Virus record (IMG/VR): IMGVR_UViG_3300045988_174992
DNA from: a virus
Strand: one strand, 5' to 3'
Length of the DNA stretch: 64,000 nucleotides
A program made the position numbers and the translations under genes. Below, piece after piece: positions 1 to 64,000 of the stretch. The notes below the pieces were generated by a model. It ran no database searches. It was not told the DNA's origin and saw only the letters and a list, made by a program, of their open reading frames with translations. Positions within the stretch are counted from its first letter, which is position 1, and every line of letters begins with the position of its first letter.

Positions 1-92
1 AGAGCCAGCGAATATGAGGTTTGTAGTGAACCCAATTAGATTGACTTTAAGTCAATAGAATGAAATTTTATTTGAAATTTATTTGTTTATGT

Positions 93-106
93 TATTTTTA
101 TATACA
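93..106 (+). promoter_or_regulatory. Candidate late-type motif TATTTTTATATACA upstream of the first fibre gene
   Basis: ATTTTTAWATA-type box about 35 nt before ATG 138. Related boxes at 37161, 47868 and (minus strand) 30978. Preceded by TGAAATTT boxes at 61-68 and 73-80. AT-rich background makes chance matches likely. Confidence 0.25.
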
Positions 107-137
107 TAAAATAAATAAATAAATAATAAAATACACT

Positions 138-1229
138 ATGACATTAACAAATTTGAATAAGCTTTTTGTTCGTGTTACAGAGGCTGGGCTTCGTGATGCA
201 GTCATTAATAAATCTAAGGAGTCTAACAACAATAAGATTTACTTCTTAACAAAATCTCAAGAAATTGTTACTCAGGGTGTTGCTTATGGTCTTTCTACCG
301 ATGTCCAGGCACAGATTGCTAACATCAAGTCTATCTTGAAGTCATTTGACAATAATGGTCATGGTACAGAGGATTCAGTAAAGTCTGCTATCGATGCTGT
401 ACAGGCTGCTCTTGATGCATATAAAGCAGAAAATGATGCTAAGCGTGCTCTTCTTGTTAAGACAGTTGCTTACAATGCTGATACTAAGACTATCGACTTC
501 ACATCAGAAAATGGTACAACAGTTCAGCATATCAATGCTAGTGATATCATTGGCAACCATGTTGTAAAGAGTTCTTCTTATGATGCATCTACTAATAAAT
601 TGAAGCTCACATTTGGTGGTGCTAGTGAAGATGTTGATGTTGATATCGACCTTGGTCAGATGCTTGACATGAATGACGTCATCTCTGGTGATGTTGCACA
701 CTTCACAGTTAACTATGCTGAGAAGAAACTTACTATCAAGCCAGTTACTGCAAAAGTTGCTAGTGATACAGTAGGTCTTGCTGATGCTAAGGATGTTAAG
801 TCTTATGTTGATGCTGCTGTTAGCGGTGCACAGGATACTCTCCAGGCTGCTATCGATACTATCAATAGTAAGCTCAATATTATTCAAGGTGCAGAAAGCG
901 TAGAGGGCTCTATCAATAAGGCATTGAAGGATGCTAAGGAATATGCAGATGGCCTTAATTCAGCTGCTAATGCTGCTATTACAAAGGAAATTTCTGATCG
1001 TCAGGCTGCTGACCAAGCATTGTATGGTGGTGTAATCCCTGCTGATGGTGCTTCTACTATCTCTGGTAATGCTACTAACATCGCTGCTTTAGTAGCTGCT
1101 CTTGAAACTGAGAAGACAAATCGTGAAGCTGCTGATAACGCTGAAAAGACTGCTCGTGAAGCTGCTATCAAGGAGATTACAGATGCATTAGCTGATCCTG
1201 CTACATTCTGGGAAGATTACACTTCTTAA
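138..1229 (+). CDS. Fibre-like structural protein (shared N-terminal fibre module plus Ala/Glu/Lys-rich coiled-coil-like tail)
   Basis: 363-aa ORF. N-terminus LFVRV..NKIYFLTKSQEIVTQGVAYG aligns with the N-termini of ORFs at 2144, 3966, 4234, 5471 and 6251. C-terminus is heptad-like (EKTNREAADNAEKTAREAAIKE). Hairpin plus T-run after the stop. Confidence 0.6.
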   Translation: MTLTNLNKLFVRVTEAGLRDAVINKSKESNNNKIYFLTKSQEIVTQGVAYGLSTDVQAQIANIKSILKSFDNNGHGTEDSVKSAIDAVQAALDAYKAENDAKRALLVKTVAYNADTKTIDFTSENGTTVQHINASDIIGNHVVKSSSYDASTNKLKLTFGGASEDVDVDIDLGQMLDMNDVISGDVAHFTVNYAEKKLTIKPVTAKVASDTVGLADAKDVKSYVDAAVSGAQDTLQAAIDTINSKLNIIQGAESVEGSINKALKDAKEYADGLNSAANAAITKEISDRQAADQALYGGVIPADGASTISGNATNIAALVAALETEKTNREAADNAEKTAREAAIKEITDALADPATFWEDYTS

Positions 1230-1250
1230 TCTAAAATGATATGAATATGG

Positions 1251-1287
1251 TCAAGGTATCACAAGGATGACACCTTGATTTATTTTT
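1251..1287 (+). terminator. Intrinsic terminator
   Basis: TCAAGGT (1251-1257) pairs with ACCTTGA (1272-1278), followed by TTTATTTTT. Confidence 0.6.
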
Positions 1288-1312
1288 AATCAACAAAATT
1301 GAACAACAACTA

Positions 1313-2104
1313 ATGGGAAATGTAAAGATATCTGAACTACCTTATGCATCAAAAATAGATGATGATGCATTGGTTGTTCTCGTTCAAGACCATGCTAATA
1401 AAGTTGTTACTGTTGATGAGCTTTCTCAAAAGATAAATGAGAAACAAAACCACACTATAGACCATCTATGGCATGAACTTAGACGTGCAACAGGTATGGA
1501 AACCGTAAGGGCTATATCTAATACTGTTTCTAATCATGAATATAGAATAGATGGAATAGAGAAGCTGAATGGAAAGCAAGATAGACAATTGGCAAGCTTG
1601 ACTAATGCTATGCGTGAAATCTCTGCTAGACAACATTCACATCATGATGATATCAATATATTGCAGACTGGTGTAAAAGAAAATCGTCGTTCATTAGCCT
1701 ATCTAAATTTCCGTGTGGATGGTGTTATTGATGATACTTATACGTACTTTAACAACATCAATCAAATTCAAGCTGATTTAGCAGCAGCAATTAAAAAGCA
1801 TGCAGATGACTTGTCTTATACTTATGATTATATTGAGAGAGCAGCTGAAGCTGCTAAAACATATTGCAATACTTACACTTCTACTGAAGTAGATAACAAT
1901 TGGGCATACACATATTCAGCTTATGCCTATCTTTCCACTTATGTTCATTTTAGTCCTAATGAATATTGGGGTATAATAAATGGATCTACATATAGTCTAT
2001 ATGGTACATGGGCTGATAATTATGTTCCAACCACTGAAGGATCCGATACTGGTAATGTAGGTAATAAAAATCAATGTGCTCCTGGATGTCCATGTGGACA
2101 ATAA
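1313..2104 (+). CDS. Tail-fibre/collar-like protein
   Basis: 263-aa ORF. N-terminus KISELPYASKIDDDALVVLVQD..KVVTVDEL resembles the widespread phage tail-fibre N-terminal motif (ISxLP...L...V.Q.G.....L). Central heptad-like region. Confidence 0.5.
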   Translation: MGNVKISELPYASKIDDDALVVLVQDHANKVVTVDELSQKINEKQNHTIDHLWHELRRATGMETVRAISNTVSNHEYRIDGIEKLNGKQDRQLASLTNAMREISARQHSHHDDINILQTGVKENRRSLAYLNFRVDGVIDDTYTYFNNINQIQADLAAAIKKHADDLSYTYDYIERAAEAAKTYCNTYTSTEVDNNWAYTYSAYAYLSTYVHFSPNEYWGIINGSTYSLYGTWADNYVPTTEGSDTGNVGNKNQCAPGCPCGQ

Positions 2105-2143
2105 AATAAAACAAATATTAAATATAACTAGTTATAAAATAAT

Positions 2144-3778
2144 ATGGCTGATTTAAAGAAAGTATTTATTTATGTAAAAGCTGATTCAACTACTATTGTC
2201 GATTCATTGAGACAGCAAGTTGTAACTAAAAGTGCAACAGACTATAATGACAGAATTTTCTTCTTAGCTGATACTGAAGAAATTGTTACTCATGGCCATG
2301 TATTTGGTGTATCTAAAGAAACAGTAGCTCACCTTGAAAATCTTGATAATGCTATTAAAAAGATTACTGGTGTTGAATTTGAAAAACTTACCGGTGCTGA
2401 AACTTTTGAAATTGTAGATGACACTGCCAAGTCAACTATTGCTAAATATGTAGCAAAGAAGATGACTACAGTTTCTGCTAAAGCAGATTCTGCAGTTACT
2501 GTTACTCCTCAAGATGTTGATGGTCACAAGAATTACGAAGTAGCTGTAATAGCTGATGAGCTTACAGTAGTTACTAAGGCTGGTAAGCTTACTTCTGGTT
2601 TGCAACTTGTTTATGCTAACAAGCAAACAACAGTAGATGGTATTGATGCTGGTCACCCAAGCATGTATCTTGCTGACAAGAATGGTACTAAGGTAGGTAC
2701 TGCTGTTGATGTTAATGATTTCATCGTTGATGGAATGATTAGTTCAGTAGAGTATGTTGCCCAAGGTGAAGATGGTCTTCCAGCTATTAAGATTACATGG
2801 AATGCTGATGGAGAGAATAAGGTAACTTATATCCCTATGGCTGATGTATTCAAGCTTGAAGAAATTCATACTGGTACTCCTACATATATCGCAGTAAAGA
2901 AGACAACTCCTACTCATGAGAATGATCCTCATCAAGGTGATGTTGATGGTGGTATGTGTTATGAAGTTAATGCTGTAGTTGATGACACTGACTTGAGAGT
3001 TGCTACTACTGTTACTCATACACCAGCAGATGAGGCTCATAACACAGAAGAAAGCTATGCTGCTTCTATTACTTCAGGTATGGGTGCTAACAACTTTGCA
3101 GATATTAGTGGTTTAGCTGATTCTGTTAAGGTAGCTGATAAGTTCAAGGCTACTGATGAGTTGATTGCTGCTGTTGCTAATCGTGCTATTGAACGCGACA
3201 AAACTTTGACTGCTGGTATCGAGCAAAAGATCCAAGCATTACGAGATTCTCTTGACCAAGAAGTTGAAAATCGTACAAATGGTGATGCTGATCTCCAGAA
3301 TAAGATTGATGAAATCAATTCTACTTCAGAAGATCTTGTTGCTCATCCAACATCTGTAGCTGCTAAGATTGCAAGTCTTCGTGATAGCCTTGTAGCAGAA
3401 CTTCATGCTCAAGATGCTGTAGAAAAACCTCTTATTACTGTAAGCCTTAAACAAGAAGCTGGTAGAATTAAGGATCTTGCAGTTACAAGTAAGACAGACA
3501 CATTGATGTCAGATGTTAAGCTTGCTGGTATCGATGGACAAGTAACTGTAGGTGCTAAGACTTATTATGTTAAGGATCTCAATGCTATTGCTGCTCATGA
3601 TCCTGCATTGGTAACAACCCAGGATGCATGGTTGTATGGTCAAGCATTGATGACTACTGTAAAGTCTGATAACAATCAGTACATCAAGGTAGAGAATAAT
3701 GCTGGTAAACTTATGATTCAATATGAACCATGGGCAGAAATTCACTCAGTAGGTGAGTTGAATGCTCTTTACAAGTAA
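2144..3778 (+). CDS. Fibre-like structural protein with shared N-terminal module
   Basis: 544-aa ORF. N-terminus KKVFIYV..NDRIFFLADTEEIVTHGHVFGVS matches the module of 138-1229 and the BspA-like genes. Coiled-coil-like stretch ERDKTLTAGIEQKIQALRDSLDQEVENRTNGDADLQNKIDE. Confidence 0.6.
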   Translation: MADLKKVFIYVKADSTTIVDSLRQQVVTKSATDYNDRIFFLADTEEIVTHGHVFGVSKETVAHLENLDNAIKKITGVEFEKLTGAETFEIVDDTAKSTIAKYVAKKMTTVSAKADSAVTVTPQDVDGHKNYEVAVIADELTVVTKAGKLTSGLQLVYANKQTTVDGIDAGHPSMYLADKNGTKVGTAVDVNDFIVDGMISSVEYVAQGEDGLPAIKITWNADGENKVTYIPMADVFKLEEIHTGTPTYIAVKKTTPTHENDPHQGDVDGGMCYEVNAVVDDTDLRVATTVTHTPADEAHNTEESYAASITSGMGANNFADISGLADSVKVADKFKATDELIAAVANRAIERDKTLTAGIEQKIQALRDSLDQEVENRTNGDADLQNKIDEINSTSEDLVAHPTSVAAKIASLRDSLVAELHAQDAVEKPLITVSLKQEAGRIKDLAVTSKTDTLMSDVKLAGIDGQVTVGAKTYYVKDLNAIAAHDPALVTTQDAWLYGQALMTTVKSDNNQYIKVENNAGKLMIQYEPWAEIHSVGELNALYK

Positions 3779-3821
3779 TTTATATAACTTATACTTTATA
3801 ACTTAAATATTTCTAATGTAT

Positions 3822-3858
3822 AAAGGACAGGACAATCAAGTTCTGTCCTTTTTATTTT
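3822..3858 (+). terminator. Intrinsic terminator
   Basis: AAAGGACAG (3822-3830) pairs with CTGTCCTTT (3843-3851), then TTTTATTTTT. Confidence 0.7.
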
Positions 3859-3965
3859 TATATAAATGAAAACAGTAAGACACCGACAGTAAGACTTACG
3901 GATTTTATATTTACAAATGTTAATCTGTTTGGTGTCATTTACAAATTAACATATTTTAAATTAAA

Positions 3966-4250
3966 ATGGCAAATACAACATTTCCTATTCATAAACTATT
4001 TAGAGTATATGAAACATTAGACCAGTTTGATGCAGAAGCAAATCACCCAGAAAATAAGATATGCTTCATCAAAGATAAGAGAATAATCTATGCTAATGGG
4101 GTTGAATATACCAATGAGCAGATGTATAATGATAATATAACTGATGATATCAAAGATGCTGCTAAATTCAAGACTGTTTATAATGCATTATTAGATGAAC
4201 TGAAGAACAGAAACTATATGGAGTTATCCAAAGATGGTGAAAATATTTAA
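3966..4250 (+). CDS. N-terminal-module-only fibre paralogue (probable remnant of a fourth BspA-like gene)
   Basis: 94 aa. IHKLFRVYETLDQFDAEANHPENKICFIKDKRIIYANGVEY plus linker DDIKDAAKFKTVYNALLDELKNRNYM align to residues 1-75 of the 4234 and 6251 ORFs. It stops where the repeat-bearing part should begin and overlaps the next start by 17 nt. Confidence 0.5.
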   Translation: MANTTFPIHKLFRVYETLDQFDAEANHPENKICFIKDKRIIYANGVEYTNEQMYNDNITDDIKDAAKFKTVYNALLDELKNRNYMELSKDGENI

Positions 4251-5433
4251 AAACTATGATACATTATCCCAATTCAATGATGAATCTATACACCCAGAAA
4301 ACAAGATATGTTTGATAAAAGATAAAGGTGTAATATATTCAAATGGTGTACAGTATTCACATTCTAAAATGCATATAATACAAGATATTGGAGATTCAGA
4401 TAACATAGTAGATAAGTTTAATGAATTGAGAAAAGGTTTATTAGAATCAAATCTAATGGCAGCTAGGACACCACATACTCTCATTTACTGGACAGGAGAT
4501 TCTAATACTATAGATATTAGTGGTACTACATATACAGCTGAACCAGATAAAGTAAACATAGATGGGGTAGAATACTACCAGTTAAAATTAGATAAAGATT
4601 TAAATAATAGTTTTAGTAATAATACTTTTACTAATTTAATATTTAAAGATGTTGATACAAGTAATGTTACTAATATGAATAATATGTTCGGTTATTGCAA
4701 TGCTCTTACTTCTTTGTATGTGTCTGAATTTGATACAAGTAATGTTACTAATATGGCTAATATGTTTTATTATTGCGAGGCTCTTACTTCTTTAGATGTA
4801 TCTAAATTTGATACAAGTAATGTTACTAATATGTTTAATATGTTTGGTAGATGCTGTGCTCTTACTTCTTTAGATGTATCTAAATTTGATACAAGTAAAG
4901 TTACTAATATGAGTAATATGTTCAATAATTGCAGTTCTCTTACTTCTTTGGATGTATCTAAATGGGATACAAGTAAAGTTACTGGTATGTATAGTATGTT
5001 TAATTATTGCATATCTATTACTTCTTTAGATGTATCTAAATTTGATACTAGTAAAGTTACTGATATGTCTAGTATGTTTCAACATTGCAGATTACTTACT
5101 TCTTTTGATGTGTCAAATTTTAATACAAGTAATGTTACTAATATGAATACTATGTTCTCTTCTTGCAGTGCTCTTACTTCTTTGGACGTATCTGGGTGGG
5201 ATACAAGTAATGTTATTTATATGGGTTATATGTTCAGGAATTGCTGGGCTCTTACTTCTTTGGACATATCTGGATGGGATACAAGTAATGTTACTAATAT
5301 GAATAGTATATTCTCTGGTTGCAGTTCTCTTAAAACAATAAGAATGGTAGGTTGTTCACAGACTACTATAGATAAGATAAAAGCACAACTATCTACAGAT
5401 GGTATAACTGGATGTACTATTGTAACAGAATAA
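4234..5433 (+). CDS. BspA-family / DUF285-type 26-residue-repeat protein (9 repeats), probable receptor-binding fibre
   Basis: 399 aa. Nine units of LTSLDVSKFDTSNVTNMxxMFxxCxx. N-terminal fibre module. C-terminus KTIRMVGCSQTTIDKIKAQLSTDGITGCTIVTE is shared with 5471 and 6251. Confidence 0.8.
   Translation: MVKIFKNYDTLSQFNDESIHPENKICLIKDKGVIYSNGVQYSHSKMHIIQDIGDSDNIVDKFNELRKGLLESNLMAARTPHTLIYWTGDSNTIDISGTTYTAEPDKVNIDGVEYYQLKLDKDLNNSFSNNTFTNLIFKDVDTSNVTNMNNMFGYCNALTSLYVSEFDTSNVTNMANMFYYCEALTSLDVSKFDTSNVTNMFNMFGRCCALTSLDVSKFDTSKVTNMSNMFNNCSSLTSLDVSKWDTSKVTGMYSMFNYCISITSLDVSKFDTSKVTDMSSMFQHCRLLTSFDVSNFNTSNVTNMNTMFSSCSALTSLDVSGWDTSNVIYMGYMFRNCWALTSLDISGWDTSNVTNMNSIFSGCSSLKTIRMVGCSQTTIDKIKAQLSTDGITGCTIVTE
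4627..5328 (+). repeat. Coding 78-bp (26-aa) repeat array, 9 units (approximate bounds)
   Basis: Periodicity of DTS[NK]VTxM motifs read in the translated ORF. Confidence 0.8.
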
Positions 5434-5470
5434 ATATAACAGAATAAAATTTTATATATAAAAAGAAATC

Positions 5471-6217
5471 ATGGCTAAATTATTTAGAAATTACAATACA
5501 TTGGTGGAATATGAAGCAGACACAAATAAACCTGTAAACACAGTTTGTTTCATTAAAGATGCAAAGGTCATCTATGTAGATGGCATACGATATTCATATA
5601 AGCAACTTGACTATCTACCACCTGCTATTAATGAAGCAGAAGCATTAGAATATATGGGTAAGATTATTAAGAATGCCCAGGAAGTAGGATTGATTGGTAT
5701 ACCAGTACCTAAACTAGTACCTGGTATATACTGGACAGGAGATTCTAATATTATAAGTATTAGTGGTACAGATTATACAGCTGAATCTGATAATATAACT
5801 ATAGATGGTGTAGAATACTATCAGTTAAAATTGGATAAAGATTTAGATAATGATTTTTACAACTTTAATTATAATTATTTTACTAATTTAATATTTAAAG
5901 ATGTTGATACAAGTAATGTTACTAATATGAGTAATATGTTCGAAGGTTGTTGGGATCTTACTTCTTTGGATGTTAGTAATTTTGATACAAGTAATGTTAC
6001 TGATATAGGATTTATGTTTAGTGATTGTGGTTCTCTTACTTCTTTAGATATGTCTGGATGGGATATAAGTAACGCCATCAAAATGAACAAAATGCTCACT
6101 GGTTGTAGTGCTCTTAAAACTATCAGAATGGTAGGTTGTTCACAGACTACTATAGATAAGATAAAAGCACAATTATCTACTGATGGTATAACTGGTTGCA
6201 CTATTGTAACAGAATAA
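5471..6217 (+). CDS. BspA-family / DUF285-type 26-residue-repeat protein (3 repeats)
   Basis: 248 aa. Same N-module (AKLFRNYNTLVEYE..TVCFIKDAKVIYVDGIRYS), three repeat units, identical C-terminal 33 aa. Confidence 0.8.
   Translation: MAKLFRNYNTLVEYEADTNKPVNTVCFIKDAKVIYVDGIRYSYKQLDYLPPAINEAEALEYMGKIIKNAQEVGLIGIPVPKLVPGIYWTGDSNIISISGTDYTAESDNITIDGVEYYQLKLDKDLDNDFYNFNYNYFTNLIFKDVDTSNVTNMSNMFEGCWDLTSLDVSNFDTSNVTDIGFMFSDCGSLTSLDMSGWDISNAIKMNKMLTGCSALKTIRMVGCSQTTIDKIKAQLSTDGITGCTIVTE
5879..6112 (+). repeat. Coding 78-bp repeat array, 3 units (approximate bounds)
   Basis: DTSNVTNM, DTSNVTDI and DISNAIKM units in the ORF. Confidence 0.7.
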
Positions 6218-6250
6218 ATTATAACAGAATAATTATAACAGAATAAAATC

Positions 6251-7225
6251 ATGCCGAAAATATTTAGAAACTACAATACATTATCTCAATTCAATACTGA
6301 ATCCACACATCCAGAAAACAAGATATGTTTCATTAAAGATAATGGAGTAATATATTCAAATGGTGTACAGTATTCACCTTATAAAATGGACACTATAGCT
6401 AATATAGAAGATTCAGATAACATAGTAGATAAGTTTAATGAATTGAGAAAAGGTTTATTAGAATCAAATCTAATGGAAGCTAGAACACTACATACTGTCA
6501 TATACTGGACTGGAGATTCTAATACTATAAACATTAGTGGTACTACATATACAGCTGAACTAGATAAAATAAATATAGATGGTGTAGTATACTATCAGTT
6601 AAAATTGTATAAAGATTTAGATAATAATTTTTATAAATTTAGTAATAATACTTTTGCTAATTTAATATTTAAAGATGTTGATACAAGTAAAGTAACTAAT
6701 ATGAATAATATGTTCCATTATTGCAATGCTCTTACTTCTTTGGATGTATCTAAATTTGATACTAGTAAAGTTACTAACATGTCATGGATGTTTGAATATT
6801 GCATGTCTCTTACTTCTTTAGATTTGAGTACATGGGATACTAGTAAGGTTACTAATATGAATGCTATGTTCCTTTATTGTAGTGCTCTTACTTCTTTGGA
6901 TTTGAGTGGATTTGATACTAGTAAAGTTACTGATATGAGTTTTATGTTCAGTAATTGCAGTTCTCTTACTTCTTTGGATTTGAGTGGATTTGATACTAGT
7001 AAAGTTACTGATATGAGTTTTATGTTCAGTAATTGCAGTTCTCTTACTTCTTTGGATTTGAGTGGATGGGATACAAGTAATGTTAATAATATGCGTAATA
7101 TGTTCAGTGGTTGTAGTGCTCTTAAAACAATCAGAATGGTAGGTTGTTTGCAGACTACTATAGATAAGATAAAAGCACAACTATCTAGTAATGGTATAAC
7201 TGGATGCACTATTGTAACAGAATAA
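6251..7225 (+). CDS. BspA-family / DUF285-type 26-residue-repeat protein (6 repeats)
   Basis: 324 aa. Same N-module and near-identical C-terminus (one Ser-to-Leu change and STD-to-SSN). Contains a perfect internal duplication. Confidence 0.8.
   Translation: MPKIFRNYNTLSQFNTESTHPENKICFIKDNGVIYSNGVQYSPYKMDTIANIEDSDNIVDKFNELRKGLLESNLMEARTLHTVIYWTGDSNTINISGTTYTAELDKINIDGVVYYQLKLYKDLDNNFYKFSNNTFANLIFKDVDTSKVTNMNNMFHYCNALTSLDVSKFDTSKVTNMSWMFEYCMSLTSLDLSTWDTSKVTNMNAMFLYCSALTSLDLSGFDTSKVTDMSFMFSNCSSLTSLDLSGFDTSKVTDMSFMFSNCSSLTSLDLSGWDTSNVNNMRNMFSGCSALKTIRMVGCLQTTIDKIKAQLSSNGITGCTIVTE
6885..7066 (+). repeat. Perfect 78-bp tandem duplication (2.3 copies) inside the repeat array
   Basis: 6885-6962 is identical to 6963-7040, base for base. 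A third copy matches for 26 nt (7041-7066). Encodes LTSLDLSGFDTSKVTDMSFMFSNCSS twice. Confidence 0.95.
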
Positions 7226-7251
7226 TAGTTTTTATTTAAATAACATAAAAA

Positions 7252-7277
7252 GAAGAGGAATCTTAAGATTCCTCTTC
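7252..7277. terminator. Bidirectional hairpin between convergent genes
   Basis: GAAGAGGAATC-TTAA-GATTCCTCTTC (11-bp stem). Overlaps the last codons (LEEES stop) of the minus-strand gene. Confidence 0.6.
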
Positions 7278-7754
7278 CAATTTCTTTTTCAATTCTTCAC
7301 ATACCTTATGGTTTTCTTCTTCCATCTTCTTGATAGTTTCTGGATTTCCATCAAATGACTCAATTGTCTTTTTCATATCCTTTTTCAAATCTTCATATAG
7401 ATCTGGATTGATCTTAGTCCAATTCTTCCTAGGATCTTTCTTTCCGGTGTATTCCCAATCATCAAGAATTGTTTGAATAATATTGATTCTACACATTTCC
7501 CATTCATATTCATTCAATTCTTCAAACAATTCATCAACTTCTGAATTCAACTTCCACAATGTATCACCTTCAGAATCTGATGGAAACACATCCTTTGGTG
7601 TACAGATGCAAATCTGGCGAATCTTATTCTTTATTCCATCAATATTTTTTGAACATTCTTCTTTTGCTCGTTCAAAATCACTATAAGAAGTATATTGACA
7701 ACCTGGTAACCAAACTTCTCCTTTATAAGCTTTAATGCAATGATCTACTGACAT
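7263..7754 (-). CDS. Hypothetical protein
   Basis: 163-aa ORF in an uninterrupted minus-strand gene run. Acidic C-terminus. No recognisable motif. Confidence 0.7.
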   Translation of the reverse strand: MSVDHCIKAYKGEVWLPGCQYTSYSDFERAKEECSKNIDGIKNKIRQICICTPKDVFPSDSEGDTLWKLNSEVDELFEELNEYEWEMCRINIIQTILDDWEYTGKKDPRKNWTKINPDLYEDLKKDMKKTIESFDGNPETIKKMEEENHKVCEELKKKLEEES

Positions 7755-7783
7755 GATAATTCTCCTTTTAAATTAATATATGT

Positions 7784-8326
7784 TTAGCTGAAATCCGTAT
7801 ACAATGCAAATCTCAATCCTTCTTTAGTAATGAAATCATGATACTTAGGTTCAATAGTATTGTTCATAGCATACTTCTTGAACATATTTATTTCTCGTTG
7901 ATACTCTCTAGTAAAAGGTGTACGATGTTCAGGATACTGTTCATAATACTCTTTACCAGTGAAAGCACCGCAATCATATTTCAAAACATCACCAATCTCA
8001 TCTATGAACTCATCCCATGTATATGTACTTCCATTTTCACTAACAATACATGCATTGTTAGATTCAATGAAATTCTTAATGGACTCTAATACAGGTTCAT
8101 AGTACTTTAAGTCATTGGCATCCCAATCAAATACCCAACCACCAGATCTCTTACCAAGATGGATACGGTTTTTATCAATTTCTTCTTTTACCTCAAAAAT
8201 CTCCGCTTCAATAGCATCAATATCATAAGGTGTATTATTGATGAGCTCAATAGCCTTCTCAAGATTCTTTGTTACCTTCTTCTTTACTGGAATTACTGCA
8301 TAAAAATTTGTTCCCATATTATTCAA
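7784..8326 (-). CDS. Hypothetical protein
   Basis: 180-aa ORF, tightly packed with its neighbours. Confidence 0.7.
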   Translation of the reverse strand: MNNMGTNFYAVIPVKKKVTKNLEKAIELINNTPYDIDAIEAEIFEVKEEIDKNRIHLGKRSGGWVFDWDANDLKYYEPVLESIKNFIESNNACIVSENGSTYTWDEFIDEIGDVLKYDCGAFTGKEYYEQYPEHRTPFTREYQREINMFKKYAMNNTIEPKYHDFITKEGLRFALYTDFS

Positions 8327-8348
8327 ATTATTAAATTAATTATCCTTC

Positions 8349-8879
8349 TTATCCTAAGTTAACTCTATTTGATGTACCAATCTTGTTTACATAGATTTCA
8401 ATGTAAGTCATTCTACGGTTAGTACCGAAATCACCACCTTCATCCATGTTGTTGATGTAGACTAATTCATCTTTCATACCATTGATAAAGAACATTTCTC
8501 TCAAGGTTGAACCAGTCATTACATTATCATCATATTCTTCTGAATCACCATCCAAAATCATATAACCATTCTTTCTTGCGATATTATCTAAGTAAGTGAA
8601 ACCTACATAGTCACCACCTTCATCACCATAATTCAATGAAATTTTCCATTCATTCAAATTAGAGTTATGCAATATTGAAATGATATCTTTGATAGTGAAA
8701 CAAGAATCATCTTCTTTAATCACAAGAACAGTGTCATAATTCTTGTGGTTTACAATCTTAACTCCAAATGAAGTATTGTATTTATCATTAACATTCTCAA
8801 TATTGCTCTTGATAATTTCAGCTTTTGTCATAACTTCTGTTCTTAATATCACCGAAGTGATGTTATTAATCATAATCAT
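8349..8879 (-). CDS. Hypothetical protein (true start possibly ATG at 8831)
   Basis: 176-aa ORF. Its first 16 codons overlap a conserved leader motif (AACATCACTT) seen in two non-coding leaders, so MTKAEII at 8831 may be the real start. Confidence 0.7.
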   Translation of the reverse strand: MIMINNITSVILRTEVMTKAEIIKSNIENVNDKYNTSFGVKIVNHKNYDTVLVIKEDDSCFTIKDIISILHNSNLNEWKISLNYGDEGGDYVGFTYLDNIARKNGYMILDGDSEEYDDNVMTGSTLREMFFINGMKDELVYINNMDEGGDFGTNRRMTYIEIYVNKIGTSNRVNLG

Positions 8880-8892
8880 TTTTATTTAACGA

Positions 8893-8925
8893 TTATAATA
8901 TAGAAAAAAGCCTTAATTTTTCAAA
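8893..8925 (-). promoter_or_regulatory. Promoter-family member P1
   Basis: Minus strand reads TTTGAAAAATTAAGGCTTTTTTCTATATTATAA. Sits 14 nt upstream of ATG 8879. The upstream box overlaps the 3' end of the preceding gene. Confidence 0.6.
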
Positions 8926-9152
8926 TTTTTCCTAAAATTTTTCAATTTATTTTTATTGTAATACTTTAGTATCTGATAAAATGCATACAATCCACCAACA
9001 AAACATAAGAAGATTATAATAGGGATCCAAAGTGGTGCAGTTACCCACCACCAAGACCAATCAATAACATTAGTCAACTTAAGTACAAGAAATACCAAGA
9101 ACAAGACACTTGAAAAGGATAATCCACTTGTATAATTGCTATTATTTTCCAT
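8913..9152 (-). CDS. Small membrane protein (2 predicted TM helices)
   Basis: 79 aa. Hydrophobic segments VLFLVFLVL and WSWWWVTAPLWIPIIIFLCFVGGLYAF. Basic C-terminal tail. Confidence 0.7.
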   Translation of the reverse strand: MENNSNYTSGLSFSSVLFLVFLVLKLTNVIDWSWWWVTAPLWIPIIIFLCFVGGLYAFYQILKYYNKNKLKNFRKNLKN

Positions 9153-9180
9153 TTGATTTTATATGTTTAAATTTGTTAAA

Positions 9181-9275
9181 TATTCACACAGGGACGTTAA
9201 AATTATCTTAACTGATAGAATATACTGAAATATGTTATTCCGCTCCCTGTGTGACCCAGGCACATTCCTATAGTT
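9181..9275 (-). repeat. 95-bp intergenic repeat family, copy C1
   Basis: Shares the boxes GTGCCTGGGTCACACAGGGAGCGGAA ... TTAACGTCCCTGTGTGAATA with copies at 21305, 37019 and 63498. Contains an 11-bp internal inverted repeat TCACACAGGGA/TCCCTGTGTGA. Confidence 0.85.
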
Positions 9276-9280
9276 ATTTT

Positions 9281-9739
9281 TCAAAAATGCTTAGCAAGTT
9301 CTGTATTTGAAAAGAACATCATATTGACACATTTAGCCATCCATTCAACTAAACCTTCATTACATGACTCTTCAAAATACTGACCAGATTCAAGCATGAT
9401 GTGAATACACTCATGTACAAATGTTTGCTTTATCTGTTCTGGTTTCAATGGCTTACCAGATGGAGTAGTCAATGACAAGTTGATTACCTGTTCTGATAAG
9501 TTGCTGTTACCAAAGATCCAGCAAGAAGTATCGTAATCAGAATATACTTTATCATGAAAACAAACATCAATGGTTTCACCAAACAAGTTGAACTGAAAAT
9601 CTTCATACTTCTTCTGTTTCTTCATATTTCTATTTGTATTAGTATTCTTTACATTATTGTTCTTTGAAGCTCTGCAAGGTTTGTTGAATATGATTTTCTC
9701 ATCAGGATTCAACACATCTTTTGCAAACTCAGTGTCCAT
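9281..9739 (-). CDS. Putative zinc metallopeptidase (HExxH)
   Basis: 152 aa with FVHECIHIMLE (HExxH) near the C-terminus. Family not identifiable by eye. Confidence 0.45.
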   Translation of the reverse strand: MDTEFAKDVLNPDEKIIFNKPCRASKNNNVKNTNTNRNMKKQKKYEDFQFNLFGETIDVCFHDKVYSDYDTSCWIFGNSNLSEQVINLSLTTPSGKPLKPEQIKQTFVHECIHIMLESGQYFEESCNEGLVEWMAKCVNMMFFSNTELAKHF

Positions 9740-9787
9740 AAAATCTACTACTTTTCCATAATCATCATTATTAATTATTTACGTAAT

Positions 9788-9818
9788 GAATATAGAAAAA
9801 AATGCAGGAAATTTCAAA
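9788..9818 (-). promoter_or_regulatory. Promoter-family member P2
   Basis: Minus strand reads TTTGAAATTTCCTGCATTTTTTTCTATATTC, upstream of 9281-9739. Confidence 0.65.
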
Positions 9819-9836
9819 AGAAAAATCCTGCATTTT
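9799..9836 (-). terminator. Terminator hairpin interleaved with P2
   Basis: 11-bp stem (9799-9809 with 9826-9836). The loop carries the TGAAATTT box. The 3' arm is followed on the minus strand by a T-run and then the TTCTATATT box. Lies right after the stop of 9838-10674. Confidence 0.6.
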
Positions 9837-9837
9837 G

Positions 9838-10674
<837 letters not shown>

Positions 10675-10708
10675 TTTCTTATTTAAATACTAAACATTAT
10701 AAATATAG

Positions 10709-11347
10709 TTATTTGTCTTTAATAAGTTCACTCTTATTGTTATCAAAAACCATATCTTTTTCTTCAATTTCCAACTTTATTTTATCATCCATATATTTTA
10801 CAATATTGCTTGATCTAGTTCTCTTGAAGATATCCCATAAGTCATATAGCAATCCATCATCTGATGTGTTTGTAACATCAAATTCTGACCAATCAACAAT
10901 GAACCTTAGATTTTCCAATGCATAATTCTTAAGATCATCTTGTTCACCTTTAAAGTTGTCATCTAATGATTTGTCAAAGCCAAATGTACAATGCAATCCA
11001 TCTTTTGCATCTTCTTTCTTTTCAAACTCAAATCTAGAATCTATAATATTATCAGCATTAGCACCAAAATATTCTTTAGCTAAATCATCATCAGATGGCA
11101 TGCTTTCAAGAAGCAAATCAGATATATATTGATTGATATCATCATCTGTATAGTCTTCTGGTACTTCTATTACAAAAATACCTTTTCGGTTTTCTGGATC
11201 TTTCACCTTCCAAATAGCTTCAAAGTCATTCAATCTGATAGTCTGATCTCTATCTTCATTTAGAGCAAAAGGAGAGTTCGTTGCCAAGCTCTCCTTCATA
11301 TATTCTACTAACTGTTTCATAGTTTTATCCAATTCTAATTTGTTCAT
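10709..11347 (-). CDS. Hypothetical acidic protein
   Basis: 212-aa ORF. Its start overlaps the stop of the 11344 ORF by 4 nt. Confidence 0.7.
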   Translation of the reverse strand: MNKLELDKTMKQLVEYMKESLATNSPFALNEDRDQTIRLNDFEAIWKVKDPENRKGIFVIEVPEDYTDDDINQYISDLLLESMPSDDDLAKEYFGANADNIIDSRFEFEKKEDAKDGLHCTFGFDKSLDDNFKGEQDDLKNYALENLRFIVDWSEFDVTNTSDDGLLYDLWDIFKRTRSSNIVKYMDDKIKLEIEEKDMVFDNNKSELIKDK

Positions 11348-11634
11348 GATAATGGTCCTTCATGACCTTTCATTCTGCCATTTTTCTTCAAACAAGCATC
11401 AAATACTTTTGATGAACTTGCTTTTGATTTAGCAGATTCCCAATCTTCTCTATTTACAAATATAGATTCAGGATATTTCTTGTAATCTGTATACCATCTT
11501 ATATCATATTTATCTACAAGTCTCCATACATCTATCATCTCATTGAGTTCAAGAACATTTTCATTATCTGTAGGATCCATTTTTGTAGGAGCATCACATT
11601 TCTTCTCCAACAGCATACATACTAAACTTCTCAT
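11344..11634 (-). CDS. Hypothetical protein
   Basis: 96-aa ORF. Abuts the stop of 11635-12321. Confidence 0.6.
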   Translation of the reverse strand: MRSLVCMLLEKKCDAPTKMDPTDNENVLELNEMIDVWRLVDKYDIRWYTDYKKYPESIFVNREDWESAKSKASSSKVFDACLKKNGRMKGHEGPLS

Positions 11635-12321
11635 TTATAAATCTTTATGGTTTGGATTCATTGCCTTACAGATAGCATTGATAGCAGCTTTATCATCTTC
11701 TGATAAATACTTTAAGCAATCATCATCATGTCTACCACCTTTTTCTTGCATCAAATATACTGGAATGAAATTATCTGTATCTATAATATAGAAAAATTCC
11801 ACACGACCCGTATTAGTAAATAATTCTACAAAAGTAAATGGCTTCTTTGCTTCTAAATCATTTATCTTTTCAGCTATTCTACTGAATTTATTTGATATCT
11901 TTCTCCAATTACCTTCTGATATGATAGATTGTCGTAAGAAGATTTGTCTATCTCCACTTTTATTGGATGCAACATAAACATTAGAGAAGAATTCCAAATC
12001 ATCATTTTGTATTTCAAGAGCTGTACCTCTGCTAAGATCTCTCAAAATTGCACCACCTCTCCAATTCTTAGCTAATGCTTTAAGTCTAACAATAGATTTC
12101 TTATCGACATTATAGTAGATGTTGAATTTCTTTTCTTCATCATCTGGATTTTCGTTCATCAATTCTTTATCAATATTATCTTTAAATGCCTGCAAGAACT
12201 TTTCTGCTCGAGGATCTCCAAGTTTCTTTGCTTTCTTAGCAGCATTCAAATATGTTTCACCTTTCAATTCAAAAACATATTCATCAAGTTTTTCGTTTGG
12301 ATATTCCGAAATGCTAATCAT
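11635..12321 (-). CDS. Hypothetical protein
   Basis: 228-aa ORF in an operon-like array. Confidence 0.7.
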   Translation of the reverse strand: MISISEYPNEKLDEYVFELKGETYLNAAKKAKKLGDPRAEKFLQAFKDNIDKELMNENPDDEEKKFNIYYNVDKKSIVRLKALAKNWRGGAILRDLSRGTALEIQNDDLEFFSNVYVASNKSGDRQIFLRQSIISEGNWRKISNKFSRIAEKINDLEAKKPFTFVELFTNTGRVEFFYIIDTDNFIPVYLMQEKGGRHDDDCLKYLSEDDKAAINAICKAMNPNHKDL

Positions 12322-12622
12322 TTTTTCCTTTATTTAATGCATTTATAGTGTCTATAATTTTCTTAAGAATATAGATATTGTCATAGTTGTCTGGTAATCC
12401 TTTTGCATCATCATTCATCATATCAGTCAATGCATTGAAGTTGATTCCACTGTCATCTACCAGTTTCTTGAAACCTTCTATATCTTTCTGGTTTGGTGCT
12501 TCTTTCATGAATGCGTCTAATGAAGATAATTCTATTCCTTTAGACCAATTGTCAAATTTCCATTGAATGTTGTCACCATCCAATTCTTCTTTCATGACTA
12601 CATAGCTCTTAAGATTAATCAT
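12314..12622 (-). CDS. Hypothetical protein
   Basis: 102-aa ORF with a TAG stop. Overlaps both neighbours by a few nt. Confidence 0.6.
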   Translation of the reverse strand: MINLKSYVVMKEELDGDNIQWKFDNWSKGIELSSLDAFMKEAPNQKDIEGFKKLVDDSGINFNALTDMMNDDAKGLPDNYDNIYILKKIIDTINALNKGKND

Positions 12623-12990
12623 CGCTTTTTACCAGTATTTTTGAACCAATCATACAACTGTTCTGCAAAGTCAACTTTTTTAAAATTGAATGCAACCTTC
12701 ATAGTATCATAACTAGAATCATGAATTTCTATATACAGATATTCTTTTCCACTTATTGTTTCTGTATGAGCATCAAATGAAATTTCTTTGCTTTGACTTG
12801 AAGTGATCCAATCTTCTTTATTAGGACCACCATCACTGTACATATTCAGATTAGATACTAATTCTGATATGGCTTTGCTTTTTGACAACTTGGATAATTC
12901 TATATACTTGTCAATGAATTGCTTGAGAGTAATCTTCATTGTATATCTTTCAATGCTACTCTCAAGCAAATATTCAGATAAACTTTTCAT
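12619..12990 (-). CDS. Hypothetical protein with CTS-like N-terminal leader (MKSLSEYLLE)
   Basis: 123 aa. The leader is shared with six other ORFs. Weak similarity to its 12992 neighbour (FKKVD motif). Confidence 0.65.
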   Translation of the reverse strand: MKSLSEYLLESSIERYTMKITLKQFIDKYIELSKLSKSKAISELVSNLNMYSDGGPNKEDWITSSQSKEISFDAHTETISGKEYLYIEIHDSSYDTMKVAFNFKKVDFAEQLYDWFKNTGKKR

Positions 12991-12991
12991 C

Positions 12992-13372
12992 TTACTTACA
13001 ATTCTTTATGAATTTCTTAGCAGCTGATGTCAATCCAATTTTCTCTATCTTGAATGTAAACCAATCTTTATCATCTACTTTCTTGAAGTATATGAATAAT
13101 GAAATGAAGCTACCAAAGTTGTCCTCATACTTGAATTCAAACTTTTCATTCAAATTCTTCTTAATATATTCTACCATCTGTTCAGGTTTCTTGAACTTTG
13201 GATTACCATCATTGAATTCAAAAGTATCAGATGCAATAGAGCTTACAAGATTGTCTACTGTCAACTTCTTTGAATCTTTCTTTATTAAAGCATCAAGAAA
13301 ATCTTGCATTGTTGAAATGCAAGAATATTCTTTTGCTTTAGATTCTGAAATATATTCTGTTAATGATTTCAT
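12992..13372 (-). CDS. Hypothetical protein with CTS-like N-terminal leader (MKSLTEYISE)
   Basis: 126 aa. Leader as above. Confidence 0.65.
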   Translation of the reverse strand: MKSLTEYISESKAKEYSCISTMQDFLDALIKKDSKKLTVDNLVSSIASDTFEFNDGNPKFKKPEQMVEYIKKNLNEKFEFKYEDNFGSFISLFIYFKKVDDKDWFTFKIEKIGLTSAAKKFIKNCK

Positions 13373-13378
13373 AATATT

Positions 13379-14578
13379 TTACTCACGATATGCAGTATCA
13401 TTGTCATTTATACGAAATACTGATGGATCTGCATTTCTCTGATCTTCATCATTCAAACACTCTTTATAGAGAGAATACAACTCAGCAAATGCTTTATTCA
13501 ACTCTGGAGTATTCTTAATGTACTGAAGAACTTTGAAATTAGAATTAGTAACTTCTGATGGATTCTTCATACCATACTTAGCCATAATCTGCTTTGCTTT
13601 AAGCTTTTCATGACCAAACAATCCATTCATACTATAGAATACATCAAGCTGCTTTTCAGTAAATTTCTTCTCAAGCATCTTAACAATCATCTTCCAAAGC
13701 TTAGCAATATCTTGCTGGTCGAGTGAAGCATCTGCATCTTCTTTAGAGTCAACCTTATCAAAGATTCCCTTGCCTTCATCTCCACCACCAATAGGTGATT
13801 CACCGGATACTGAAGTCTGCTTTGTATTTCTACCTGTATCTTTACGTTCCTTATTCTGAACAGAAACTGGAATACGTACTAAGTGTGAAGTATTCTTGAT
13901 ATTTTCAAGGATTACAATGCGAATCAAATAGCTAGCATAACTCAAGAAAGTGAATGCCTTACGCTTCTTCATTTCATCTTTCAATTCTCCAGCCATCTCT
14001 TCTGCTTCAGCATTCTTTCCTCCACGCTTCTTAGCAGTCTCTTCAGAAGACTTACCATATTGGTTCATTGCAATTGTAAGACCTTCCATACCGAAAGCAA
14101 ACAAATCGTCAAGAGAGAAGCTAGACTTTCCATTGAATCCACGAGCAATCTTCCAAACCAATGGAGTATACTTCTTAGCTACAGCATCACGACCCTTCTT
14201 AGTCTTCAAATCAAGCAATATCTCATCTGGTGAAATCTCATTCTTGATAATTGCGTTGAATTGCTCTTCAGTCTGAAATACTGGTACTTCAAGAAGACGG
14301 TGAGCCTTAGCAAGTGTTCCAATCCACTTGTACAATTCCTGCAACTTAGGATCTTTTGGTTTACCCTTACCATAGAAATTTTGCAATGAGCCAAGCTCCT
14401 TCATATATGTAGCATTGTTTACAATCAACCAATTGATGATTTCTTTAGCCTCAACAGAAATGAACTTGTCTGCTGTAGTAAGATATGTCTTAAGCTTAGC
14501 AGATGGAATGAAATCCAAAGTATCATTCTGTACATCAAGTGACTTAGCTTCTGCAACAAATTCTGATAATTTCTTCAT
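13379..14578 (-). CDS. Sigma-70-family RNA polymerase sigma factor (regions 2-4) with CTS-like leader (MKKLSEFVAE)
   Basis: Region 2-like YTPLVWKIARGF..SLDDLFAFGMEGLTIAMNQY. Region 2.4/3-like FLSYASYLIRIVILENIKNTSHLVRIPVSV (compare FSTYATWWIRQAI..RTIRIP). Region 4-like LTEKQLDVFYSMNGLFG..KAKQIMAKYGM..SEVTNSNFKVLQYIK. Confidence 0.8.
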   Translation of the reverse strand: MKKLSEFVAEAKSLDVQNDTLDFIPSAKLKTYLTTADKFISVEAKEIINWLIVNNATYMKELGSLQNFYGKGKPKDPKLQELYKWIGTLAKAHRLLEVPVFQTEEQFNAIIKNEISPDEILLDLKTKKGRDAVAKKYTPLVWKIARGFNGKSSFSLDDLFAFGMEGLTIAMNQYGKSSEETAKKRGGKNAEAEEMAGELKDEMKKRKAFTFLSYASYLIRIVILENIKNTSHLVRIPVSVQNKERKDTGRNTKQTSVSGESPIGGGDEGKGIFDKVDSKEDADASLDQQDIAKLWKMIVKMLEKKFTEKQLDVFYSMNGLFGHEKLKAKQIMAKYGMKNPSEVTNSNFKVLQYIKNTPELNKAFAELYSLYKECLNDEDQRNADPSVFRINDNDTAYRE

Positions 14579-14665
14579 ATTTTCTTGAACTTTTTAAGTT
14601 TGAATTTCTAAATTTAATTTTTGTTCTTAAAGAACTAAAAGTGATGTTATTATTTCAAACAGGTC

Positions 14666-14698
14666 TTGAAATATATCAAGTACATGTTCTATTTTATA
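14666..14698 (+). promoter_or_regulatory. Promoter-family variant, plus strand (only plus-strand copy seen)
   Basis: TTGAAATAT-N12-TTCTATTTTATA, about 105 nt upstream of ATG 14806. Back-to-back with minus-strand P3. Confidence 0.45.
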
Positions 14699-14707
14699 TA
14701 ACGAGAT

Positions 14708-14737
14708 GAATATAGAACAATAGGATAAAATTTCAAA
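14708..14737 (-). promoter_or_regulatory. Promoter-family member P3 (sigma-factor operon)
   Basis: Minus strand reads TTTGAAATTTTATCCTATTGTTCTATATTC, about 130 nt upstream of ATG 14578. Confidence 0.65.
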
Positions 14738-14805
14738 CAAAATATGAAAAATTTTATTTTTTAATTGCCTAATTCACCTATTAGATAAAAATAGAGAAAT
14801 TTATA

Positions 14806-15351
14806 ATGATTTACAAGAAATCACATGGTATAAGTTGGATATTTAAGAAAATTGGATCAAATACCCTGACTTGGAGATTAGTAATGTTAGTACAATCAAT
14901 ATACAGATACATTACTGACATGTCATACATATCTGATACTTTATACAGTAAAGAATTCCTTACAGTTCTGAAGCAGTATCTTAGAATATCTGTAAAGAAA
15001 GATTGGATTGGAAGATTGTATGGTGTAATAAACCCATATATTGATATTGATGGAAAGATTGACTTCAACAATACAATCATAGAAATTGATGGAGACAATA
15101 CAAACAGTAATGAATATGTGAAGAATTGGGTATATAGACAGTTCAATTTGATTGACAATCTGTTCAAGATAAACAAACTTTATGATTATATTAATGTCGA
15201 CATAAAGCATGTGGGACCATTGAATGCAGACAATTATCTTATTGTAATTGATATTGTGAGCAGAAAAGAAATGGCTTATGCTTTGAAACGTGTTTTGAAA
15301 CAAACTATATTATATATGATTATCGCACTAAGTGCAGTAATATTGCTATAA
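14806..15351 (+). CDS. Hypothetical protein with C-terminal TM segment
   Basis: 181-aa ORF. C-terminus ILYMIIALSAVILL is hydrophobic. Start uncertain. Confidence 0.55.
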   Translation: MIYKKSHGISWIFKKIGSNTLTWRLVMLVQSIYRYITDMSYISDTLYSKEFLTVLKQYLRISVKKDWIGRLYGVINPYIDIDGKIDFNNTIIEIDGDNTNSNEYVKNWVYRQFNLIDNLFKINKLYDYINVDIKHVGPLNADNYLIVIDIVSRKEMAYALKRVLKQTILYMIIALSAVILL

Positions 15352-15374
15352 ATTTACGTAAATTAAAAACCATT

Positions 15375-15893
15375 ATGAGTAAGAGAAAGTTATCAGAAGT
15401 AGAAAAGAATCAGCAAATTTACAATGACTTTGTAAAGACACTTGAAGGTAAGACAAATGAAGAGTTGCTTGCAATGGAGCAGGATCTCATCAAGGAAATT
15501 GACAAGCATGACCGTAAGGTTGCAAAGTATGAATTTAAGGTTGCTGATAAGGAAGCATTGAAGGAAGCTGTAGAAATTTATCGTTTCTTCATCAATAAGC
15601 AGAAGCTCCAGTTCAGTTATGTTGAAGGAATGCTTCAATTGTGGGATGCATTCAATCCAGATCTTGAGACAATTCCATACCCAACACTTGATGTAATATT
15701 GATGAATCTGGGTCAGCTTCAGTTTGAAGGTCATGATGAGTGGGTAAAGATCATGAAGTTCAATGAGTTTACTAAGCCATATTCAGATGAATATACTAAG
15801 CTTAAGGCTCGTACTTACTTGCTTTCAGAGGAGCATTCAGCTCTTCAATCTAAGCTCGGACTTGATGATGCCGCTACATCTAACAACAAGTAA
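15375..15893 (+). CDS. Hypothetical protein
   Basis: 172-aa ORF followed by a strong terminator. Confidence 0.7.
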   Translation: MSKRKLSEVEKNQQIYNDFVKTLEGKTNEELLAMEQDLIKEIDKHDRKVAKYEFKVADKEALKEAVEIYRFFINKQKLQFSYVEGMLQLWDAFNPDLETIPYPTLDVILMNLGQLQFEGHDEWVKIMKFNEFTKPYSDEYTKLKARTYLLSEEHSALQSKLGLDDAATSNNK

Positions 15894-15907
15894 GAGTTAA
15901 TTACTGA

Positions 15908-15934
15908 ATGGAGAACTTAAGTTCTCCATTTTTA
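15908..15934 (+). terminator. Intrinsic terminator
   Basis: ATGGAGAAC-TTAA-GTTCTCCAT followed by TTTTT. Confidence 0.75.
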
Positions 15935-15955
15935 GTTTTATAAAAATTTTAGAAA

Positions 15956-16366
15956 ATGAAAATAATAGATAATTCGCCAATATGGGAACATGAAGATTTT
16001 GTAATGAGAAATCCAATGGTTGATTGCAAAATTGACAATATAGTAATAGGATGGATGATTGTGGATAAAGATACTGATGTACCTGAATCTTTTCAAATAT
16101 CATTTACCAAAGATGAATTGACTAGGTATTATAAGATATTTGAGAATCTGGTTGGTTTCATTATAAGTAAGATAGTTGATGGGTCAGTAAGCTACATTAC
16201 ACATTATGTTGATACACACGATTTTGGAAATCTGAATTACGAGAATATAATGGATCATGTTGAATTTCTATCTAAATTGAGATTTGAAGTACATACTTGG
16301 TTTGTACATGACAATATCAATATACTTAAAAGTTTTGAAGAATTGATTAAAGAAAAAATTAAATGA
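15956..16366 (+). CDS. Hypothetical protein
   Basis: 136-aa ORF. Confidence 0.65.
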   Translation: MKIIDNSPIWEHEDFVMRNPMVDCKIDNIVIGWMIVDKDTDVPESFQISFTKDELTRYYKIFENLVGFIISKIVDGSVSYITHYVDTHDFGNLNYENIMDHVEFLSKLRFEVHTWFVHDNINILKSFEELIKEKIK

Positions 16367-16515
16367 ATATGGGCAAAGCATTAGAAAGTCTTAAGAAATA
16401 TTTTGAAGAAACACCAAAAGAACAATTAGACAAGGACTTTAAAGAAATAGACAATAAATGGGGTCATATAGGACCAACAGTTGAAGAATGGTTAGAAAGC
16501 AATTTTAAAAAGTAA
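16363..16515 (+). CDS. Small hypothetical protein (50 aa, below the ORF-track cutoff)
   Basis: Its ATG overlaps the TGA of the preceding gene (ATGA). Translates to MNMGKALESLKKYFEETPKEQLDKDFKEIDNKWGHIGPTVEEWLESNFKK. Fills an otherwise empty 150-nt gap and ends 4 nt before the helicase start. Confidence 0.45.
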   Translation: MNMGKALESLKKYFEETPKEQLDKDFKEIDNKWGHIGPTVEEWLESNFKK

Positions 16516-16519
16516 TTTT

Positions 16520-18451
16520 ATGATACATTTTAAATATTCAAATAAAGCTAATCAATATGTTTTTTTAAAGATAGATGGTTATAACGATTTAAAAGCTATT
16601 GCAAAACTTAAAGAAAAGATAAATTTAGTAGACCCAATATGTTATTTAAAATCATATCAAGGTACTCCATATACACAAGATTTTCTTTATGAATATGTTC
16701 AAAAATCTGGACAGAAAGTTTGGTATGCAAGTATTGGATTAACCCAAACTATTTGCAATATATTAAAAGAAAATAATTATGAATATGATGGAATACAAAA
16801 AGAAAAATATTTAACTGAATTTAATTTATCTTTTGAAGAATTCAAAAAAATAGTTGACAGTTGGAATTTGAAGTATACACCAAGACCATATCAGTATGAA
16901 GGGGCATATAAAATATTGCAATGGAAGCGATCAACATCTGTATTTGCTACAAGAGCTGGTAAGACTATGCTTAGTTATATAGTTTTCAGGTATGCAAGAG
17001 AATATCTTGGTGTACGTAGAATATTAATGATTGTACCAAGTATTGACTTAGTAAAGCAAGGATATTCTGACTTCAAAGAATATGGAGATTATTTCAACAG
17101 TGAATGTCTTTGGTCTGGTGGTAAGTTGGTTGAATCATCTGACTTGACAATTACAACATTCCAAACACTTGTGAATTTCTTAAATAAGAATTCAAAACGT
17201 TACAATCCACATTTCTTTGATGGTAATGGAATAGATAGATGTGGATATGATATGGTGTTTGTTGATGAAACACATCGTGCTACAGCTAAATCTATTAAGG
17301 ATATAATAAGCCAGCCATTCATGTCAAATGTGAAGATAGCATTTGGAATGACAGGTACTTTACCAAAAGATTTCACTATAGAAAGACACTGTATCAATGC
17401 ATTGCTAGGTCCTAAGATACAAGAATTGAATCCAAAAGACTTACAAGATGGCGGCTATATTTCTGATGTTAAGATAACACAGTGCAGATTGCAATATATG
17501 AATGAATGGCAATCCATTAAAGATTGGATAAAATGCGCAGAATATTGTTTGTCAATATTTGAGGAAGTACCTAATAAGAAGAATCCAAAGAAAATGGACC
17601 ATGTACCATTGACAGATCCAAAATTCTTAATTGCTTATAAGAAAAACCTACCACAAGGTATTATTGATGCTAAATGGAAGATATATGAAGAAAAGAAGCC
17701 AGATACCAGCAAGATGTCTGATGAACAATGGCAACAATATCAAGATTTACAGTATAAGCATTTTCTTCAGATGGTAATACAGGAATCTACAAAGACTAAT
17801 GCATTACATGTTGAAATGATGACTGTGCATTTCAAAGAAAGAAGAATAGATTGGTTGATAGCAAAGCTTAAGGATTGCCCTAACAATACATTGATTCTTG
17901 CACAACATCGTGAATATATAAAATATGTTTATGAAAGAGTTAAAGAAGCATACCCAGATAGAGAAGTCCTATATGTAATAGGTGGTTCTAAAGACAGAAA
18001 TATAGTGAAAGAAGTGATGAAAACCAAAAATAATGTGATACTGATCGCAGGGTATTCCATCATGAGCACTGGTATTACACTTTCTAATCTTTGTCATGGT
18101 TTCTTATTTGAATCATTCAAATCTCAAGTAATCAATATGCAATCTATTGGTAGAGGACTTGGTTTGTCAGATATGAAAGATGCTTATGAACTATATGATG
18201 TTACAGATCAATTTGATCCTAAGATAGCATCTAATAAAATATATCTCCAGGGTTTAGCCCGTTGTAAACTTTATAAAGAACAAAAATGGTCTTATAATAT
18301 AGAAGAAATTCCTTTGGAAGATTGTGTACATATAGATCAAAGAATAGTTGACTTTGTATATAAGAAGAAACCAAAGATAGAAGAAAAGAAAAAGAAAGAA
18401 CAAAATGCCAATGGAAGCTTGGGATTTTTAGAACAAGATTTATTTAAATAA
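16520..18451 (+). CDS. Superfamily-2 (DExH) DNA/RNA helicase
   Basis: Motif I ATRAGKTM, motif II VFVDETHRA, motif III GMTGTLP, motif VI QSIGRGLG. 643 aa. Confidence 0.8.
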   Translation: MIHFKYSNKANQYVFLKIDGYNDLKAIAKLKEKINLVDPICYLKSYQGTPYTQDFLYEYVQKSGQKVWYASIGLTQTICNILKENNYEYDGIQKEKYLTEFNLSFEEFKKIVDSWNLKYTPRPYQYEGAYKILQWKRSTSVFATRAGKTMLSYIVFRYAREYLGVRRILMIVPSIDLVKQGYSDFKEYGDYFNSECLWSGGKLVESSDLTITTFQTLVNFLNKNSKRYNPHFFDGNGIDRCGYDMVFVDETHRATAKSIKDIISQPFMSNVKIAFGMTGTLPKDFTIERHCINALLGPKIQELNPKDLQDGGYISDVKITQCRLQYMNEWQSIKDWIKCAEYCLSIFEEVPNKKNPKKMDHVPLTDPKFLIAYKKNLPQGIIDAKWKIYEEKKPDTSKMSDEQWQQYQDLQYKHFLQMVIQESTKTNALHVEMMTVHFKERRIDWLIAKLKDCPNNTLILAQHREYIKYVYERVKEAYPDREVLYVIGGSKDRNIVKEVMKTKNNVILIAGYSIMSTGITLSNLCHGFLFESFKSQVINMQSIGRGLGLSDMKDAYELYDVTDQFDPKIASNKIYLQGLARCKLYKEQKWSYNIEEIPLEDCVHIDQRIVDFVYKKKPKIEEKKKKEQNANGSLGFLEQDLFK

Positions 18452-18459
18452 AATACAAT

Positions 18460-18705
18460 ATGAAAAAATTAAGTGAATTGGTAAATGAAAAGCTATCTGA
18501 TATAGAAGGTAAATGGGATCCACCAGAAGGATTGTTTGCAAAGAACAATCCTAGAGAGATAGCTCAAATACTTTTAGATGCTTCAGATTCAGAAGGTCAA
18601 GCAATGAAAAGACTTGTATTCTATATGAACAGAGCAGGAGAAGATTGTCCTAATAAAACAGTTTTGAATAAAGTAAAAGATATATTGAGAAGCAATACAA
18701 AATGA
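18460..18705 (+). CDS. DUF3175-like small protein with CTS-like leader (MKKLSELVNE)
   Basis: 81 aa. AMKRLVFYMNRAGEDCPNKTVLNKV resembles the DUF3175 signature (..L.FYINRAGKNL..) from memory. Confidence 0.5.
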   Translation: MKKLSELVNEKLSDIEGKWDPPEGLFAKNNPREIAQILLDASDSEGQAMKRLVFYMNRAGEDCPNKTVLNKVKDILRSNTK

Positions 18706-18726
18706 GGAAGACTTAAGTCTTCCTCA
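18703..18726. terminator. Bidirectional hairpin between convergent genes
   Basis: TGAGGAAGAC-TTAA-GTCTTCCTCA, with T-run ATTTTTATT on the plus strand. Confidence 0.7.
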
Positions 18727-18732
18727 TTTTTA

Positions 18733-19068
18733 TTATGCATTCTTAATTTTTGTTAATTCATCATTGAGACTATTTAATATTTTCTTTTGTTGTTTTACTA
18801 ATTTAGGGAATTTAAACAACATTTTTATTGAAGGATTTTCTTGTAATTGTTTTATTTCTTTAAATACAGGCACCATATCTTTTAAATGCTTAACAATAAT
18901 TTCTTTTGCTTTATCAAGTTCATCCTGATCAAGTTTTCTATCAGCATTTTTTTCTGTACTTTTAATTATAAATTCAGCAATGCCATCAAAATCACTATTA
19001 TCATTCAAACCTTGTAATAACACTGAAAGTTCATCTTTAAAATCAGTATTTTGATTTAGTTCTTTCAT
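18733..19068 (-). CDS. Hypothetical protein
   Basis: 111-aa ORF. Confidence 0.6.
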   Translation of the reverse strand: MKELNQNTDFKDELSVLLQGLNDNSDFDGIAEFIIKSTEKNADRKLDQDELDKAKEIIVKHLKDMVPVFKEIKQLQENPSIKMLFKFPKLVKQQKKILNSLNDELTKIKNA

Positions 19069-19105
19069 TTATGAATAAATTTAATGATTTCATTTTATAT
19101 ATTAT

Positions 19106-19306
19106 CTAGTTTGATTTTTGATTTTTATGACCTACATGCCACTTATTGCAATAATTACAATAATATGGTTCTAAATAATCATTCTTTTGCCTATATAAAA
19201 ATAAAATTGCATCCTCTTTAGAAGAAAAAGCAATTTTGCTATGTTTGTTCTTGTTATAATGTGATCTTTTTGTTTGAGATATTTTCTCTGGCAACTTAAG
19301 AAACAT
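19106..19306 (-). CDS. Small basic Cys/His protein
   Basis: 66 aa. YYCNYCNKWHVGH suggests a zinc-binding knuckle. TAG stop. Confidence 0.5.
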   Translation of the reverse strand: MFLKLPEKISQTKRSHYNKNKHSKIAFSSKEDAILFLYRQKNDYLEPYYCNYCNKWHVGHKNQKSN

Positions 19307-19326
19307 TAAACATTCTATATTTGTTT

Positions 19327-19545
19327 TTAATTTAAAATTTGAGTGAGATAGTCAATTGCTTCATCTCCTTCAATATCAGTAATAGAAATATCTCCATCCA
19401 AATCCATTATTTCTTCAAGATTCATTTTAAATGACTCAACTGTTTCTGGATATCCGTCAAATGAAGAAAATGGAAGAACTTCATTTTGTTCCATGGTTTC
19501 CAACTTACTAATAGCATCACTCAATTTAAAATTCATTTTATTCAT
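19327..19545 (-). CDS. Hypothetical protein (leaderless paralogue of 19574-19822)
   Basis: 72 aa. FKLSDAISKLETME and TVESFKMNLEEIMDLDGDISITDIEGDEAIDYL align with the neighbour. Confidence 0.55.
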   Translation of the reverse strand: MNKMNFKLSDAISKLETMEQNEVLPFSSFDGYPETVESFKMNLEEIMDLDGDISITDIEGDEAIDYLTQILN

Positions 19546-19573
19546 AATTTTAATAATCTTTATTTTGTTTAAC

Positions 19574-19822
19574 TTATTTCATCAAATCAATAAGGTACTT
19601 CTTAGCTTCCTTATGAGTGATTTCATTAATATCAACATCACCAACAATGTCAATAACACCTCTAAGATCATTTCTGAATGTTTCTACAGTATATTCTTTC
19701 TTAGGATCTGAGTACTCATCATAAAATCCAAGCTTCTGCTTAGGATCCATACCTGCTAATCTGTTATATGCTTGAGAAAGCTTTATTGATTTTCCTTCAA
19801 GAATTTCTACTAATGTCTTCAT
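19574..19822 (-). CDS. Hypothetical protein with CTS-like leader (MKTLVEILE)
   Basis: 82 aa. Paralogue of 19327-19545 plus about 10 extra N-terminal residues. Confidence 0.6.
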   Translation of the reverse strand: MKTLVEILEGKSIKLSQAYNRLAGMDPKQKLGFYDEYSDPKKEYTVETFRNDLRGVIDIVGDVDINEITHKEAKKYLIDLMK

Positions 19823-19856
19823 TTATGTATAAATAAAATTTAAATAAAAATAAGAT

Positions 19857-20135
19857 TTAAATAAATCTAAACAGATTATTCCAATTTACTTTTTGAAAAT
19901 TCTCAATAAAATTCTTAAATGTGACTGGAGCCATACACCATTCTTTTGCTACTTCTTCAGGAGTTGCATCTTCATGACCATTATTGACCCAATCACGAAC
20001 ATCAGTGGCAAGATCAGATAAGATAACAGCATTTTCATCTGTATGTAAATATCTTACCGTGGTGAATGCAAATCCATCTAATATTTGATAATCAATCAAT
20101 TCATTGATTACATCTAAAGTTTCTTTTACTGTCAT
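19857..20135 (-). CDS. Hypothetical protein
   Basis: 92-aa ORF. Frame verified codon by codon. Confidence 0.6.
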   Translation of the reverse strand: MTVKETLDVINELIDYQILDGFAFTTVRYLHTDENAVILSDLATDVRDWVNNGHEDATPEEVAKEWCMAPVTFKNFIENFQKVNWNNLFRFI

Positions 20136-20152
20136 AGTTAATTGAATTTAGA

Positions 20153-20545
20153 TTAGTCTTCTGGTTCATCAAGAGTATCAGTTCCAAGAATGTAATCTGT
20201 AGAACTCAGAACTAAGGCACAATACTTCATAATGTCATAGTCATGATGATTCTTATCTAATACATCTACTAACTGATTTAAGAAAACTTTCTGATTAGTG
20301 ATATATTCAAACAATGTATCTGCGATATCAAGATACTGTGGAGTGTTCTCCTCTTTGTAGCCCATGTTTACATAAGACTTATAGATCTTACAAACAATCT
20401 CATAAACTACACTCTTGAGAGCTTCATTTGTCAAGTTCTTCATGTTGTGCTCTAACTGGTTGTGTACCTGTAAGAAACGGAATGCGATAGAAGTTGGAGC
20501 ACTCAAGTTGAAATTGTTTACTGTATTTGAATTCATCATAATCAT
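20153..20545 (-). CDS. Hypothetical protein
   Basis: 130-aa ORF. The start context TTTTTATGATTATG is shared with the genes at 8879 and 57566. Confidence 0.65.
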   Translation of the reverse strand: MIMMNSNTVNNFNLSAPTSIAFRFLQVHNQLEHNMKNLTNEALKSVVYEIVCKIYKSYVNMGYKEENTPQYLDIADTLFEYITNQKVFLNQLVDVLDKNHHDYDIMKYCALVLSSTDYILGTDTLDEPED

Positions 20546-20580
20546 AAAAATTAAATTGTTCTACATTATTTTAACATATC

Positions 20581-20610
20581 TAATATAGAAAAGTTGAATT
20601 AAAATTCAAA
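20581..20610 (-). promoter_or_regulatory. Promoter-family member P4a
   Basis: Minus strand reads TTTGAATTTTAATTCAACTTTTCTATATTA. Confidence 0.6.
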
Positions 20611-20637
20611 CTTTTATTTCCTGTTAACTTTAGTTAA

Positions 20638-20666
20638 CATATAGAACAATCTTCTAAAATTTCAAA
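20638..20666 (-). promoter_or_regulatory. Promoter-family member P4b (tandem with P4a)
   Basis: Minus strand reads TTTGAAATTTTAGAAGATTGTTCTATATG. Overlaps the stop of the NUDIX gene. Confidence 0.55.
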
Positions 20667-21225
20667 ATATTGGCAAAAAAGTTTGGCCTAAATTGAATTT
20701 TATTGTATTAAGAAGCATTCTTGTATGTTGATATTGCTCTTCTTTAATATCAAACAATGAAATGCAATTTGACTCATCATCAAACAATTCTTGGATAGAC
20801 TTCCAGATAGCCGTTGCATGGTCAAAAGCCAAATCATCTTTCCTTAGACCTACCAATGATACCCATTGTACTGTTGATGCATCATCTTTTGCTTTTATCA
20901 AACCTTCAAAATCATCATGAACTGTATCAGCATATACAATAGAAATGCATCTTTCTCGTGGATCTCTTCCTTCTTTAGTAAGAGCACAAACTTGAAACAT
21001 ATAACTCAAGCTCAAGTTTGTCTCTTCCTTAAGTTCACGAATAGCGGCACTCATAGCAGATCTGTCTTCTGGATCTAAGAATCCACCAGGAAGAGCTAGC
21101 TTTCCTTTGAATGGTTCATTCTTACGAGTGATGAGCAACACCTTTGGATTATTTGGATCCTTTAAATTGAAAATCACGTTATCTACTGTAACTGCATAAT
21201 GTACGTATTCGTATGTATAACTCAT
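20662..21225 (-). CDS. NUDIX hydrolase
   Basis: Nudix box GGFLDPEDRSAMSAAIRELKEETNL (GX5EX7REUXEEXGU). The ORF-track start at 21261 is a TTG lying inside the promoter box TTGTTCTATATT, so the ATG at 21225 (MSYTYEY) is used. Confidence 0.85.
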   Translation of the reverse strand: MSYTYEYVHYAVTVDNVIFNLKDPNNPKVLLITRKNEPFKGKLALPGGFLDPEDRSAMSAAIRELKEETNLSLSYMFQVCALTKEGRDPRERCISIVYADTVHDDFEGLIKAKDDASTVQWVSLVGLRKDDLAFDHATAIWKSIQELFDDESNCISLFDIKEEQYQHTRMLLNTIKFNLGQTFLPIF

Positions 21226-21249
21226 AATTATTATTTTTTGTTCGAATAT

Positions 21250-21278
21250 AATATAGAACAATTTTTAAAAATTTCAAA
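21250..21278 (-). promoter_or_regulatory. Promoter-family member P5
   Basis: Minus strand reads TTTGAAATTTTTAAAAATTGTTCTATATT. Sits 25 nt upstream of ATG 21225. Confidence 0.7.
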
Positions 21279-21304
21279 TAAATATCATTTTAGAATACAA
21301 AAAA

Positions 21305-21399
21305 TATTCACACAGGTAGCGTAAAATTTTCTTAGGTTATAATTTATACTCCTAAACAATTTTCCGCTCCCTGTGTGACCCAGGCGCTTTACTAGTGAA
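21305..21399 (-). repeat. 95-bp intergenic repeat family, copy C2
   Basis: AAAGCGCCTGGGTCACACAGGGAGCGGAAA ... TTTACGCTACCTGTGTGAATA. Inverted repeat of 9+4 bp with a compensated inner pair relative to C1. Confidence 0.85.
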
Positions 21400-21414
21400 T
21401 CCTTCGCTTATATG

Positions 21415-21765
21415 CTATCGTATAGTCCTTTTAGTCAATCTATAAGTACCATCTTCATATTTGATTATCCTATAAAACGTCCAGTTGCTTGACTTCATCC
21501 ATCCATAAGTTGATATGTCTTTCTTTGATTCATATCCTCTCATAGGTGAATATACCCATTCTACAGGATATATTGCTAATGTATCAGCAATACATACACT
21601 ATCTATAAAATGACGATCAACTATTGTATCAAGTTCATATTGCATTGTTGTATTGTCAATTTCTTTTGGTGTACCACAAGACATGAAGAAGAATGACAAT
21701 ATAATAGCAAACATCAATATCCAAGTAATTACTGTAGCTTGCATTTGTGTGAGATTTCTTTTCAT
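21415..21765 (-). CDS. Putative lipoprotein
   Basis: 116 aa. Signal-peptide-like N-terminus WILMFAIILSFFFMSCG with a lipobox-like Cys. Confidence 0.6.
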   Translation of the reverse strand: MKRNLTQMQATVITWILMFAIILSFFFMSCGTPKEIDNTTMQYELDTIVDRHFIDSVCIADTLAIYPVEWVYSPMRGYESKKDISTYGWMKSSNWTFYRIIKYEDGTYRLTKRTIR

Positions 21766-21800
21766 CTAATTTTTAAATATATATTTGATTAATAATCATC

Positions 21801-22421
21801 ATGAGAATGTTAGGTTGTAAAGCATCAAAGATAGATGCTCATGATAAGAAGATCACCAAGAATTTGACTAATAAGATTCCTGATGAATATAGCTTTGTAA
21901 ATTATCTTAGTCCAATAACAGATCAAGGTTCAACAAACATGTGTGTCACCCATGCTCTTGCATGCTTTTTGAATTGGATTACTGATATGAAGTTGAAGAC
22001 TTCAAGGAAAGACAACAATATTGATTTGAAACAGATATATAATGCAAGATCAGATAAGGATCATGATAATGGCATGTCTATCAAAGAAGCATTGTCATTG
22101 GCAAGAACACATGGTATAAAATCAAATGTTGGAACTATAAAAATCCATGACTTTGCAATGATAGGAAGTGAACAAATCTTGAAGCAAGCAATATTATGCA
22201 ATGGTCCAGTATTGATAGCGTTACCAGTATATGACAGTTCAAGAAATGATTTTTGGAACGGAGCAGAATTAGAAGGAGGTCATTGTGTTGCTGTTGTTGG
22301 ATATGATAAGAATGGTTTTATTATAAGAAACAGCTGGGGTAGAAGTTATGGAAGAAATGGATATTGGACTTTACCTTATACTGAATTCAATAAGATAAAG
22401 GAGATTTGGACATGCATATAA
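21801..22421 (+). CDS. Papain-family (C1) cysteine peptidase
   Basis: DQGSTNMCVTHA (catalytic Gln/Cys region), GGHCVAVVGYD (His), IIRNSWGRSYGRNGYW (Asn/Trp). Confidence 0.8.
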   Translation: MRMLGCKASKIDAHDKKITKNLTNKIPDEYSFVNYLSPITDQGSTNMCVTHALACFLNWITDMKLKTSRKDNNIDLKQIYNARSDKDHDNGMSIKEALSLARTHGIKSNVGTIKIHDFAMIGSEQILKQAILCNGPVLIALPVYDSSRNDFWNGAELEGGHCVAVVGYDKNGFIIRNSWGRSYGRNGYWTLPYTEFNKIKEIWTCI

Positions 22422-22433
22422 ATCAATGAACAA

Positions 22434-22457
22434 AAGGTCAAGCTGTTGCTTGACCTT
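22434..22457. terminator. Bidirectional hairpin between convergent genes
   Basis: AAGGTCAAGC-TGTT-GCTTGACCTT. Overlaps the last codons of 22438-23073. Confidence 0.6.
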
Positions 22458-23073
22458 CATTAGTTTTGTTAGTAGTTGTGGTTGTGTATTTTCTTTGATT
22501 TAAGCGTGCTGTCATTTCTTCAATAAACTCTCTAGAACCTTTTATTACCATCTTACCATTACCATCATCTTCTTTATCTTTTTCTTCAAATGATTTTTGG
22601 CATTCTTCTTGCATCATTCTGAATATATCTTCTAGTTTAGTAACAACATCATCAAGTTGCTTCTGTATAGATAATGTAGAATTCTGCAATGATGTAAGAG
22701 ACTGATATAATGTTGACTTTGACATGGACAACGCTATGGCCATTATAATACTGTCTTGTGCCTTCTCATTTATAGTGAGCATTTTGAGAAGTCTCCTTAT
22801 GCTTTGCATTTCTGTTTGGATTTTACAGACAATATAAGGATGTTCATCAACATACTTTGCATCAAAATAATATCCTGAAAGACGTTCTACTATGAACTGA
22901 GCTTGTGTTGCAGATTCAGATTCTACTTTCTCTAAATCTAGATCAAGCTTAGGCATTTCAAGCTCTTCTTCTGGATCATCAGTCAAAACCGGATCAGATT
23001 CATTCAACATTGTATCAATGTCATTCCATTCAGGGTTTTCTTTATCAACCTTTTTCCATCCAGTTTTACTCAT
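22438..23073 (-). CDS. Hypothetical protein
   Basis: 211-aa ORF. Acidic N-terminal third. Confidence 0.7.
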   Translation of the reverse strand: MSKTGWKKVDKENPEWNDIDTMLNESDPVLTDDPEEELEMPKLDLDLEKVESESATQAQFIVERLSGYYFDAKYVDEHPYIVCKIQTEMQSIRRLLKMLTINEKAQDSIIMAIALSMSKSTLYQSLTSLQNSTLSIQKQLDDVVTKLEDIFRMMQEECQKSFEEKDKEDDGNGKMVIKGSREFIEEMTARLNQRKYTTTTTNKTNEGQATA

Positions 23074-23115
23074 TCAAATTCTACATAAAATATATTTGAT
23101 TAAAAATAAATTAGA

Positions 23116-23415
23116 TCAATCATTTTTCTTAACTACCTTATAGAACTTAGAATTTTCTTTGATTCTGTATTCTCCTTTTACCTTCTTTTTCAATTCTTCT
23201 GGATCATTGAGCAAGTCAGTGCTGAATCCAAAAGTAATGATATGCAGCTTACCATCCTCAAGATAATCATATTTACCATAGATGAATACTTTGTTTCCAA
23301 CAATTGTCTTATGGAAACCTACAAGTTCACCAGGAACTACGGTATTTCCAAAATTATCTGTTACTGCACCTTTAATATTATTAAACATATCTTTAAACTG
23401 TCCCATTGTAATCAT
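23116..23415 (-). CDS. Hypothetical protein (start trimmed)
   Basis: The ORF-track start at 23445 is a TTG inside the promoter box TTGTTCTATTTT. ATG at 23415 (MITMGQ) or 23406 (MGQFKD) is more plausible. Confidence 0.6.
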   Translation of the reverse strand: MITMGQFKDMFNNIKGAVTDNFGNTVVPGELVGFHKTIVGNKVFIYGKYDYLEDGKLHIITFGFSTDLLNDPEELKKKVKGEYRIKENSKFYKVVKKND

Positions 23416-23433
23416 TATTTTTTGTTCAGAGAT

Positions 23434-23462
23434 AAAATAGAACAATTATGATTTATTTCAAA
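23434..23462 (-). promoter_or_regulatory. Promoter-family member P6
   Basis: Minus strand reads TTTGAAATAAATCATAATTGTTCTATTTT. Confidence 0.6.
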
Positions 23463-23486
23463 TTTTTATATGGGATTTTTAAAAAA

Positions 23487-25127
23487 TTATGCACTTGCAC
23501 TTCCTTGCATATCTATTATCTTTCTAGCTGTATCATTTATCATAAGATGTTGGCTTGTAGGATACTGTTGCAGTAATTCTGATACATTATCTATATAAGA
23601 ATCAAAAAGCTTGAAGTTAGTAACTGTACCTGGTATACCATTTATCATTACATCTTGCTTTTCATCTTCTACCATTTCTACATTCCATTTTGCTACTTTA
23701 TGTGCTGTCAAATTATTCAAGTCAAACTTGTAATGTGCTGGTTGCAACTTATATAGAGGGATATTTTCATTATAAGAATATTCCGAAACTCCTAATTCTA
23801 CTACATTCCTAGATTTAGACCATCTTAAATATATGAAATAATGATTGTCAGTAATATTGGCATCTTGTTTAGGTAAGTATACAGAACAATCTTCTACATT
23901 ATCTAAACTTACTTTGATTCTTCTGTTTGTCATTTTCAATCTAAGTATGATATGACCTATCTTTATGAGTTCAGAATCATAATCATACATTCCATTCAAA
24001 CCAACAATAATGCTTGTACTACCTTCTTCACCACAATATTTTCTTTGATATACTATCTTATTCTTAAGTCTGTATAGTGATGATGGATCAAACTTGTAAC
24101 ATCTGTCACTTATCAATGTTCCTCTTTGATAGATATTTGTATCTACAAAGTTTGTACCTTCTGATGTAACATACTTTCGGCAAGAATCGGATTCATATAC
24201 AGGGTACATGCCATTTCCAGAATATGTTGGAGCTTCTGTTGTTTCTTCTCCACTATCTAATCCTTCTTTATCTCCAAACAAATCTTCATACTTTGTCTTT
24301 ACTAAGCTATCTATAGTAGAATCAAAATCTCCTAAGTCAACAGAACCCTTTTCTTGATATTTTACTAATGCCAATTTGAATGTAGTATTGTTCCACATCA
24401 ATGAACCATTCTTCTCTTCGTATGCTTCATTTACCATCCACATCCTTTTCATCATTGGAATATATATCAAATCACCTTCCATTGGCTGTGCAGTAATTCC
24501 AAAAGCCGTAGCAAACATTGTCTTGCTTATCTCGGTTTCCCAATCAGTTTGCCAATCTAATCCAAAATCAGAAAATTCTGGTTTGCTGCTTGGCATCTGA
24601 CCTTCATTTACTATAAGCTTTATCTGCTTTACTGATTCTACATTCATGAGAGTATACTCTTTAAACGTGATATCTTTAGAACCAGAATCAGGCTTAAGTT
24701 TGAAGTAGTATATAGGTATACCAATCATACAAGCAACGCTATCAGATAATGATTGCTGCAAAGCTATAGCTGAAGTAAGACCAGCATAAGGATTGTATTT
24801 GTTAGATGATTCACAAGATGGTGATGAGATGCTTGAAGCAATAGAAGTAGTATAGTCTACACTTTCATCACCATCTTTTACATCATTAACAACACCATTT
24901 ACTTTAAACTTTATGTAGAAATCAGATGGACTATCAACCAGTATTTTTTCTGCATCACCATAGGAAGCAAAACATGACCAATTGATACCATCATAACTCC
25001 ACGATACCTCTAAGCATGATGTATCATATTTTACATCATCACAACCAAGTATAGATATTGATGACATATCATTAATAGCCATTGTCAACAATACCTCTTG
25101 AGCAGGCATACAACTATTGAAATCCAT
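23487..25127 (-). CDS. Large hypothetical protein (possibly virion-associated)
   Basis: 546-aa ORF immediately downstream of the peptidoglycan hydrolase. No motif recognised. Confidence 0.7.
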   Translation of the reverse strand: MDFNSCMPAQEVLLTMAINDMSSISILGCDDVKYDTSCLEVSWSYDGINWSCFASYGDAEKILVDSPSDFYIKFKVNGVVNDVKDGDESVDYTTSIASSISSPSCESSNKYNPYAGLTSAIALQQSLSDSVACMIGIPIYYFKLKPDSGSKDITFKEYTLMNVESVKQIKLIVNEGQMPSSKPEFSDFGLDWQTDWETEISKTMFATAFGITAQPMEGDLIYIPMMKRMWMVNEAYEEKNGSLMWNNTTFKLALVKYQEKGSVDLGDFDSTIDSLVKTKYEDLFGDKEGLDSGEETTEAPTYSGNGMYPVYESDSCRKYVTSEGTNFVDTNIYQRGTLISDRCYKFDPSSLYRLKNKIVYQRKYCGEEGSTSIIVGLNGMYDYDSELIKIGHIILRLKMTNRRIKVSLDNVEDCSVYLPKQDANITDNHYFIYLRWSKSRNVVELGVSEYSYNENIPLYKLQPAHYKFDLNNLTAHKVAKWNVEMVEDEKQDVMINGIPGTVTNFKLFDSYIDNVSELLQQYPTSQHLMINDTARKIIDMQGSASA

Positions 25128-25152
25128 GATATTGCATATATATAACTAAATT

Positions 25153-26646
25153 TTACGGGAGAGGTGTTTTCTTTCCTATATACCAGTTTGCTTCCCATCT
25201 ACGACGTTTCTTCAAACCTGCTAATCCTCTATGATCTGATAATGTTGACCAAGTAGACCAAATAGTTTGCATAGGTGCATGATTTGCTATCAAAGAACAT
25301 ACTTTATATCTAGATAGTGTCAGGAATCCAGGACCAAAATTGAATGTAGCACAAGTCAATGCATCTATCTGATTTTGTGCTAATTGCAAACCTCTTGAAG
25401 AAGCCCAATTTCTTACTTTAGAACTGAACTGTTGAACATGTGTAACATACAATGCTTCAAGTTCTCGTTGAGTCCATCTTGGCTTTATCTGATCCATGTA
25501 TTTTCCATTTGGATGAACTAACAAACCATAACCATAGGTTTTATGACCTTTGTCATGTCCATATCCATTCAAATCCTTAGGTGTCATTTGATATCCATAA
25601 CTATGACCAGTTTCAAAATGACATATTGCATTGAACATTTCTTGGCTTACACCAGATGCTCCAGCTGAAAGATTTCCCATTTTCATTCCTTGTGTAATTG
25701 CTGTATATCTAAATATATATAGAAGACCACATTGTCCTCCATATACCCAAGCTCTTGGTTGTCTGAAATCTGATATCCACTGTTTACCAGTATACATACA
25801 TATATGGCCAGGTCCTCCTTTAGGGTTAGCCATAACTGCTATATCACCAGGCATAGCTTCTCTCATATAAGTCTTATATGGGTTATCATACTTTATAGTC
25901 TTTATATGCCTAAATCCTACTGTTGGTAAAAACCTTACATATTCTATAGCATTTTCTGGATGACCAGCTAAAGACAATCCACCAGCTTCTATAGCTTCTC
26001 TCACATATCTAGCACATCTGTGTGTAGACTTTTCATGAGAAGCACTTACTAAATGATTGATAGATTTTCCTAAGTCCCAATTTCCAACAACACCACCAGA
26101 AAAATCCATACCAAAAGAACCTAAATCAAATGATCCAGTGAAGTGCCCAGTCTTCATCCATTCAACAATAAGGTCACCTATAGATTTATCTGGATCCACA
26201 TAATTGGTAGCTCCAACTTTATTTTCTTGGTAATTTTTCTCTTCTTCACAATAAGCTTCATTATCATATTTCAAAGACAGATTTTGGTTAGCATCAAATT
26301 CTTCTTCTAAAAGATTATGATATTCATGCCCACCTTTAATGTTTCTTTCATCATACTCTAAAAATGATTCAAGTATCTCTTTACCAAGCTGATTTCTAGC
26401 CCATGTAAGATTTTTCATCAATTCATGGGTTGCATCTTCTTCATCTGCTAATACCCATTGTGGTTCACTAACAGATGGATCTATACCATTAGGTGTGTAT
26501 GCATCTTTCTTTACTTTATCTAATTCAGCTTTATTTGACTTAGCAGTGCTATCAGAAGATTTGTTCTTATTCGTTTGTTTAAGTTTTTTACTTTCTGAAG
26601 TATCCTCTATCAAAGTCTTTAATGCATCAAGTAAACCCATAGTCAA
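25153..26646 (-). CDS. Two-domain peptidoglycan hydrolase: Cys-His peptidase-like (CHAP/NlpC-P60-type) plus GH24 lysozyme
   Basis: Central HRCARYVREAIEAGG ... PGDIAVM..GPGHICMYTG (Cys/His pair). C-terminal HFETGHSYGY..GHKTYGYG..NQIDALTCATFNFGPG..GLKKRRRWEANWY matches the T4-lysozyme-family pattern (FEG...TIGYG...Q.DAL.SF.FN.G...GL..RR..E). Confidence 0.8.
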   Translation of the reverse strand: MTMGLLDALKTLIEDTSESKKLKQTNKNKSSDSTAKSNKAELDKVKKDAYTPNGIDPSVSEPQWVLADEEDATHELMKNLTWARNQLGKEILESFLEYDERNIKGGHEYHNLLEEEFDANQNLSLKYDNEAYCEEEKNYQENKVGATNYVDPDKSIGDLIVEWMKTGHFTGSFDLGSFGMDFSGGVVGNWDLGKSINHLVSASHEKSTHRCARYVREAIEAGGLSLAGHPENAIEYVRFLPTVGFRHIKTIKYDNPYKTYMREAMPGDIAVMANPKGGPGHICMYTGKQWISDFRQPRAWVYGGQCGLLYIFRYTAITQGMKMGNLSAGASGVSQEMFNAICHFETGHSYGYQMTPKDLNGYGHDKGHKTYGYGLLVHPNGKYMDQIKPRWTQRELEALYVTHVQQFSSKVRNWASSRGLQLAQNQIDALTCATFNFGPGFLTLSRYKVCSLIANHAPMQTIWSTWSTLSDHRGLAGLKKRRRWEANWYIGKKTPLP

Positions 26647-26649
26647 TCA

Positions 26650-27450
26650 CTAAACCATACTTTTGAATTCAAGAAGCTGTGATATTCCACTAGCTCTTTC
26701 TTTGATATCATGCAAATCTATTATATCTTCTGGATATTTGAAAAAGTCATTATATTCCAAGAATACAATTCCTATTAAATTATTGTTACAATCATAAAGT
26801 CCGGCATAAATCATATTGCTAACATTAAGTTTGTTCTTCAAATGGTCATACAATACTGGAGATCTTTGTTCTAATGTTTTCATTTCAGAACTTCTGTATA
26901 CTACAATACCATCATTATCTATAAGGTCTTCCATAACAGGAGAAAGTATTGGAAGTTGAAGATTTTTTACTTTTCCAGATATAGGTGTAACATTTCTTTG
27001 CATGTTTTCATAAGATAAATCATACCATAGGAAACTGAGGTTATTCAAATTGCTTGTACTATTATGGAATTCAATTACACCACATCTTCTAGCATGATAG
27101 AAATTCATCATTTCAAACAACATCTTTTGCATTTTAACAGATATATCCATTCTATGGTTCATACTAGCATTATGTATTTTTACAGCATTCTGATCTCTAA
27201 GATTCATAGTTTTTTCTATCAAATTGATAAGACTAGTTTGCATTTGATTGTTTGATGAAGTCAATGTACTTAACAAATCTTTATTTTGGTTAGCTAATGT
27301 AGCAGATATGTTTTCAGATAAATCTGCTATAGACTTTTCTGTTTTCTTATCAGAACGAGTTATCAAGAAATATAGCAAGCCACTTAAGACAAGTATAACT
27401 AATCCTAAACCGCCAAATTCCTCGATTATTTTAGTGAAGAATTCAAACAT
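26650..27450 (-). CDS. Membrane-anchored hypothetical protein
   Basis: 266 aa. N-terminal TM GGLGLVILVLSGLLYFLI. Immediately downstream (4-nt gap) of 25153-26646. Confidence 0.65.
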   Translation of the reverse strand: MFEFFTKIIEEFGGLGLVILVLSGLLYFLITRSDKKTEKSIADLSENISATLANQNKDLLSTLTSSNNQMQTSLINLIEKTMNLRDQNAVKIHNASMNHRMDISVKMQKMLFEMMNFYHARRCGVIEFHNSTSNLNNLSFLWYDLSYENMQRNVTPISGKVKNLQLPILSPVMEDLIDNDGIVVYRSSEMKTLEQRSPVLYDHLKNKLNVSNMIYAGLYDCNNNLIGIVFLEYNDFFKYPEDIIDLHDIKERASGISQLLEFKSMV

Positions 27451-27464
27451 GATATATAAATTAA

Positions 27465-27502
27465 ATGTGGAATATCTTTAATTTAATAAAAATATTCCAC
27501 AT
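27465..27502 (-). terminator. Hairpin after 27521-28585
   Basis: ATGTGGAATAT (27465-27475) pairs with ATATTCCACAT (27492-27502). 11-bp stem, T-rich minus-strand tail. Confidence 0.55.
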
Positions 27503-27520
27503 TGTAAACTTAAAGTCTTT

Positions 27521-28585
27521 TTAAGGTTTTTCTGTTTCTATCATTGGTCTTCCTGTAATAGTATCAAACCATATTTTCTTCACTTTATGATATTCATTCA
27601 ATATATTGCTTATATCAGAATACTGATTCAATAATGTTCCAACCTCTATCATTGGTCCACCTGATGGATCTATGAAAACTATCTGTCCATTATCATGTGC
27701 TACTCTTGATGCTCCATATTCTGAAACAAGATACCAAATATATCCATGATTTCTATATGTATCATTAACAGGTGTTTCTTCTAATACCATGAAATTATCA
27801 GAACAATCATGGGAATATAAATTGATAGTTATATTTTTGAATCTTACATTTTCATTTATCATATCCCATACTTGATAGAACAAAGATTCATAATCAGAAT
27901 TGTTTTCTATGGTGAAGTCAAAATTTTCTTCATCATCCAAATCATGTTCAGCAACATTGTTCAATTGGGTAATTCCATCCCTGACAATGTTTATCATTAC
28001 ACCTTGATGTGTTCTGATAAAATCAAATTCGTGTAAGAATCGTACATCAGTACAGATAGCGTATTCAAGATTTGTTCTTTGATTGATTTTCTTTTCTACA
28101 ACATTTGTAAATATTCTTTTAGAAATAGAATTCTGCAATACATAAGTTCCAACATAAACAAGAATTTCTCTTAATGACATATAGAATTTATCATTAGATT
28201 CTTGATACATACTTGTATTCACATAATAGTCTTCTGCTGTTATGATATGTTTAGGATCTGGTTTTTCTTTGGTGAACTCAAATCCTTTATTGATGCAAAT
28301 CCAAGAATTAGCTTTTGATGTATAGAAATACTCGATATTTACTTGAAACATGTTAGCACATAATTCCTTCAATTGATCAGCAAAAGCAATGCACATACAC
28401 TTATTGTACATCTTATCTGGTGGAAATGTTGCAGTTTCTTCAGGATTGAAATTTCTCTTGAAACTATCCCAAGCACTTTCTTTATCCGAAAATGAATAAT
28501 TCAAAATATGTGATAGCATTTTTGCAACTGTATCTTTTCCAGATCCGGCATATCCATTCAAACCAATATATAATACTCTTTTCAT
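27521..28585 (-). CDS. P-loop kinase, dNMP-kinase-like N-terminal domain plus unknown C-terminal domain
   Basis: MKRVLYIGLNGYAGSGKDTVAKML resembles the T4 gp1-type GxxxSGKDT P-loop. 354 aa. Confidence 0.5.
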   Translation of the reverse strand: MKRVLYIGLNGYAGSGKDTVAKMLSHILNYSFSDKESAWDSFKRNFNPEETATFPPDKMYNKCMCIAFADQLKELCANMFQVNIEYFYTSKANSWICINKGFEFTKEKPDPKHIITAEDYYVNTSMYQESNDKFYMSLREILVYVGTYVLQNSISKRIFTNVVEKKINQRTNLEYAICTDVRFLHEFDFIRTHQGVMINIVRDGITQLNNVAEHDLDDEENFDFTIENNSDYESLFYQVWDMINENVRFKNITINLYSHDCSDNFMVLEETPVNDTYRNHGYIWYLVSEYGASRVAHDNGQIVFIDPSGGPMIEVGTLLNQYSDISNILNEYHKVKKIWFDTITGRPMIETEKP

Positions 28586-28614
28586 TCTCTATTATGTTTT
28601 TATTCTATAAGTAA

Positions 28615-28643
28615 AATATAGAAATAATGGTTAACGCATTTCA
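28615..28643 (-). promoter_or_regulatory. Weak promoter-family variant P7
   Basis: TGAAATGC-N12-TTCTATATT. The upstream box lies within the last codons of 28631-30952. No TTTG. Confidence 0.3.
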
Positions 28644-30952
28644 TCTTTAGATGTTATAAATTCTTCTGTATCACAACCACTCCAAGCAAATCTAGTATAC
28701 TCTTTAGTAGATGGACTATCAAATCCAGTATTTGTCTTACCAGGAATCAGATTTACCATATTTCTTTTATATTTATCCTTTTCATTTTTATCTATAAAAT
28801 TATCATACATCAAATCTTTGGTGTCCTTTTTTTGTTCATTATCTGCATTCTTCTGTTTTTCTTTGCTTTCTTCTTGTGGTTTTGTTGCATCATTTATCTG
28901 ACCTTTAGAAGGTGTTTCCGGTGGAGTTTCCAAGTTTATGTTTGTACCAGCTTTTTGATTATCATTAAATTCTATAGTATTGTAAGGAGAACATAATGAT
29001 AAATATATTCCATTCTGACCTTTAGTATACATCTTAGATATTTCTGTAGCATCCCTTGACATGGCATGCTTTAATGATACGGATACATGTAAGTCTGTTG
29101 GGAAATCATCAAATCCCAATGGTCCACTATGTGTTATCTTTGCATTTGTCATTATCAAATTTCCAAATGTTGCAATAGGGTTTTTTGGATTACCTATAGT
29201 TACATGCCAAAGACCTACTTTAGCTCCAGTAAGCAATGAGTCAAAAGCATATAATGATGGACGACCTAATTTATTTTTTATAGAACCCATCATTGCTTGT
29301 CCAAGATTCATCTCTGCTGTCTTTTTGGCTGCCATTTGGGCCGCAGAACCAATTTTATTTACAACTTCACCCGTAGTCATATTACCAGACAAGAAATCTT
29401 TAACTGATTGCAAAGCATTATTTACCATCTTACCAGCATCTAATCCTGCACCTTTAGCTATATCAAGAAGGGCACCATTGAATTGAGTTAATGCTCCTGC
29501 CATGGTATCTGTGTTTGAACCTTCAAGGTGAAATATGTTTTTCCATAAGTCTCCACCTGCTTTAGACAATCCATCTAATACATTGTTGTATTTTTGCCAT
29601 CCTGCTTTATTAGGTTTAGCTCCCAATATTTCACTCTTTCCTCCCCAGAATGTTCCTTTTCTATATGTAACAGTCAATATATTGCCAAGTAAATCCAGAA
29701 AAGCAGATTTTGGGTTGATGTTGTCATAAGCTCTCAACTTATAAGAGAAATTCAAAGTGAATTCATGTTTGAATGTAAGCTTACCTTCATATATATGAGT
29801 ATCCCAAATAGTATCTCTTGGGGTATATACTTTGTTGTTATCATAATTTCTACCTAATGCTACATCATTATGCTGATATTCATGTGAATCAGCACCTATA
29901 CCCATGCTATTCATCAACTGTCCAAGCAAACCACCTGAATTGATACCATGAGCTGTTCCTAAATTATATCCAGGACTTAAGTTGTTAATTATCTTACCAG
30001 CTATGCCTCTACCCTCATCATCTTCTTGAGAATCCAACTGCTGTATCTTAGCATCAAGCTTTTTCCAAGAAGCTTCATATTCATAAGACATGATATCACT
30101 AAGCTTATTGTCATCAGTATCAAACCAAGTAATCATTCTACCAACATCACCAATAGTAGACATTGGGTCTTGCTTACCTTCAGCCGCGGTTGTTGCAACA
30201 GTTGATCTGAATATATTGTCTCCAACAGGAATAGCAAACTTACGTAAAGTTATCATGTGATTGTTAGAAATCTTTCCAAGATCTTTACAATACATGAAAT
30301 CTGCATACTTATATCTTGCATTACCAAGTATAGACTTTCTTACAGAACTGAGGTTAACCAACTCTCTTATAGAACAATCATCTAAGTTAGCTATTTCTTT
30401 TTTGTCATGCTTAGAAAGAAATGTACCATCCATCAAAGGTACATTTTCCATTATACCATAAACAGGTAATGCATGATAAGGGTTAAACAATGATGGTGTC
30501 AAGTCACCCCTAAAGTTATATGTCTTATACATCTTTCCATTAGTACCTTGTTTTTCACCATCATTTCCTGTTTCTATAAGCATATCAGATAAGAAACACC
30601 TGTAATTGTTCACTACTTGAAATATTTCATTATTCATGTGAGTTGGTGTCCAAATTACAGCTTGTCTATTTTCTTCTCTATTTTTGTCAGCAGGAGGTGC
30701 CAACATATTTGATTCATATTTTATTGTTGGGTGTGAAGAAAAATCTAAATCATCTATCAATGAAGAAGTGTCCCTATCTTCATTATATCTTATACCATCA
30801 GTATCATAACCTTGTCCGGATGTTGCTTTTGATATTGTGGCGTTAAATGCAGATCTTAATGAATTGTTCAATACATCCTTCAAAGAATTAGATTGTTGTG
30901 GTGTAATGAGGTGAGAACCACCTTTATTTAATGTACTTGGAAATGATAACAT
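28631..30952 (-). CDS. Large hypothetical protein (virion-type size)
   Basis: 773-aa ORF. No motif recognised. Confidence 0.75.
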   Translation of the reverse strand: MLSFPSTLNKGGSHLITPQQSNSLKDVLNNSLRSAFNATISKATSGQGYDTDGIRYNEDRDTSSLIDDLDFSSHPTIKYESNMLAPPADKNREENRQAVIWTPTHMNNEIFQVVNNYRCFLSDMLIETGNDGEKQGTNGKMYKTYNFRGDLTPSLFNPYHALPVYGIMENVPLMDGTFLSKHDKKEIANLDDCSIRELVNLSSVRKSILGNARYKYADFMYCKDLGKISNNHMITLRKFAIPVGDNIFRSTVATTAAEGKQDPMSTIGDVGRMITWFDTDDNKLSDIMSYEYEASWKKLDAKIQQLDSQEDDEGRGIAGKIINNLSPGYNLGTAHGINSGGLLGQLMNSMGIGADSHEYQHNDVALGRNYDNNKVYTPRDTIWDTHIYEGKLTFKHEFTLNFSYKLRAYDNINPKSAFLDLLGNILTVTYRKGTFWGGKSEILGAKPNKAGWQKYNNVLDGLSKAGGDLWKNIFHLEGSNTDTMAGALTQFNGALLDIAKGAGLDAGKMVNNALQSVKDFLSGNMTTGEVVNKIGSAAQMAAKKTAEMNLGQAMMGSIKNKLGRPSLYAFDSLLTGAKVGLWHVTIGNPKNPIATFGNLIMTNAKITHSGPLGFDDFPTDLHVSVSLKHAMSRDATEISKMYTKGQNGIYLSLCSPYNTIEFNDNQKAGTNINLETPPETPSKGQINDATKPQEESKEKQKNADNEQKKDTKDLMYDNFIDKNEKDKYKRNMVNLIPGKTNTGFDSPSTKEYTRFAWSGCDTEEFITSKDEMR

Positions 30953-30954
30953 AA

Positions 30955-31010
30955 ATTGTTGTTTCAGTTTTCTTAATCTTATTTAAAAATTAAGAAACTA
31001 AAACAACAAT
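30955..31010 (-). terminator. Long imperfect palindrome (22-23-nt arms) between 31020 and 30952
   Basis: ATTGTTGTTTCAGTTTTCTTAAT / ATTAAGAAACTAAAACAACAAT (1 mismatch, 1 indel). The loop contains the rc of AATTTTTAAATAAG. Confidence 0.55.
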
Positions 31011-31019
31011 CTGATTCAT

Positions 31020-31427
31020 TTATTTCTTTTTCTTGGTCAATCCACATTCATCTTTATCAAAAAGCAATTTTTTCAAGCTTTCTAATTGATTATAAAGATA
31101 AACATGATGTTCAGAACCAGTCATGTGACATGGCATATTGTCATAACATCTTTGCAATACTTCATATATCGGCATAACATACTTTGCTAATTGCATATTG
31201 AAATCATGATAAGTATTTCTAATAGTGCAATGTTGTGCAATATATGGTTTAGCTGCTTCTAAATGCTTAATAAGATTGAATGACCAGTTTAGCAACTTAT
31301 CATCATCAGGAAGTGGACATTCATGATATGTATAATACATCATACCAATGCATTTGTCCAATTCCTTCATCTTATCTTTCATATCTTTCATACCGATATC
31401 GACATTGTTGAAATCTGTCATTCCCAT
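31020..31427 (-). CDS. Hypothetical protein
   Basis: 135-aa ORF. Confidence 0.65.
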   Translation of the reverse strand: MGMTDFNNVDIGMKDMKDKMKELDKCIGMMYYTYHECPLPDDDKLLNWSFNLIKHLEAAKPYIAQHCTIRNTYHDFNMQLAKYVMPIYEVLQRCYDNMPCHMTGSEHHVYLYNQLESLKKLLFDKDECGLTKKKK

Positions 31428-31430
31428 AAT

Positions 31431-32162
31431 TTATTTCTTATGATCTTGTGAACCAAATCCATTTTCTCCACGTTCAGAATCTTTCATCAATTCTCTATAG
31501 TCATCCTCAGAAAGTTCATCAATATTGGATACTTGCCAAATAGGAAGAATAAGCTGCTGAATAATCTTGTCACCACACCAAATCATTGGACTCTTCATAT
31601 CCTTTGTAAAAGAAATAGAAAGATGTACACATCCAACATAGTCTTCGTCAATCACCTGACTACGGACATCAAAACCTTCATTACCTTTACCAGACTTATT
31701 CAAAAATACACCAGCATAGTCATGTGGCAATACTTCATGAATACCTGAATTGATTTTAAGTTGGTCTCCAAAATCCAACCAAAGACCTACTCTGTCTTCT
31801 TTCTTATCATAAACAAGACGATGGTCACAGAAATCTTCCAACTTCTCTAATCTAGTATTATGATTGTTTCTAGTCATTACACTATCCAATGCTAAGAACA
31901 AATGTACAGTATCAAGTGTATTCTCATCTGCTCGTACAGCATCACCAATCTTCTCCATCAAAATACGCTTAGTTTCATTACAAAGCTCGGCAATCTCAGG
32001 TTCTGTAATATCAAATGACTTCTGAAAAGCAGAATATGCTGCAAGTTTCTTATTTGCTGTCTTACCATTCAATCGTGGTACAAAGAAATCCTGTCCTGCT
32101 GCCTTAAAACTTACTTTAGGTGTCTCACCAAACTCATTCCAAATTCTTAATGTCTTTCCCAT
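31431..32162 (-). CDS. dUTPase/dCTP-deaminase-superfamily-like protein
   Basis: AAGQDFFVP (compare motif 1 AGxDL), LNKSGKG (motif 2-like), QVIDEDYVGCVHLSI (compare motif 3 GVIDxDYRG). At 243 aa it is longer than canonical dUTPases. Confidence 0.45.
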   Translation of the reverse strand: MGKTLRIWNEFGETPKVSFKAAGQDFFVPRLNGKTANKKLAAYSAFQKSFDITEPEIAELCNETKRILMEKIGDAVRADENTLDTVHLFLALDSVMTRNNHNTRLEKLEDFCDHRLVYDKKEDRVGLWLDFGDQLKINSGIHEVLPHDYAGVFLNKSGKGNEGFDVRSQVIDEDYVGCVHLSISFTKDMKSPMIWCGDKIIQQLILPIWQVSNIDELSEDDYRELMKDSERGENGFGSQDHKK

Positions 32163-32227
32163 TTCTTTAATTTACAATTTAAATATGTGTTTTCTTATTA
32201 GGATATCCTTTTTCTTTAATTAATTTT

Positions 32228-32258
32228 AATATAGATATATGGTTAACATGGTTTCAAA
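32228..32258 (-). promoter_or_regulatory. Promoter-family variant P8
   Basis: Minus strand reads TTTGAAACCATGTTAACCATATATCTATATT, upstream of 31431-32162. Confidence 0.5.
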
Positions 32259-32264
32259 CATATT

Positions 32265-33131
32265 TTAATATTTCTTATTGAATATGTGTTCTGCTAAATT
32301 CTTAATATCTTCATCTGTCTTCTTATCAGTATTGTTCTTTACCCATTCAATAATTGCAGGCATTTTTTCTTTTTTGAGAGCTTCTCTGGCAATTGCATTT
32401 TCAAGTTCTCTTTTTTCAATGTTTGCATTTATAGAAAGTTTCACAATTTCAGGAATATTTATATATTTTGCACCTGTGTTTCCGAGAGATTTTACTTTAC
32501 TATTATAGTTTATTGTATCACAATGTGAATAACTCATTTTATAAGCCCAAAGATGTGCAAGAGAATATACTGTTGCTTCATTCATCTTTAATCCTTTAAC
32601 AACAAGATTTTTGAATTTATTACGAAATTCATTATCATATTCAATATATTCAAATGAATTTATGATATGAATGATTCCTGTTGTTGGATCAAGAATTGCC
32701 GGTTTTGTAAAAGTTTTTGTAAATGTTCCAAAACCAAAACTTAAACTTGTGGATATCGAATAAATAAGATATCCGGCACCTTTGAACTTTCTACCTCTTA
32801 CGACATTTACAGGAATAGCTGTTGGATTATCTTCAGAAGAACATCTTGCAATATTCTCTAAAACTGAATCTGATGCAACTGGGGTTTCATCTATCATTAA
32901 AGAAATCATTTCTTCAATTAGACTCTGCTTAATATCTAAAGAAACATTACATAGTTCAATTGAATTTCTTCTTTCTTTCATATCAGTACCATGCCCATAA
33001 GTTGTAGTACATATTTTCTTTTCAACAGTATCATATAATACTGCTCCCCATACTCCATAGTCATCATTATCATAATTGATATTATCTTCAAGAATAATAT
33101 AACGTAAAGAATTATTTACCATATTAGTCAT
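32265..33131 (-). CDS. Hypothetical protein
   Basis: 288-aa ORF. Confidence 0.7.
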   Translation of the reverse strand: MTNMVNNSLRYIILEDNINYDNDDYGVWGAVLYDTVEKKICTTTYGHGTDMKERRNSIELCNVSLDIKQSLIEEMISLMIDETPVASDSVLENIARCSSEDNPTAIPVNVVRGRKFKGAGYLIYSISTSLSFGFGTFTKTFTKPAILDPTTGIIHIINSFEYIEYDNEFRNKFKNLVVKGLKMNEATVYSLAHLWAYKMSYSHCDTINYNSKVKSLGNTGAKYINIPEIVKLSINANIEKRELENAIAREALKKEKMPAIIEWVKNNTDKKTDEDIKNLAEHIFNKKY

Positions 33132-33144
33132 AATTATTGATTTT

Positions 33145-33181
33145 AAATTCAGACAGAATATAGTTTATCCTGTCTGAATTT
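33145..33181 (-). terminator. Terminator hairpin interleaved with P9
   Basis: 12-bp perfect stem (33145-33156 with 33170-33181). The 13-nt loop carries the CTATATT box. Confidence 0.6.
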
Positions 33182-33185
33182 CAAA
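33157..33185 (-). promoter_or_regulatory. Promoter-family member P9
   Basis: Minus strand reads TTTGAAATTCAGACAGGATAAACTATATT. Confidence 0.55.
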
Positions 33186-33202
33186 ATATTTAAAATTTTA
33201 TA

Positions 33203-36200
33203 TTAAAATGGACAATCCTCAAACAAATTTTTCTCTTCTACCTTCTTCATGTAAGAAGTATCTTCAGATTTGCTTAAATTCTGTCCAAAGATAGTACCTC
33301 TTAACGAATTAGTATTCTCCATCTTCTCAACAAATCTCTTATTTGTTCCATCCTTTGAAGCATAATCACTATAATCATAACCATCATGAATAACATTCTT
33401 CAATTGACTTTCAATTTGCTCTAATTTGTATTTTGAAGTGTGTGGAAGATTTTCTGGTAACTTGGATTCATATTCCTCTAATGTTTCTTCTTTCTTGTTT
33501 CCATCTTCTATCTTAATGTTTTCTATAAGTTCTTGTAAGAAGAACTGCTTAGTAATGTTGTTCTGATAAATCTCATTTATTTCTTGCTTAGTATTCCAAA
33601 GCATTTCAAATGGTCTTATTGTTATAATTCCATTCTTCAGTTTGGATTGGTCAATTATGATCTTCCATAAGTTGCATATCAAATCATAAATCTTCTCAAG
33701 ATATGCTTTATCTTCAACTACAACATCCTTTACAGAATTTGCATATTTACATGCATAGCTCTTCAACCATTCATCTATTTCTTCTCTTGTACATTTCATT
33801 GTATCATCTGCCCATTTCTGAGCATCTTTTACAAATCTCAATATAGGAAAATCAAGTCTTCGTTTTCTTCTGCTTTGTTCTATTGAAACAAACTTTCTTA
33901 TTCTGTTTAGCTTACTGAAATTTATTCTGTTCTGCTTCTTGTCAATACAATACTTATATATATCTTTGATAGTATCTATATTGTAGTTCTTGTACAATGA
34001 CAATACTATTGGAACATTTCTTTCCATTATCTCTATATCCTTAACATACAAATTATTGTCTTCTCTCATTTCTCTATATTCATCATCTTTGAATATGTTG
34101 TAGTTTCCAGAAATGAGTTCTCGATACAAATCAATATTTCCATCATTTACATGATCCAAGAAATCCAAAGTTTCAACAGTAACTTGATTGAATCTCATGT
34201 GTCTGCATGACTTAAGATAATCTTCAATGAATTCCAATCTGTCTTCTGATATCTCTTTTTCATGGTCAATCACATTTGTAACATATCCATAATACTGAAG
34301 ACCTTCAATCATCATTGGAAGCTGCTTCATATAAGTGGCGTATCTGTCTTCAAACACACTCAACTTATATGTTGTTTCATCAATAAAATACTTGCATTGA
34401 TTTTCATCATACTTTAGATATTTGTTAGTAGAAAGCAATGATTGAATTAATGGGTTGTATTTTGATTCTTCATTGTTTCTCTCTATCATATCATTACATG
34501 TCTTAATCAAATCTCTTGCCAAAAGCAAATCAGCCTGATTCAAACTCAAATCCAATGGTTGAGTATAGTAATAGTTGATAGGCATTCCAACAGAATCTTT
34601 CTTTGGAAGAAACATTTTAAGATACAGATTGTTGTTTCTAAGTCTATTTGCAAACTGTTCAATATCTTGTGGAATCCATTGTTCATTGAAATAAACAGAG
34701 AAACTGAACTTATCACAAATATCCACACCTACTGACAAATAAGTTGTACAGAATACAATATCATTATTTCCAATAGACTTATCAAAATTGATGAGATCCA
34801 TAGATTCTTCACCATAATTTGATTTCTTATAATAGAAACAGTTTATCTGTCTTCCAAACTTCATATCATCAAGATATTGCTGTACTAATCCAGTAAGCTG
34901 ATCATACCAAAGATTTCCTTTATTTGTTGGATAGAGAATCTTCTTACCATCTTTGATATCTTTTGCCATTGAATGAGCCATTTCAATCATCTGTTCTACT
35001 TTTGTTGGACACATGTTCAATTCAAAAGATTTCTCCCTGTAGTCATCCTTTTCAACTTTGATATGTTTGATACCAGGAAAGAATAGCATTTCTCCAGTAG
35101 GAGTACCAGTCATCATGATTATTTTTGCTTTACAATTAGCAAGTCTCTGAATTGTTGGGGCCATCACATCACGATAAGAAGAAGTGAATATCAGATGCGA
35201 CTCATCAAGTACTATATATTCAAATCCTGCGGTATCAAGCTCCATGACATTCAATCTTGAAAACTTATCTATTGTCATTGACATAGATTTGTTTGAAAGC
35301 AAATCTTCAAGTTGTGGTTTCTTATTTCCGTAGTAATAAAGCCAATCTGATGTTACAGATGATGTTTCTACTTTTGCTTTTATTGTTGAAGTAAATGGAA
35401 GTATCAGAAGTGTCTTAGCTTTGAATGCTTTAATCATTTCAGTCTTTCCATAACCAGCACCAGCTTCCAACAATGTGATATGATTCAAATTCTTAAGAAT
35501 ATCATCCTTCAAATCAGAAAGATACTGATCTTTATTCAAATGCAACTTTACTAAGTTGTCATCTTTATCATTAAGAACATCTGTTGGCGACTTGAATATT
35601 TTTTCATCTTCTCTATTTGTAGTTAATGACTTCTGCTCTTCTTTATAGATATTGTCATCTTCTATCTTAATGTTGAATCCATGATATTTGTTCAACTGTT
35701 TGATAGCCCAAACGGAAACTGGCTTATCATGTATGCTTGCAGTCTTAACATCACCTTTAAGCTCTTTATAATCTGTACCATCACAAATGGCAACCATATA
35801 TTGCAATGCCTTATCATATCCATATATAGAAGTAAGAGTGTTTGCAAGTTGCCAACGTTGTGCATGCTTATAATGTCGACGAATGCATTTGCTTGGATCA
35901 ACATCATTTATATCAGAAACTGCAGTTATATCTACACTTTTCTTCTGATTGTTTTCTGTATTGAACCATTCCAACTTAGCAAATATGTTCTTCAAGTCAG
36001 GATGTGATATCCAATCTATTGATTCAAGCCCTGTATCAAATGCCGTTTCAAAGTTAGCATCAAGTCGTAAGTCTATGAAATTAGTGGACAATAATGCTTT
36101 ACTATCTGATGTAATGAATATACCTTGCTGTGGTTTTGCCATCGCCATATCAAGCCAATCAAATATATCATCCTTTGTATATCCAATTTCCTTCATATAC

Positions 36201-36856
36201 TTAGTAAGAACAATATACAAGTAACTGTACTTATGCCTGAAATTACACAGATATTCAATCTTCTTGTTTTCGTCTGTATAAGATATTGGTGTTATCTTTG
36301 TCCAAACATGAAGTGATTTTCCAGATGCTGACTTAGCAACTCCTAAAAACCAATGATATTTGTTGAGGTCTTCAAAAATCTTTAGTTTAAGTTCATTTGC
36401 AATCTTCTTATTCTTAATATCAATATCTATGATCTGAATTCCATTCCACATAGAAAATGACTTTTCACCAATAGGTCGATTGTTAGATGAAACTGAAAAC
36501 ACTACTTTTCTGCTTGCTTTCTCAACATTCTTATATATAGGATCCTGAACAAGCATCCAAACATCTTTCCATGACTGTACAATACCTACTTTATCATAAA
36601 TGGAATTAGTAATCAAACACGATACCATGCCAAGTACAGAATCGAGATATCTGTCTTGCTCTTCTTTAGAACATTCTTTAAAATTAACAGAAGAATATAT
36701 TTCTTGATCTGTATCTTCTTCATTTAATGCTTCATATTCTTTAGACATACAACGAAACTGTTCATAAATATCAGTCATTGCAGTCTTCCCAGAATAGCTT
36801 TCAGCAACCTTCTTGAGGTATTGTGCTATATTTAATGGATTTGAATTGTTACTCAT
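33203..36856 (-). CDS. Primase-polymerase (AEP-like) fused to SF2 helicase
   Basis: 1217 aa. AEP-like IQIIDIDIK (DxD) and AKSASGKSLHVW (sGxxxH). Helicase motifs AGAGYGKTE (I), IVLDESHL (II) and MMTGTP (III). Confidence 0.7.
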   Translation of the reverse strand: MSNNSNPLNIAQYLKKVAESYSGKTAMTDIYEQFRCMSKEYEALNEEDTDQEIYSSVNFKECSKEEQDRYLDSVLGMVSCLITNSIYDKVGIVQSWKDVWMLVQDPIYKNVEKASRKVVFSVSSNNRPIGEKSFSMWNGIQIIDIDIKNKKIANELKLKIFEDLNKYHWFLGVAKSASGKSLHVWTKITPISYTDENKKIEYLCNFRHKYSYLYIVLTKYMKEIGYTKDDIFDWLDMAMAKPQQGIFITSDSKALLSTNFIDLRLDANFETAFDTGLESIDWISHPDLKNIFAKLEWFNTENNQKKSVDITAVSDINDVDPSKCIRRHYKHAQRWQLANTLTSIYGYDKALQYMVAICDGTDYKELKGDVKTASIHDKPVSVWAIKQLNKYHGFNIKIEDDNIYKEEQKSLTTNREDEKIFKSPTDVLNDKDDNLVKLHLNKDQYLSDLKDDILKNLNHITLLEAGAGYGKTEMIKAFKAKTLLILPFTSTIKAKVETSSVTSDWLYYYGNKKPQLEDLLSNKSMSMTIDKFSRLNVMELDTAGFEYIVLDESHLIFTSSYRDVMAPTIQRLANCKAKIIMMTGTPTGEMLFFPGIKHIKVEKDDYREKSFELNMCPTKVEQMIEMAHSMAKDIKDGKKILYPTNKGNLWYDQLTGLVQQYLDDMKFGRQINCFYYKKSNYGEESMDLINFDKSIGNNDIVFCTTYLSVGVDICDKFSFSVYFNEQWIPQDIEQFANRLRNNNLYLKMFLPKKDSVGMPINYYYTQPLDLSLNQADLLLARDLIKTCNDMIERNNEESKYNPLIQSLLSTNKYLKYDENQCKYFIDETTYKLSVFEDRYATYMKQLPMMIEGLQYYGYVTNVIDHEKEISEDRLEFIEDYLKSCRHMRFNQVTVETLDFLDHVNDGNIDLYRELISGNYNIFKDDEYREMREDNNLYVKDIEIMERNVPIVLSLYKNYNIDTIKDIYKYCIDKKQNRINFSKLNRIRKFVSIEQSRRKRRLDFPILRFVKDAQKWADDTMKCTREEIDEWLKSYACKYANSVKDVVVEDKAYLEKIYDLICNLWKIIIDQSKLKNGIITIRPFEMLWNTKQEINEIYQNNITKQFFLQELIENIKIEDGNKKEETLEEYESKLPENLPHTSKYKLEQIESQLKNVIHDGYDYSDYASKDGTNKRFVEKMENTNSLRGTIFGQNLSKSEDTSYMKKVEEKNLFEDCPF

Positions 36857-36967
36857 CTAAAATTCTATCAATTGTTCTAAAACTTAAAAATCATTATATT
36901 ATGTTATGTTACTTACTTATCTTGTATCAAAATAGTAAATTGAATAAAGCTATTTCAAAATGATTTT

Positions 36968-36996
36968 AATATAGAATATATTTGTTAAAACAATCA
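36968..36996 (-). promoter_or_regulatory. Weak promoter-family variant P10 (primase gene)
   Basis: Perfect TTCTATATTAAAAT box but a degenerate upstream box (TGATTGTT). Confidence 0.3.
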
Positions 36997-37018
36997 GAAT
37001 ATATAAATAAACATAGGA

Positions 37019-37114
37019 TTCTCCAGGATAGCGCCTGGGTCACGAGATTGGCGGAAGATTGGATGTAAGTATAATTTATCAGCTTAAACATTTTTAACGT
37101 CCCTGAAGTGAAAT
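37019..37114 (+). repeat. 96-bp intergenic repeat family, copy C3
   Basis: TTCTCCAGGATAGCGCCTGGGTCACGAGATTGGCGGAAG ... TTAACGTCCCTGAAGTGAAAT. Sits in the divergent region between the primase gene and 37192. Confidence 0.8.
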
Positions 37115-37160
37115 TTAACATTAATCTTATTTAACAGACAATAAAAATTAATGAAATGAC

Positions 37161-37174
37161 AATTTTTAAATAAG
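37161..37174 (+). promoter_or_regulatory. Candidate late-type motif AATTTTTAAATAAG
   Basis: Identical 14-mer on the minus strand at 30978-30991. Sits 17 nt before ATG 37192. Confidence 0.3.
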
Positions 37175-37191
37175 TTAAATGATTGAATTCA

Positions 37192-38049
37192 ATGAGTTGT
37201 GTACAAAATACAAATAATAGTTCTCCAGCACAAAAAGAAATCTCCATGGAGGAATACAATAAGAGAAAGCATAAAATAGAAGATCAAGTAGATTACCAGT
37301 TTATTCAAAGAATCATACAAGAACTGACACAAACTTGTGCTATAAATTTACCAATGCAACCATCAGCTATTCCACCATTGATTCTTCAAGCTGCTCAATA
37401 TTTCTGGGAAAATTGTGACCAGGCGATAGAAGAACGTTGGTATTGTCTCCCATTCAGAGAGTTTACAAAATGTGGTGCTAACATGATTGCTAAGTTGCCA
37501 CCGCAAATTCTTTCAGTAAACGGATTGTACAAAGCAACAGATAGTTGGTCTTATGGTGTCATGGGCGACTTTTCTTTAGAAAGAATGATACTGAACAATT
37601 CAGCTATAGCATCTGGTGTTGGTGGAAGCTTATCTGATGTGTATGGATCAGGTGGAGGATATACATTGACTGATGTTACAGCAGCATTGTATGAACTTGA
37701 TACTTTTGACTATATTTTTAATACTCCTATAACATATAATTACAATACTTACAGTAATGATCTTGTTGTGTTAGGAGCTATCGGTCATTCTGATTTGATG
37801 CTCAATGTATATAAGAGACTTAAGATACAAGATCTGTACAAGAATTACTATTTCTTCAGATATTGTGTTTGCCTTGGCTTACGTTCTATGGCTACTATCC
37901 TTGGTACATTTGAATTTAAGTTGCCTGGTGGAGTTACTTTAAATTACAGTATATGGAGAGACATGGCCAATGAAGAAATGCAGAAGATAGATGAATGGAT
38001 TCAGAAGAATCATTCTGCTGACTACTTCATAAATACTAATACTATTTAA
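37192..38049 (+). CDS. Hypothetical protein (start trimmed from TTG 37183 to ATG 37192)
   Basis: 285-aa ORF at the head of a plus-strand block of large proteins. Confidence 0.65.
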   Translation: MSCVQNTNNSSPAQKEISMEEYNKRKHKIEDQVDYQFIQRIIQELTQTCAINLPMQPSAIPPLILQAAQYFWENCDQAIEERWYCLPFREFTKCGANMIAKLPPQILSVNGLYKATDSWSYGVMGDFSLERMILNNSAIASGVGGSLSDVYGSGGGYTLTDVTAALYELDTFDYIFNTPITYNYNTYSNDLVVLGAIGHSDLMLNVYKRLKIQDLYKNYYFFRYCVCLGLRSMATILGTFEFKLPGGVTLNYSIWRDMANEEMQKIDEWIQKNHSADYFINTNTI

Positions 38050-38050
38050 A

Positions 38051-38287
38051 ATGGACATAAAGCAAAGTTTAGATTACAAGTTTCTAGGATATCAAAAGTC
38101 AACAAATCTTGGAAGGAAAAAATATGACTATGCTAGGGATGGAATTCTCATAAGAGTTCTTCCACCTATTCTGTTCAGGGGAAACCCAACATTAGTAGCT
38201 TTCTTACAACTTATAGATATTCAACTCATCACCATGTTCAAGCATGTTGAAGCAATCAGAAAATTCAAGCACATATCATCTTATTAG
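38051..38287 (+). CDS. Small hypothetical protein
   Basis: 78 aa. Its TAG stop is in frame with the following 1172-aa ORF (only TAG-ACA separates them). Confidence 0.5.
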   Translation: MDIKQSLDYKFLGYQKSTNLGRKKYDYARDGILIRVLPPILFRGNPTLVAFLQLIDIQLITMFKHVEAIRKFKHISSY

Positions 38288-38290
38288 ACA

Positions 38291-41200
38291 ATGGAATTCA
38301 TCGATCATACAGGACATATATACTCATTGAAGGATTGGCAAAATGAACCAATAGGATATGAATATGAAATAGGAAATTATGTAGACTGGTTCACTTCAGA
38401 TACAACTTCTCACAAGCTTAGTACAGACAGATACTATATTAAGCCTGTAAGAATCATAGTGAATTCTAATGACTTTATATCTGTAAAGATTAATAATGGT
38501 GGTAAATATGAATATGATATGAATGTTCCACATTTCTGGTTGCTAAGCTCTGCATACATACAGGATTGTATAGAGAACAACAGTAACATATTTGATCCTC
38601 TCAATATAGAAGAAAGTGAATTTCGTGATGAACTTTATACATACGATTTAACAGTAATAGATAATGTAGAAGTAGAAGGAAGAGAATCAACTGTATCAGT
38701 AGCTACATTTTATGTTGTCACACTAAGTCAAGAAGAAACTACTTGGCTAACTAATATCCTCATTCATATAACTACAGGAGAAGATTACAATGACAATATC
38801 TGGTGTCCTTATACTGTAGGTGCTGAATTCCACATGGAAGATAGTGAGCTTATCATAAATGGTAAGAATATGGGAATAAACATTCCTAAGGATCTAATGA
38901 AGTCAATATATTTTACTGATGTAAAATCTGACAGAATAGATGAAGAAGAATATTCTTATAAGTTAAAAGAACTTCTTCTAAACTATATGCATATTAGAGG
39001 AGAATGTGGAAACTATGAATCAGCTAAAGATTCTCTTGATTGGTTTGGCTATGGAAATCATATTACCATAAGAGGACTCAACCAAACTGACAACCAATTC
39101 TTAGAGCAATATATACAAGACAATTTTGATACTTTGTCTGACAATCTTTGGTCTTGGCAACATTTCAGAAAAGCTTCTGCTTATTCTATATGGATGGATA
39201 TAGACAGATATACAGAAGTTCTAGACAAGCAGTACTGGACAGAAGAGCTTATAGGAGAAGGTAAGCCTATTTCAGAAAACTTGTTTGATAAGATGGTTTA
39301 TGATAAGTTTGATGAACAAGACATAAAATTCTGGCGACCTTACTACAATTGGAGACTAGAAGATATGTACATAAAGATGTCGATGGTAGAGTATTACTGG
39401 AAGAAGTACTTCTTACCTATAATGACGACTATATCATCTAGTATGAAGCAACATTGCTGGATGAATGACATCAAATATATAGTAAGTCCTAGCATTCATG
39501 TTACAGAAACTCCTACTTGGATTGGAAGCACCAATACTTCCGTAAGATTTCAAGGATCTGATATAGTTTACATATACAACCAAGAATCTTACTTTGATGA
39601 ATGCTATAATGAGTTTTCAAATTCTGAAACATTAGGAAAGACAACAGAAAATCCAACAATATATATCAATGATATTTGTGCTAAGGTGCCAATTTGTTTC
39701 TTATCAAATGAAGATGAAGATTTCTTTGATGTAACTTTGGTACTTACAAAAGAGGGTAAGAAAATATATAGCTCATCATTCAGTTTCTTCCAACGAAAAG
39801 ATGATGTTGCTTATAAGAACTTCGTAATGATACCAAAGTCATTAGTAAAGTCATTCAATATGACTTATTGGATAGATAAGAAATACAGATTGTCAGTAAA
39901 CTGTAATGGAAACTGGTATTACTATGACTTCATGTTGAAAGCACCAGAATTCCAGTTGAAAGTAGGTACTTTAGAATACAAATATTTCAATTATACAGAA
40001 GTAAAAGAACTTAAACCTGGAGAAGAAGGATATCGAGATCCTAATGATCCAGAATTCGACAGTATGACAGAATCAGAGAAAGCAAACATAAATCTGTATA
40101 CAACAGAAAAATCATTGTTTTCACAGATAAAGTCTATAGAAGATGACTCAGTAAACTTCAATTCTTATATGTACCTTCCTGGATTAGCAGAAGTGAATGA
40201 CATAAGATTCTTTGACAAGTTGAAGTATATGATAGACAATGCTTCTTCTAATACTTCAAATAGTAATTCTAATAATGCTTCTACTAATACAATGAACAAT
40301 TTCTGCAACTATATTGCTTCTAAATGCTACATATATAATTTAGGAGTAAAGAACAGTAAAGTTGTATATAAGAAAGGAAATTCTGTCATCCCAATATTCA
40401 TGTTCAATAATGGTCTTGATATACCTGATAACCAAGGATATTCTTTAAGCAAATTCTATGTAGATGTATTGTTTGATGTGGACTCTAATAATGAATATTA
40501 TGCTAAGATAAGATTAGATTTGAATGATCTGAGTACTACAAAACCTAATGAATGTGTCAATCTTCATGAATATACTATATCAAACAATGATTTGATAATG
40601 ATGAAGAAAGATATTGGTTTAGGTGACCCAGCTTACAACAAGCAAGGAAATATTGATTGGGATGCAACTTCTGACAAATGGAAGCTTTTCTATATAGATG
40701 AACATCTTAGACACAAGTCAACAGTAACTATACGATTAGCTACTACAGGTGAAATAAAGCTACCAAATGGAAAAACTTATGAATTTGGTGGATATACTTT
40801 GTCAGGTGTTCCTAGAATATATCAAGATATTGCTATTCCTATCTGGAATACTAGTTCAGATTCAGTATGCAATATGGAATGCAACTGTCCTTGGAAATCT
40901 GAATGTAAGTTTAGAGGAGATTATGTAAAGACAGATTATGATTCTACTCCTAAATTAGATGAAGTAGACATGAACATGAGGCAAGAAATCACATCAGAAA
41001 ATGTAAAGAAGTCTATAGATTCACTTATCAATAGCATGAGGCAAACCGTGTCTACATCTAACAACAAAAAATATCTGAACAGAATGCATATCTATGATTT
41101 GTATTTGTATAAGATGAATGATGTAGAAAAAAGAAAGAGACTTGGTTTGAATATAAGTAAGATATCAAAACTTAAGTACAATAGTAAGATATATGATACC

Positions 41201-41809
41201 AAGTGGTATTCTCCAAACCACTGGGAACAACCTTCTGAACTGGTAGAACTCTATAGAATGTTCTTTAATGATGATGGTACAGAAAAGTTCAGTATAGGAG
41301 ATGACAATGCATTCAATTATGATTTCTATCTTATGCATGATGACACTAATTGGTTTGCTGTTCTCATATCGCAAGATACAGAAGACAAACTTATTGGTGA
41401 CATGGATTTAGATCCTCATGACAAGATAGAATATTGTCCGGATGATGAAACAAAGATTGTAATGAAAAAATACAGATCATCTGATACTTTCTTAATAAAC
41501 AGAATGGTATTGGAAGAAAAATATCCAGTAAATCATTTTAAAGAAGATGACTTGATATTCGCTAGTATTGACAATGTGAAATTCCCATTCATATTGGATA
41601 AGACGACTAAATGGTCAGTAAAGAATTTGTCATTGTTGAATAAGAACAAGCCATCTATAACTTCTAATTCTAATGCTATGATACTTAGCTTATATGATGA
41701 AGCTTCTAAGAATGTTTCAGGTTATTATAATATAGATGTAAGATACAGCATAGAAGGAAATGTTGACCACCAACAGAAAAAACATACAAGAATACTTATA
41801 GAAAAATGA
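38291..41809 (+). CDS. Very large hypothetical protein (virion-type)
   Basis: 1172-aa ORF. No catalytic motif seen. The stop overlaps the next start (ATGA). Confidence 0.75.
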   Translation: MEFIDHTGHIYSLKDWQNEPIGYEYEIGNYVDWFTSDTTSHKLSTDRYYIKPVRIIVNSNDFISVKINNGGKYEYDMNVPHFWLLSSAYIQDCIENNSNIFDPLNIEESEFRDELYTYDLTVIDNVEVEGRESTVSVATFYVVTLSQEETTWLTNILIHITTGEDYNDNIWCPYTVGAEFHMEDSELIINGKNMGINIPKDLMKSIYFTDVKSDRIDEEEYSYKLKELLLNYMHIRGECGNYESAKDSLDWFGYGNHITIRGLNQTDNQFLEQYIQDNFDTLSDNLWSWQHFRKASAYSIWMDIDRYTEVLDKQYWTEELIGEGKPISENLFDKMVYDKFDEQDIKFWRPYYNWRLEDMYIKMSMVEYYWKKYFLPIMTTISSSMKQHCWMNDIKYIVSPSIHVTETPTWIGSTNTSVRFQGSDIVYIYNQESYFDECYNEFSNSETLGKTTENPTIYINDICAKVPICFLSNEDEDFFDVTLVLTKEGKKIYSSSFSFFQRKDDVAYKNFVMIPKSLVKSFNMTYWIDKKYRLSVNCNGNWYYYDFMLKAPEFQLKVGTLEYKYFNYTEVKELKPGEEGYRDPNDPEFDSMTESEKANINLYTTEKSLFSQIKSIEDDSVNFNSYMYLPGLAEVNDIRFFDKLKYMIDNASSNTSNSNSNNASTNTMNNFCNYIASKCYIYNLGVKNSKVVYKKGNSVIPIFMFNNGLDIPDNQGYSLSKFYVDVLFDVDSNNEYYAKIRLDLNDLSTTKPNECVNLHEYTISNNDLIMMKKDIGLGDPAYNKQGNIDWDATSDKWKLFYIDEHLRHKSTVTIRLATTGEIKLPNGKTYEFGGYTLSGVPRIYQDIAIPIWNTSSDSVCNMECNCPWKSECKFRGDYVKTDYDSTPKLDEVDMNMRQEITSENVKKSIDSLINSMRQTVSTSNNKKYLNRMHIYDLYLYKMNDVEKRKRLGLNISKISKLKYNSKIYDTKWYSPNHWEQPSELVELYRMFFNDDGTEKFSIGDDNAFNYDFYLMHDDTNWFAVLISQDTEDKLIGDMDLDPHDKIEYCPDDETKIVMKKYRSSDTFLINRMVLEEKYPVNHFKEDDLIFASIDNVKFPFILDKTTKWSVKNLSLLNKNKPSITSNSNAMILSLYDEASKNVSGYYNIDVRYSIEGNVDHQQKKHTRILIEK

Positions 41810-42321
41810 AAAGTTTAACTAATTACATTTATGAAAGCATAAATAATGTATCAGAACAGTTCCAAAGCAATAGTTCTAATAAAAATGGAATGTTCTTACA
41901 TAAAGATGGATTACGCCAATCAGAAGACTTTAATTTCAACCCAGGTGAAAAGGCATTATGCATTGCTTATGATACTGATGGATATCGTATTCAAATCCGT
42001 GGCATATTAGAAATTGCTAAAGTCCTTAAGAGTAGTATTAAAGTTAAGGCTACTACAGATGATGGAACTGAATTTTATAATAAAATGAAATTTGATAATA
42101 CAGGTATTGCCATTGTGAAGACAAACAGCAAGTATCGCGGTAAATCTGTAAAATATTATGTTCTCTACAATAAAGATCTTATTGACAGTGAAAAGGATGG
42201 TAAAGATATTAAAGAAATATTAGATAAAGGTACATGTTCTTGGGGATTTGATCTTCCAGAAAATAAAGAATTAAGAAAGGATTATATCAAAAACCTCAAA
42301 AAGTATCTTAAAGAAATCTAA
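41806..42321 (+). CDS. Hypothetical protein with CTS-like leader (MKSLTNYIYE)
   Basis: 171 aa. Translationally coupled to 38291-41809. Confidence 0.65.
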   Translation: MKSLTNYIYESINNVSEQFQSNSSNKNGMFLHKDGLRQSEDFNFNPGEKALCIAYDTDGYRIQIRGILEIAKVLKSSIKVKATTDDGTEFYNKMKFDNTGIAIVKTNSKYRGKSVKYYVLYNKDLIDSEKDGKDIKEILDKGTCSWGFDLPENKELRKDYIKNLKKYLKEI

Positions 42322-42325
42322 GTAA

Positions 42326-42766
42326 ATGAAAAGTTTAACTAACTATATTTGCGAAGCTATGAAGAAGAAATTCAATGGCTTCGCAATTCTCAAACCAGAA
42401 TTCTTGGATATCAAAGATGATTTTGAAGATATGTTAGAAGATGCTGGTTGGGATATAACTAACTATAAGACTATAAAGATGAACTTGGATGAAGCAAGAG
42501 AGCTTTATAAAGTACATGAAAAGGAAGATTTCTATGATGATCTTTGTCATTACATGAGTTCAGGTAACTGTATAGCTTACAAACTTTATAAAGATTGTAA
42601 AGACCCTATAAAAGACTTGAAGAAAGTAAAAGATGAAGTAAGAGACAAATATGGTAAAGATGATATGAAGAACTGCATGCATAGTTCTGATTCTAAAGAA
42701 AATGTGGAAAGAGAAGCAGATATCTGTTTCAAAATAAATAATGAACTAGACAAAGATGAAGATTAA
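42326..42766 (+). CDS. ndk: Nucleoside-diphosphate-kinase-like protein with CTS-like leader (MKSLTNYICE)
   Basis: GFAILKPEF (compare ERTFIAIKPDG), HYMSSGNCIAYKL (compare YMxSGPVVAMV), NCMHSSDSKENVEREADICF (compare NxxHGSDSxxSAxREIxxWF, active-site His). Confidence 0.65.
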   Translation: MKSLTNYICEAMKKKFNGFAILKPEFLDIKDDFEDMLEDAGWDITNYKTIKMNLDEARELYKVHEKEDFYDDLCHYMSSGNCIAYKLYKDCKDPIKDLKKVKDEVRDKYGKDDMKNCMHSSDSKENVEREADICFKINNELDKDED

Positions 42767-42899
42767 ATGCAACAATTGTGGTAATGAAATAGATTTGACA
42801 GATTATTTCATCAACGAAAGAGCTCATGTTCCTTATATTGTAAAATGTAATGAATGTGATTCATCTGTTTCATACATACCAAATAAGGATGGCTATTAA
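42756..42899 (+). CDS. Small zinc-ribbon protein (47 aa, below the ORF-track cutoff)
   Basis: MKIKCNNCGNEIDLTDYFINERAHVPYIVKCNECDSSVSYIPNKDGY has two CxxC pairs. Overlaps the ndk-like stop by 11 nt and ends inside the terminator. Confidence 0.45.
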   Translation: MKIKCNNCGNEIDLTDYFINERAHVPYIVKCNECDSSVSYIPNKDGY

Positions 42900-42916
42900 G
42901 CCATCCTTTTATTTTA
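42885..42916. terminator. Bidirectional intrinsic terminator
   Basis: AAGGATGGCT-ATTA-AGCCATCCTT followed by TTTTATTTTA. Lies between convergent genes. Confidence 0.75.
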
Positions 42917-43270
42917 TTCTTCTGGATCAAGTTTCTGGTTTGCATCTGAAGCATACCAAATAACCATTCTCATTGTTTTTGCAACAGCATATTCTACTTG
43001 GCATCCTTTAGAATCATTATATCCTTTACATAAATAGATATAGTCACATTCAAGCAAATCTTTGATATCTTCACCTAAATGCCAAGACCAAGGATGCGTA
43101 GGAGCATTAGGGTCTAGGCCATTCTCATCGAAATCATCAATATTGGTAGGACCATAAATCAATGCATCTGGATATTCTTTTCTAATCTCTTCTACAGCTT
43201 TATCATATCTCTTTCTTACTGATTTCTGATGATAAGCCATAGGTAAGCTAACATAAAATTTTAGTGCCAT
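42914..43270 (-). CDS. DUF4406 / nucleoside 2-deoxyribosyltransferase-like protein
   Basis: 118 aa. Pattern FYVSLPM...WSWHLGEDIKDLLECDYIYLCKGYNDSKGCQVEYAVAK resembles the family layout (recalled, not searched). Confidence 0.45.
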   Translation of the reverse strand: MALKFYVSLPMAYHQKSVRKRYDKAVEEIRKEYPDALIYGPTNIDDFDENGLDPNAPTHPWSWHLGEDIKDLLECDYIYLCKGYNDSKGCQVEYAVAKTMRMVIWYASDANQKLDPEE

Positions 43271-43285
43271 TTTAACATTTTTAAA

Positions 43286-44623
43286 TTACATAAAATAATT
43301 TCTATTCTCTTCAATATAATCAGGATAGACACCATCTAATGCATTCTTAAGAAAATCTTCCACTTTGGTTGCAACACCATTAATAAGACCTTCTACTATA
43401 TCATTAGGTACCATTCTGAAGAAATGGATCTCATTAGCAGGCTTGAACTTATCATCCATGAATATAACCATAGTAATACCATTAGCATAACCTGCTGCTT
43501 TTATCTTATTCATATTAATTACATTGAATGGAATAGCAGATGGTCTTGGTATAGAAACCATCGAACCATCTGTATTCATGTAATTCAACTTATTAGGATT
43601 CAACTTAACAATTTTCAACATAGAATTTTCATAATTTGGATTAGGAATTTGTTCGACCTTGTCTAGTGTACCATACTTGTTCAAGTACTTTTCAAAATCA
43701 CCATGCTTAATCTTGAATATGATACGATCACCATTCTTACGAAGCAATCCATCTGGTGTCTTCAATACAAGACCTTCTGCTACATAGCTATCATCTTCTG
43801 CTAATGGATCCTTAAAACCCTTCTTAACATAATCGATAGCTTCATCAATAGTAAACTGCCCAATACTAATTACCTTAGGAATTCCAATCTCATCAAGAAT
43901 TGCATCTCGTTCTGGAGTATTCAAATAAACTGAAGAACCATCTCTGTTAGTTACCTTAACATCAAAAGCTCTGAAACTTACACTATCCTTAAGATATCTG
44001 CATCCGGACTTACCAATCTTCTTTCCATAACCTTCACCATAGATAGTGAACATCTTAGGCAATGTACAATTCTCTTCATCAACCATATAGTCATCAACAA
44101 CGATGGCATCTGGATCATCAAATGGCTTCTGATTAAGAGTATGACAACCAAATTTCTTAATATATCCACGTTCAAGCATCCAATCAACGTTTTCCTGAAT
44201 ATTCAATCCAGTTTCAAAATCTCTTGTACACATGTAAGATTCTGGAAGTCTAAATGCTTTAAAAATCTTACCTACAAGGTCACCATTACCTTCTAGCTTC
44301 TTACCATCAGATGAAACATAAGTATTCCACATGAAGTCATCAAGAATAGGTGGAATATTAGCATTGTCTGTCTTACCCTTAATACCAATTCCACATGACA
44401 ATGATACAGTACCATGACAAAGCTTATCTGTAATCTGTGGATAAACTTCAATACGCATGTTTGTACCATCAATCTTGATAGTGGCATCAAACTTACAATT
44501 TCTCAACCATTCAAACTCTGGAAGAGTAAAATTATCATAAGGCATGATAATGTTGTTGATATCACGCTTGAAGATAGTATTAATCTTCTGATATGTATTT
44601 TCTGATCTCTTTTGCTTTCCCAT
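43286..44623 (-). CDS. ATP-dependent RNA ligase-like nucleotidyltransferase
   Basis: Motif I IKIDGTN (KxDG), EGYG (III-like), AEGLVLKTPDG (IV), IIFKIKHGDF (V). 445 aa. Confidence 0.7.
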   Translation of the reverse strand: MGKQKRSENTYQKINTIFKRDINNIIMPYDNFTLPEFEWLRNCKFDATIKIDGTNMRIEVYPQITDKLCHGTVSLSCGIGIKGKTDNANIPPILDDFMWNTYVSSDGKKLEGNGDLVGKIFKAFRLPESYMCTRDFETGLNIQENVDWMLERGYIKKFGCHTLNQKPFDDPDAIVVDDYMVDEENCTLPKMFTIYGEGYGKKIGKSGCRYLKDSVSFRAFDVKVTNRDGSSVYLNTPERDAILDEIGIPKVISIGQFTIDEAIDYVKKGFKDPLAEDDSYVAEGLVLKTPDGLLRKNGDRIIFKIKHGDFEKYLNKYGTLDKVEQIPNPNYENSMLKIVKLNPNKLNYMNTDGSMVSIPRPSAIPFNVINMNKIKAAGYANGITMVIFMDDKFKPANEIHFFRMVPNDIVEGLINGVATKVEDFLKNALDGVYPDYIEENRNYFM

Positions 44624-44643
44624 GATTTATTTAATTTAAAATT

Positions 44644-44913
44644 TTAATTTCCTTCTCTGGATACAATCTCAAGATGTGGAATAGTTACCTTGACCAACTG
44701 ATTTGCATATCTAAGGCAAGTACCAGATTCATAAACTTTCACTGGTTCACTATCATTATTAGTTTCTGTTCCAAACTGATGGTATAGACAACGAATCTTT
44801 ACTTTAGTTGGGCAGAACTTCATGATATATCCAAGATGTGTATCTGTTTCCTGGTCACCATAAACTACAATATCACCTACATTCAAATAATTGTTTAAAA
44901 CATCTCTATGCAT
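44644..44913 (-). CDS. Hypothetical protein
   Basis: 89-aa ORF. Confidence 0.6.
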   Translation of the reverse strand: MHRDVLNNYLNVGDIVVYGDQETDTHLGYIMKFCPTKVKIRCLYHQFGTETNNDSEPVKVYESGTCLRYANQLVKVTIPHLEIVSREGN

Positions 44914-44925
44914 GATAAATGAATT

Positions 44926-45210
44926 TTAATTGAACATATCATCTGATTCCTGTGTCTCGATAGAAACCAATGATTCCTCCTGAAATGAACGCCAAGCTGA
45001 CTTATCCAAATCAAAGTAAGCAATTACACCAGTCTTTGGAGTACCTTCACCTGATGGAATTGCATTTTCATCAATGGATTTAATCCTATCAATTTTCTTT
45101 GTACCTCTAGCATGTCTAAGTTCACCATTCTTTTTCCTATAAGAAAAATTAACTACATTTTCTGTTTTAAGAATGTGATTTAACTTTTGCAATAAACTTT
45201 CTTTATTCAT
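44926..45210 (-). CDS. DUF2693-like (SH3-fold) protein, start trimmed
   Basis: VNFSYRKKNGELRHARGT...GVIAYFDLDKSAWRSFQ matches the DUF2693 pattern (recalled). The ORF-track ATG at 45234 lies 4 nt after the promoter box, so ATG 45210 (MNKESLL) is preferred. Confidence 0.55.
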   Translation of the reverse strand: MNKESLLQKLNHILKTENVVNFSYRKKNGELRHARGTKKIDRIKSIDENAIPSGEGTPKTGVIAYFDLDKSAWRSFQEESLVSIETQESDDMFN

Positions 45211-45238
45211 AATTATTATAATTTTGTTTGACATATAT

Positions 45239-45267
45239 AATATAGAAACAAATAAAGAAATTTCAAA
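45239..45267 (-). promoter_or_regulatory. Promoter-family member P11
   Basis: Minus strand reads TTTGAAATTTCTTTATTTGTTTCTATATT. Confidence 0.7.
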
Positions 45268-45268
45268 A

Positions 45269-45583
45269 TTATTTGGATAAAGTCTTTATTTCTTCTACAT
45301 TTATCTTAGGAATAATATATAAAGTATCTTTATGGTTTCCAAAAAAGTAAATGTTGTCATTTGTTTGTCCATATATGACAGAGGTGGCATTCACTTTATT
45401 CTTTGTTCCATCTTTATAAGTTACTTCAAATGTGGTCGATGTGTTATGTACTGGAGTTTCTTCAACATAAGAATCATAAGTATGTTGGGTTTGAGTACCA
45501 ATGATACATCTAGTGTACCCTAAATATATGAACAAAGATACAAATAAAATTATTACAAAATTTCGTATTGTCTTATCACTCAT
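45269..45583 (-). CDS. N-terminally membrane-anchored hypothetical protein
   Basis: 104 aa. TM segment FVIILFVSLFIYLGY. Confidence 0.6.
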   Translation of the reverse strand: MSDKTIRNFVIILFVSLFIYLGYTRCIIGTQTQHTYDSYVEETPVHNTSTTFEVTYKDGTKNKVNATSVIYGQTNDNIYFFGNHKDTLYIIPKINVEEIKTLSK

Positions 45584-46259
45584 ATTTCTTTGTAGTATAG
45601 TTGTACATCAATATTCTGTCACCAAAAGAAAAGTCAAATTTCTCTTTCCAGCCTTTCTTATATTGAATCTTAGAAAAATGACATTTCAATTTAATTAAAT
45701 CATCATAAGTCAATCCATGTTCTGGATCTGTTTGTATAAGCCTTGGAAATTGCTCTATCAACATATCTGTATCATCATCAACAATCATATAGTAGCTTGG
45801 TTTGAACTCATCAACCCATACTTTGATTTCATCACCACGACACCATCGCTTACCATTTGTTCTACCTAAATTCAATCTGCAAGTTTGTCCTATGATATAA
45901 GGAGATATCTTATTCAAATATGGTATGCTATCTAAAGATTTGAATGTTTCATAGATATTACCAGACCTTCTCCAAGATGATGACAATACCAACATGAAAC
46001 CTGTTGATTGCAAAAATTCAATCAACATATCAACTGCTTTGGGATCACAAAAATTATGATAATTAGGATTTGGATTCTTGTACAATTCTTCAGCCCAATC
46101 ACCACTATTCAACACACCATCAATATCAAGAAATATGATAGGAGTACAACATTTTTCTTTCCAATCTGCATCAACAATACCTGCATAATTAGTTAGCCAC
46201 ATTCTCTTCTTTGGATCCTTTGGATACATGAAAACCGGATTATTATTACGATATGCCAT
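45576..46259 (-). CDS. HAD-superfamily phosphatase-like protein
   Basis: Motif I IIFLDIDGVLN, motif II VLSSSW, motif IV MIVDDDTD. Layout resembles the HAD domains of RNA-repair proteins (inference). Confidence 0.6.
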   Translation of the reverse strand: MAYRNNNPVFMYPKDPKKRMWLTNYAGIVDADWKEKCCTPIIFLDIDGVLNSGDWAEELYKNPNPNYHNFCDPKAVDMLIEFLQSTGFMLVLSSSWRRSGNIYETFKSLDSIPYLNKISPYIIGQTCRLNLGRTNGKRWCRGDEIKVWVDEFKPSYYMIVDDDTDMLIEQFPRLIQTDPEHGLTYDDLIKLKCHFSKIQYKKGWKEKFDFSFGDRILMYNYTTKKYE

Positions 46260-46264
46260 AGTTT

Positions 46265-46459
46265 TTACTTCTCTACTTCTTTGTATTTTCTCTTCAAAAA
46301 TACTACAAACTTATCATCATACATGTGTTCAACACTAAATGCTTCCCAACCATCAGCACCATCTAGCTTACTATCTACTTGGTCATAGGTAATATCGTGT
46401 ACTGTTACAATTTGCGTACGATATTCCCATTTGTCATCTTCAATCATTTTGTATATCAT
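46265..46459 (-). CDS. Small hypothetical protein
   Basis: 64-aa ORF. Confidence 0.5.
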   Translation of the reverse strand: MIYKMIEDDKWEYRTQIVTVHDITYDQVDSKLDGADGWEAFSVEHMYDDKFVVFLKRKYKEVEK

Positions 46460-46462
46460 ATC

Positions 46463-46939
46463 TTATTTACCGTTAGTGAGTTTCCAAATCTGCTTATCTA
46501 CATCCTTCTTTACAACTTCAAGATAGTTGTTATATGCATCAATTATATGCTGAATATCCTCACCATTCAAAATTGTGAAATTCCAATGTTCATTCAAATC
46601 TTCGATTGTATGGTCATTTCGAAGAATGTAAGGATTCATGAACTTATGGAGAATATCAAATACATCATGACGAGAAGTAACATCTAACTCTGTATCAATA
46701 GTAATTTCTGGGTCATCACTATAAAGATACTTCTTTACAAAGTAATAAGCTGGCATGCTGATAATCCAACAGCCATCTAAAACTTGATAACCACTAGGGT
46801 ATTTCGACATACAAATTCGAATATCATTATCTGAATTCAACAAATTCTTTACTGAATATCTGTCTTTATGAGTAAGCTTTACTGCTTCAATTGTATTTGG
46901 ATTGATAAACATAATAATGTATTTTATTAATATAAACAT
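46463..46939 (-). CDS. Hypothetical protein
   Basis: 158-aa ORF. Alternative start at 46912. Confidence 0.65.
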   Translation of the reverse strand: MFILIKYIIMFINPNTIEAVKLTHKDRYSVKNLLNSDNDIRICMSKYPSGYQVLDGCWIISMPAYYFVKKYLYSDDPEITIDTELDVTSRHDVFDILHKFMNPYILRNDHTIEDLNEHWNFTILNGEDIQHIIDAYNNYLEVVKKDVDKQIWKLTNGK

Positions 46940-46940
46940 T

Positions 46941-46993
46941 AAAACCTGTTCTGTATCTTAAATTTTTTACATTTAAAATATAGAACAGGTTTT
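46941..46993 (-). terminator. 12-bp perfect inverted repeat enclosing the -10-type box of P12
   Basis: AAAACCTGTTCT (46941-46952) pairs with AGAACAGGTTTT (46982-46993). 29-nt loop. Confidence 0.5.
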
Positions 46994-47005
46994 ATAAATT
47001 TCAAA
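46977..47005 (-). promoter_or_regulatory. Promoter-family member P12
   Basis: Minus strand reads TTTGAAATTTATAAAACCTGTTCTATATT. Confidence 0.7.
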
Positions 47006-47017
47006 ATAAATATAAGA

Positions 47018-47671
47018 TTAACTAATTTTTACTACATTTGCCGGAACAATCTCACCATCATCTCTAATATAGTCCCATCTGGGTGTTAAACCACTATCTT
47101 TATATTTTCCATAAGTATATAAATTAAAATTTCTACCGTAAACTGTTGTGGTTTCATTATATCCACTAGTAACCCTAATACTAAAATCTTCTATTTTAGG
47201 TTCACTTGCACTATCCATCATAGAAATTTCTACATATTGTACTTCACCTGATCCATCAGATTTTACATTAAGCAAATGAAATCTGTTTGGGTTATCAGTG
47301 TATGTTGGAGCAAAATCCCTAGTTGTTAAAAAAGCACCACAATCCTCATATAAAAGTGGATCAAACACTATATTTATAGCTAATTGTAAAGAATATTGAT
47401 GCAGTTGTTGAGTTTTCTTAAAATAAAATGTTTTCTTAATACCCCCACCACCATTTCTCCAATCCCCATATATTGTTTCACAATAGCAATCATAATTACT
47501 ACTATCTCCATCATCATATCCATTATAAGTTATACTATAATTTCCATTAGAATCTGGTCCTGTCATATTACTGCTAAAATTATTTGGATAGTGATTAATG
47601 TCACCACTAAAACATTCTGATTCATATTTTTCTACACTACCACTTTTAGTATAACATCTTGCTGAAGCCAT
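47018..47671 (-). CDS. Hypothetical protein
   Basis: 217-aa ORF. Gly/Asn/Tyr-rich. Confidence 0.65.
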   Translation of the reverse strand: MASARCYTKSGSVEKYESECFSGDINHYPNNFSSNMTGPDSNGNYSITYNGYDDGDSSNYDCYCETIYGDWRNGGGGIKKTFYFKKTQQLHQYSLQLAINIVFDPLLYEDCGAFLTTRDFAPTYTDNPNRFHLLNVKSDGSGEVQYVEISMMDSASEPKIEDFSIRVTSGYNETTTVYGRNFNLYTYGKYKDSGLTPRWDYIRDDGEIVPANVVKIS

Positions 47672-47867
47672 ATTATTTCATAAACAGCGCTTTAGGGAAG
47701 TTCCCTCTATTCTACATAACTCCTCATGTTGCACTTTATGGCATATCATATAAGTGTATTTCATTAATTATTCATAAAATTACAACGAGTCAGTAGCGAT
47801 TCATTGATTTGTAGCTATATAAAAATAAAATGGTATACCTGTTGAACATTAAATTTCTTTCAAGTTC

Positions 47868-47881
47868 AATTTTTATATAAC
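47868..47881 (+). promoter_or_regulatory. Candidate late-type motif AATTTTTATATAAC
   Basis: About 25 nt before ATG 47905. Related to the boxes at 93, 37161 and 30978(-). Confidence 0.25.
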
Positions 47882-47904
47882 TAAACATTGAACTTCAAAA
47901 TCAA

Positions 47905-49503
47905 ATGCCAGTAATACTTCAAAGTGGATATGTATTTCAGGGTGATAGCAAAGCCTTACCAAAGATAGTAACAAACAGTAAGCTTGGATCTTTTGTATTC
48001 AGGGGTACTTCTTGGGACTGGTCTAACTTGGTATTCAGCGGCTCTGCTAACACCTTGCAATTTGTTCCTGATCCTAATGATGGAGGATTGCAGGGGGACT
48101 TCAGTATAGGTACAGGTTCTGTTACTTCAGCTTATCCTAACAAACAATCTACTTTTGATTTTGATCCTAATAAGGTCTTTGAACTAGAACCTGCTGGTGG
48201 AACAGGCTATTTTGATTTGAAGGCAAGAGAGCTTACTTATACCTGGAAGTTTGGACCTATCCTTGCTTCTTACCAATACACTAAATCAGATAACTATATG
48301 GAATTTATTGAAGGTAAATTTTTATTTACCGGTATTTCTAATTCTTATAGAGGAGTAAACCATACAACAGTTTATCCTGAAAATAAATTAGAAGGAAATA
48401 CATATATCCAATATCATTATCTTGATGTATTACGTTCTTCTGTTTCTTTAAATTCTAATAATTGGACAAACAAACCTGTTGAAAGTTCTTCTACTGACTA
48501 TACTGTTTCTTTTTCTATAGGTCCTAACAATACACCAGAAGCAGCTTATACTGAAGTGAGATTCATAGGTTTTTCTAATGAAGCTTTGGGATGGGAATAT
48601 TTTGAACCTTCATCATCTTTTGGAACAATTAAACTAAATCATCCAAGAGCAGTTCCATTTACAAATGAAGAAAATCAACGTTCTTTACCTGATGCTAGCC
48701 TACCTAAAGAATTCACTTTGTTGAAAGTTTGGCAAAAACCTAACATTCTCTATTATGCTCACTTGAAGTTTATAAATTTGGATTATACAGATTATGATAA
48801 TCCACCATCTAATGCAAATGTATTGGAACATTGGTATTCAAATTGGGATGTAAAAAGAAGAGAAATATTGCTTTACATAGAATTTGGAGTAAGCCCTAAT
48901 GGTGGTAAGACAATATGGTGGAATGGGCTAGAATCAAACCCAAATATAGGAGGTACAATAGGAGCTAAGCTTGTTGCTAGAGGTATTACTACCATAGTGC
49001 CTAATGACATCAATAAGTACTTGACTGCCACTCTACTCAATTATTCTACTAAACCAGGAAATGTAAATGGTAAACCAGAAGGTGAATCACCTGATAACAG
49101 ATATAACATATCTACATCTTCTGCTACAGTTCATGGTACTAATACATTCAAATATGTAAGAATACCTATATGGACCGATTTACCAAATGATGAATATGCA
49201 AACAACAGTGAAAACACTATCCAGAAATATGAATGTATCAATTTTTCTGATGTACAAACAAATACTACAGCTACACATAATGAAGATATTGGTATAGATG
49301 CAAGCACTAAAAGGAGATCTGATGAATATTGGGCTAAATATCAAGAAAATTCTGAATCATCGGAAAAATTCCAGATAGGAAGAAAAAACAGAACTAACAA
49401 TTGGAGAACTGATATTCATATAGACTTGTTCTACAAGAAATATCCTTTGAAATATAAAGGGTCAACTGATGGTAAGACAGTAACTTCTAAATTAACTTCC
49501 TAA
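47905..49503 (+). CDS. Large hypothetical protein (virion/adhesin-type composition)
   Basis: 532-aa ORF rich in N/S/T/Y/G. Confidence 0.7.
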   Translation: MPVILQSGYVFQGDSKALPKIVTNSKLGSFVFRGTSWDWSNLVFSGSANTLQFVPDPNDGGLQGDFSIGTGSVTSAYPNKQSTFDFDPNKVFELEPAGGTGYFDLKARELTYTWKFGPILASYQYTKSDNYMEFIEGKFLFTGISNSYRGVNHTTVYPENKLEGNTYIQYHYLDVLRSSVSLNSNNWTNKPVESSSTDYTVSFSIGPNNTPEAAYTEVRFIGFSNEALGWEYFEPSSSFGTIKLNHPRAVPFTNEENQRSLPDASLPKEFTLLKVWQKPNILYYAHLKFINLDYTDYDNPPSNANVLEHWYSNWDVKRREILLYIEFGVSPNGGKTIWWNGLESNPNIGGTIGAKLVARGITTIVPNDINKYLTATLLNYSTKPGNVNGKPEGESPDNRYNISTSSATVHGTNTFKYVRIPIWTDLPNDEYANNSENTIQKYECINFSDVQTNTTATHNEDIGIDASTKRRSDEYWAKYQENSESSEKFQIGRKNRTNNWRTDIHIDLFYKKYPLKYKGSTDGKTVTSKLTS

Positions 49504-49539
49504 ATAGAAAGAATTTAAATTACATTATTAAAATACTCT

Positions 49540-52500
49540 ATGGCAGATTACGGAAATTATTTTACTTCAAATAGTGGAAATTACAACTACAATACAAGAG
49601 GGCATTCTTATGATGATTCTGATTGGGTTATTGTTGGATTAGCAAATTCTGGTAATGTATCTCAACCTATTCCACACCCTAATGGCGCTGAATTTACAGG
49701 TAACAATACAACTTGTTATTTCTATATCACTAATCACATGTCTAAGCCTAATAGGGAAGTAAAGACTGGTAACGACTATGTTGCTTATTTCAATTGGGCA
49801 ACGGCTAACAAAAATACTATAGGATCTGTGGATGGAGATTTCAATTTCTACCCATTTGGAAGCAAAACTGATTCTAGATTTATTGAACCAACAGGATTAG
49901 ATGATACTAAACATGGTGTAAGTCCTTATAGCAATTCTAACAACAACGTCATATCTAGAACTAACTTAACTGTAAAAGGTACAACTTTTACAGCTGGTTA
50001 TCGTAGACATAAGATACAATATGAACCAAGCATACGATATGATTTAAATAGCTACAATTATGGTACAAATGACAATTATAAAAGTGATGGTAGTACTAAG
50101 GCAACTGGTGGTCGTGTTGTAACACAAAGATATGATGCTTTTCAAACTTTCTATAATATAGAAGACCCATATAGTGTACTCAATATCTCTATAGCAAACC
50201 ATGATGATGCAAAGTCAAGTTCTCCAACTTTCTGTACATTAACTAACAACAAGTCAGAATACAGAATAAGTCATTCTTATACTTACAACCCATATACTAA
50301 TTCAGCTACTTGGAATAATACTAATTATCTTTCATTTACATACAATACATTGCCTACTTATCCAAAAGAATTAGTTTTTACTTATGGGTCTAATTACAAT
50401 TCTGTTTCTTATGATGGTGATACTATAACAGTTGAAGCTAAAGCCCGTTATAATGGTACTTATGACAGATTTACAACTTCTACTGCAAATGATGATGGGT
50501 TTTCTTCTTATAAGAGATATGTAGATGTAACATATAGCTTATCTACTTTTAACAGTTCTACTATACCTACAGGTTCAAATACATATACATTCAGAATATG
50601 GCAACCTGGTTCTAAGTTAGGAATATCTTATACTTGGTCTATAGATAACAATCCATCTTGGGCACATCTTTCTACAACCTCCGGAAATACAACAAAGGTA
50701 ACATTTGATGACCAAGGAGATGACAAGCCAAGTGTAGGTGGTACTCTTTCATTATCATTGAACAATACTACTATTTCTAATGGAGGATCTACCACTGGTT
50801 CTGTTTCTGGTGTATCTTGGACAGCTCCTACTAATAAAAGCGCTCGTTCTTGTGTACTAAGGCAGAATATGACTGTTACAAATTATTGTGCACAAAACAT
50901 TACACCTAAGACTAGTTCTGGTCAACCATATCAATCTTTGACTTTAACACAGAATGGAATGACTTGGAACAATCCATCATTTGATATGAAATGGAAAGTT
51001 ACCCAAAAAAGTAAGACAACCACAACTTATAATGATATATATGGACATGGTTGGCCTACTATTAACATAGGTGGGATATCAACATCAGATGGAACAGAAA
51101 AGACAACTGGATGGTATTACAACACATCATCAAAATCAGTTTCTGTTTTAATGCCAACAATAAGCAAACCTTGGGTAAATACTTATAGTGGTGGTAAAGT
51201 AACTATAACAAAAGGATCTAATACAGCTATATCTTATAAAGGTGGTAGTATAACTATAAATTTAGATCCTAATATTACATTCAGACAGGGTTTTACATCT
51301 GGTGTTTCTGAACGTACTTGGACAATATCTAATACTGCAAATAATGCAACAAATCAAGAATATTGGGCGTTAAATAAATTTAATGATGTTGTTATCAAAC
51401 TTCCTGCTATAGCTGCTGCAAATCATGCTTTTGGTAATGCAACATTGTCATGGAGAGACACCGGTACCCAAGATTTAACATTTTCTAAATCAAGCAGAAC
51501 ATGGAATAATTCTAATTCTGATGACAGTTTTACAACAACATTAGCTTCTAACTTACCTTATATTGGTAGTTGGACAGCTTCTGCTAGCGGTGGCTCAATT
51601 ACATTTAAATCTACTACTAAAAATTCAAGTTCCACATCTGGTACTATATCATTTTATGGATCTACTTATCAGGATGGTGTACTGACACCAAGTCCATCTA
51701 CTATAACTATATCACAAAACGGTACAAGCATATCTGGTACTATCTATATAAAAGCAGAAGGTACTGGTATAAAAAGTTGTGATGGATCCTCAGTATATCC
51801 TATAGATGGTAATACAAGAACTGCTAGTTATTCTTTAAAACCTAAAGAGTATATACATGTTACTAAAGTAGAAAATTTAGCGGCAACAATAACGTCACCA
51901 ACAAATAGAAATGTAATATGGCAAGGTGAAACTATTTATTTTGGTAAAAAATCAGGAACTGTAACAACAGAAACTACAGCTTCTAAAACATATCCTTATA
52001 AAATAACTGTAAGTAGTAATATAGTTAGTACTTATCCATCTAATGCTACCAATGGAGTTATATTAAGTAATAGTGTTACACCTTATGATGCAAATTATGT
52101 TATTGAATATTCAGTTGATAGTGGTTCTTGGACCACTAGTACTACGGCCACTATAGGACAAAGACCTGCCGTGTGGTCATCAAGTCCATCATTAGTAGTT
52201 AGATCTAGTGGTTGGACAAATGTAAATGAAGGTATTTATAAATACACAAGAGGATGGTATGCTTCACAAGGATCTACAACACATACAGTAGCAATAAGAG
52301 TAATAGATAGAAATAATAGCGATAAAGTATTTAGTGGAACATCAGCATCTATAACTCAAGATGGTCAAGGTGGATATTCAACAGATACAAGATATACATT
52401 TACCACTGGTGGAACAAATTGTACTACAAGCACACCTTCAGCAACTGGTTCTAGTGCAGGAAATTATGGGTCATTTACTGTAAGTCCTTGGTCGCCAATA

Positions 52501-54501
52501 TCAGATCCTAGTGGTAACCAAGGATCAGAAAATGATATATCTAATTATATATACAATTATAGTAATAAATTATCTGAAGGATATTGGGACTCATCTACAG
52601 TAACTGCTGAATTTATAGGTGAAAGTAAAACATTTGGATATGGTGAAAGTATAAGTATGAAGTTTGGCGTCAGATCAAGTTCACCAGATACTAAAGTTTG
52701 GATATATACAGGAAAAAAGACTTGGAATTATAAATATAAATTTTGGATAAAAGCAAGTAATGAAACCAATTATCATTATAATAGCACTTTAACAGGAACA
52801 GGTTCTACTGGACCATGGTCATCCATTACATATTATAGAAAAATAAATTTTGATGGTGGATCATGGTCAAGATTAGATACGAATGGAGAAAAAACAATAA
52901 CATTAACATCAGCTGGTGAACACACAGTGAAAGTAGGATGGTGGTCTGGTAATGATGGTCCTTATCATACACAATCAAAGACAATTACTTTAGGACAAAT
53001 AACCGTAATATATCATAAAATTACATTTTTCCTTTTTTTATTGACTCCAAACACAGTTGGACCTAATATATTTAATAAAATGAAATACACAATAAATGGA
53101 ACGGATAAAACTGTGGATTTAGATACATATTCCAAATTTGAAATACAGGTAAATGATGGTGATGAAATTATATTTCATTCTGATAATTATACATCATGTA
53201 ATAATATTAAAGATATAACTAGATCAGATAATTATTATGTAGATCAGTATGGATTGTCAGGTAACCACCCTGCACAATTGTTATACTATAATGATTCTAA
53301 CGATGTTAAAAACGATATGTTTACATTATATCATAAATTAAATGACGTTATATATGCTGATGTATATGGTCATCATGATATAACAATTAATAATGTAACA
53401 GAAGATAGCATTGCATATATGTATGTTGTACCAAAATATATATATGTGCACCCATGGCATGCAGGATATTCGCAAGAAAATGCATCTGATAGCACAGATA
53501 ATGTATGGGATGATACTGAGTTTTCCGATAATGATAAATATACGCAGTGTAAAATGAGTTGTTCAGGACGTAAATCAAATACAGGAAGTGATTATGATAG
53601 AGGTCCATGGGGTGCTCCTGCAGGTGATGGTGGAAACAGAACAGATTTTTCGGGTATTATTGATCCTTTTGGTGTTGTTAGACATTCAGATAATAAAAAA
53701 TCAAAAGAAAAATGGTATAACTATCATTTAGGTGTAAAGTTAACCACTTCTTTATATGAGTATGAACCAAGTAAAGTATATACCGTTTATAGAAGTACAT
53801 ATACAAATCCAGCTAACTCGATATATTTTTCATATAATAATGTATGTGATAATTTTTTAAGAACATTAAATAATTCACCAAAACCAACAAGTAGTTATTG
53901 GGGTGATGAAAAAATAATCAATAGATATATTGAACCATATAATAGTTATATTCCATATGATAATGCTAGAAGAGGAAATTATGAAACAGTGACTTATGCT
54001 AAACAATTTCCTCAAAATAATACATATATTGCTCTTGATAGAACAGATCCAGATAATTCAGCAAGAGAAGCGGCAACTACGATGCCACCACAATTTTGGG
54101 TGGGCCCTAAAATAAATGCATGGGGTAAATTCGTTAAAGCACCACAAGATAATTTTGGTTTAAATTATTTGTCTCCTCCAATGATATTGCAAGGTTTGAT
54201 TTGTGGAGGATCTGGTGGTGATAAAAATCACCAAGCATTAGGATTATTTTCTGCAATTTCTTTAAAAGGAAAAAATAAAAATAATAATAAATTAATGTTT
54301 TTTGCTGAGGCATATAATACTTATTTTGATCATGATATCCCACAATCAACGATAGGTACAATAAATCAACCTTATAATTCTTATATAATTACTGGTAGAA
54401 TTAAAAATGGCGGCCGTCGTGGTTCTGAATTGCCAATTTGGCAAAAATTTAGATTCAATATATGGGCTAAGGCAAAAGAATGGATAGAAGAATATGGATA
54501 G
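49540..54501 (+). CDS. Giant S/T/N-rich hypothetical protein (1653 aa), possibly two fused genes
   Basis: Continuous ORF. Composition changes at about aa 1160-1180, across an intergenic-looking AT-rich stretch with a T7 run (53033-53039) and an in-frame AATAAAATG at 53080. TAG stop. Confidence 0.7.
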   Translation: MADYGNYFTSNSGNYNYNTRGHSYDDSDWVIVGLANSGNVSQPIPHPNGAEFTGNNTTCYFYITNHMSKPNREVKTGNDYVAYFNWATANKNTIGSVDGDFNFYPFGSKTDSRFIEPTGLDDTKHGVSPYSNSNNNVISRTNLTVKGTTFTAGYRRHKIQYEPSIRYDLNSYNYGTNDNYKSDGSTKATGGRVVTQRYDAFQTFYNIEDPYSVLNISIANHDDAKSSSPTFCTLTNNKSEYRISHSYTYNPYTNSATWNNTNYLSFTYNTLPTYPKELVFTYGSNYNSVSYDGDTITVEAKARYNGTYDRFTTSTANDDGFSSYKRYVDVTYSLSTFNSSTIPTGSNTYTFRIWQPGSKLGISYTWSIDNNPSWAHLSTTSGNTTKVTFDDQGDDKPSVGGTLSLSLNNTTISNGGSTTGSVSGVSWTAPTNKSARSCVLRQNMTVTNYCAQNITPKTSSGQPYQSLTLTQNGMTWNNPSFDMKWKVTQKSKTTTTYNDIYGHGWPTINIGGISTSDGTEKTTGWYYNTSSKSVSVLMPTISKPWVNTYSGGKVTITKGSNTAISYKGGSITINLDPNITFRQGFTSGVSERTWTISNTANNATNQEYWALNKFNDVVIKLPAIAAANHAFGNATLSWRDTGTQDLTFSKSSRTWNNSNSDDSFTTTLASNLPYIGSWTASASGGSITFKSTTKNSSSTSGTISFYGSTYQDGVLTPSPSTITISQNGTSISGTIYIKAEGTGIKSCDGSSVYPIDGNTRTASYSLKPKEYIHVTKVENLAATITSPTNRNVIWQGETIYFGKKSGTVTTETTASKTYPYKITVSSNIVSTYPSNATNGVILSNSVTPYDANYVIEYSVDSGSWTTSTTATIGQRPAVWSSSPSLVVRSSGWTNVNEGIYKYTRGWYASQGSTTHTVAIRVIDRNNSDKVFSGTSASITQDGQGGYSTDTRYTFTTGGTNCTTSTPSATGSSAGNYGSFTVSPWSPISDPSGNQGSENDISNYIYNYSNKLSEGYWDSSTVTAEFIGESKTFGYGESISMKFGVRSSSPDTKVWIYTGKKTWNYKYKFWIKASNETNYHYNSTLTGTGSTGPWSSITYYRKINFDGGSWSRLDTNGEKTITLTSAGEHTVKVGWWSGNDGPYHTQSKTITLGQITVIYHKITFFLFLLTPNTVGPNIFNKMKYTINGTDKTVDLDTYSKFEIQVNDGDEIIFHSDNYTSCNNIKDITRSDNYYVDQYGLSGNHPAQLLYYNDSNDVKNDMFTLYHKLNDVIYADVYGHHDITINNVTEDSIAYMYVVPKYIYVHPWHAGYSQENASDSTDNVWDDTEFSDNDKYTQCKMSCSGRKSNTGSDYDRGPWGAPAGDGGNRTDFSGIIDPFGVVRHSDNKKSKEKWYNYHLGVKLTTSLYEYEPSKVYTVYRSTYTNPANSIYFSYNNVCDNFLRTLNNSPKPTSSYWGDEKIINRYIEPYNSYIPYDNARRGNYETVTYAKQFPQNNTYIALDRTDPDNSAREAATTMPPQFWVGPKINAWGKFVKAPQDNFGLNYLSPPMILQGLICGGSGGDKNHQALGLFSAISLKGKNKNNNKLMFFAEAYNTYFDHDIPQSTIGTINQPYNSYIITGRIKNGGRRGSELPIWQKFRFNIWAKAKEWIEEYG

Positions 54502-54532
54502 TTCAACGATGGTTAATTATTTTATATGCCCG

Positions 54533-54568
54533 AAATGGGAGGATCTTAGATCCTCCCATTTTTATTTT
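54533..54568. terminator. Bidirectional intrinsic terminator
   Basis: 13-bp stem AAATGGGAGGATC-TTA-GATCCTCCCATTT followed by TTTTATTTT. Confidence 0.8.
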
Positions 54569-55389
54569 AATTTTTTAACTTCTCGATTTGTAATATAACC
54601 TTCTTCATCTAACCATTCTACAATATAATATCCTTTTTCTAGACAATCAATATCATAGAATTTAGCGGTGAACCAATCTTCTGATGGTTTCCATCTTGAA
54701 CCATCTTCATGAGCAATAATAGGTTTCTTGCATTTGGTATGTCCTACAATCTGAGTCCAAGTACGCATATATTGCGCTTCATGATCGTAATCTTCATACA
54801 TATCAGATAACAATGCTTCAGGTCTTACCCAAAGTGGACCATTCAATGGATCATTTCCATAAGGATCAAAATGTGAACCATAGGTAAACTTAAAGTTGTC
54901 AAAACTATCAACATCAATCATATTGATAGGAATACTTACCTTATGACGTTCATTAATCCATTTGTTTGTTACACCTGCATGAGTATAAATGATTCTATTT
55001 GTCATGTCAACAAAAGAAAATCTAAGCTTTCTAGATTTGACACAATCCTTCAACAACTGTCCTGCAAGCAACTGTGTCATTTGGTTATAACCACTATACT
55101 TGTCATCACCATCAACAAGATAATGAAAGTCATGATTGCCGATAAGCATATAAAACAAACCTTCTTCTTTGTTATGTTTATTCTGTAATGCAAGCAAATT
55201 CTTAAAACCATCCAATTGCTGTTCTGGCGTGATATTTTCATAAGTGTCAAAATAATCACCTAAAGTAATTACTTCATATAATGTAGTATTTGGATCTTTT
55301 GGTTTCTCCAAATTATAGATAGTATTGAACTTATCATAATTACCATGGATATCACCAACAACCAATCGTTTTGTCTTTTGTACTTTCAT
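54562..55389 (-). CDS. Calcineurin-like metallophosphoesterase (Ser/Thr phosphatase type)
   Basis: GDIHGN, GDYFD, GNHD, THAG and VGHT motifs in canonical order. Confidence 0.8.
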   Translation of the reverse strand: MKVQKTKRLVVGDIHGNYDKFNTIYNLEKPKDPNTTLYEVITLGDYFDTYENITPEQQLDGFKNLLALQNKHNKEEGLFYMLIGNHDFHYLVDGDDKYSGYNQMTQLLAGQLLKDCVKSRKLRFSFVDMTNRIIYTHAGVTNKWINERHKVSIPINMIDVDSFDNFKFTYGSHFDPYGNDPLNGPLWVRPEALLSDMYEDYDHEAQYMRTWTQIVGHTKCKKPIIAHEDGSRWKPSEDWFTAKFYDIDCLEKGYYIVEWLDEEGYITNREVKKLK

Positions 55390-55390
55390 A

Positions 55391-55705
55391 TTATTTCTTT
55401 TCCATTAATGTTGATAATGTTAGACCTACTGAACCCCATAATGGTTGTAATGAGAAACCAAGCATAGATCTGAAATCAATAAGATGCTTATCATACCAAG
55501 CATTCATATCTTCCAATAACTTATCTGCTGCTTCTTTGGTGTCTTCACATTCTTCTACCATTTTCCACAACTCATCTAATGAATTGGGATCATCAATAGT
55601 ACCAGGATCATTCTTATAAAATTCAGTAGCTCTCTTGACTGATTCTAATTCAGATCCTAAAGTACGTCCAAAATATTTTACACTTACATCTGTCAACTTA
55701 CCCAT
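55391..55705 (-). CDS. Hypothetical protein
   Basis: 104-aa ORF. Confidence 0.6.
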   Translation of the reverse strand: MGKLTDVSVKYFGRTLGSELESVKRATEFYKNDPGTIDDPNSLDELWKMVEECEDTKEAADKLLEDMNAWYDKHLIDFRSMLGFSLQPLWGSVGLTLSTLMEKK

Positions 55706-55706
55706 T

Positions 55707-55925
55707 TTATTGTGTCGTTAATTTAAATTCTAGATACTGTGGTTCATCATCAAATGAATACTTGCTTCCTTTTAACATTTCTTTAATGTTATCATGAATC
55801 AAGCTATTCAGGAAGAAATCACCAAACCACCCATCACCTATTCTTTTTGGTTCTGATGTAAAAAGAAATAATTTATTTTCTTTATTTACAGCAAACCAAA
55901 TTCCAATATTCTTATTCTCTCCCAT
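55707..55925 (-). CDS. Hypothetical protein
   Basis: 72-aa ORF. Confidence 0.55.
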   Translation of the reverse strand: MGENKNIGIWFAVNKENKLFLFTSEPKRIGDGWFGDFFLNSLIHDNIKEMLKGSKYSFDDEPQYLEFKLTTQ

Positions 55926-55928
55926 GTT

Positions 55929-56630
55929 TTATTTGCCTATTAAACCTATTTGTTTAGCACAAGCAAAATTATATTGTGATTGAGTTATCTTTTTTCCTTT
56001 TACTCGTGAATTGTATTCAGATGGTAATACATTATCAATATTCTTACTCGTATGTATCAATCCTTCAAATGGAATATCATCCAGTTTAGTTGTCAATATT
56101 ACTTCATAAACATCCAACATAAGTGGAAATTTCTTATCAATACCTTGAATCTTGATATATTTTGTCACTGGATAGAAAAAATCTTCTGCTAATTTTTCAT
56201 AATCAGGCTTTTCCTTATTCTTATTATGAAATTTAATATAGTCATATATATCTCCACCATCAGCATAATTTCTCTGTTCAAAATACGAAGTACCTATATG
56301 TGGGTATTCATCAGTAACCGGAAAATCATCAGTCAATGGATAGACTTGATCTACATGAACTACAATATCATTATCAAATATATTATAGCATTTGATATTC
56401 AAAGTCTGCTTATAATCATGAAGAATCTTCCAAGCCTCATCAGAATATGGCATAGTACCAACATACGAATAATTTACTACCTCTTTATCGATTTCATCGG
56501 CATAATAGAATATATTACATACATCAAATGGTTTATTCAATTGATAAAGTTTCATATCAGCTGGCAATATCAATTCATCAACACAACTGGTATATGCAAA
56601 TCTCCAAATCTTATATTTCTTAGTTTTCAT
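55929..56630 (-). CDS. Hypothetical protein (start trimmed)
   Basis: ATG 56630 (MKTKKYKIW) leaves a 1-nt gap to the upstream stop at 56632. The track start at 56672 would overlap by 41 nt. Confidence 0.6.
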   Translation of the reverse strand: MKTKKYKIWRFAYTSCVDELILPADMKLYQLNKPFDVCNIFYYADEIDKEVVNYSYVGTMPYSDEAWKILHDYKQTLNIKCYNIFDNDIVVHVDQVYPLTDDFPVTDEYPHIGTSYFEQRNYADGGDIYDYIKFHNKNKEKPDYEKLAEDFFYPVTKYIKIQGIDKKFPLMLDVYEVILTTKLDDIPFEGLIHTSKNIDNVLPSEYNSRVKGKKITQSQYNFACAKQIGLIGK

Positions 56631-56631
56631 C

Positions 56632-56886
56632 TTAATCAATTTTATGAGGTGATGGCATAAAATCATCATCAATACAAATATAATTGCAATAAATATCTTT
56701 TCTTTCTGGTTTATATCTTTTAATATAAGATGCTATATAAGGGCTCTTTCCAGTAAGAATTTCCATCATCTTTTCTGTTGGGTGCGCATCATCATCCATA
56801 ATCTTATGAATATCATCAGCCATTACCACATCCATTACTGGATATAGATTGCAATTAATTATAGTGCTTACTACAAACTTTCTCAT
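56632..56886 (-). CDS. Hypothetical protein
   Basis: 84-aa ORF. Confidence 0.55.
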   Translation of the reverse strand: MRKFVVSTIINCNLYPVMDVVMADDIHKIMDDDAHPTEKMMEILTGKSPYIASYIKRYKPERKDIYCNYICIDDDFMPSPHKID

Positions 56887-56894
56887 TACCTATC

Positions 56895-57236
56895 TTATTT
56901 ACAATATCTAACATTAGGAATATCTTCCAAATATGTAAATGACACTTCTGACTTGTCATATACTTCTTTATCATATTCTGTTCCAGAAATCTGATTGATA
57001 ACTTCTCTTGTATATTCAGTTGGTGTACCATCTAAATTAACATAATCAGATTTCCAAGAAGCATCATTCTTCAATACAAGTATCTGGAACAAATATGTAC
57101 AAACTTCATTACTAACGTCATAACATGGAACTGATACCTGTACGATGACAATATCTTTTTCTAATGGAATAGGATAATGACCACTCGAACCAAAATCCAT
57201 CACTTCTACTTTATTCTTATCAAAATTCTTAATCAT
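56895..57236 (-). CDS. Hypothetical protein
   Basis: 113-aa ORF. Confidence 0.6.
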   Translation of the reverse strand: MIKNFDKNKVEVMDFGSSGHYPIPLEKDIVIVQVSVPCYDVSNEVCTYLFQILVLKNDASWKSDYVNLDGTPTEYTREVINQISGTEYDKEVYDKSEVSFTYLEDIPNVRYCK

Positions 57237-57263
57237 ATTGTATTCTATTAAATGTTCTACATT

Positions 57264-57566
57264 TTAAATGTTAATAGCTGGAAGTGAATCAACAAATTCA
57301 AAGTATATTCTAGAATCCTTATCAAGAACATCACTTATCTTGAATTCCGGATGATTCTCAATAATCCAATTAGCAAATCCTAGAGTTGGTATACCATCTT
57401 TATCAATCAATGTAGCATTCAACTTGTCCATAATCTTACTGATTGGATTTAAATTGATGTCACAAGTGTATCGACAAAGTTTTTCTTTAACACCATTTGC
57501 AAATCTGATATTTACAATAACTGTATAAGTATATGCCTTTGAAAAATTTGTCTTAACCATAATCAT
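57264..57566 (-). CDS. Hypothetical protein (start trimmed)
   Basis: The track ATG at 57593 sits 4 nt after the promoter box. The ATGATTATG context at 57566/57560 matches two other gene starts. Confidence 0.55.
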   Translation of the reverse strand: MIMVKTNFSKAYTYTVIVNIRFANGVKEKLCRYTCDINLNPISKIMDKLNATLIDKDGIPTLGFANWIIENHPEFKISDVLDKDSRIYFEFVDSLPAINI

Positions 57567-57597
57567 AAAAATTTTAATGTTCATTATTAACATTTAT

Positions 57598-57626
57598 AAT
57601 ATAGAAAAAGGTTAAGAAATTTCAAA
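57598..57626 (-). promoter_or_regulatory. Promoter-family member P13
   Basis: Minus strand reads TTTGAAATTTCTTAACCTTTTTCTATATT. Confidence 0.7.
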
Positions 57627-57663
57627 AATATATTTAAATATTTTCTACTATTTCTTAACCTTT
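57607..57663 (-). terminator. 14-bp perfect inverted repeat interleaved with P13
   Basis: AAAGGTTAAGAAAT (57607-57620) pairs with ATTTCTTAACCTTT (57650-57663). The 3' arm (minus strand) forms the promoter spacer. Confidence 0.55.
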
Positions 57664-57942
57664 CCGTTGACATCAGTTCATGATAATAATATCCAGAACT
57701 ATAACAAGAACGTATCAAGGTGCAAGATCATGAACTAGAACACCAAACAATATAGTGTGTACACTTACACATTGTATGGCTAAAAAATTTACTTAATTCC
57801 TTGATACTCAGTTTCATTATTGGAGCCAAAATAATTGATTTTGACTTTCATCCATGTTACTAAGATATATATTAAGAAGTAATCACATAACTGATGCCAT
57901 TCGATTTGCTTATCTTAAACCGGACTTACAAATCTACTAATT

Positions 57943-58848
57943 TTATTTATTAATTTCATCATAAGTCTGTTTAGGTCCTTCTGGAAGATAAATCTTCAAT
58001 GCACTAATTTCCTTCACAGTCTTAGTTTTCCACATGTCAAACTTATTTCTGATACTTTCCATTGTATCAACATATTTTGCATATTCATCATCAAACTTCT
58101 GGGCCTTAGCAAGCTTATCTTCTGTAATAGCATCAATAATTTCTTGCTTCATCTTATTGAATTCTGCTTCTTTATGTCGAAGTTCAGTAGACAGCCAATC
58201 ATACTCAGTATTAACATCAGATACTAGCATAGATGGTTCATAAGAATAAATGATTGTATCTCGACCAGAACCTTCTACTTTGCTTGGATTCTGTAAAGCA
58301 TTGTTCATCTGTGCTTTAGCTTCATAAAATGCTCCCTTAGGATGAATGAACTTACCAACAAGAGAACAATAAGATTCATAAACATAGTACTTATTTCTCT
58401 TAGCAACATCCCATGTACCAATTACATCAGATTCGCCAATAGGAAATTCCTTACCTGGGGCATTTGGAAGTTCAATATTCTGAGCCTTAGCCCATTCGGT
58501 AATAGGAAGTGACTGAACATAATCAAGAATCTCTGTCTTTGCTTTGATTGCTTCATGAATCCATGCACTCATGGCATTCAAATTTGCAATCTTTGCAATG
58601 GTCTTATGCATTGATTCAAAAGAATCTGCACTCATACCTTTTGTAATTGGCTTAGAATCAGCCACACCATAAGAGTTGAAAAGCAAACATAATGATGTAT
58701 TGACAAAATTGATATTGTCAAGAATTGCCTGTTCTGACTTCAACAATTCTTTACCCTTATTAGAAACATGATTAGCAGAAGTAGATGTAATACCCTTTTC
58801 TGCAAAAAATACCTTATACTTACTGAATTTGTCGTTTAATATATCCAT
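57943..58848 (-). CDS. Hypothetical protein
   Basis: 301-aa ORF with a coiled-coil-like C-terminal third. Confidence 0.7.
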   Translation of the reverse strand: MDILNDKFSKYKVFFAEKGITSTSANHVSNKGKELLKSEQAILDNINFVNTSLCLLFNSYGVADSKPITKGMSADSFESMHKTIAKIANLNAMSAWIHEAIKAKTEILDYVQSLPITEWAKAQNIELPNAPGKEFPIGESDVIGTWDVAKRNKYYVYESYCSLVGKFIHPKGAFYEAKAQMNNALQNPSKVEGSGRDTIIYSYEPSMLVSDVNTEYDWLSTELRHKEAEFNKMKQEIIDAITEDKLAKAQKFDDEYAKYVDTMESIRNKFDMWKTKTVKEISALKIYLPEGPKQTYDEINK

Positions 58849-58863
58849 AGTTTTAAAGTTTAG

Positions 58864-58928
58864 TGGACCATGTGAGATTCGAACTCACGTCCAACCGAAG
58901 TTATCGATTGTCAAATCCGTAATGGCCC
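58864..58928 (-). tRNA. Atypical tRNA-like element (65 nt, no D-arm; anticodon-loop triplet AAC)
   Basis: Minus strand: acceptor GGGCCAT/ATGGTCC (7 bp, G3:U70). Canonical T-arm GTGAG-TTCGAAT-CTCAC. Stem CAATCG/CGGTTG with the 7-nt loop ATAACTT. Only 11 nt lie between the acceptor and this stem, so no D-arm. No encoded CCA. Confidence 0.4.
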
Positions 58929-58993
58929 AAGTTATGTTTATTAATTTTAGTTCTTGAACAGAACTGAAAGTGATGTTCATTATTTATATTTTC

Positions 58994-59022
58994 GATATAG
59001 AAAAGTTTAAATCAAAAATTCA
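58994..59022 (-). promoter_or_regulatory. Promoter-family member P14
   Basis: Minus strand reads TGAATTTTTGATTTAAACTTTTCTATATC. It would transcribe the tRNA-like element and 57943-58848. Confidence 0.5.
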
Positions 59023-59966
59023 TCATTTGTTATGATAATATTTAGTTTATTTTCTTCATTTTTCTCTTCTATTTTTTCTTGTTTATCGAAGAATTCATCC
59101 ACTTCTTCAAATTTCTTACCTTGACAATCAATAGTATATCCTTTATTGAAATTAGGATCATTCTCACTTATTGTAATAGCGGCTTTCTCTATTTCCTCAG
59201 CTGATAATGTTGTCTTATCATAAAATACCAATGAAAGAGAATTGCATACGCATTTCATTATAATATTCTCATATCCAATTCCAGATCTTCCATTAGAATA
59301 TCCTTCATTGAGAGTCAATTTAGAAATAAATGTTCCAAGACTTACATCATTGATAGTAAAATACTGTTTAGATAATTTCGTTATACTTTCAAAACTTCTA
59401 TCTTCAGTGATATCCATCAATTCAGTATTCCATGTATTTGGATCTGATGTATATGCAAACATACTGAATGAATATGGATAAAAAGCTAGATTGCATTTTC
59501 TTGGATACAACTTCATAGCAGCTACAGACATATTTGTATCAAATGAATAACTTTGTCTCATTTTCAGTTCTCCATTTTCATAATGCACCGCCTTTATGAA
59601 GTTGTTCTCTCCAAGTATTTTGAAATACTTTTCATTCAATACAATCTCTAAGTCTTCTATATATGATTCATTCAATGTATATTGATTAGATGTACCATAG
59701 TAAATATCATTCACTCTTTTATTGAATATATGTTCTGGTACTTTACGAAGAATACAAGGAATGTAGAATGACTTACTTGTATCTATTGCTTTTACTTCCA
59801 TAATTACTGTTACCCAGCGTTGGAACAATCTGTAATCATTATTAGTAAAAGCATAAGCAGATAAAAATTTGTCATTATCTATAATAGATTCTGGTGGAAA
59901 TCTAGAATTCTCTTGTAATCTTTCTATACCCTTATCTATGTAATATAAAACCTTACTATCTTCCAT
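59007..59966 (-). CDS. Hypothetical protein encoded directly downstream of dnaJ
   Basis: 319-aa ORF. 4-nt gap after the dnaJ stop. Confidence 0.7.
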   Translation of the reverse strand: MEDSKVLYYIDKGIERLQENSRFPPESIIDNDKFLSAYAFTNNDYRLFQRWVTVIMEVKAIDTSKSFYIPCILRKVPEHIFNKRVNDIYYGTSNQYTLNESYIEDLEIVLNEKYFKILGENNFIKAVHYENGELKMRQSYSFDTNMSVAAMKLYPRKCNLAFYPYSFSMFAYTSDPNTWNTELMDITEDRSFESITKLSKQYFTINDVSLGTFISKLTLNEGYSNGRSGIGYENIIMKCVCNSLSLVFYDKTTLSAEEIEKAAITISENDPNFNKGYTIDCQGKKFEEVDEFFDKQEKIEEKNEENKLNIIITNDEFLI

Positions 59967-59970
59967 TATT

Positions 59971-61002
59971 CTATCCTTTATCTTTTAAACGTTCAATTGC
60001 TTTCTTTGTTTCTTTATCAAGTGTTTTAGGAAATACCGGATTGACAACCATTGTATAATCATGTCCATCAATACCCTTTCCTTTTATTCTAAGTTTCTTA
60101 CCAACTTCAGAACATTCCGGAAGATTTATTCTCATCTTCTGATTACCAGGTAAATTGATTTCAATCTTACCTCCGAGCATTACATCCTTCCAATCAATAT
60201 CTTCTTTACCTTCTACATTACCATAATCATCAATATGATATTTATTATGGTCATAAGTATGTTGTACAGTAATGTAAAGTTCACCATTTGTTCCATTTAC
60301 AGATTTAGATTCAGAACCAAGTGGACCAACATCAATTCTGATACCATCTTTCAAAAGATATTCCAACGGAATTCTTGACAAGTCAATTTCTTCACTTACT
60401 AACTTGCCAATGAAACCAGTACCAGAACAAGCTGCACACTTATGTTCTACTGTCTTACCTTTACCATTACAATAAGGACATGGATGGCTAGATTGGAAGA
60501 ACATGTTTCCTTGTCGTCTAGATTCAGTCACCATACCACTACCGTTGCAATGTGAACAAACTTTAACACCAGTACCACCTACACCATCGCAAACATTACA
60601 TCTGAAGTCTTTCAAATATGCTACTGACTTAATACCTCTAAAATAGAAATCAGAAATATCAACATTCAATTTTCCTTCGCAATTCTTACCTCTCAAATCT
60701 CTATAATCTTCAGTATGCCAAGATGGTCCACTTGACCTATCATGTCCGAAGAAATCAGCAAATGGATTGAATCCACTACCGAAACCAGGATTGTCATATT
60801 CTTGCTTCTTTTGTGGATCTGACAAAGTTTCATAAGCTTCATTAGCAGATTTTACAATCTCTTCAGCTTCTTTCTTCTCCTTATCAGATTTGTTACCCAT
60901 TCTATCTGGATGATATTTGAGCATTATTTTCTTATATGCTCTTTTGATATCATCTTCTGATGCATCTCTAGATACACCTAAAATATCATAGTAATCTTTC
61001 AT
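59971..61002 (-). CDS. dnaJ: DnaJ/Hsp40 co-chaperone (type I: J domain, short G/F, four CxxCxGxG)
   Basis: DYYDILGVSRDASEDDIKRAYKKIMLKYHPDR. Zinc-finger repeats CNVCDGVG, CSHCNGSG, CPYCNGKG and CAACSGTG. Confidence 0.9.
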   Translation of the reverse strand: MKDYYDILGVSRDASEDDIKRAYKKIMLKYHPDRMGNKSDKEKKEAEEIVKSANEAYETLSDPQKKQEYDNPGFGSGFNPFADFFGHDRSSGPSWHTEDYRDLRGKNCEGKLNVDISDFYFRGIKSVAYLKDFRCNVCDGVGGTGVKVCSHCNGSGMVTESRRQGNMFFQSSHPCPYCNGKGKTVEHKCAACSGTGFIGKLVSEEIDLSRIPLEYLLKDGIRIDVGPLGSESKSVNGTNGELYITVQHTYDHNKYHIDDYGNVEGKEDIDWKDVMLGGKIEINLPGNQKMRINLPECSEVGKKLRIKGKGIDGHDYTMVVNPVFPKTLDKETKKAIERLKDKG

Positions 61003-61032
61003 GTTATTTATTATCTATTCTTTGACATGTTA

Positions 61033-61060
61033 AATATAGAAAATGGTCGATCAAATTTCA
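61033..61060 (-). promoter_or_regulatory. Promoter-family member P15 (dnaJ)
   Basis: Minus strand reads TGAAATTTGATCGACCATTTTCTATATT. Confidence 0.55.
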
Positions 61061-61078
61061 TTAATTCAACCGACCATT
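61042..61078 (-). terminator. Hairpin after dnaK, interleaved with P15
   Basis: AATGGTCG (61042-61049) pairs with CGACCATT (61071-61078). The loop carries TGAAATTT. Confidence 0.5.
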
Positions 61079-61102
61079 CAAATTGTTATTGATATAAATT
61101 AT

Positions 61103-63058
61103 TTATGCATCTTCAACTACAGCATCTTCTACTTTTACATCATCTGATTTTTCTTCTTTCTTATCATTGTCATGATTTGACGCATTCTCTTCCTTTGCAT
61201 TTCCTTCCTGTGTCTCTGTCTTATCAGTACCATCTTGGCTCTTTTGCTTATCGGCATAGAATTTCTCAACTATTGGGTTCCAAACTTCTTCCAACTCTTT
61301 CTTAGCTTCCATGATCTTATCATGGTCTTTGTCCTTCAATACAACAACTGATTCCAATGCATCAAGTTTTTCTTGTGCTTTAGCTCTATCCTCATCTGAT
61401 GTAGCTTTGACAAAATCTTCATTGACAATCATCTCTTTTGTATTGAACATGTAACGTTCTGCATCATTGATGTCATTAGTTTCTTTTGTCTTCTTTTCAT
61501 CAGCTTCCTTGAACTTCTCAGCATCTTCCTTGATTGCTTTGATTTCCTCATCAGTAAGTGTATTGTTACTGATTGTAATGTGCTGTTCTTTATTAGTACC
61601 AAGATCCTTAGCAGTAACAGTAACGATACCATTTGCATCAATATCAAAGCAAACTTCAATCTGTGGTACCCCAGCTTTTGCCATAGGAATTCCATCCAAT
61701 CTGAATCTACCAATAGACTTATTACCAGAAGCAATCTTACGTTCACCTTGCAATACATTTACCTCAACCATAGGTTGGTTATCAATAGATGTGGTGAATA
61801 CTTGCTTCTTCTGACATGGAATTGTTGTATTTGCTTCAACAATAGGTGCCATCATATCTCCCTTAGTTTCAATACCTAATGACAATGGAGTAACATCAAG
61901 AAGCAACAAATCACCAGTAGAATTACCAGCAAGAATATCAGCTTGCTTAGCAGCACCTAATGCAACTGCTTCATCTGGATTTACAGATTGATTCAATGGC
62001 TTATTGAATTCCTTCTTCAATGCCTCTTGCAATGATGGAATACGAGTTGTACCACCTACAAGTAAGATACAATCAATATCATCATACTTCTTACCAGCTT
62101 TCTCAACAGCAACCTTTGCTTTTTCAACTGTGCGATCATTCAAATTCTTTACAAGAGATTCAAACTTAGCACGAGAAAGTGTCATAGCAAGATTCAATGG
62201 TGCACCATCTTTCATAGAAATATATGGAAGATTAATCTCTGTCTGTGTTGAACTTGACAATTCAATCTTTGCTTTTTCTGCAGATTCTACTACACGAGCA
62301 TAAGCCATATTATCCTTTGTCAAATCAACATCATCTGACTTCTTAAATTCATCAACTACCCACTTTACAATAGCATCATCATAGTCTTTACCTCCAAGAT
62401 ATACATCACCATTTGATGCAAGTACTTCAGCCATACCATCTGACAACTCAAGGACAGAAACATCAACAGTACCAGTACCTGAATCCACTACTACAACAGT
62501 CTTGTCTTTCTTGTCTTCCATCAAGTTAGCTGCCAATGCTGCTGATGTTGGTTCATTAATCACACGAAGTACATTCAATCCAGCAAGCTCACCAGCTGTC
62601 TTAGTTGCTGTACGAGCAGCATCACCAAACCAAGCTGGTACTGTAATTACTGCATCTTTGATTTCCTCACCAACAAAATCTTCAGCAATTTTTTTCATCT
62701 TACCAACAATCATAGATGAAATCTGTTCTGGAGAATATTCCTTATCATCAATCTTAACATAAGGCTTACCAGACTTATTTACAATATCATAAGTTGCAAG
62801 CTTTTGCATCTTCTTTACATTTTCATCATTGAAATCAGCACCCATCAAACGCTTTACAAAACTGATAGTGTTCTTTGGATTTGTTACCATTGCACGCTTT
62901 GCGGCATTACCAATCTTCACTTCATCCTTTGTAATCTGTACTACAGATGGTGTTGTTCTTGTTCCTTCTTCATTTACTACTACAACTGGTTTACCTGCCT
63001 CAATTACTGCTACACACGACATACCCGTGCCTAGATCTAGGCCTAAAACTTTACTCAT
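61103..63058 (-). CDS. dnaK: DnaK/Hsp70 chaperone
   Basis: 651 aa. GLDLGTGMSCVAV, DAVITVPAWF, DSGTGTVDVSVLE, ILLVGGTTRIPSLQ and VNPDEAVALGAA, with a substrate-binding domain and an acidic tail. Confidence 0.92.
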   Translation of the reverse strand: MSKVLGLDLGTGMSCVAVIEAGKPVVVVNEEGTRTTPSVVQITKDEVKIGNAAKRAMVTNPKNTISFVKRLMGADFNDENVKKMQKLATYDIVNKSGKPYVKIDDKEYSPEQISSMIVGKMKKIAEDFVGEEIKDAVITVPAWFGDAARTATKTAGELAGLNVLRVINEPTSAALAANLMEDKKDKTVVVVDSGTGTVDVSVLELSDGMAEVLASNGDVYLGGKDYDDAIVKWVVDEFKKSDDVDLTKDNMAYARVVESAEKAKIELSSSTQTEINLPYISMKDGAPLNLAMTLSRAKFESLVKNLNDRTVEKAKVAVEKAGKKYDDIDCILLVGGTTRIPSLQEALKKEFNKPLNQSVNPDEAVALGAAKQADILAGNSTGDLLLLDVTPLSLGIETKGDMMAPIVEANTTIPCQKKQVFTTSIDNQPMVEVNVLQGERKIASGNKSIGRFRLDGIPMAKAGVPQIEVCFDIDANGIVTVTAKDLGTNKEQHITISNNTLTDEEIKAIKEDAEKFKEADEKKTKETNDINDAERYMFNTKEMIVNEDFVKATSDEDRAKAQEKLDALESVVVLKDKDHDKIMEAKKELEEVWNPIVEKFYADKQKSQDGTDKTETQEGNAKEENASNHDNDKKEEKSDDVKVEDAVVEDA

Positions 63059-63099
63059 TTTAAATTTAATCTTATATATGTTTTTGTTTATCTAATTAA

Positions 63100-63128
63100 T
63101 ATATAGAAAAAAGTGTGCCAGAATTTCA
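63100..63128 (-). promoter_or_regulatory. Promoter-family member P16 (dnaK)
   Basis: Minus strand reads TGAAATTCTGGCACACTTTTTTCTATATA. Confidence 0.5.
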
Positions 63129-63148
63129 TGATTACAAAATTCTGACAC
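63115..63148 (-). terminator. Hairpin after 63174-63455, interleaved with P16
   Basis: 11-bp stem with one G-U on the minus strand (GTGTCAGAATT/AATTCTGGCAC), followed by a T6 run. Confidence 0.5.
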
Positions 63149-63173
63149 ATTGTCATATATTCCTGCCAAAATG

Positions 63174-63455
63174 TCACTCTGACACTTCAATCTTATTGAC
63201 AAAATAATTTGCCGTCAACGTAAACTTAACAATCACTTTAGTATCACCAATATCTAATGAAATCATCCACGGTGCAAATTCAACATCTAATTTATCAGGT
63301 CCATCAACCTTCTTTACATCAAACTTACCACCAGTAACATCGGTTACTTTCTCAATAAGAGATTTGACACTACCAATCTTACAATTCAACAATGCTTGTC
63401 CTAAAAGAACTTCAACAATACGCGAAGCTCCACTCTGTTTCTTTAATTGTTTCAT
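63174..63455 (-). CDS. Hypothetical protein
   Basis: 93-aa ORF upstream of dnaK. Confidence 0.6.
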   Translation of the reverse strand: MKQLKKQSGASRIVEVLLGQALLNCKIGSVKSLIEKVTDVTGGKFDVKKVDGPDKLDVEFAPWMISLDIGDTKVIVKFTLTANYFVNKIEVSE

Positions 63456-63497
63456 AAAAATTCATATTTTAAAGTTTTACTGATATATGATATAATA

Positions 63498-63593
63498 TTC
63501 ACCAGGATGGCGGCTGGGATTGACAGGGAGCGGAAAAATATACTTCAGTATATTCTATCAGCCTAAGACTTTTTAGTTGTTCCTGGTGACTTT
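63498..63593 (+). repeat. 96-bp intergenic repeat family, copy C4
   Basis: TTCACCAGGATGGCGGCTGGGATTGACAGGGAGCGGAAAAATATACTTCAGTATATTCTATCAG... Overlaps the last 10 codons of 63563-63856 and is oriented against the flanking genes. Confidence 0.75.
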
Positions 63594-63856
63594 TTTGTAT
63601 TCTTATTTTTTCTTCTTGTATACATCTTCTGAAATGCATGAACTTCTTCTGGTTCTACATAATCAACTATACGATATTCATTCTTCAACTTTGCTTTTAT
63701 TCTCTTATCATTGTCTTTATAGTCTGAAATTTTCTGCTCAAGAAAAGCTTTATCTTCATTAGGACCTTCTGACAACATGCAAAACCATTTTGTCCATTCA
63801 ACACCAGTTCTTGTATGATACTGATATCTTGATTCAATGTTATATAACTTACTCAT
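63563..63856 (-). CDS. Hypothetical basic protein
   Basis: 97-aa ORF with a TAG stop. Confidence 0.6.
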   Translation of the reverse strand: MSKLYNIESRYQYHTRTGVEWTKWFCMLSEGPNEDKAFLEQKISDYKDNDKRIKAKLKNEYRIVDYVEPEEVHAFQKMYTRRKNKNTKKSPGTTKKS

Positions 63857-63995
63857 TTGTACAATCTAAGAATTTGTTACCTTTAAAACCAAACTTCTCT
63901 GAAATTTCTTCTGAAGTCATATCTTTTACTCTATTATAGAAAGTAAACCATATAGGAAGAACAAATGCAACCAAACATATTGTTGCTAAATACAT
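63849..63995 (-). CDS. Possible small membrane protein (48 aa) or 3' end of a gene continuing beyond the window
   Basis: Frame is open from the window edge. MYLATICLVAFVLPIWFTFYNRVKDMTSEEISEKFGFKGNKFLDCTNE. Its stop overlaps the next start by 8 nt. Confidence 0.3.
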   Translation of the reverse strand: MYLATICLVAFVLPIWFTFYNRVKDMTSEEISEKFGFKGNKFLDCTNE

Positions 63996-64000
63996 ATTGT

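Follow-up and report, generated by a model that had tools for sequence, protein, structure and literature searches.

A clade-wide candidate promoter family in an uncultured gut jumbo phage and the sigma factor that may read it

An uncultured gut jumbo phage of roughly 280 kb, analysed here over a window of 64,000 nt, carries a recurrent two-box motif ahead of its operons and encodes a sigma factor whose own gene follows one of the copies. Are these copies promoters, and which sigma factor would read them? The motif is real and clade-wide, yet of an ordinary kind for a phage. Where transcription starts, when it occurs and, most of all, which sigma factor reads the motif are inferred here from sequence.

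Form, frequency and placement of the motif

The family comprises 17 minus-strand copies and one plus-strand copy (Table 1), with the consensus (T)TTGAAATTT-N10-12-TTCTATATT and a conserved pyrimidine-G 7 nt further on. At every position listed in the original prediction the sequence it gave is present; TTCTATATT has 17 minus-strand occurrences and a single plus-strand one. Ten copies place 10 nt between TTTGAA(A/T)TTT and TTCTATATT. The geometry is of the sigma-70 type (TTGAAA, 16-18 nt, TATATT, G at +1), with a TTGAAA-to-TATATT spacer of 16 nt in the strict copies, and the copies match 9-10 of the 12 positions of the ordinary TTGACA-16/18-TATAAT consensus; the probable host phylum lacks such promoters. 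Conservation extends beyond the two hexamers to a C at -13 and a GAAATTT extension. Within box 1, conservation peaks at TGAAAT rather than at the -35-type TTG, and the loose copies have ATG in place of TTTG.

A third conserved element emerges from 138 unique instances in related contigs. The seventh base after TATATT is G in 88% of them, the base before it is T or C in 93%, and the base after it is T in 79%. In 131 of the 138 a same-strand ORF of at least 40 codons lies within 400 nt downstream, with a median of 25 nt between the conserved G and the ATG, as expected of the promoter family originally proposed. The Y-G-T element had been overlooked in that proposal, and its signal is unselected.

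All copies are intergenic, and each one is aimed at a gene. The pattern TGAAATTT-N10-TTCTATATT, allowing up to three mismatches, has 12 matches against 3.09 expected, a number reached in none of 100 shuffles. A gapped position weight matrix finds 12 minus-strand matches and one plus-strand match at a score of at least 16, against 0.63 in shuffles (both strands), a comparison that is partly circular because the matrix was trained on 9 of the copies. The 5.6 kb of intergenic DNA contains 12 matches to a loose two-box pattern and coding DNA contains one; over 500 runs of a first-order Markov null of intergenic composition, the number of matches averaged 0.31 and never exceeded 3. A repeat search of the window recovers the family independently, as repeats D7, D8, D10 and D11. 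Generic sigma-70-like matches are not commoner than in shuffles (114 vs 121).

Table 1. Copies of the two-box motif, ATTTTTATATA candidates and the sigma gene in the window. In minus-strand copies with a spacer entry, box 1 starts at the higher coordinate.
Feature	Coordinates	Strand	Spacer (nt)	Predicted +1	Boxes	Context
Copy	8890..8925	-	10	G 8890	TTTGAAAAAT-N10-TTCTATATT-ATAAT-CG	Heads 8349-8879 and genes downstream; orthologous copies in relatives
Copy	9782..9818	-	11	9782		Heads 9281-9739; box 1 in loop of hairpin AATGCAGGA...TCCTGCATT, whose T-run is the spacer
Diverged sigma-70-family factor	13379..14578	-				399 aa; phrog_351 at 1.5e-11
Plus-strand variant	14665..14703	+	12	G 14703	CTTGAAATAT-N12-TTCTATTTT	Heads operon 14806-18705 (UvsW-type helicase); conserved in relatives
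Sigma-operon copy	14702..14737	-	10	G 14702		Predicted +1 123 nt upstream of ATG 14578
Copy	20575..20610	-	10	20575	TTTGAATTTT-N10-TTCTATATT	Second of tandem pair before 20153-20545
Copy	20631..20666	-	10		Box 2 TTCTATATG	First of tandem pair
Copy	21243..21278	-	10	21243		Heads NUDIX hydrolase gene
Copy	23427..23462	-	10	23427	TTTGAAATAA-N10-TTCTATTTT	
Loose copy	28608..28645	-	12		GATGAAATGC-N12-TTCTATATT	Box 1 overlaps 3' end of ORF 28631-30952; heads operon of dNMP kinase, 266-aa protein, lysozyme-domain protein, neck-like protein
Loose copy	32221..32258	-	12		TTTGAAACCA-N12-ATCTATATT	Heads dUTPase-like gene 31431-32162
Copy	33150..33185	-	10	33150	TTTGAAATTC-N10-AACTATATT	Heads 32265-33131; box 2 flanked by inverted repeat CAGACAG/CTGTCTG
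Weakest member	36961..36976	-			TTCTATATT alone; box 1 not recognisable	About 110 nt upstream of 1217-aa helicase/primase-like gene
Consensus copy	45232..45267	-	10	45232		Heads operon with RNA ligase and nucleoside 2-deoxyribosyltransferase
Consensus copy	46970..47005	-	10	46970		Heads 46463-46939
Consensus copy	57591..57626	-	10	57591		Heads small-ORF cluster (57593 down to 54562)
Loose copy	58987..59024	-	11 to 12 (hand count)		GATGAATTTTT...TTCTATATC	Followed by leader, tmRNA-like tRNA-like domain (58861-58928), ORF 57943-58848
Copy	61026..61062	-	11	61026	AATGAAATTT-N11-TTCTATATT	Heads DnaJ; box 1 within terminator-like hairpin (61041-61079), T-tail extends into box 2
Loose copy	63093..63130	-	12		CATGAAATTC-N12-TTCTATATA	Heads DnaK/Hsp70; box 1 within terminator-like hairpin (63114-63149)
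ATTTTTATATA candidate	94..104	+				34 nt upstream of ORF 138-1229
ATTTTTATATA candidate	3854..3864	+				Right after hairpin and T-run; upstream of 3966-7225 (DUF285 / BspA-type repeat proteins)
ATTTTTATATA candidate	19192..19202	-				In 19069-19573 spacer; upstream of 18733-19068
ATTTTTATATA candidate	47816..47826	-				Divergent partner of 47869 copy; upstream of 47018-47671
ATTTTTATATA candidate	47869..47879	+				26 nt upstream of 47905-54501 (532-aa all-beta protein, 1653-aa protein)

The motif heads nearly all of the phage operons for replication, nucleotide metabolism, chaperones and small genes, and the phage sigma-factor gene is among its targets. The motif had been described as almost confined to the minus strand; gene kind is what it tracks, more than strand, since the plus-strand copy heads the operon of the UvsW-type helicase. 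The predicted start of that copy is the base pair adjoining the predicted start of the minus-strand sigma-operon copy. Box 2 also explains spurious N-terminal extensions, as had been suggested: the TTG-start ORFs 20662-21261 and 23116-23445 begin inside it, with TTG TTC TAT ATT... read as MFYII... and TTG TTC TAT TTT... as MFYFI.... The true start of the NUDIX hydrolase gene is probably ATG 21225, not TTG 21261. At 45234 and 57593, what had been called as an ATG start is in fact the conserved start-site trinucleotide.

In the examined parts of eight related contigs, the motif has 14-21 exact copies in each of six (IMG/VR contigs of 219-294 kb) and 6 in each of the other two, and it holds across lineages from 27% to 45% GC. 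Orthologous alignments show that copies recombine with one another in relatives; the tandem pair is a single fused copy in three of them.

That the copies are transcription promoters at all is very likely, because they are enriched, strictly intergenic and co-oriented with ORFs behind a 25-nt median leader, and because Y-G-T lies exactly 7 nt past TATATT in a two-hexamer arrangement near the sigma-70 consensus. Orthologous regions argue for the same reading, since they keep boxes and spacing while spacer, flanks and indels vary; so do the collapse of the tandem pair to one copy with its 10-nt spacer retained and the recurrence of exact copies in six of the eight contigs. A repeated cassette acting as operator, terminator module or recombination site, or a by-product of AT-rich intergenic sequence, would sit well with the terminator-like hairpins that several copies overlap, with recombination between copies and with the shuffle-level frequency of generic sigma-70-like matches. 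Such an origin is nevertheless extremely improbable: 12 copies far exceed the intergenic-composition null, most copies lack any hairpin, orientation strictly follows the downstream gene with its short leader, and the three-part geometry fits polymerase contacts.

Plus-strand blocks and a second candidate promoter

Three large plus-strand blocks had been described as structural and free of the motif. The motif is indeed absent from them, the sole match being a weak one at 71 (score 14.3). The split into structural and non-structural genes found only partial support: no structural annotation was obtained for the three blocks, the one at 37-43 kb includes a nucleoside-diphosphate kinase, and the only virion-like matches, a neck / head-closure-like protein (23487-25127) and a lysozyme-domain protein (25153-26646), lie on the minus strand in a motif-headed operon. 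Ahead of two of the three blocks stands a second, single-box candidate promoter, ATTTTTATATA; it has five copies in the window against 0.6 expected and recurs in relatives.

The phage sigma factor and the probable host

As originally proposed, the phage encodes its own sigma-70-family factor, and the gene carries the motif; the protein is diverged. An N-terminal domain of ~125 aa is followed by regions 2.1-2.4 and region 4. NCBIfam sigma models match the ORF below their cut-offs, the family profile matches PDB sigma chains with E about 2e-6, and the top Foldseek matches of an AlphaFold2 model (pLDDT 69) are only sigma-70/SigA/RpoS chains at probability 1.0. The residues at positions that contact the -35 and -12 elements in E. 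coli sigma-70 are not conserved in a hand alignment, so the specificity of the phage factor cannot be read from its sequence. An assignment as an ECF or gp28 relative was rejected on sequence, all curated sigma models scoring below their cut-offs.

In the window, no promoter other than the motif precedes the sigma gene. The motif also stands upstream of sigma orthologues in lineages whose protein identity falls as low as 40% and whose GC reaches 45%: L123 (58% identity), L128 (47%), L129 (44%), L131 (40%) and L121 (48%; GC 45%), the last with two tandem copies.

The host is probably a member of the Bacteroidota, because Shine-Dalgarno sequences are lacking (a 4-mer of any kind in 5 of 62 genes, with A at -3 in 65%) and the nearest relatives in culture are phages of Tenacibaculum and Chryseobacterium. 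The T4-type neck protein is most similar to those of PTm1, pT24, MA9V and PAU, and its relatives among cultured phages are confined to jumbo phages of Tenacibaculum and Chryseobacterium and to Sphingomonas phage PAU. Six MAG contigs with the sigma family are labelled Romboutsia, Erysipelotrichales, Erysipelotrichaceae, Firmicutes or Clostridia; such labels on low-GC contigs binned by composition are weak evidence.

Candidate readers of the motif

We tentatively favour, at close to an even chance, the reading of the copies as cognate, autoregulated promoters of the diverged phage sigma-70-family factor acting with the host core polymerase. Numbered from the conserved G as +1, the upstream box (T)TTGAAATTT would lie at about -35 to -26 and be followed by an extended downstream box, TTC-TATATT, whose C falls at -13 and whose TATATT spans -12 to -7. 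The G, with a pyrimidine before it at -1, would open an A-rich leader of ~25 nt without a Shine-Dalgarno sequence, ending at the operon's first ATG. Host core RNA polymerase with a sigma that has region-2 and region-4 domains would bind both boxes, melt the DNA at TATATT and initiate at the G. The reader would most likely be the phage 399-aa sigma, because the motif stands upstream of its orthologues and the protein has both domains needed. The same reader is suggested by a probably Bacteroidota host whose sigma-A promoters carry T-6/G-5, which the motif lacks, and by canonical TTTG-N18-21-TAHHTTTG sites not being enriched (1 match in the window; 34 vs 24-39 expected in 1.1 Mb of clade DNA). 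The literature describes huge phages that have a sigma-70 of their own and attack that of the host (PMC7162821), as well as jumbo phages of the T4-like group that encode sigma factors and lack an RNA polymerase (PMC7824862).

Since the sigma gene stands behind the motif in every examined lineage, the phage sigma would drive a positive feedback loop, as in autoregulated alternative sigma factors. The loop might be primed by weak recognition by the host holoenzyme, by a second promoter type further upstream or by sigma entering with the DNA. Its regulon would comprise replication, nucleotide-metabolism, RNA-repair, chaperone and small-ORF operons, many of them insulated from their neighbours by terminator hairpins that share DNA with the promoter that follows. 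Several points speak against reading by the phage sigma, among them that its gene requires a first round of expression, that the motif-headed genes include small-ORF clusters resembling the earliest class and that a separate, earlier promoter class is not visible in the window.

Target promoters of ECF factors are predicted from a motif conserved upstream of sigma-gene orthologues, and the present motif is conserved in the same way. With the SPO1 gp28 middle, phiEco32 gp36 and autoregulated ECF promoters it shares a high-information two-box form and a phage or alternative sigma with regions 2 and 4. Unlike the exotic motifs of these cognate-sigma systems, it resembles a housekeeping consensus. 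In the SPO1 gp28 and phiEco32 gp36 cascades, moreover, it is the host sigma rather than the phage factor that reads the phage sigma gene, a precedent for a quite possible alternative that falls somewhat short of an even chance: the copies may be strong early promoters that the host primary sigma reads, comparable to the extended-consensus ones of T4 or T5. The phage sigma would then be one product among others and direct a later class, such as the distinct ATTTTTATATA element before the motif-less blocks. The motif is near the sigma-70/sigma-A consensus, with Y at -1 and G at +1, and a host with a canonical primary sigma could therefore read it unaided; the MAG labels point to Firmicutes, whose sigma-A reads such promoters, weak as labels from composition binning are. 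The sigma gene, preceded by no other promoter in the window, belongs with small-ORF clusters and replication and nucleotide-metabolism genes to the usual early/delayed-early set. T4 and T5 early promoters, read by host sigma-70, likewise number dozens per genome, combine near-consensus -35/-10 hexamers with extra conserved positions, and stand before early, nucleotide-metabolism and replication genes; no phage RNA polymerase is visible here. They differ from the present copies, which conserve a C at -13 and the GAAATTT extension, whose strict members have a 16-nt spacer, and whose set includes the phage sigma gene. The probable host phylum, moreover, does not use TTGACA/TATAAT promoters (PMC6847099). 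A Bacteroidota sigma-A should need TAHHTTTG, whereas the motif has no -5 G and has T at -6 in only 36%, and a dedicated factor fits better with GAAATTT, C at -13 and YGT conserved at 27% to 45% GC.

The original prediction had compared the motif to ordinary Bacteroidota -33/-7 promoters (TTTG / TAnnTTTG), a sub-case of host-sigma reading that we regard as unlikely. The A-rich leader without a Shine-Dalgarno sequence and the probable host phylum fit, and so does the spacing: strict copies read TTTG-N19-TA..TT, loose ones have N20-21, and both lie in the published range (PMC6847099). The label itself is not supported, because the T-6 and G-5 of the -7 element, nearly invariant in Flavobacterium johnsoniae promoters (PMC6847099), are replaced here by A/T, with G at 1% and 7%. 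The strong, extended upstream box is also far more conserved than the weak Bacteroidota -33 element (PMC6847099), loose copies have ATG rather than TTTG, and the full canonical pattern stays at chance level in the clade DNA. Redirection of the host holoenzyme by a phage activator or appropriator in the manner of MotA/AsiA, with TGAAATTT as a protein-binding box replacing -35 recognition and TATATT read by host sigma region 2, is very unlikely. It draws on the concentration of box 1 conservation at TGAAAT, the tightly fixed spacing of strict copies and the TGTTC...GAACA inverted repeats near the start, where GAACA is enriched (29% vs 3-9% in controls), a hint of additional DNA-binding proteins. 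Yet no MotA- or AsiA-like protein occurs among the ~50 window proteins scanned, the spacer varies by 0 to 2 nt across functional-looking copies, and the phage has a sigma, complete with a region-4 domain, that itself requires a target.

Group 2 of Iyer et al. 2021, T4-like jumbo phages with sigma factors and no RNA polymerase (Tenacibaculum phage PTm1, Lak megaphages), resembles this phage in its UvsW-type helicase, in its T4-type neck protein and in having a sigma, with no RNA polymerase found in our window; a point of difference is that the present sigma has no homologue detectable by tblastn in GenBank phages. The first 50 kb of PTm1 contains neither motif and has its own recurring TTGTTTAATAC element.

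Members, geometry and enrichment of the promoter family

The window has a GC content of ~31%, reads as part of a large phage genome and contains 17 minus-strand members and one plus-strand member of the two-box family; the sequences reported in the original prediction are present at every position that it listed. Exactly 10 nt separate TTTGAA(A/T)TTT from TTCTATATT in 10 copies, the remainder having 11 or 12 nt, and at 36976 the downstream element (box 2) stands alone. A consensus scan allowing up to three mismatches gave 12 matches in the window (3.09 expected), and a gapped position weight matrix, in a test that is partly circular, gave 13 at a score of at least 16 (0.63 expected). TTCTATATT itself occurs 17 times on the minus strand of the window and once on the plus strand. 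The loose two-box pattern was found 12 times in the 5.6 kb of intergenic DNA, where a Markov model of intergenic composition predicts 0.31, and once in the 58 kb of coding DNA. A repeat finder recovered the family unprompted. The original prediction had proposed a comparison with controls, and the enrichment is strong under every null tried. Every copy in the window is intergenic and co-oriented with the transcription unit downstream. The family very probably represents promoters, whichever sigma factor reads them, and the opposite view, that these repeats are not promoters, is very unlikely.

A search of IMG/VR with the exact pattern TTGAAATTT-N10-TTCTATATT gave 138 unique instances, which were pooled. 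The base 5' of the pattern, a position left free in the search, is T in 85% of them, and the 3' half of the spacer is T-rich. A third element lies at the seventh base past TATATT, which is G in 88%, preceded by T/C (93%) and followed by T (79%) and then by A-rich sequence. From this conservation we infer that transcription would start at the conserved G. With this G as +1, TATATT spans -12 to -7, C lies at -13 and TTGAAA spans -34 to -29, leaving a spacer of 16 nt (17-18 nt between the hexamers of the loose copies, those with an 11-12-nt spacer).

The family thereby has the layout of sigma-70-type promoters, with hexamers like TTGACA/TATAAT 16-18 nt apart and a purine start 6-8 nt downstream, after a pyrimidine. 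TTGAAA-16-TATATT agrees with the sigma-70 consensus at 10 of 12 positions at 8924, 14736, 21277, 45266, 47004 and 57625; the same scan gave a 17-nt spacer at 9817 and 61061, and 9/12 agreement at 20609, 23461, 20665 and 14666(+). The TA and the last T of box 2 (A at -11, T at -7) are retained in 18/18 copies. Generic sigma-70-like matches are not enriched in the window overall (114 vs 121), so that in DNA this AT-rich consensus likeness alone proves nothing; the distinctive mark of the family is therefore its extended conservation, not its match to the consensus.

An ORF of at least 40 codons lies downstream on the same strand in 131 of the 138 instances, with a median distance of 25 nt from the G to the ATG. 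The motif had been said to explain spurious N-terminal ORF extensions, which is correct; at 45234 and 57593 the called ATG start coincides with the trinucleotide of the start signal. Leaderless mRNAs beginning at this ATG were considered and rejected, as TCG and ACG are equally common and several of the ATGs directly precede stop codons.

Relatives and the phage sigma factor

Window DNA is 84-98% identical to pieces of eight IMG/VR contigs (167-294 kb, one sample), the scanned parts of which hold 14-21 exact motif copies each in six relatives and six each in the other two. In alignments of orthologous promoters (23462 with the related contigs L057 and L080, 21278 with L050 and L057, 63130 with L070 at 78% identity) the boxes and their spacing are constant, and spacers, flanks and indels differ. 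The tandem pair 20666/20610 is fused to one promoter in L053, L075 and L057 by a deletion that links the upstream element (box 1) of the first copy to box 2 of the second and leaves a 10-nt spacer intact. Thus, repeated promoters recombine.

The exact sigma protein of the window was found in 196 blocks of the assembly collection, including human-gut and pig-gut contigs of 277-285 kb, which indicates a genome of about 280 kb; the human-gut contig k127_125124 of ERZ919512 measures 276,731 bp. Of the contigs carrying the protein, 22 were read, human and pig gut samples among them. No promoter map existed before this one for the clade, which comprises widespread, uncultured gut jumbo phages of about 280 kb. 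More distant lineages, reached via the sigma protein, each have their own tuned version of the motif: [AT]TGAAATTT-N10-TTCTATATT in L123 (sigma 58% identical), TTTGAA(A/T)TT-N11-12-(A/G)TC(T/C)AT(A/G)T in L121 (48%; GC 45%), ATTGAATTTT-N10-(A/T)(A/T)CTAT(A/T)TT in L129 (44%) and TTTGAAATTT-N10-TACTATAAT in L131 (40%). The motif lies upstream of the sigma gene in the window, L121, L123, L128, L129 and L131 (L130 is not counted among them), 70-90 nt 5' of the ATG in L123, L129 and L131 and in two copies, at 30 and 71 nt, in L121.

For the sigma ORF of the window, Pfam gave no match at E ≤ 0.01, and all NCBIfam matches fall below threshold; some of its homologues carry PF04542. The protein matches phrog_351 (1.5e-11), its family profile matches PDB sigma chains (E about 2e-6), and its AlphaFold2 model (pLDDT 69) matches solely sigma-70, SigA and RpoS chains, with probability 1.0. 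The sigma matches agree with each other and span regions 2.1-2.2, 2.3-2.4 and 4; a conserved N-terminal domain of ~125 aa has no assigned role. In the metagenome protein collection the sigma family counts 228 members; GenBank phages yielded none. In a hand alignment to E. coli sigma-70, Y430 is kept and W433 is replaced by Y. Conservation does not extend to the residues that make the -12 and -35 contacts, and the specificity of the phage sigma is therefore not readable from its sequence. TTCTATATT resembles an RpoS -10 consensus that carries C at -13, a likeness to which we gave no weight; the phage residue aligned by hand for this comparison is not lysine.

Candidate readers of the motif and the host

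The family behaves as other phage promoter regulons do: its nearest counterparts are, in form, the early promoters of T4 type and, in logic, the cognate promoters of sigma factors that are phage-encoded or that are alternative and autoregulated. New are the consensus, the clade and the family of sigma factors; this kind of feature is already known. Jumbo phages of the T4-like group have no polymerase and encode sigma factors (PMC7824862), and replacement of host sigma-70 has been proposed for huge phages (PMC7162821).

We tentatively favor the phage sigma as the reader of the motif, which would then constitute a set of autoregulated cognate promoters. The two domains of the protein would suit a two-box promoter, and the presence of the motif ahead of the sigma gene across lineages would create a loop of autoregulation, such as many alternative sigma factors have. 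If the host belongs to the Bacteroidota, its sigma-A should read the motif poorly, which would make the phage sigma the natural reader; the motif is unlike the target of such a primary sigma, but not if the host sigma-A is canonical. However, a motif shared by all early genes would also produce the co-occurrence of motif and sigma gene, and the initial round of sigma synthesis is a difficulty for reading by the phage sigma. In SPO1 and phiEco32, the phage sigma gene is read by the host sigma. This precedent supports the alternative that the host primary sigma reads the motif, which in a host with canonical sigma-A would simply mark strong early promoters; we take this possibility seriously, the Bacteroidota-type reading included, without holding it probable.

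Recognition by a canonical Bacteroidota sigma-A (TTTG / TAnnTTTG), which counts toward the host-sigma alternative, is unlikely. The Bacteroidota -33/-7 label originally attached to the motif stands for the spacing, with N19 from TTTG to TA in strict copies and N20-21 in loose copies (but five loose copies have ATG for TTG), and for T-12, A-11, T-8 and T-7, all present when TATATT occupies -12 to -7. It fails for the near-invariant T-6 and G-5: -6 is A in 54%, T in 36% and G in 1%, and -5 is T in 54%, A in 37% and G in 7%. F. johnsoniae promoters combine nearly invariant T-6 and G-5 with a weak -33 element (PMC6847099), whereas the upstream box is the strongest part of our motif. Neither the window nor 1.1 Mb of clade DNA contains the full canonical pattern above chance level. 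Activator or appropriation mechanisms are quite improbable.

Reading by the phage sigma has a more specific form, an orthogonal system in which an autoregulated cognate promoter is served by a phage sigma clade of at least 228 homologues (from gut and rumen metagenomes, none in GenBank phages) and a housekeeping-like TTGAAA/TATATT operates in Bacteroidota whose own sigma-A is unable to use it; taken whole, this is rather doubtful. Such a system would use the host core polymerase and would be self-contained, in prevalent human, pig and ruminant gut jumbo phages. If the phage sigma reads the motif and the host is a member of the Bacteroidota, the phage would replace rather than modify the unusual primary sigma of its host, and the two components would offer a ready-made orthogonal sigma/promoter pair for Bacteroidota engineering. 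With the host sigma as reader, the family would be an ordinary set of early promoters.

The host is probably a member of the Bacteroidota. A Shine-Dalgarno 4-mer core precedes only 5/62 window genes, and the leaders are rich in A/T, 65% of them having A at -3; A/T-rich leaders lacking Shine-Dalgarno sequences are the Bacteroidota pattern (PMC6847099). The only cultured relatives of the neck protein come from Tenacibaculum phages PTm1, PTm5 and pT24, Chryseobacterium phages MA9V-1 and MA9V-2 and Sphingomonas phage PAU; it also matches two huge uncultured phages. The hosts of the closest cultured relatives are Flavobacteriia. Collinear with its E. coli counterpart, the phage DnaK is 22-24 residues longer near its N-terminus than Geobacillus and M. 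tuberculosis DnaK, the extra residues being the insert typical of diderm lineages. The translation signals and cultured relatives conflict with Firmicutes labels on metagenome-assembled genomes: six such contigs, all with the sigma family, carry the labels Romboutsia, Erysipelotrichales, Erysipelotrichaceae, Firmicutes or Clostridia. As binning sorts low-GC contigs by composition, we regard these labels as weak evidence without dismissing them. Gut jumbo phages with CRISPR links most commonly have hosts in two phyla, Bacteroidota and Bacillota (PMC11662467).

Gene content, a second candidate class and neighboring elements

The motif heads genes for the sigma factor, a 1217-aa helicase/primase-like protein, a NUDIX hydrolase, a dNMP kinase, a dUTPase-like protein, an RNA ligase, a nucleoside 2-deoxyribosyltransferase, a phosphatase, DnaK and DnaJ, and several small-ORF clusters without recognizable products. 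The notion that it belongs to minus-strand operons was not upheld: the plus-strand copy heads the operon of a UvsW-type helicase, and hence the motif follows gene class, not strand. The proposed split between motif-headed non-structural operons and structural plus-strand blocks is blurred by two exceptions. Virion-like genes lie behind the motif, as a neck/head-closure-like protein and a lysozyme-domain protein are encoded inside the motif-headed dNMP-kinase operon, and the plus-strand blocks are not shown to be structural. One of these blocks encodes a nucleoside-diphosphate kinase, and two genes in the blocks code for DUF285/BspA-type repeat proteins. Sequence searches of Pfam, PHROGs, NCBIfam and PDB gave no usable annotation for the large plus-strand proteins, with only a faint DpoZ match for the 1172-aa protein and no match for the 1653-aa protein. 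The AlphaFold2 model of a 532-aa protein (pLDDT 82) consists of all-beta Ig-like modules and has no specific PDB match, which leaves the structural label unproven. Nucleotide and protein searches of GenBank phages with 7.5 kb of DNA, the sigma factor and the 532-aa protein gave no close relative.

A second sequence, ATTTTTATATA, occurs five times in the window (0.6 expected), always intergenic and co-oriented with the next gene. Heading most units that lack the main motif, it is a candidate promoter class. It has no upstream box, and it recurs in relatives at orthologous and new sites. In L123, L129, L130 and L131 it lies 150-190 nt 5' of the sigma gene; the corresponding site in the lineage of the window is degenerate, ATTTTTATCTA. 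ATTTTTATATA could represent late promoters comparable to those of T4 gp55; it could also be the class nearest the host -7 element, because TATTTTTA fits 5/6 near-invariant positions. The promoter map corrects gene starts that ORF callers put inside promoters and defines operons and a probable temporal split with two promoter classes. Neither the main motif nor ATTTTTATATA was found in the first 50 kb of Tenacibaculum phage PTm1 (L139, 1-50000), the intergenic regions of which contain a recurring TTGTTT(A/T)ATAC directly 3' of terminator hairpins; the element may serve this cultured Bacteroidota jumbo phage as a promoter of its own. The absence of both motifs from this part of PTm1 favors neither the host sigma nor the phage sigma as reader.

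Positions of the second candidate class and of other features in the window
Feature	Position	Strand	Remark
(TT)ATTTTTATATA	94-104	+	ahead of 138-3778
(TT)ATTTTTATATA	3854-3864	+	ahead of 3966-7225
(TT)ATTTTTATATA	47869-47879	+	ahead of 47905-54501
(TT)ATTTTTATATA	47816-47826	-	ahead of 47018-47671(-)
(TT)ATTTTTATATA	19192-19202	-	ahead of 18733-19068(-)
Phage sigma ORF	13379-14578	-	399 aa, diverged sigma-70 family
Tandem promoters 20666/20610	20575-20666	-	
Facing promoters	14665-14737	+ and -	predicted starts 14702/14703, adjacent pairs of one CpG
DUF285/BspA-type leucine-rich-repeat genes	4234-7225	+	three paralogues; 78-nt (26-residue) tandem units, at least 15 units
DnaK (Hsp70, 680 bits) and DnaJ	59971-63058	-	own promoter copy for each
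~100-nt repeat	9175-9275	-	
~100-nt repeat	21298-21398	-	
~100-nt repeat	37030-37130	+	
~100-nt repeat	63500-63600	+	
tmRNA-like tRNA-like domain	58861-58928	-	just 3' of promoter 59024
Terminator-like hairpin	61041-61079	-	around box 1 of next promoter
Terminator-like hairpin	63114-63149	-	around box 1 of next promoter
Terminator-like hairpin	9790-9830	-	around box 1 of next promoter
Leader motif AACATCACTT	8855-8864	-	
Leader motif AACATCACTT	14639-14648	-	
Leader motif AACATCACTT	58968-58977	-	
Region without called ORF	57627-57942		~315 nt, upstream of promoter 57626; no Rfam match
Hexanucleotide array (GTTCTG)n	10029-10172		GATTCTG variants; within ORF 9838-10674(-); presumably a low-complexity dipeptide repeat

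The two family members that face each other on opposite strands have adjacent predicted starts, so each promoter lies within the first 40 transcribed nt of the other and there is room for only one polymerase at a time; this layout is kept in relatives, with the spacers free. The terminator-like hairpins around box 1 have T-tails that supply the spacer and run into the first part of box 2, giving compact terminator-promoter modules. The leader motif AACATCACTT has four copies (0.35 expected; also present in L050), three of them 25-55 nt 3' of predicted starts, and precedes or belongs to a small hairpin, e.g. ATCAC-TTCG-GTGAT.

The ~100-nt repeat has conserved 5' GCGCCTGGGTCAC and GGAGCGGAA and 3' TTTTAACGTCCCTGTGTGAATATTT. 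Three copies form a long hairpin (z -2.8 to -4.9), a T-run follows two, and two lie on the strand opposite the local genes; no Rfam family matched. The tmRNA-like domain comprises an acceptor stem and T-arm (GGACGUGAGUUCGAAUCUCAC...GGUCCAC) and scores 45 bits against RF00023 (gathering score 47; E 3e-16), with both model ends matching and the mRNA-like middle absent; ARAGORN and an Rfam gathering scan of the window found nothing, this domain included.

TGTTC just 5' of TATATT pairs with GAACA 3' of the start at promoters 21278, 23462, 14737, 47005 and 20610 and in the pooled loci. GAACA occurs within +1 to +45 in 29% of the 138 instances, vs 3-9% in controls, and in 47% of those in which TGTTC is present; the two sequences could be an operator half-site pair.

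What the first reader, a model, noticed from the sequence alone, without database searches (positions are those of the whole stretch)
9181..9275. Four-copy 95-96 bp intergenic repeat family with GC-rich conserved boxes and alternative pairings
The copies are at 9181-9275(-), 21305-21399(-), 37019-37114(+) and 63498-63593(+). All are 95-96 bp despite about 35% internal divergence.
Conserved blocks, in common orientation, are: TTCACCAGG-like start; (A/G)GCGCCTGGGTCAC; CAGGGAGCGGAA; a central AGTATAWWTYATCAG; TTAACGTCCCTG; and GTGAAWATT at the end. These are the most GC-rich non-coding stretches in an AT-rich window.
The 3' segment can pair with the internal TCACACAGGGA box (11 bp in C1, 9+4 bp in C2 with a compensated inner helix). 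Alternatively it can pair with the 5'-terminal box (9 bp TCACCAGGA/TCCTGGTGA in C4).
The ends supply a TGAAWATT box, like the promoter upstream box, to the flanking DNA in either orientation.
This could be a cis-regulatory RNA with alternative folds, a small ncRNA gene, or a binding platform for a phage DNA-binding protein. I could not match it to any RNA family I know.
Basis: seen in the sequence. Interest (0 to 1): 0.7.

Follow-up and report, generated by a model that had tools for sequence, protein, structure and literature searches.

The report
Repeated hairpin cassette after phage genes
A 95-base sequence that folds into a strong hairpin recurs about once every 16-27 kb between the genes of a group of giant gut phages; it most likely marks the ends of transcripts and serves as a crossover point for gene shuffling, but nobody has described it and its exact job is unproven.

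Summary
The window holds exactly four copies (9181-9275-, 21305-21399-, 37019-37114+, 63498-63593+), 66-76% identical. No Rfam family, tRNA or GenBank phage matches them.

About 70 distinct copies, at roughly 16 loci per genome, occur in one clade of human-gut jumbo phages distantly related to Lak phages.

Each copy has a small GC hairpin, then a long hairpin (TCACACAGGGA / TCCCTGTGTGA) around an AT-rich centre. Folding energy is far below shuffles (mean z -4.8). Changes are not compensated beyond chance, and the 5' half is nearly invariant while the 3' strand drifts.

In 12 of the 14 loci with an upstream gene, the copy is in sense, starting 1-15 nt after the stop codon. Ten of 16 loci carry a T-run. 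All five followed by the phage's own promoter motif have one. Copies are mosaics and abut gene indels.

Best reading (about 0.4): a composite transcript-end/terminator cassette and recombination junction, like the PeSL elements of T4-type phages. Rivals are a protein-bound or trans-acting RNA, a MITE/REP-like selfish repeat, and a DNA binding site.

The parts
9181..9275 (-). Copy 1. It lies between two co-directional genes. It starts 5 nt after the TGA stop of ORF 9281-9739 and ends 28 nt before the ATG of ORF 8913-9152. It has no T-run and no promoter motif after it. The long-hairpin strands are at 9254-9244 and 9194-9184.
   Evidence: z -3.3; 87.1 bits
21305..21399 (-). Copy 2, with the type II centre (one continuous long hairpin). 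It starts about 15 nt after the stop of ORF 21415-21765.
   Evidence: -33.2 kcal/mol, z -4.8; 88 bits
21299..21304 (-). T-run (TTTTTT), 3 nt after the hairpin of copy 2.
21247..21277 (-). Phage promoter motif TTTGAAAT-N11-TTCTATATTAT, lying between copy 2 and ORF 20662-21261. Together with copy 2 it forms the hairpin / T-run / promoter cassette.
   Evidence: (families D7, D8, D10)
37019..37114 (+). Copy 3, in the divergent region between the 1217-aa helicase gene (-) and ORF 37183-38049 (+). The internal box is changed to GAGATTG, so the long hairpin is broken. There is no T-run.
   Evidence: z 0.06; 80.6 bits
63498..63593 (+). Copy 4, the most divergent, antisense to both flanking genes. Its 3' end pairs with the 5' box (TCACCAGGA / TCCTGGTGA). 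The last 31 nt overlap the end of ORF 63563-63856 on the other strand. TGATATAAT lies just upstream.
   Evidence: z -3.1; 69.2 bits
63591..63596 (+). T-run (TTTTTT) directly after the closing stem of copy 4.

Best explanation
The element is a conserved intergenic cassette that is transcribed as the tail of the gene upstream of it.

Its RNA folds into a small GC hairpin followed by a long GC-closed hairpin. Where a U-run follows, the long hairpin acts as an intrinsic terminator. This insulates the upstream unit from the next promoter. Where no U-run follows, or where the stem is broken as in copy 3, transcription reads on, and the hairpin at most protects or marks the upstream RNA end.

Because the same 95 nt recur at about 16 places per genome, the copies also recombine with one another. 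That makes them mosaic and places them at the edges of gene insertions and swaps.

Shown here: the anatomy, the position and orientation bias, the link between T-run and promoter, the mosaicism, and the adjacent indels.

Inferred, not shown: that the element is transcribed, that it terminates transcription, and that the recombination is homologous.
For: 1. Strong hairpin. The region from GTCAC to GTGAC folds with mean z = -4.8, and 84% of 70 distinct copies are below -2.

2. Orientation. Of about 16 independent loci, 12 of the 14 with a gene running into the element have it in sense. My one-sided binomial is p about 0.007.

3. Position. The element starts 1-15 nt after the stop codon, in all three reading frames. 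The ordinary simple terminators of the same window sit in the same place: 18730-18699(-), 15906-15931(+) and 22458-22433.

4. T-run. It is present in 10 of 16 loci, and in all 5 loci where the phage promoter motif follows within about 30 nt. It is absent where the next start codon follows within about 30 nt (copy 1) or where the copy lies in a leader (copy 3). By hand the hypergeometric p is about 0.06.

5. A larger shared unit. In several loci the homology runs on through the T-run into the promoter (...GTGTGACTTTTTATTTAAATAAAAGTTTGAAAT...), so the repeated unit there is hairpin plus promoter.

6. Textbook stem ends. In the 'GAC-TTTTT' copies the stem gains a G-C pair and abuts the T-run directly.

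7. Mosaicism.
   - All four combinations of 5' type and centre type exist.
   - At the locus of copy 2 the centre is only 68-70% identical between genomes, although their flanks are 94-97% identical.

8. Indels. Insertions of 0.48 kb and 2 kb begin at the 3' edge of the element.

9. Flanking pair. Two direct copies flank a 360-nt segment in another contig.

10. Strand asymmetry. The sense strand folds better than the antisense in 54 of 63 copies. This is weak evidence, because the copies are related and the coding strands are G-rich.
Against: - No covariation beyond chance. Changes mostly break pairs. G-T and A-C single mismatches are about equally common, so there is no strand-specific RNA signal.
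- The 5' half (GCGCCTGGGTCACACAGGGAGCGGAA) is nearly invariant, while the complementary 3' strand varies. A plain terminator does not explain this.
- Two loop motifs (AGTATA, TTTTAAC) stay conserved although they sit in different structural settings in the two centre types.
- The antisense or divergent loci (copy 4, the L005+ group, L411) still carry the T-run, although there is no upstream gene to terminate.
- The phage has ordinary simple terminators, and most promoters in the window are not preceded by the element. The element is therefore not the general terminator.
- A 45-nt interior is unusual for an intrinsic terminator.
- There are no expression data.
Confidence: 0.4

Rival explanations
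1. A structured RNA recognised by sequence. In this reading it is either the binding site of a phage or host protein (an antiterminator, processing nuclease or translational regulator), or a small RNA whose conserved 5' half pairs with a target in trans.
For: - The 26-nt 5' block is almost invariant while its pairing partner drifts. Loop motifs are conserved.
- The sense-orientation bias fits an RNA role.
- Antisense copies keep a T-run, and copy 4 has TGATATAAT just upstream, which gives it the look of a small gene.
- No known family matches, so a new class is possible.
Against: - Only the copy-4 group reaches even the 95th-98th percentile for the phage promoter profile. All other loci look like background.
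- There is no covariation.
- The centre has two different architectures, so there is no single conserved fold.
- No complementary target of 10 nt or more exists elsewhere in the window.
- No gene is consistently linked to the element.
Confidence: 0.22
2. A selfish, non-autonomous repeat of the MITE, REP/ERIC or mitochondrial GC-cluster kind. In this reading it spreads or is copied between intergenic sites, is merely tolerated there, and its hairpin comes from terminal inverted repeats.
For: - It is multi-copy and confined to one phage clade.
- The ends are imperfect inverted repeats (TTCNCCAGGA ... TCCCTGTGTGAA).
- It occurs in both orientations.
- Copies are mosaic, with duplicated 5' boxes.
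- It sits beside a second repeat family that varies in tandem copy number.
- There is no covariation.
Against: - No empty site was found. Every place where both flanks are present holds a copy. The loci were fetched around copies, so this test is biased.
- There are no target-site duplications and no linked transposase.
- All four window loci are occupied in every related contig.
- The orientation and stop-codon position biases, and the link between T-run and promoter, are not expected of a neutral passenger.
Confidence: 0.2
3. A double-stranded or hairpin DNA site, such as a binding array for a phage DNA-binding protein, a replication or priming signal, or a site-specific recombination site. 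Transcription would be irrelevant.
For: - Block spacing is fixed, with almost no indels across 95 nt.
- The invariant block is not palindromic.
- Both orientations occur.
- Copy 3 lies next to the primase/helicase-like gene.
- Breakpoints of swaps fall inside or at the edge of the element.
Against: - The orientation bias relative to transcription and the T-run pattern are not expected for a DNA site.
- No recombinase or initiator is linked.
- The element is absent from all other phages, Lak phages included.
Confidence: 0.1

Closest known systems
PeSL / PmSL cassettes of T4-type phages (composite terminator-promoter motifs; Arbiol 2010, PMC2839356; Comeau 2014, PMC4122927)
   Same: - Both are short conserved regulatory repeats between genes, made of a stem-loop joined to a phage promoter.
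- Both lie at the edges of gene insertions, deletions and swaps, and serve as points of exchange between otherwise unrelated sequences.
   Different: - PeSL stem-loops are short and simple, for example A3-4G3-loop-C3T3-4. Here the unit is 95 nt, with two hairpins, a 26-nt invariant block and conserved loop motifs.
- Only about a third of the loci carry the promoter part.
- The host group and the promoter type differ.
- There is no sequence similarity.
REP/BIME and ERIC intergenic repeats of enterobacteria, and Correia elements of Neisseria (from my own knowledge)
   Same: - Both are imperfect palindromes of 35-150 nt in transcribed intergenic regions, in either orientation.
- Both are often just 3' of genes and are combined with other small repeats.
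- The known families affect mRNA stability and termination.
   Different: - Those families are chromosomal and present in tens to hundreds of copies. REPs have a dedicated transposase (RAYT), and Correia elements have a TA target duplication.
- No such features were found here.
RNase III processing hairpins between genes of phage T7 (from my own knowledge)
   Same: - Both are a family of related irregular hairpins with internal loops.
- Both lie directly after stop codons in polycistronic phage transcripts.
- In T7 the cut hairpin stays as a protective 3' end.
   Different: - T7 sites are about 60 nt, continuous double-stranded stems.
- In the type I copies here the closing stem is only 11-13 bp around a weakly structured 45-nt interior. 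That is short for RNase III.
- Cleavage was not tested.
Transcription attenuators with competing hairpins (trp-type; from my own knowledge)
   Same: - The pentamers CCAGG/CCTGG and CAGGG/CCCTG recur, so several competing pairings can be written.
- The element starts within ribosome reach of the upstream stop codon.
   Different: - The alternative local hairpins fold no better than shuffled sequence (z -0.05 to -0.9).
- There is no leader peptide.
- There is no covariation.

Membership tests
Any Rfam 15 RNA family | Covariance-model score at or above the family's gathering threshold | tested here: not met
   There were no matches in the whole window. Lenient searches of copies 1 and 2 gave only chance hits to miRNA or sRNA hairpin models, with E from 0.017 to 10.
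tRNA / tmRNA | Cloverleaf or tRNA-like domain | tested here: not met
   ARAGORN finds none in the window. The elements give no tRNA-clan hit.
Intrinsic (factor-independent) terminator | GC-rich hairpin followed at once by a U-run, placed after a gene in sense | tested here: inconclusive
   Met in 10 of 16 loci, with a textbook form in the 'GAC-TTTTT' copies. Not met in copies 1 and 3 or in the L015 group. The 45-nt interior is atypical.
Intrinsic (factor-independent) terminator | Transcripts end there | not testable with these tools
   No transcript data are available.
PeSL-like terminator-promoter cassette | Stem-loop physically joined to a conserved phage promoter | tested here: inconclusive
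   Five of 16 loci have the motif TTTGAAAT-N11-TTCTATATTAT within about 30 nt after the T-run, and the homology spans both. The other loci lack it.
PeSL-like terminator-promoter cassette | Located at indel or replacement junctions between close relatives | tested here: met
   Insertions of 0.48 kb and 2 kb begin at the element edge. The same upstream flank occurs with different downstream flanks. The interior is replaced at a fixed locus.
MITE / REP-type mobile repeat | Presence/absence polymorphism with target-site duplication | tested here: not met
   No empty site was found among the held loci, and no duplication was seen. The test is biased, because the loci were fetched around copies.
MITE / REP-type mobile repeat | Cognate transposase in the genome | not tested
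   Only part of the genome is held. None was seen among the ORFs scanned.
Structured regulatory RNA (riboswitch or attenuator class) | Conserved secondary structure supported by compensatory changes | tested here: not met
   Paired cells are 79.2% against 79.5% in shuffles. Two pairs have double changes against 4.0 expected. RNAalifold finds 3 pairs in one alignment and none in the other. One subgroup (L051 type) does have a wholly different 13-bp central stem at the same place.
Small protein gene | Conserved open frame and start codon | tested here: not met
   ATG is present in only some copies and in different frames. Type II centres carry stops. The upstream stop codon lies in all three frames relative to the element.
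CRISPR-repeat mimic of a host array | The same sequence repeated in a bacterial genome | tested here: not met
   A pattern scan of 185,579 species genomes gave only chance hits in GC-rich genomes, plus three contigs of one MAG that carry the phage element itself.

The most novel reading that the evidence does not exclude
The element could be a new class of regulated terminator.

In this reading the nearly invariant 5' half is read by a phage factor. Alternatively it is occluded by the ribosome that stops 1-15 nt upstream. Either event decides whether the long hairpin and U-run form. About 16 transcription-unit boundaries of a giant phage would then be opened or closed together during infection.

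The double duty of the 5' half would explain why it is invariant while its pairing partner drifts.
Probability: 0.1. Interest if true: 0.7.

Novelty: new variant of a known kind. Interest (0 to 1): 0.42.

Why it matters
Almost nothing is known about how the giant phages of gut Bacteroidota organise transcription. This family, together with the promoter motif that often follows it, gives the first candidate map of transcription-unit boundaries for one such clade.

It also gives a concrete mechanism for their gene shuffling: crossover at a shared 95-nt cassette.

If the invariant half proves to be a protein or ribosome sensor, it would be a genome-wide switch of a new kind. If not, it is a useful but ordinary example of a regulatory repeat.

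Tried and rejected
Known families
- Rfam, at gathering thresholds and at lenient ones: nothing.
- tRNA: none.
- Near and distant DNA similarity to 50,697 GenBank phages: none.

Small protein or stop-codon readthrough tag
- Rejected. The frames are inconsistent, stops occur inside, and the upstream stop lies in all three frames.

Consensus RNA structure
- RNAalifold on all copies and on type II copies gave 3 pairs and 0 pairs.
- Explicit helices were no better than shuffles.

Alternative local hairpins in the 5' half (attenuator idea)
- z between -0.05 and -0.9, so unsupported.

Strand-specific wobble signal
- G-T and A-C mismatches are about equal.

Own promoter
- A profile built from 45 promoter matches found in the window and related loci finds nothing upstream of the elements, except a weak match at copy 4.

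Trans targets
- No complementary match of 10 nt or more exists in the window.

Empty sites and target duplications
- None found.

Host CRISPR-repeat mimicry or host origin

Wider family
- The looser pattern GCGGAA-N11-AGTATA-N4-AT gave only chance hits in unrelated viruses.

Ideas from memory that no tool result supports
- I looked for resemblance to HDV-like, hairpin, hammerhead and twister ribozymes, SRP RNA, RNase P P9, integron attC sites and type I-F CRISPR repeats. These were recalled from memory only.
- Core motifs are missing where I could check them. For example, the reverse strand has CUGAUAG rather than CUGAUGA.

Literature
- The Lak and Jug phage papers do not mention such repeats.

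Full report
**1. The observation**

Reading the four stated places shows four clearly related sequences of 95-96 nt.

- The pattern GCCTGGG-N11-GCGGAA, with up to two mismatches, hits exactly these four sites. Shuffles give 0.02.
- A profile of the family, run over the whole window without filters, scores them at 69-88 bits. The only other match better than E = 0.5 is copy 2 read on the opposite strand (32.8 bits).
- Pairwise identity is 66-76%.
- The 5' halves of three copies are among the seven GC-richest 40-nt stretches of a window whose mean GC is 31.6%.
- Rfam at curated thresholds finds nothing in the window, and ARAGORN finds no tRNA. Lenient Rfam searches of copies 1 and 2 give only chance matches to generic hairpin models.

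**2. Where the window comes from and how wide the family is**

- The window has no near DNA match among GenBank phages.
- A DnaK-like protein is 58% identical to that of Prevotella phage Lak-A1, and 45-52% identical to several 480-735 kb metagenomic phages. The source is therefore a jumbo phage, related to these only distantly.
- Exact-pattern scans of IMG/VR found the element in eight contigs of 167-294 kb from one sample, plus one 31-kb contig.
- A scan of metagenome contigs found it in several human-gut assemblies (ERZ1026903, OWPL, OLSD, OLSB, OBAD, ERZ827168).
- A scan of 185,579 species genomes gave only chance hits in GC-rich bacteria, plus three contigs of one MAG that carry the phage element itself.
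- The element has no match in GenBank phages, Lak phages included, even at blastn sensitivity.
- In all there are about 70 distinct copies, which fall into roughly 16 loci per genome.
- All four window loci are occupied in every related contig that covers them. Flanks there are 83-98% identical.

**3. Anatomy**

In the common orientation a copy reads:

TTCNCCAGG-A(T/A)(G/A)GCG-CCTGG-G-TCACACAGGGA-G-CGGAA-[about 45 AT-rich nt containing AGTATA]-TTTTAACG-TCCCTGTGTGA

*The 5' hairpin.* CCAGG / CCTGG is intact in 43 of 70 distinct copies. Most of the other copies carry the alternative 5' end (A/G)GGTTCYCCTGTTAAGCG. There a different small hairpin, CAGGG-TTC-CCCTG, takes its place, or an extra 5' box lies further upstream.

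*The long hairpin.* TCACACAGGGA / TCCCTGTGTGA plus CG/CG, with a bulged G, dominates the fold.
- From GTCAC to GTGAC the mean z-score against dinucleotide shuffles is -4.8, and 84% of copies are below -2.
- The exceptions are the groups of copy 3 and copy 4.

*The interior.* It comes in two types.
- In type I, AGTATAT is the 3' strand of a small hairpin, and GTTAAGA / TTTTAAC forms a second one.
- In type II, AGTATAAATTATAA is the apical loop of one continuous stem.
- Taken alone, the interior is not significantly structured (mean z -1.25).
- The exception is the divergent L051 subgroup. A completely different 13-bp stem (AAAATGGTCGAGA / TCTCGACCATTTT) occupies the same place, flanked by an A-run and a T-run.

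**4. Is the structure selected?**

The evidence is mixed.
- On 46 copies the two named helices are 79.2% paired, against 26-48% when the partner is slid by one to three columns. Column shuffles give 79.5%, and double changes are fewer than expected.
- RNAalifold finds practically no consensus.
- Changes usually break pairs. There are a few clear compensations (GGTAGCGG / CCGCTACC in L021; GGT / ACC in L010) and the L051 stem.
- Single G-T and A-C mismatches are about equally common, so there is no strand-specific RNA signature.
- The sense strand folds better than the antisense in 54 of 63 copies. The copies are related and the coding strands are G-rich, so I give this little weight.
- The 5' half is almost invariant, while the complementary 3' strand takes many forms: CCGCTCCCTGTGTGC, CTACTTCCTGTGTGA, AACGTTTCCTAGTGA, ATTGTTTCAGGATTGA, AACGTCCCTGACACA. 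Something other than pairing constrains the 5' half.

**5. Context**

*Orientation and position.*
- I grouped copies by their flanks into about 16 loci.
- In 12 of the 14 loci where a gene runs into the element, the element is in sense. Two loci are antisense (copy 4 and L017). Two lie in divergent regions (copy 3 and the L005+ group).
- In the sense loci the element begins 1-15 nt after the stop codon.
- The stop falls in all three frames relative to the element. This excludes a readthrough tag.
- The ordinary terminators of the same window sit equally close to stop codons.

*T-runs and promoters.*
- The phage has a clear promoter-like motif, TTTGAAAT-N11-TTCTATATTAT, upstream of many genes.
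- A T-run of four or more follows the hairpin in 10 of 16 loci.
- All five loci where this promoter follows within about 30 nt have the T-run. In several of them the homology runs from the element through the T-run into the promoter.
- Copy 1 has no T-run, and the next start codon is 28 nt away. Copy 3 has neither a T-run nor an intact stem, and it lies in a leader.
- A profile built from 45 matches to that promoter motif finds nothing above background upstream of the elements. The exception is a weak match at copy 4, at the 97.6th percentile.

**6. Evolution**

- Copies are mosaics. All combinations of 5' type and centre type exist.
- At the locus of copy 2 the centre is 68-70% identical between the window and L205/L028. 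The same locus in L020/L028 has flanks 94-97% identical to the window.
- The same upstream gene is found with different downstream sequence, with the junction at the 3' edge of the element.
- Insertions of 0.48 kb (one extra gene) and 2 kb start at that edge.
- In contig 095960 two direct copies flank 360 nt.
- No empty site and no target duplication were found. The loci were fetched around copies, so this test is weak.
- A second repeat of 39 nt (AACTTTAGTTCTTGAACAGAACTGAAAGAGATGTTCATT) sits in one to six tandem copies directly after some elements, and in inverse orientation before others.

**7. Interpretation**

*Best reading.* The best-supported reading is a transcript-end cassette that also acts as a recombination junction. 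It works like the PeSL composite terminator-promoter motifs of T4-type phages. Their authors describe those motifs as points of exchange between unrelated sequences (PMC4122927). This reading explains:
- the position and the orientation;
- the T-run rule;
- the shared hairpin-plus-promoter unit;
- the disabled stem in the one leader copy;
- the mosaicism and the neighbouring indels.

It does not explain:
- the invariant 5' half;
- the conserved loop motifs;
- the T-runs of the antisense copies.

I therefore put it at only 0.4.

*Rivals.*
- A sequence-recognised RNA, either a protein site or a small RNA (0.22).
- A selfish MITE/REP-like repeat (0.2).
- A DNA site (0.1).

Competing local hairpins in the 5' half are no better than chance.

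**8. Novelty and score**

The family is not in Rfam or GenBank phages, and the Lak and Jug phage papers that I searched do not mention it. In kind it resembles known intergenic regulatory repeats, so I rate it a new variant of a known kind, with interest 0.42.

The most novel reading that the evidence does not exclude is a coordinated, factor- or ribosome-sensed terminator switch. I give that a probability of about 0.1.

Noticed in passing
window 58861-58928 (-): A 68-nt gene-like sequence matches the Rfam tmRNA model end to end, but with the whole 310-nt mRNA-like and pseudoknot part missing (45.0 bits against a gathering score of 47; E = 1.6e-16 in an 801-nt search). It keeps a 7-bp acceptor stem with a G3-U pair, a perfect T-arm (GTGAG-TTCGAAT-CTCAC) and an AAC-TTCG-GTT mini-hairpin. 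ARAGORN and the gathering-threshold scan both missed it. It may be a mimic consisting only of the tmRNA tRNA-like domain.
   Followed up: partly
window 58934-58986; L048, L027, L042, L097 downstream of the 95-nt element: A second intergenic repeat family with a unit of about 39 nt (AACTTTAGTTCTTGAACAGAACTGAAAGAGATGTTCATT) and a small hairpin. In related contigs it occurs in one to six tandem copies directly 3' of the element. In other loci it lies in inverse orientation 5' of the element. The copy number differs between close relatives.
   Followed up: partly
window, e.g. 21247-21277(-), 8894-8924(-), 20581-20609(-), 23433-23461(-), 45236-45266(-), 46974-47004(-), 57595-57625(-): A recurring promoter-like motif, TTTGAAAT-N11-TTCTATATTAT, lies upstream of many genes. 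It resembles the Bacteroidota -33 TTTG / -7 TAnnTTTG arrangement (the comparison is from memory). In all, 45 matches were found in the window and related loci.
   Followed up: partly
window 4574-7211: Three neighbouring ORFs (4234-5433, 5471-6217, 6251-7225) consist largely of a 78-nt (26-aa) coding repeat, with 15 or more copies at 60-82% identity.
   Followed up: no
window 10029-10172: A run of GTTCTG hexamer repeats lies inside ORF 9838-10674(-). It would encode a low-complexity peptide stretch.
   Followed up: no
window 43286-44623(-), 20662-21261(-), 61103-63058(-), 33203-36856(-): The gene content fits a jumbo phage with RNA-repair functions: an RNA ligase domain (PF09414), a NUDIX hydrolase, a DnaK-like chaperone (58% identical to that of Lak-A1) and a 1217-aa helicase with a BT4734-like N-terminal domain. 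The large ORFs of 1172, 1653 and 773 aa have no Pfam or PHROG match.
   Followed up: partly
window 63563-63593 (-): ORF 63563-63856(-) runs 31 nt into copy 4 and ends at a TAG inside it, so its last 10 residues (KKSPGTTKKS) are encoded by the antisense strand of the element. The same arrangement is seen in the orthologues.
   Followed up: no

Follow-up and report, generated by a model that had tools for sequence, protein, structure and literature searches.

The closest described counterpart of the signal reported here is the capsid targeting sequence of phage T4. The T4 internal proteins IPII and IPIII start with MKTYQEFIAE, followed by A, and the prohead protease gp21 cuts after I/L-x-E; an earlier note on the DNA studied here had given both the sequence and the cleavage rule, in each case correctly. 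Within the T4 leader, targeting depends on residues 4 and 7 and processing on residues 8 and 10, and a T4 protein that has the short leader alone undergoes a single cut and is retained. The internal proteins of T-even phages are described as varying widely, the targeting sequence being their one conserved part.

Two further groups of large phages bear on our case. In phiKZ, 201phi2-1 and SPN3US, head-internal or ejected proteins are also loaded by N-terminal propeptides, a gp21-related protease cuts after Glu, and the virion RNA polymerase is a transcription machine that reaches the cell in this manner. However, the propeptides of these giants are mostly longer than 100 residues. Their cleavage-site motif, S/A/G-x-E, differs from the I/L-x-E rule of T4. 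They also encode a multisubunit polymerase themselves and lack a sigma factor, whereas the leader described below is T4-like and is predicted to carry a sigma factor that would serve the host enzyme. The "group 2" jumbo phages, with gp23-type capsids and no RNA polymerase of their own, resemble our phage in encoding a complete RpoD-like sigma factor, presumed to redirect the host RNA polymerase. Two reviews of jumbo phages presume that phage sigma factors are made after infection and do not mention a virion-packaged one, in line with the earlier note, which had called a packaged sigma factor undescribed. Unlike the group 2 factors, members of the sigma family studied here share a conserved leader resembling a capsid targeting sequence, and our searches of cultured phages found no homologue.

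We analysed a stretch of 64,000 nucleotides from IMG/VR record IMGVR_UViG_3300045988_174992, hereafter the window. It belongs to a jumbo phage of roughly 285 kb from the human gut that is common in gut samples. A megablast search of GenBank phages with 12 kb of the window as query gave no match, and ARAGORN and Rfam gave none on the window. The host is probably a member of the Bacteroidota, judging from the hosts of related phages (Tenacibaculum, Chryseobacterium, Sphingobacterium, Prevotella) and from the lack of Shine-Dalgarno sites.

Eight genes of the window start with an intact leader of the form M-K-x-L-x-x-[YFLI]-[ILVM]-x-E, with a 9-residue version in one case; one frameshifted and two degenerate copies occur as well. 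The seven N-termini that the earlier note had listed are all present at the starts it gives, and a 203-aa protein is the eighth member. The tagged genes and the related features are listed below, with a slash at the predicted cut.

10709..11320, minus strand: 203-aa acidic protein (pI 4.25), MKQLVEYMKE/S, the eighth member
11344-11634, minus strand: gene with the degenerate leader MRSLVCMLLE
11635-12321, minus strand: gene with the degenerate leader MISISEYPNE
12619..12990, minus strand: 123-aa protein of unknown function, MKSLSEYLLE/S, present or absent between strains
12992..13372, minus strand: 126-aa protein of unknown function, MKSLTEYISE/S, present or absent between strains
13379..14578, minus strand: sigma-70-family factor, 399 aa, MKKLSEFVAE/A (leader codons at 14549-14578)
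14712..14736, minus strand: promoter-like site TTGAAATTTTATCCTATTGTTCTAT upstream of the sigma gene
18460..18705, plus strand: DUF3175 protein, 81 aa, MKKLSELVNE/K
18733..19093, minus strand: 111-aa gene (start at 19068) with the out-of-frame leader MKSLNLFINE (19064-19093)
19574..19822, minus strand: 82-aa protein with the 9-residue leader MKTLVEILE/G
23487..25127, minus strand: T4 gp14-like neck protein
37192..38049, plus strand: gp13-like neck protein, homologue of PTm1 ORF-002
41806..42321, plus strand: 171-aa protein, MKSLTNYIYE/S
42326..42766, plus strand: nucleoside diphosphate kinase (NDK), 146 aa, with MKSLTNYICE/A as an N-terminal extension

The motif is not due to chance. The degenerate DNA pattern ATGAARNNNTTRNNNRANNNNNTNNNNGAR matched seven times in the window against 0.02 expected from 100 shuffles, each time at the start of an ORF, and a stricter leader pattern matched four times against 0.00 expected. 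The motif always runs from Met1-Lys2 to [ILV]-x-E and then a small residue, the residue after the Glu being A, S or G in seven of the eight leaders, which agrees with the gp21 sites of T4. Positions 3, 5, 6 and 9 vary freely and positions 4, 7, 8 and 10 do not; between strains, leaders differ only at the free positions or by F/L and V/I swaps. The same residues are written with different codons (TCA, AGT and TCT for Ser, GAA and GAG for Glu among the window copies), and the DNA 5' of the tagged start codons is not conserved between copies, which together place the constraint on the protein level. As the earlier note had proposed, the proteins are otherwise unrelated: with the first 12 residues removed, BLASTP at 1e-4 found no match among the bearers of the window. 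Most tagged proteins are acidic, with a median pI of 5.4.

The single genes indicate that the leader is a modular element. In the NDK (PF00334 at 4.4e-20, residues 19-136 of the protein against profile positions 4-131, in agreement with its earlier reading as NDK-like), it precedes the enzyme domain as an extension. At 18733..19093 one extra A puts MKSLNLFINE out of frame, and in strain L007 the same leader is in frame on a 119-aa protein, so that a single-base frameshift adds it to, or removes it from, one protein. The ORF of the 203-aa protein extends to 11347 in the window. Its true start is the Met at 11320, which in other strains is the first Met past an upstream stop codon, and its orthologues carry the leader in six of six other phages. 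The gene at 18460, suspected earlier of encoding a DUF3175 protein, does so (7e-7), and its leader varies between strains at positions 7 and 8 only, always conservatively. The degenerate MISISEYPNE resembles MISISQLYES, found on the gp144 orthologue of a contig related to phage PAU.

The leaders agree with the T4 sequence in several respects. They fit the T4-like pattern with [IVL]-x-E at positions 8-10 that the earlier note had pointed out, with a hydrophobic or aromatic residue at 4 and 7 and A or S after the I/L-x-E site, and the positions that serve targeting (4, 7) and processing (8, 10) in T4 are the ones constrained in the window. As with T4 IPI, IPII, IPIII and Alt, a leader of about 10 residues beginning with M-K sits on unrelated, dispensable and polymorphic proteins. 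The neck genes of this phage are of T4 type and its relatives encode gp21-type proteases. On the other hand, the window leaders are identical to MKTYQEFIAE at only four to six of ten residues. The cargo is mostly acidic, whereas T4 internal proteins are basic, and a full sigma-70-family factor as well as an NDK belong to it. Tagged genes are also far more numerous than in T4, with up to 14 in a row in related phages, and packaging and cleavage are predictions here.

The strongest support for a capsid-targeting reading comes from phage PAU (GenBank JQ362498), a cultured relative whose neck protein is 30% identical to that of our phage. In its 22-kb head region, 14 of 42 ORFs start with MK[TS][LI][TS].L[YF]E[AS]. 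The bearers are unrelated small proteins (gp131-133, gp142-146, gp149, gp150, gp152-154 and gp164), and their genes surround those for the portal, the capsid protein and gp151, annotated as a capsid maturation protease and of gp21 type. Some of them were labelled by the depositors as scaffolding (gp152) or internal capsid protein (gp142, gp154). The PAU capsid protein itself has KLNE/S near its N-terminus, and a PAU-like contig keeps both this feature and the head-region leaders. The window leader MKTLVEILE/G has the same length and form as those of PAU, for example MKTLVQLFE, and MKSLTEYISE/S and the other window leaders match them with a one-residue insertion. The two phages differ in that the tagged genes of the window adjoin the sigma gene and trail a neck gene, and in that no sigma homologue of the window family was found in cultured phages. 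We found no description of the PAU leader in the literature searched.

Taking this analogy with T4 and PAU together with the pattern of constraint, we consider it likely that the leader is a prohead-targeting propeptide, cut by a protease of the T4 gp21 type and marking cargo for packaging. The short amphipathic leader would dock the protein on the scaffolding core during head assembly, and a gp21-family (Peptidase_S77) prohead protease would then cut after the Glu of [ILV]-x-E, before A, S or G. The leader would leave, the mature cargo would stay in the capsid with the DNA and, by analogy with T4 IPI-III and Alt, it would be expelled into the next host cell. The predicted cargo includes the sigma-70-family factor, the NDK, the DUF3175 protein and several small proteins without an assigned function. 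Each of these steps, from docking through cleavage and retention to ejection, is inferred.

The gp14-like neck protein ties this phage to T4-type morphogenesis. The gp13-like neck gene opens a same-strand run closed by the tagged genes at 41806 and 42326, the start of the former overlapping the stop of a 1172-aa gene that itself follows the neck gene. A gp21-family protease with conserved catalytic His and Ser columns is present in every relative checked, that is, in the nearest ones (PAU, PTm1, pT24, LR756500 and LR756504) and also in the Lak phages, which match our phage in DnaK and not in the neck protein. Capsid proteins of gp23 type occur in the relatives where they were annotated or tested (PTm1, PAU and the PAU-like contig). 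We did not find the prohead protease, scaffold and capsid genes of the phage itself in about 100 kb made up of the window, its 10-kb flanks and the other fetched loci, where tblastn with head proteins of T4, PTm1, PAU, pT24, Lak and the LR7565xx phages matched neck genes only. The PTm1 capsid protein matched 52 database proteins, none on a contig of about 280 kb, and an alignment of the protease domain gave 2064 matches, the best 120 of which all belong to other clades. PAU gp151 as query gave six matches, all PAU-like, and the best 80 loci from a scan of IMG/VR with the protease alignment were all LR756500-like. A protease DNA pattern with at least 120 matches retrieved PAU and the gut contig L265, which is a different phage, and our phage is absent among the matches listed.

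The leader is not general to the clade, since several relatives with the same type of protease do without it: it is absent from PTm1 (whole genome), LR756500, LR756504 and Lak-A1, and from about 2.2 Mb of protease-centred loci. Such leaderless relatives, along with the acidic cargo and the promoter motif of the sigma gene, sit uneasily with a propeptide.

Among other explanations, we regard it as improbable that the leader is a linear motif binding a different common partner, for instance RNA polymerase, the sliding clamp, DnaK/DnaJ or a degradation machine, on proteins that are expressed with the sigma factor and co-regulated or co-localised, with no role in the capsid. Shared peptides of this kind exist, as T4 gp55, gp33 and gp43 bind the clamp through a common terminal peptide. 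Such a motif would agree with the operon-like arrays of tagged genes directly 3' of the sigma gene, with acidic cargo that includes enzymes of no obvious use inside a capsid, and with the DnaK and DnaJ that this phage encodes. It would also agree with the promoter-like motif of the sigma gene, which is that of the chaperone and other non-structural genes and not the one upstream of the neck operon, so that late expression is not indicated for the sigma factor. Binding alone, however, needs neither the Met1-Lys2 start nor an [ILV]-x-E followed by a small residue, which is the signature of a protease site. Nor would it account for leaders on annotated scaffold and internal capsid proteins amid the portal, protease and capsid genes of PAU, or for two window members in a gene run opened by a neck gene.

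Slightly less credit still is due to the idea that the tagged proteins are core or assembly parts of the prohead, degraded or expelled like T4 gp22, gp67 and gp68 or retained inert, with the sigma factor acting only where it is made. The annotated PAU scaffold does bear the leader, the 203-aa tagged protein shares the strong acidity of scaffolds, and the scaffold regions of related huge phages contain leader-like repeats such as YSEYIAE.LDK. Yet neither a folded sigma factor nor an NDK is likely to be part of a scaffold, T4 proteins whose only leader is the short one are cut once and retained, and the sigma family has preserved its leader across large evolutionary distances, an argument that targeting of the sigma factor serves a purpose. 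Finally, it is very unlikely that the common 5' coding sequence acts through the mRNA or in translation initiation, the alternative that the earlier note had offered, or that it is a leftover of cassette recombination without peptide function: all leader codons are A/T-rich, the second is AAA or AAG and no Shine-Dalgarno sequence is visible upstream of the tagged starts, so the start region may matter for initiation, but synonymous and six-fold-degenerate codon changes preserve the amino acids, the copies share no upstream DNA, free and fixed positions alternate as described, and the peptide pattern is kept in sigma homologues of 25-45% identity from phages of differing G+C content.

On the reading that we favour, a prohead-targeting propeptide, the sigma factor would be one of the passengers. 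The 399-aa protein is, by its profile matches and predicted fold, a true and complete sigma-70-family protein, for which core binding and promoter function are predicted. The family assignment made earlier is borne out by phrog_351 (1.5e-11), by the family profile, by Pfam in relatives and by Foldseek. Against RpoS/SigA structures the family profile covers regions 2 and 4: region 2 is matched at E=4e-13 (profile positions 137-235), and a second match (profile 248-343 against RpoS 222-312, i-Evalue 0.01) corresponds to region 4. Sigma70_r2 was found in 19 of 43 relatives, the window protein by itself falling below the Pfam cut-off (E=0.022), and Sigma70_r4 was passed by one relative only, so that region 4 has weaker support than region 2. 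All 50 top Foldseek matches are sigma chains, and the alignments to sigma chains in holoenzymes span about 380-410 columns with a probability of 1.00. Given the matches of both regions to full-length sigma structures, we rejected an equivalence with the T4 late sigma factor gp55. A tblastn search with the protein and a distant homologue found no homologue in cultured phages.

The leader of this protein, MKKLSEFVAE, is identical to the T4 sequence at six of ten residues. In the sigma family it is conserved down to about 25% identity, residues 1-11 forming an island that gives way to a variable linker; the structure model has a helix at residues 4-12 and then coil. After the predicted cut, the N-terminus of the mature factor would start AKSLDVQNDTLDFIPSAK. 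We put forward, tentatively and as rather doubtful, that the sigma factor is loaded via its leader, injected with the DNA and redirects the host core RNA polymerase before any phage gene is expressed. Candidate promoters for an injected sigma factor are lineage-specific sites of the form TTGAAAT-N12/13-TTCTATAT, one of which precedes the sigma gene, and the tagged arrays behind this gene would then be a co-delivered takeover kit.

If an injected sigma factor proved true, it would be a third route by which phages bootstrap transcription. The other routes are injected single-subunit polymerases, in N4 and crAss-like phages, and injected multisubunit polymerases, in phiKZ-like phages. The prediction bears on how large phages that lack an RNA polymerase initiate transcription when their hosts follow unusual promoter rules. 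Should the leader act like that of T4, it would allow the packaged, and probably injected, proteins of uncultured jumbo and mega-phages to be recognised directly in their genomes, and it could load foreign proteins into the capsids of Bacteroidota phages, as the T4 sequence does in E. coli. Phage PAU is a cultured system suited to testing leader function.

Tagged arrays also occur in related phages. In huge-phage contigs of 118-435 kb, as many as 14 tagged genes in a row come directly after the homologue of the sigma gene, and the tagged genes adjoining the sigma gene of the window are gained and lost between strains. The 63 tagged proteins of nine loci fall into 35 unrelated families, and Pfam gave weak hints only for proteins from the arrays (ParB-like and DUF4365); orthologues of the 171-aa protein stand in the arrays of three loci (L235, L237 and L239). 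Scanning IMG/VR with a strict leader pattern returned mostly true ORF starts, and about one third of the loci had T4-like terminase, sheath, portal, gp2 or gp4 genes. One tagged family that recurs has matches, beginning at residue 1, to profiles named "virion structural protein" and "internal head protein". Its homologue in phage PA5oct is annotated as detected in virions by mass spectrometry and starts with MKSFRDYYDA, which has no I/L-x-E site. The genomes of the Jug phages (described in 2025-26), compared by description only, measure 360-402 kb, and the paper on them makes no mention of a sigma factor. In a public assembly collection, the sigma protein of the window was found in 196 blocks and a 93-aa neighbour in 1608.

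All seven N-termini that the earlier note had read as sharing a leader were found as it described them, and the bodies of the tagged proteins gave no mutual matches, as expected from its account of unrelated proteins; its NDK and DUF3175 identities were likewise confirmed, the leader of the NDK being an extension N-terminal to the domain. A degenerate DNA pattern for the leader matched seven times in the window, against 0.02 matches expected, and always at an ORF start. We also found an eighth member, MKQLVEYMKE, starting at 11320, a Met that is the first after a stop codon in other strains and is used by gene callers, and a ninth, MKSLNLFINE (19064-19093), which one extra A separates from its gene. 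Whether this 111-aa protein (18733-19093 (-)) has the leader is set by one base in an A run (GAAGAA vs GAAAGAA): the leader is in frame in another strain, L007, but not in the window or contig L002, a difference that may be genuine or due to a homopolymer error. Degenerate versions occur on two neighbouring genes. Of the seven minus-strand genes that run consecutively from sigma to 10709, the leader is clear on four and degenerate on two.

The sigma-70-family identity proposed for the gene at 13379..14578 (-), 399 aa, was upheld by a PHROG 351 match at 1.5e-11, a family profile and Foldseek. Among 1.8 billion representative proteins, 218 relatives were found; a profile from 43 relatives matched the RpoS and SigA structures at 4e-13, with one stretch corresponding to region 2 and a second to region 4, and 19 of the 43 passed Sigma70_r2 (E<=0.01). 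The AlphaFold model (mean pLDDT 81), for which the top 50 Foldseek hits were sigma chains only, has a helix at residues 4-12, then coil. Relatives down to ~25% identity start M-K-x-[LF]-[ST]-x-[IFLY]-[IVL]-x-E-[AS], and past residue 11 of the family alignment conservation falls and gaps begin. No homologue was found in cultured phages by tblastn with the window sigma and a distant homologue.

The T4 sequence and cleavage rule given in the earlier note proved correct: IPII and IPIII begin MKTYQEFIAE, then A, and gp21 cleaves after I/L-x-E. IPI begins MKTFKEF, with ITE followed by A farther downstream. In the T4 targeting sequence, residues 4 and 7 serve targeting and 8 and 10 processing, and T-even internal proteins are varied except for this conserved sequence. 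The window leaders have the same constrained positions, the sigma leader MKKLSEFVAE (then A) shares 6 of 10 residues with that of T4, and in seven of the eight window leaders Glu is followed by A, S or G. As a caution, the tagged proteins are mostly acidic, in contrast to the basic internal proteins of T4.

Leaders of this kind are found in other phages too. A strict leader pattern matched at least 120 loci in IMG/VR; among the matches listed, most were true ORF starts and about one third of the loci carried T4-like terminase, sheath, portal, gp2, gp4 or neck genes. Profiles named 'virion structural protein' and 'internal head protein' match one recurrent tagged family (184-196 aa) from its first residue onward, and the family's PA5oct homologue is annotated as detected in virions by mass spectrometry. 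The decisive lead was PAU (JQ362498), brought in by a protease-pattern scan, whose gene labels are the depositors' own, no describing paper having been found. In its 22-kb head-gene region, 14 of 42 ORFs begin MK[TS][LI][TS].L[YF]E[AS]; among them are gp152, which the depositors call scaffolding, and gp142 and gp154, which they call internal capsid proteins. Portal gp147, protease gp151 and capsid protein gp156 are encoded alongside. Several PAU leaders have a second site, KLNE followed by A, and the capsid protein has KLNE followed by S close to its N-terminus; both recur in a PAU-like contig.

Tagged genes also accumulate beside sigma homologues. In IMG/VR contigs of 118-435 kb, with a T4-like sheath gene ~8 kb upstream, up to 14 small genes follow the sigma homologue in a run, all starting MK[DNS]I..[FY]I.E. 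The 63 tagged proteins of nine loci form 35 families, nearly all of them orthologues between phages and not within-phage paralogues. The 203-aa and 171-aa tagged proteins of the window have tagged orthologues in these arrays, and strains of the window phage differ in the presence or absence of tagged genes adjoining sigma.

Considering these results, we think it probable that the leader is a T4-type prohead-targeting propeptide marking a variable set of cargo proteins, from which a gp21-type protease would remove it. The new and testable part is the prediction of a packaged sigma factor, of which the jumbo-phage reviews consulted make no mention. It is less likely that the leader is a binding motif for another shared partner. 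The window phage's own protease, scaffold and capsid genes were not found in the window, its 10-kb flanks or other loci of the same phage, and we infer their presence from relatives, all of which, where checked, encode a gp21-type protease whose His and Ser columns are conserved. The leader is absent from PTm1, LR756500, LR756504, Lak-A1 and ~2.2 Mb of protease-centred loci, and is thus not general in the clade. Targeting to the capsid with no delivery to the next cell is also a less likely reading. Nor do we favour an mRNA-level feature, since the DNA 5' of the start codons is not common to the copies and Ser and Glu codons vary by copy, so that selection acts on the leader peptide.

In two huge phages, LR756504 (ORF start 19761) and LR756500 (ORF start 19914), protease and scaffold are fused in one protein, whose scaffold part has extended stretches of an 11-residue repeat, Y(S/T)(E/N)Y(I/L/V)AE.LDK (e.g. 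YSEYIAE.LDK). This repeat is similar to the T4 and window leaders and has the look of gp21-type sites in tandem. A leader-bearing ParB-like protein (~295 aa, motif IDGHH) occurs in sigma arrays (L235 19166, L236 14781, L237 13838, L239 16108) and other viral contigs, L024 among the loci with it. The shared motif and a single weak tblastn match suggest that it corresponds to PTm1 ORF-299, an untagged protein encoded between the portal and protease-scaffold genes.

Two motifs recur upstream of window genes: a promoter-like TTGAAAT-N12/13-TTCTATAT(T), 5' of many genes including sigma, and CG(Y)(T)CCCTG...GTGAA(T/A)ATTTAAC.

Sites of the upstream motifs
57601-57625, 46980-47004, 45242-45266, 23437-23461, 21253-21277 (-): promoter-like motif
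20641-20665, 20585-20609, 14712-14736, 9792-9817, 8900-8924 (-): promoter-like motif
14666-14692 (+): promoter-like motif
starts near 37098 (+), 9196 (-), 63532 (-), possibly 21365 (+): second motif

The promoter-like motif gave 17 matches with a loose pattern (1.7 in shuffles) and nine with a tight one (0.17). Enrichment extends to the phage's flanks, to L233, a relative at 70% identity, and to the gut jumbo contig L022. PTm1, PAU and more distant sigma-array phages lack the motif. The second motif, which may be a late promoter or RNA element, has one copy 5' of the gp13-like neck operon, at whose end stand two tagged genes. As a point of caution, the sigma gene has the same promoter-like site as the chaperone and other non-structural genes and is without the motif preceding the neck operon.

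The window (31.6% G+C, ~77 genes) is not closely related at the DNA level to any deposited phage. Its sigma-like protein is encoded without a sequence difference on contigs of 276-287 kb from human-gut metagenomes and of 195-294 kb in IMG/VR, so its source is a jumbo phage of ~285 kb, frequent in gut samples. No Shine-Dalgarno sequences were visible 5' of its genes, which encode helicases, dNMP kinase, dUTPase, RNA ligase, RNA-repair functions, a lysozyme-domain protein and two T4-type neck proteins.

23487-25127: gp14-like neck protein
37192-38049: gp13-like neck protein

The nearest neck-protein relatives are Bacteroidota jumbo phages, namely PAU, whose host is a Sphingobacterium, Tenacibaculum PTm1, PTm5 and pT24, and Chryseobacterium MA9V phages; there are also matches to two uncultured huge phages. 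The 1172-aa (38291-41809 (+)) and 1653-aa (49540-54501 (+)) proteins had no match in Pfam or PHROG; the former, which comes after the neck gene and contains an N/S-rich stretch, may be a fibre or whisker.

In the intergenic DNA 5' of the gene that ends at 58848 lies a tRNA-like sequence, GGGCCAT...GAGTTCGAATCTCACATGGTCCAC (58863-58928 (-)), with a matching acceptor stem and a T-arm-like GTTCGAATC; it was called by neither ARAGORN nor Rfam. The phage encodes a DnaJ and DnaK pair (59971-63058 (-)), the DnaK matching Lak megaphages best (58% identity, vs 45-50% for bacterial dnaK-annotated matches in the same search). Three tandem paralogues with DUF285/LRR-like repeats (4234-7225 (+)), whose number and length vary greatly among strains, may be receptor-binding or surface proteins. 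Just beyond the window start, a TnpB-type gene (OrfB_IS605 and Cas12f-like domain; L225 8707-9921) lies directly 5' of the window's first gene on 277-kb contigs.
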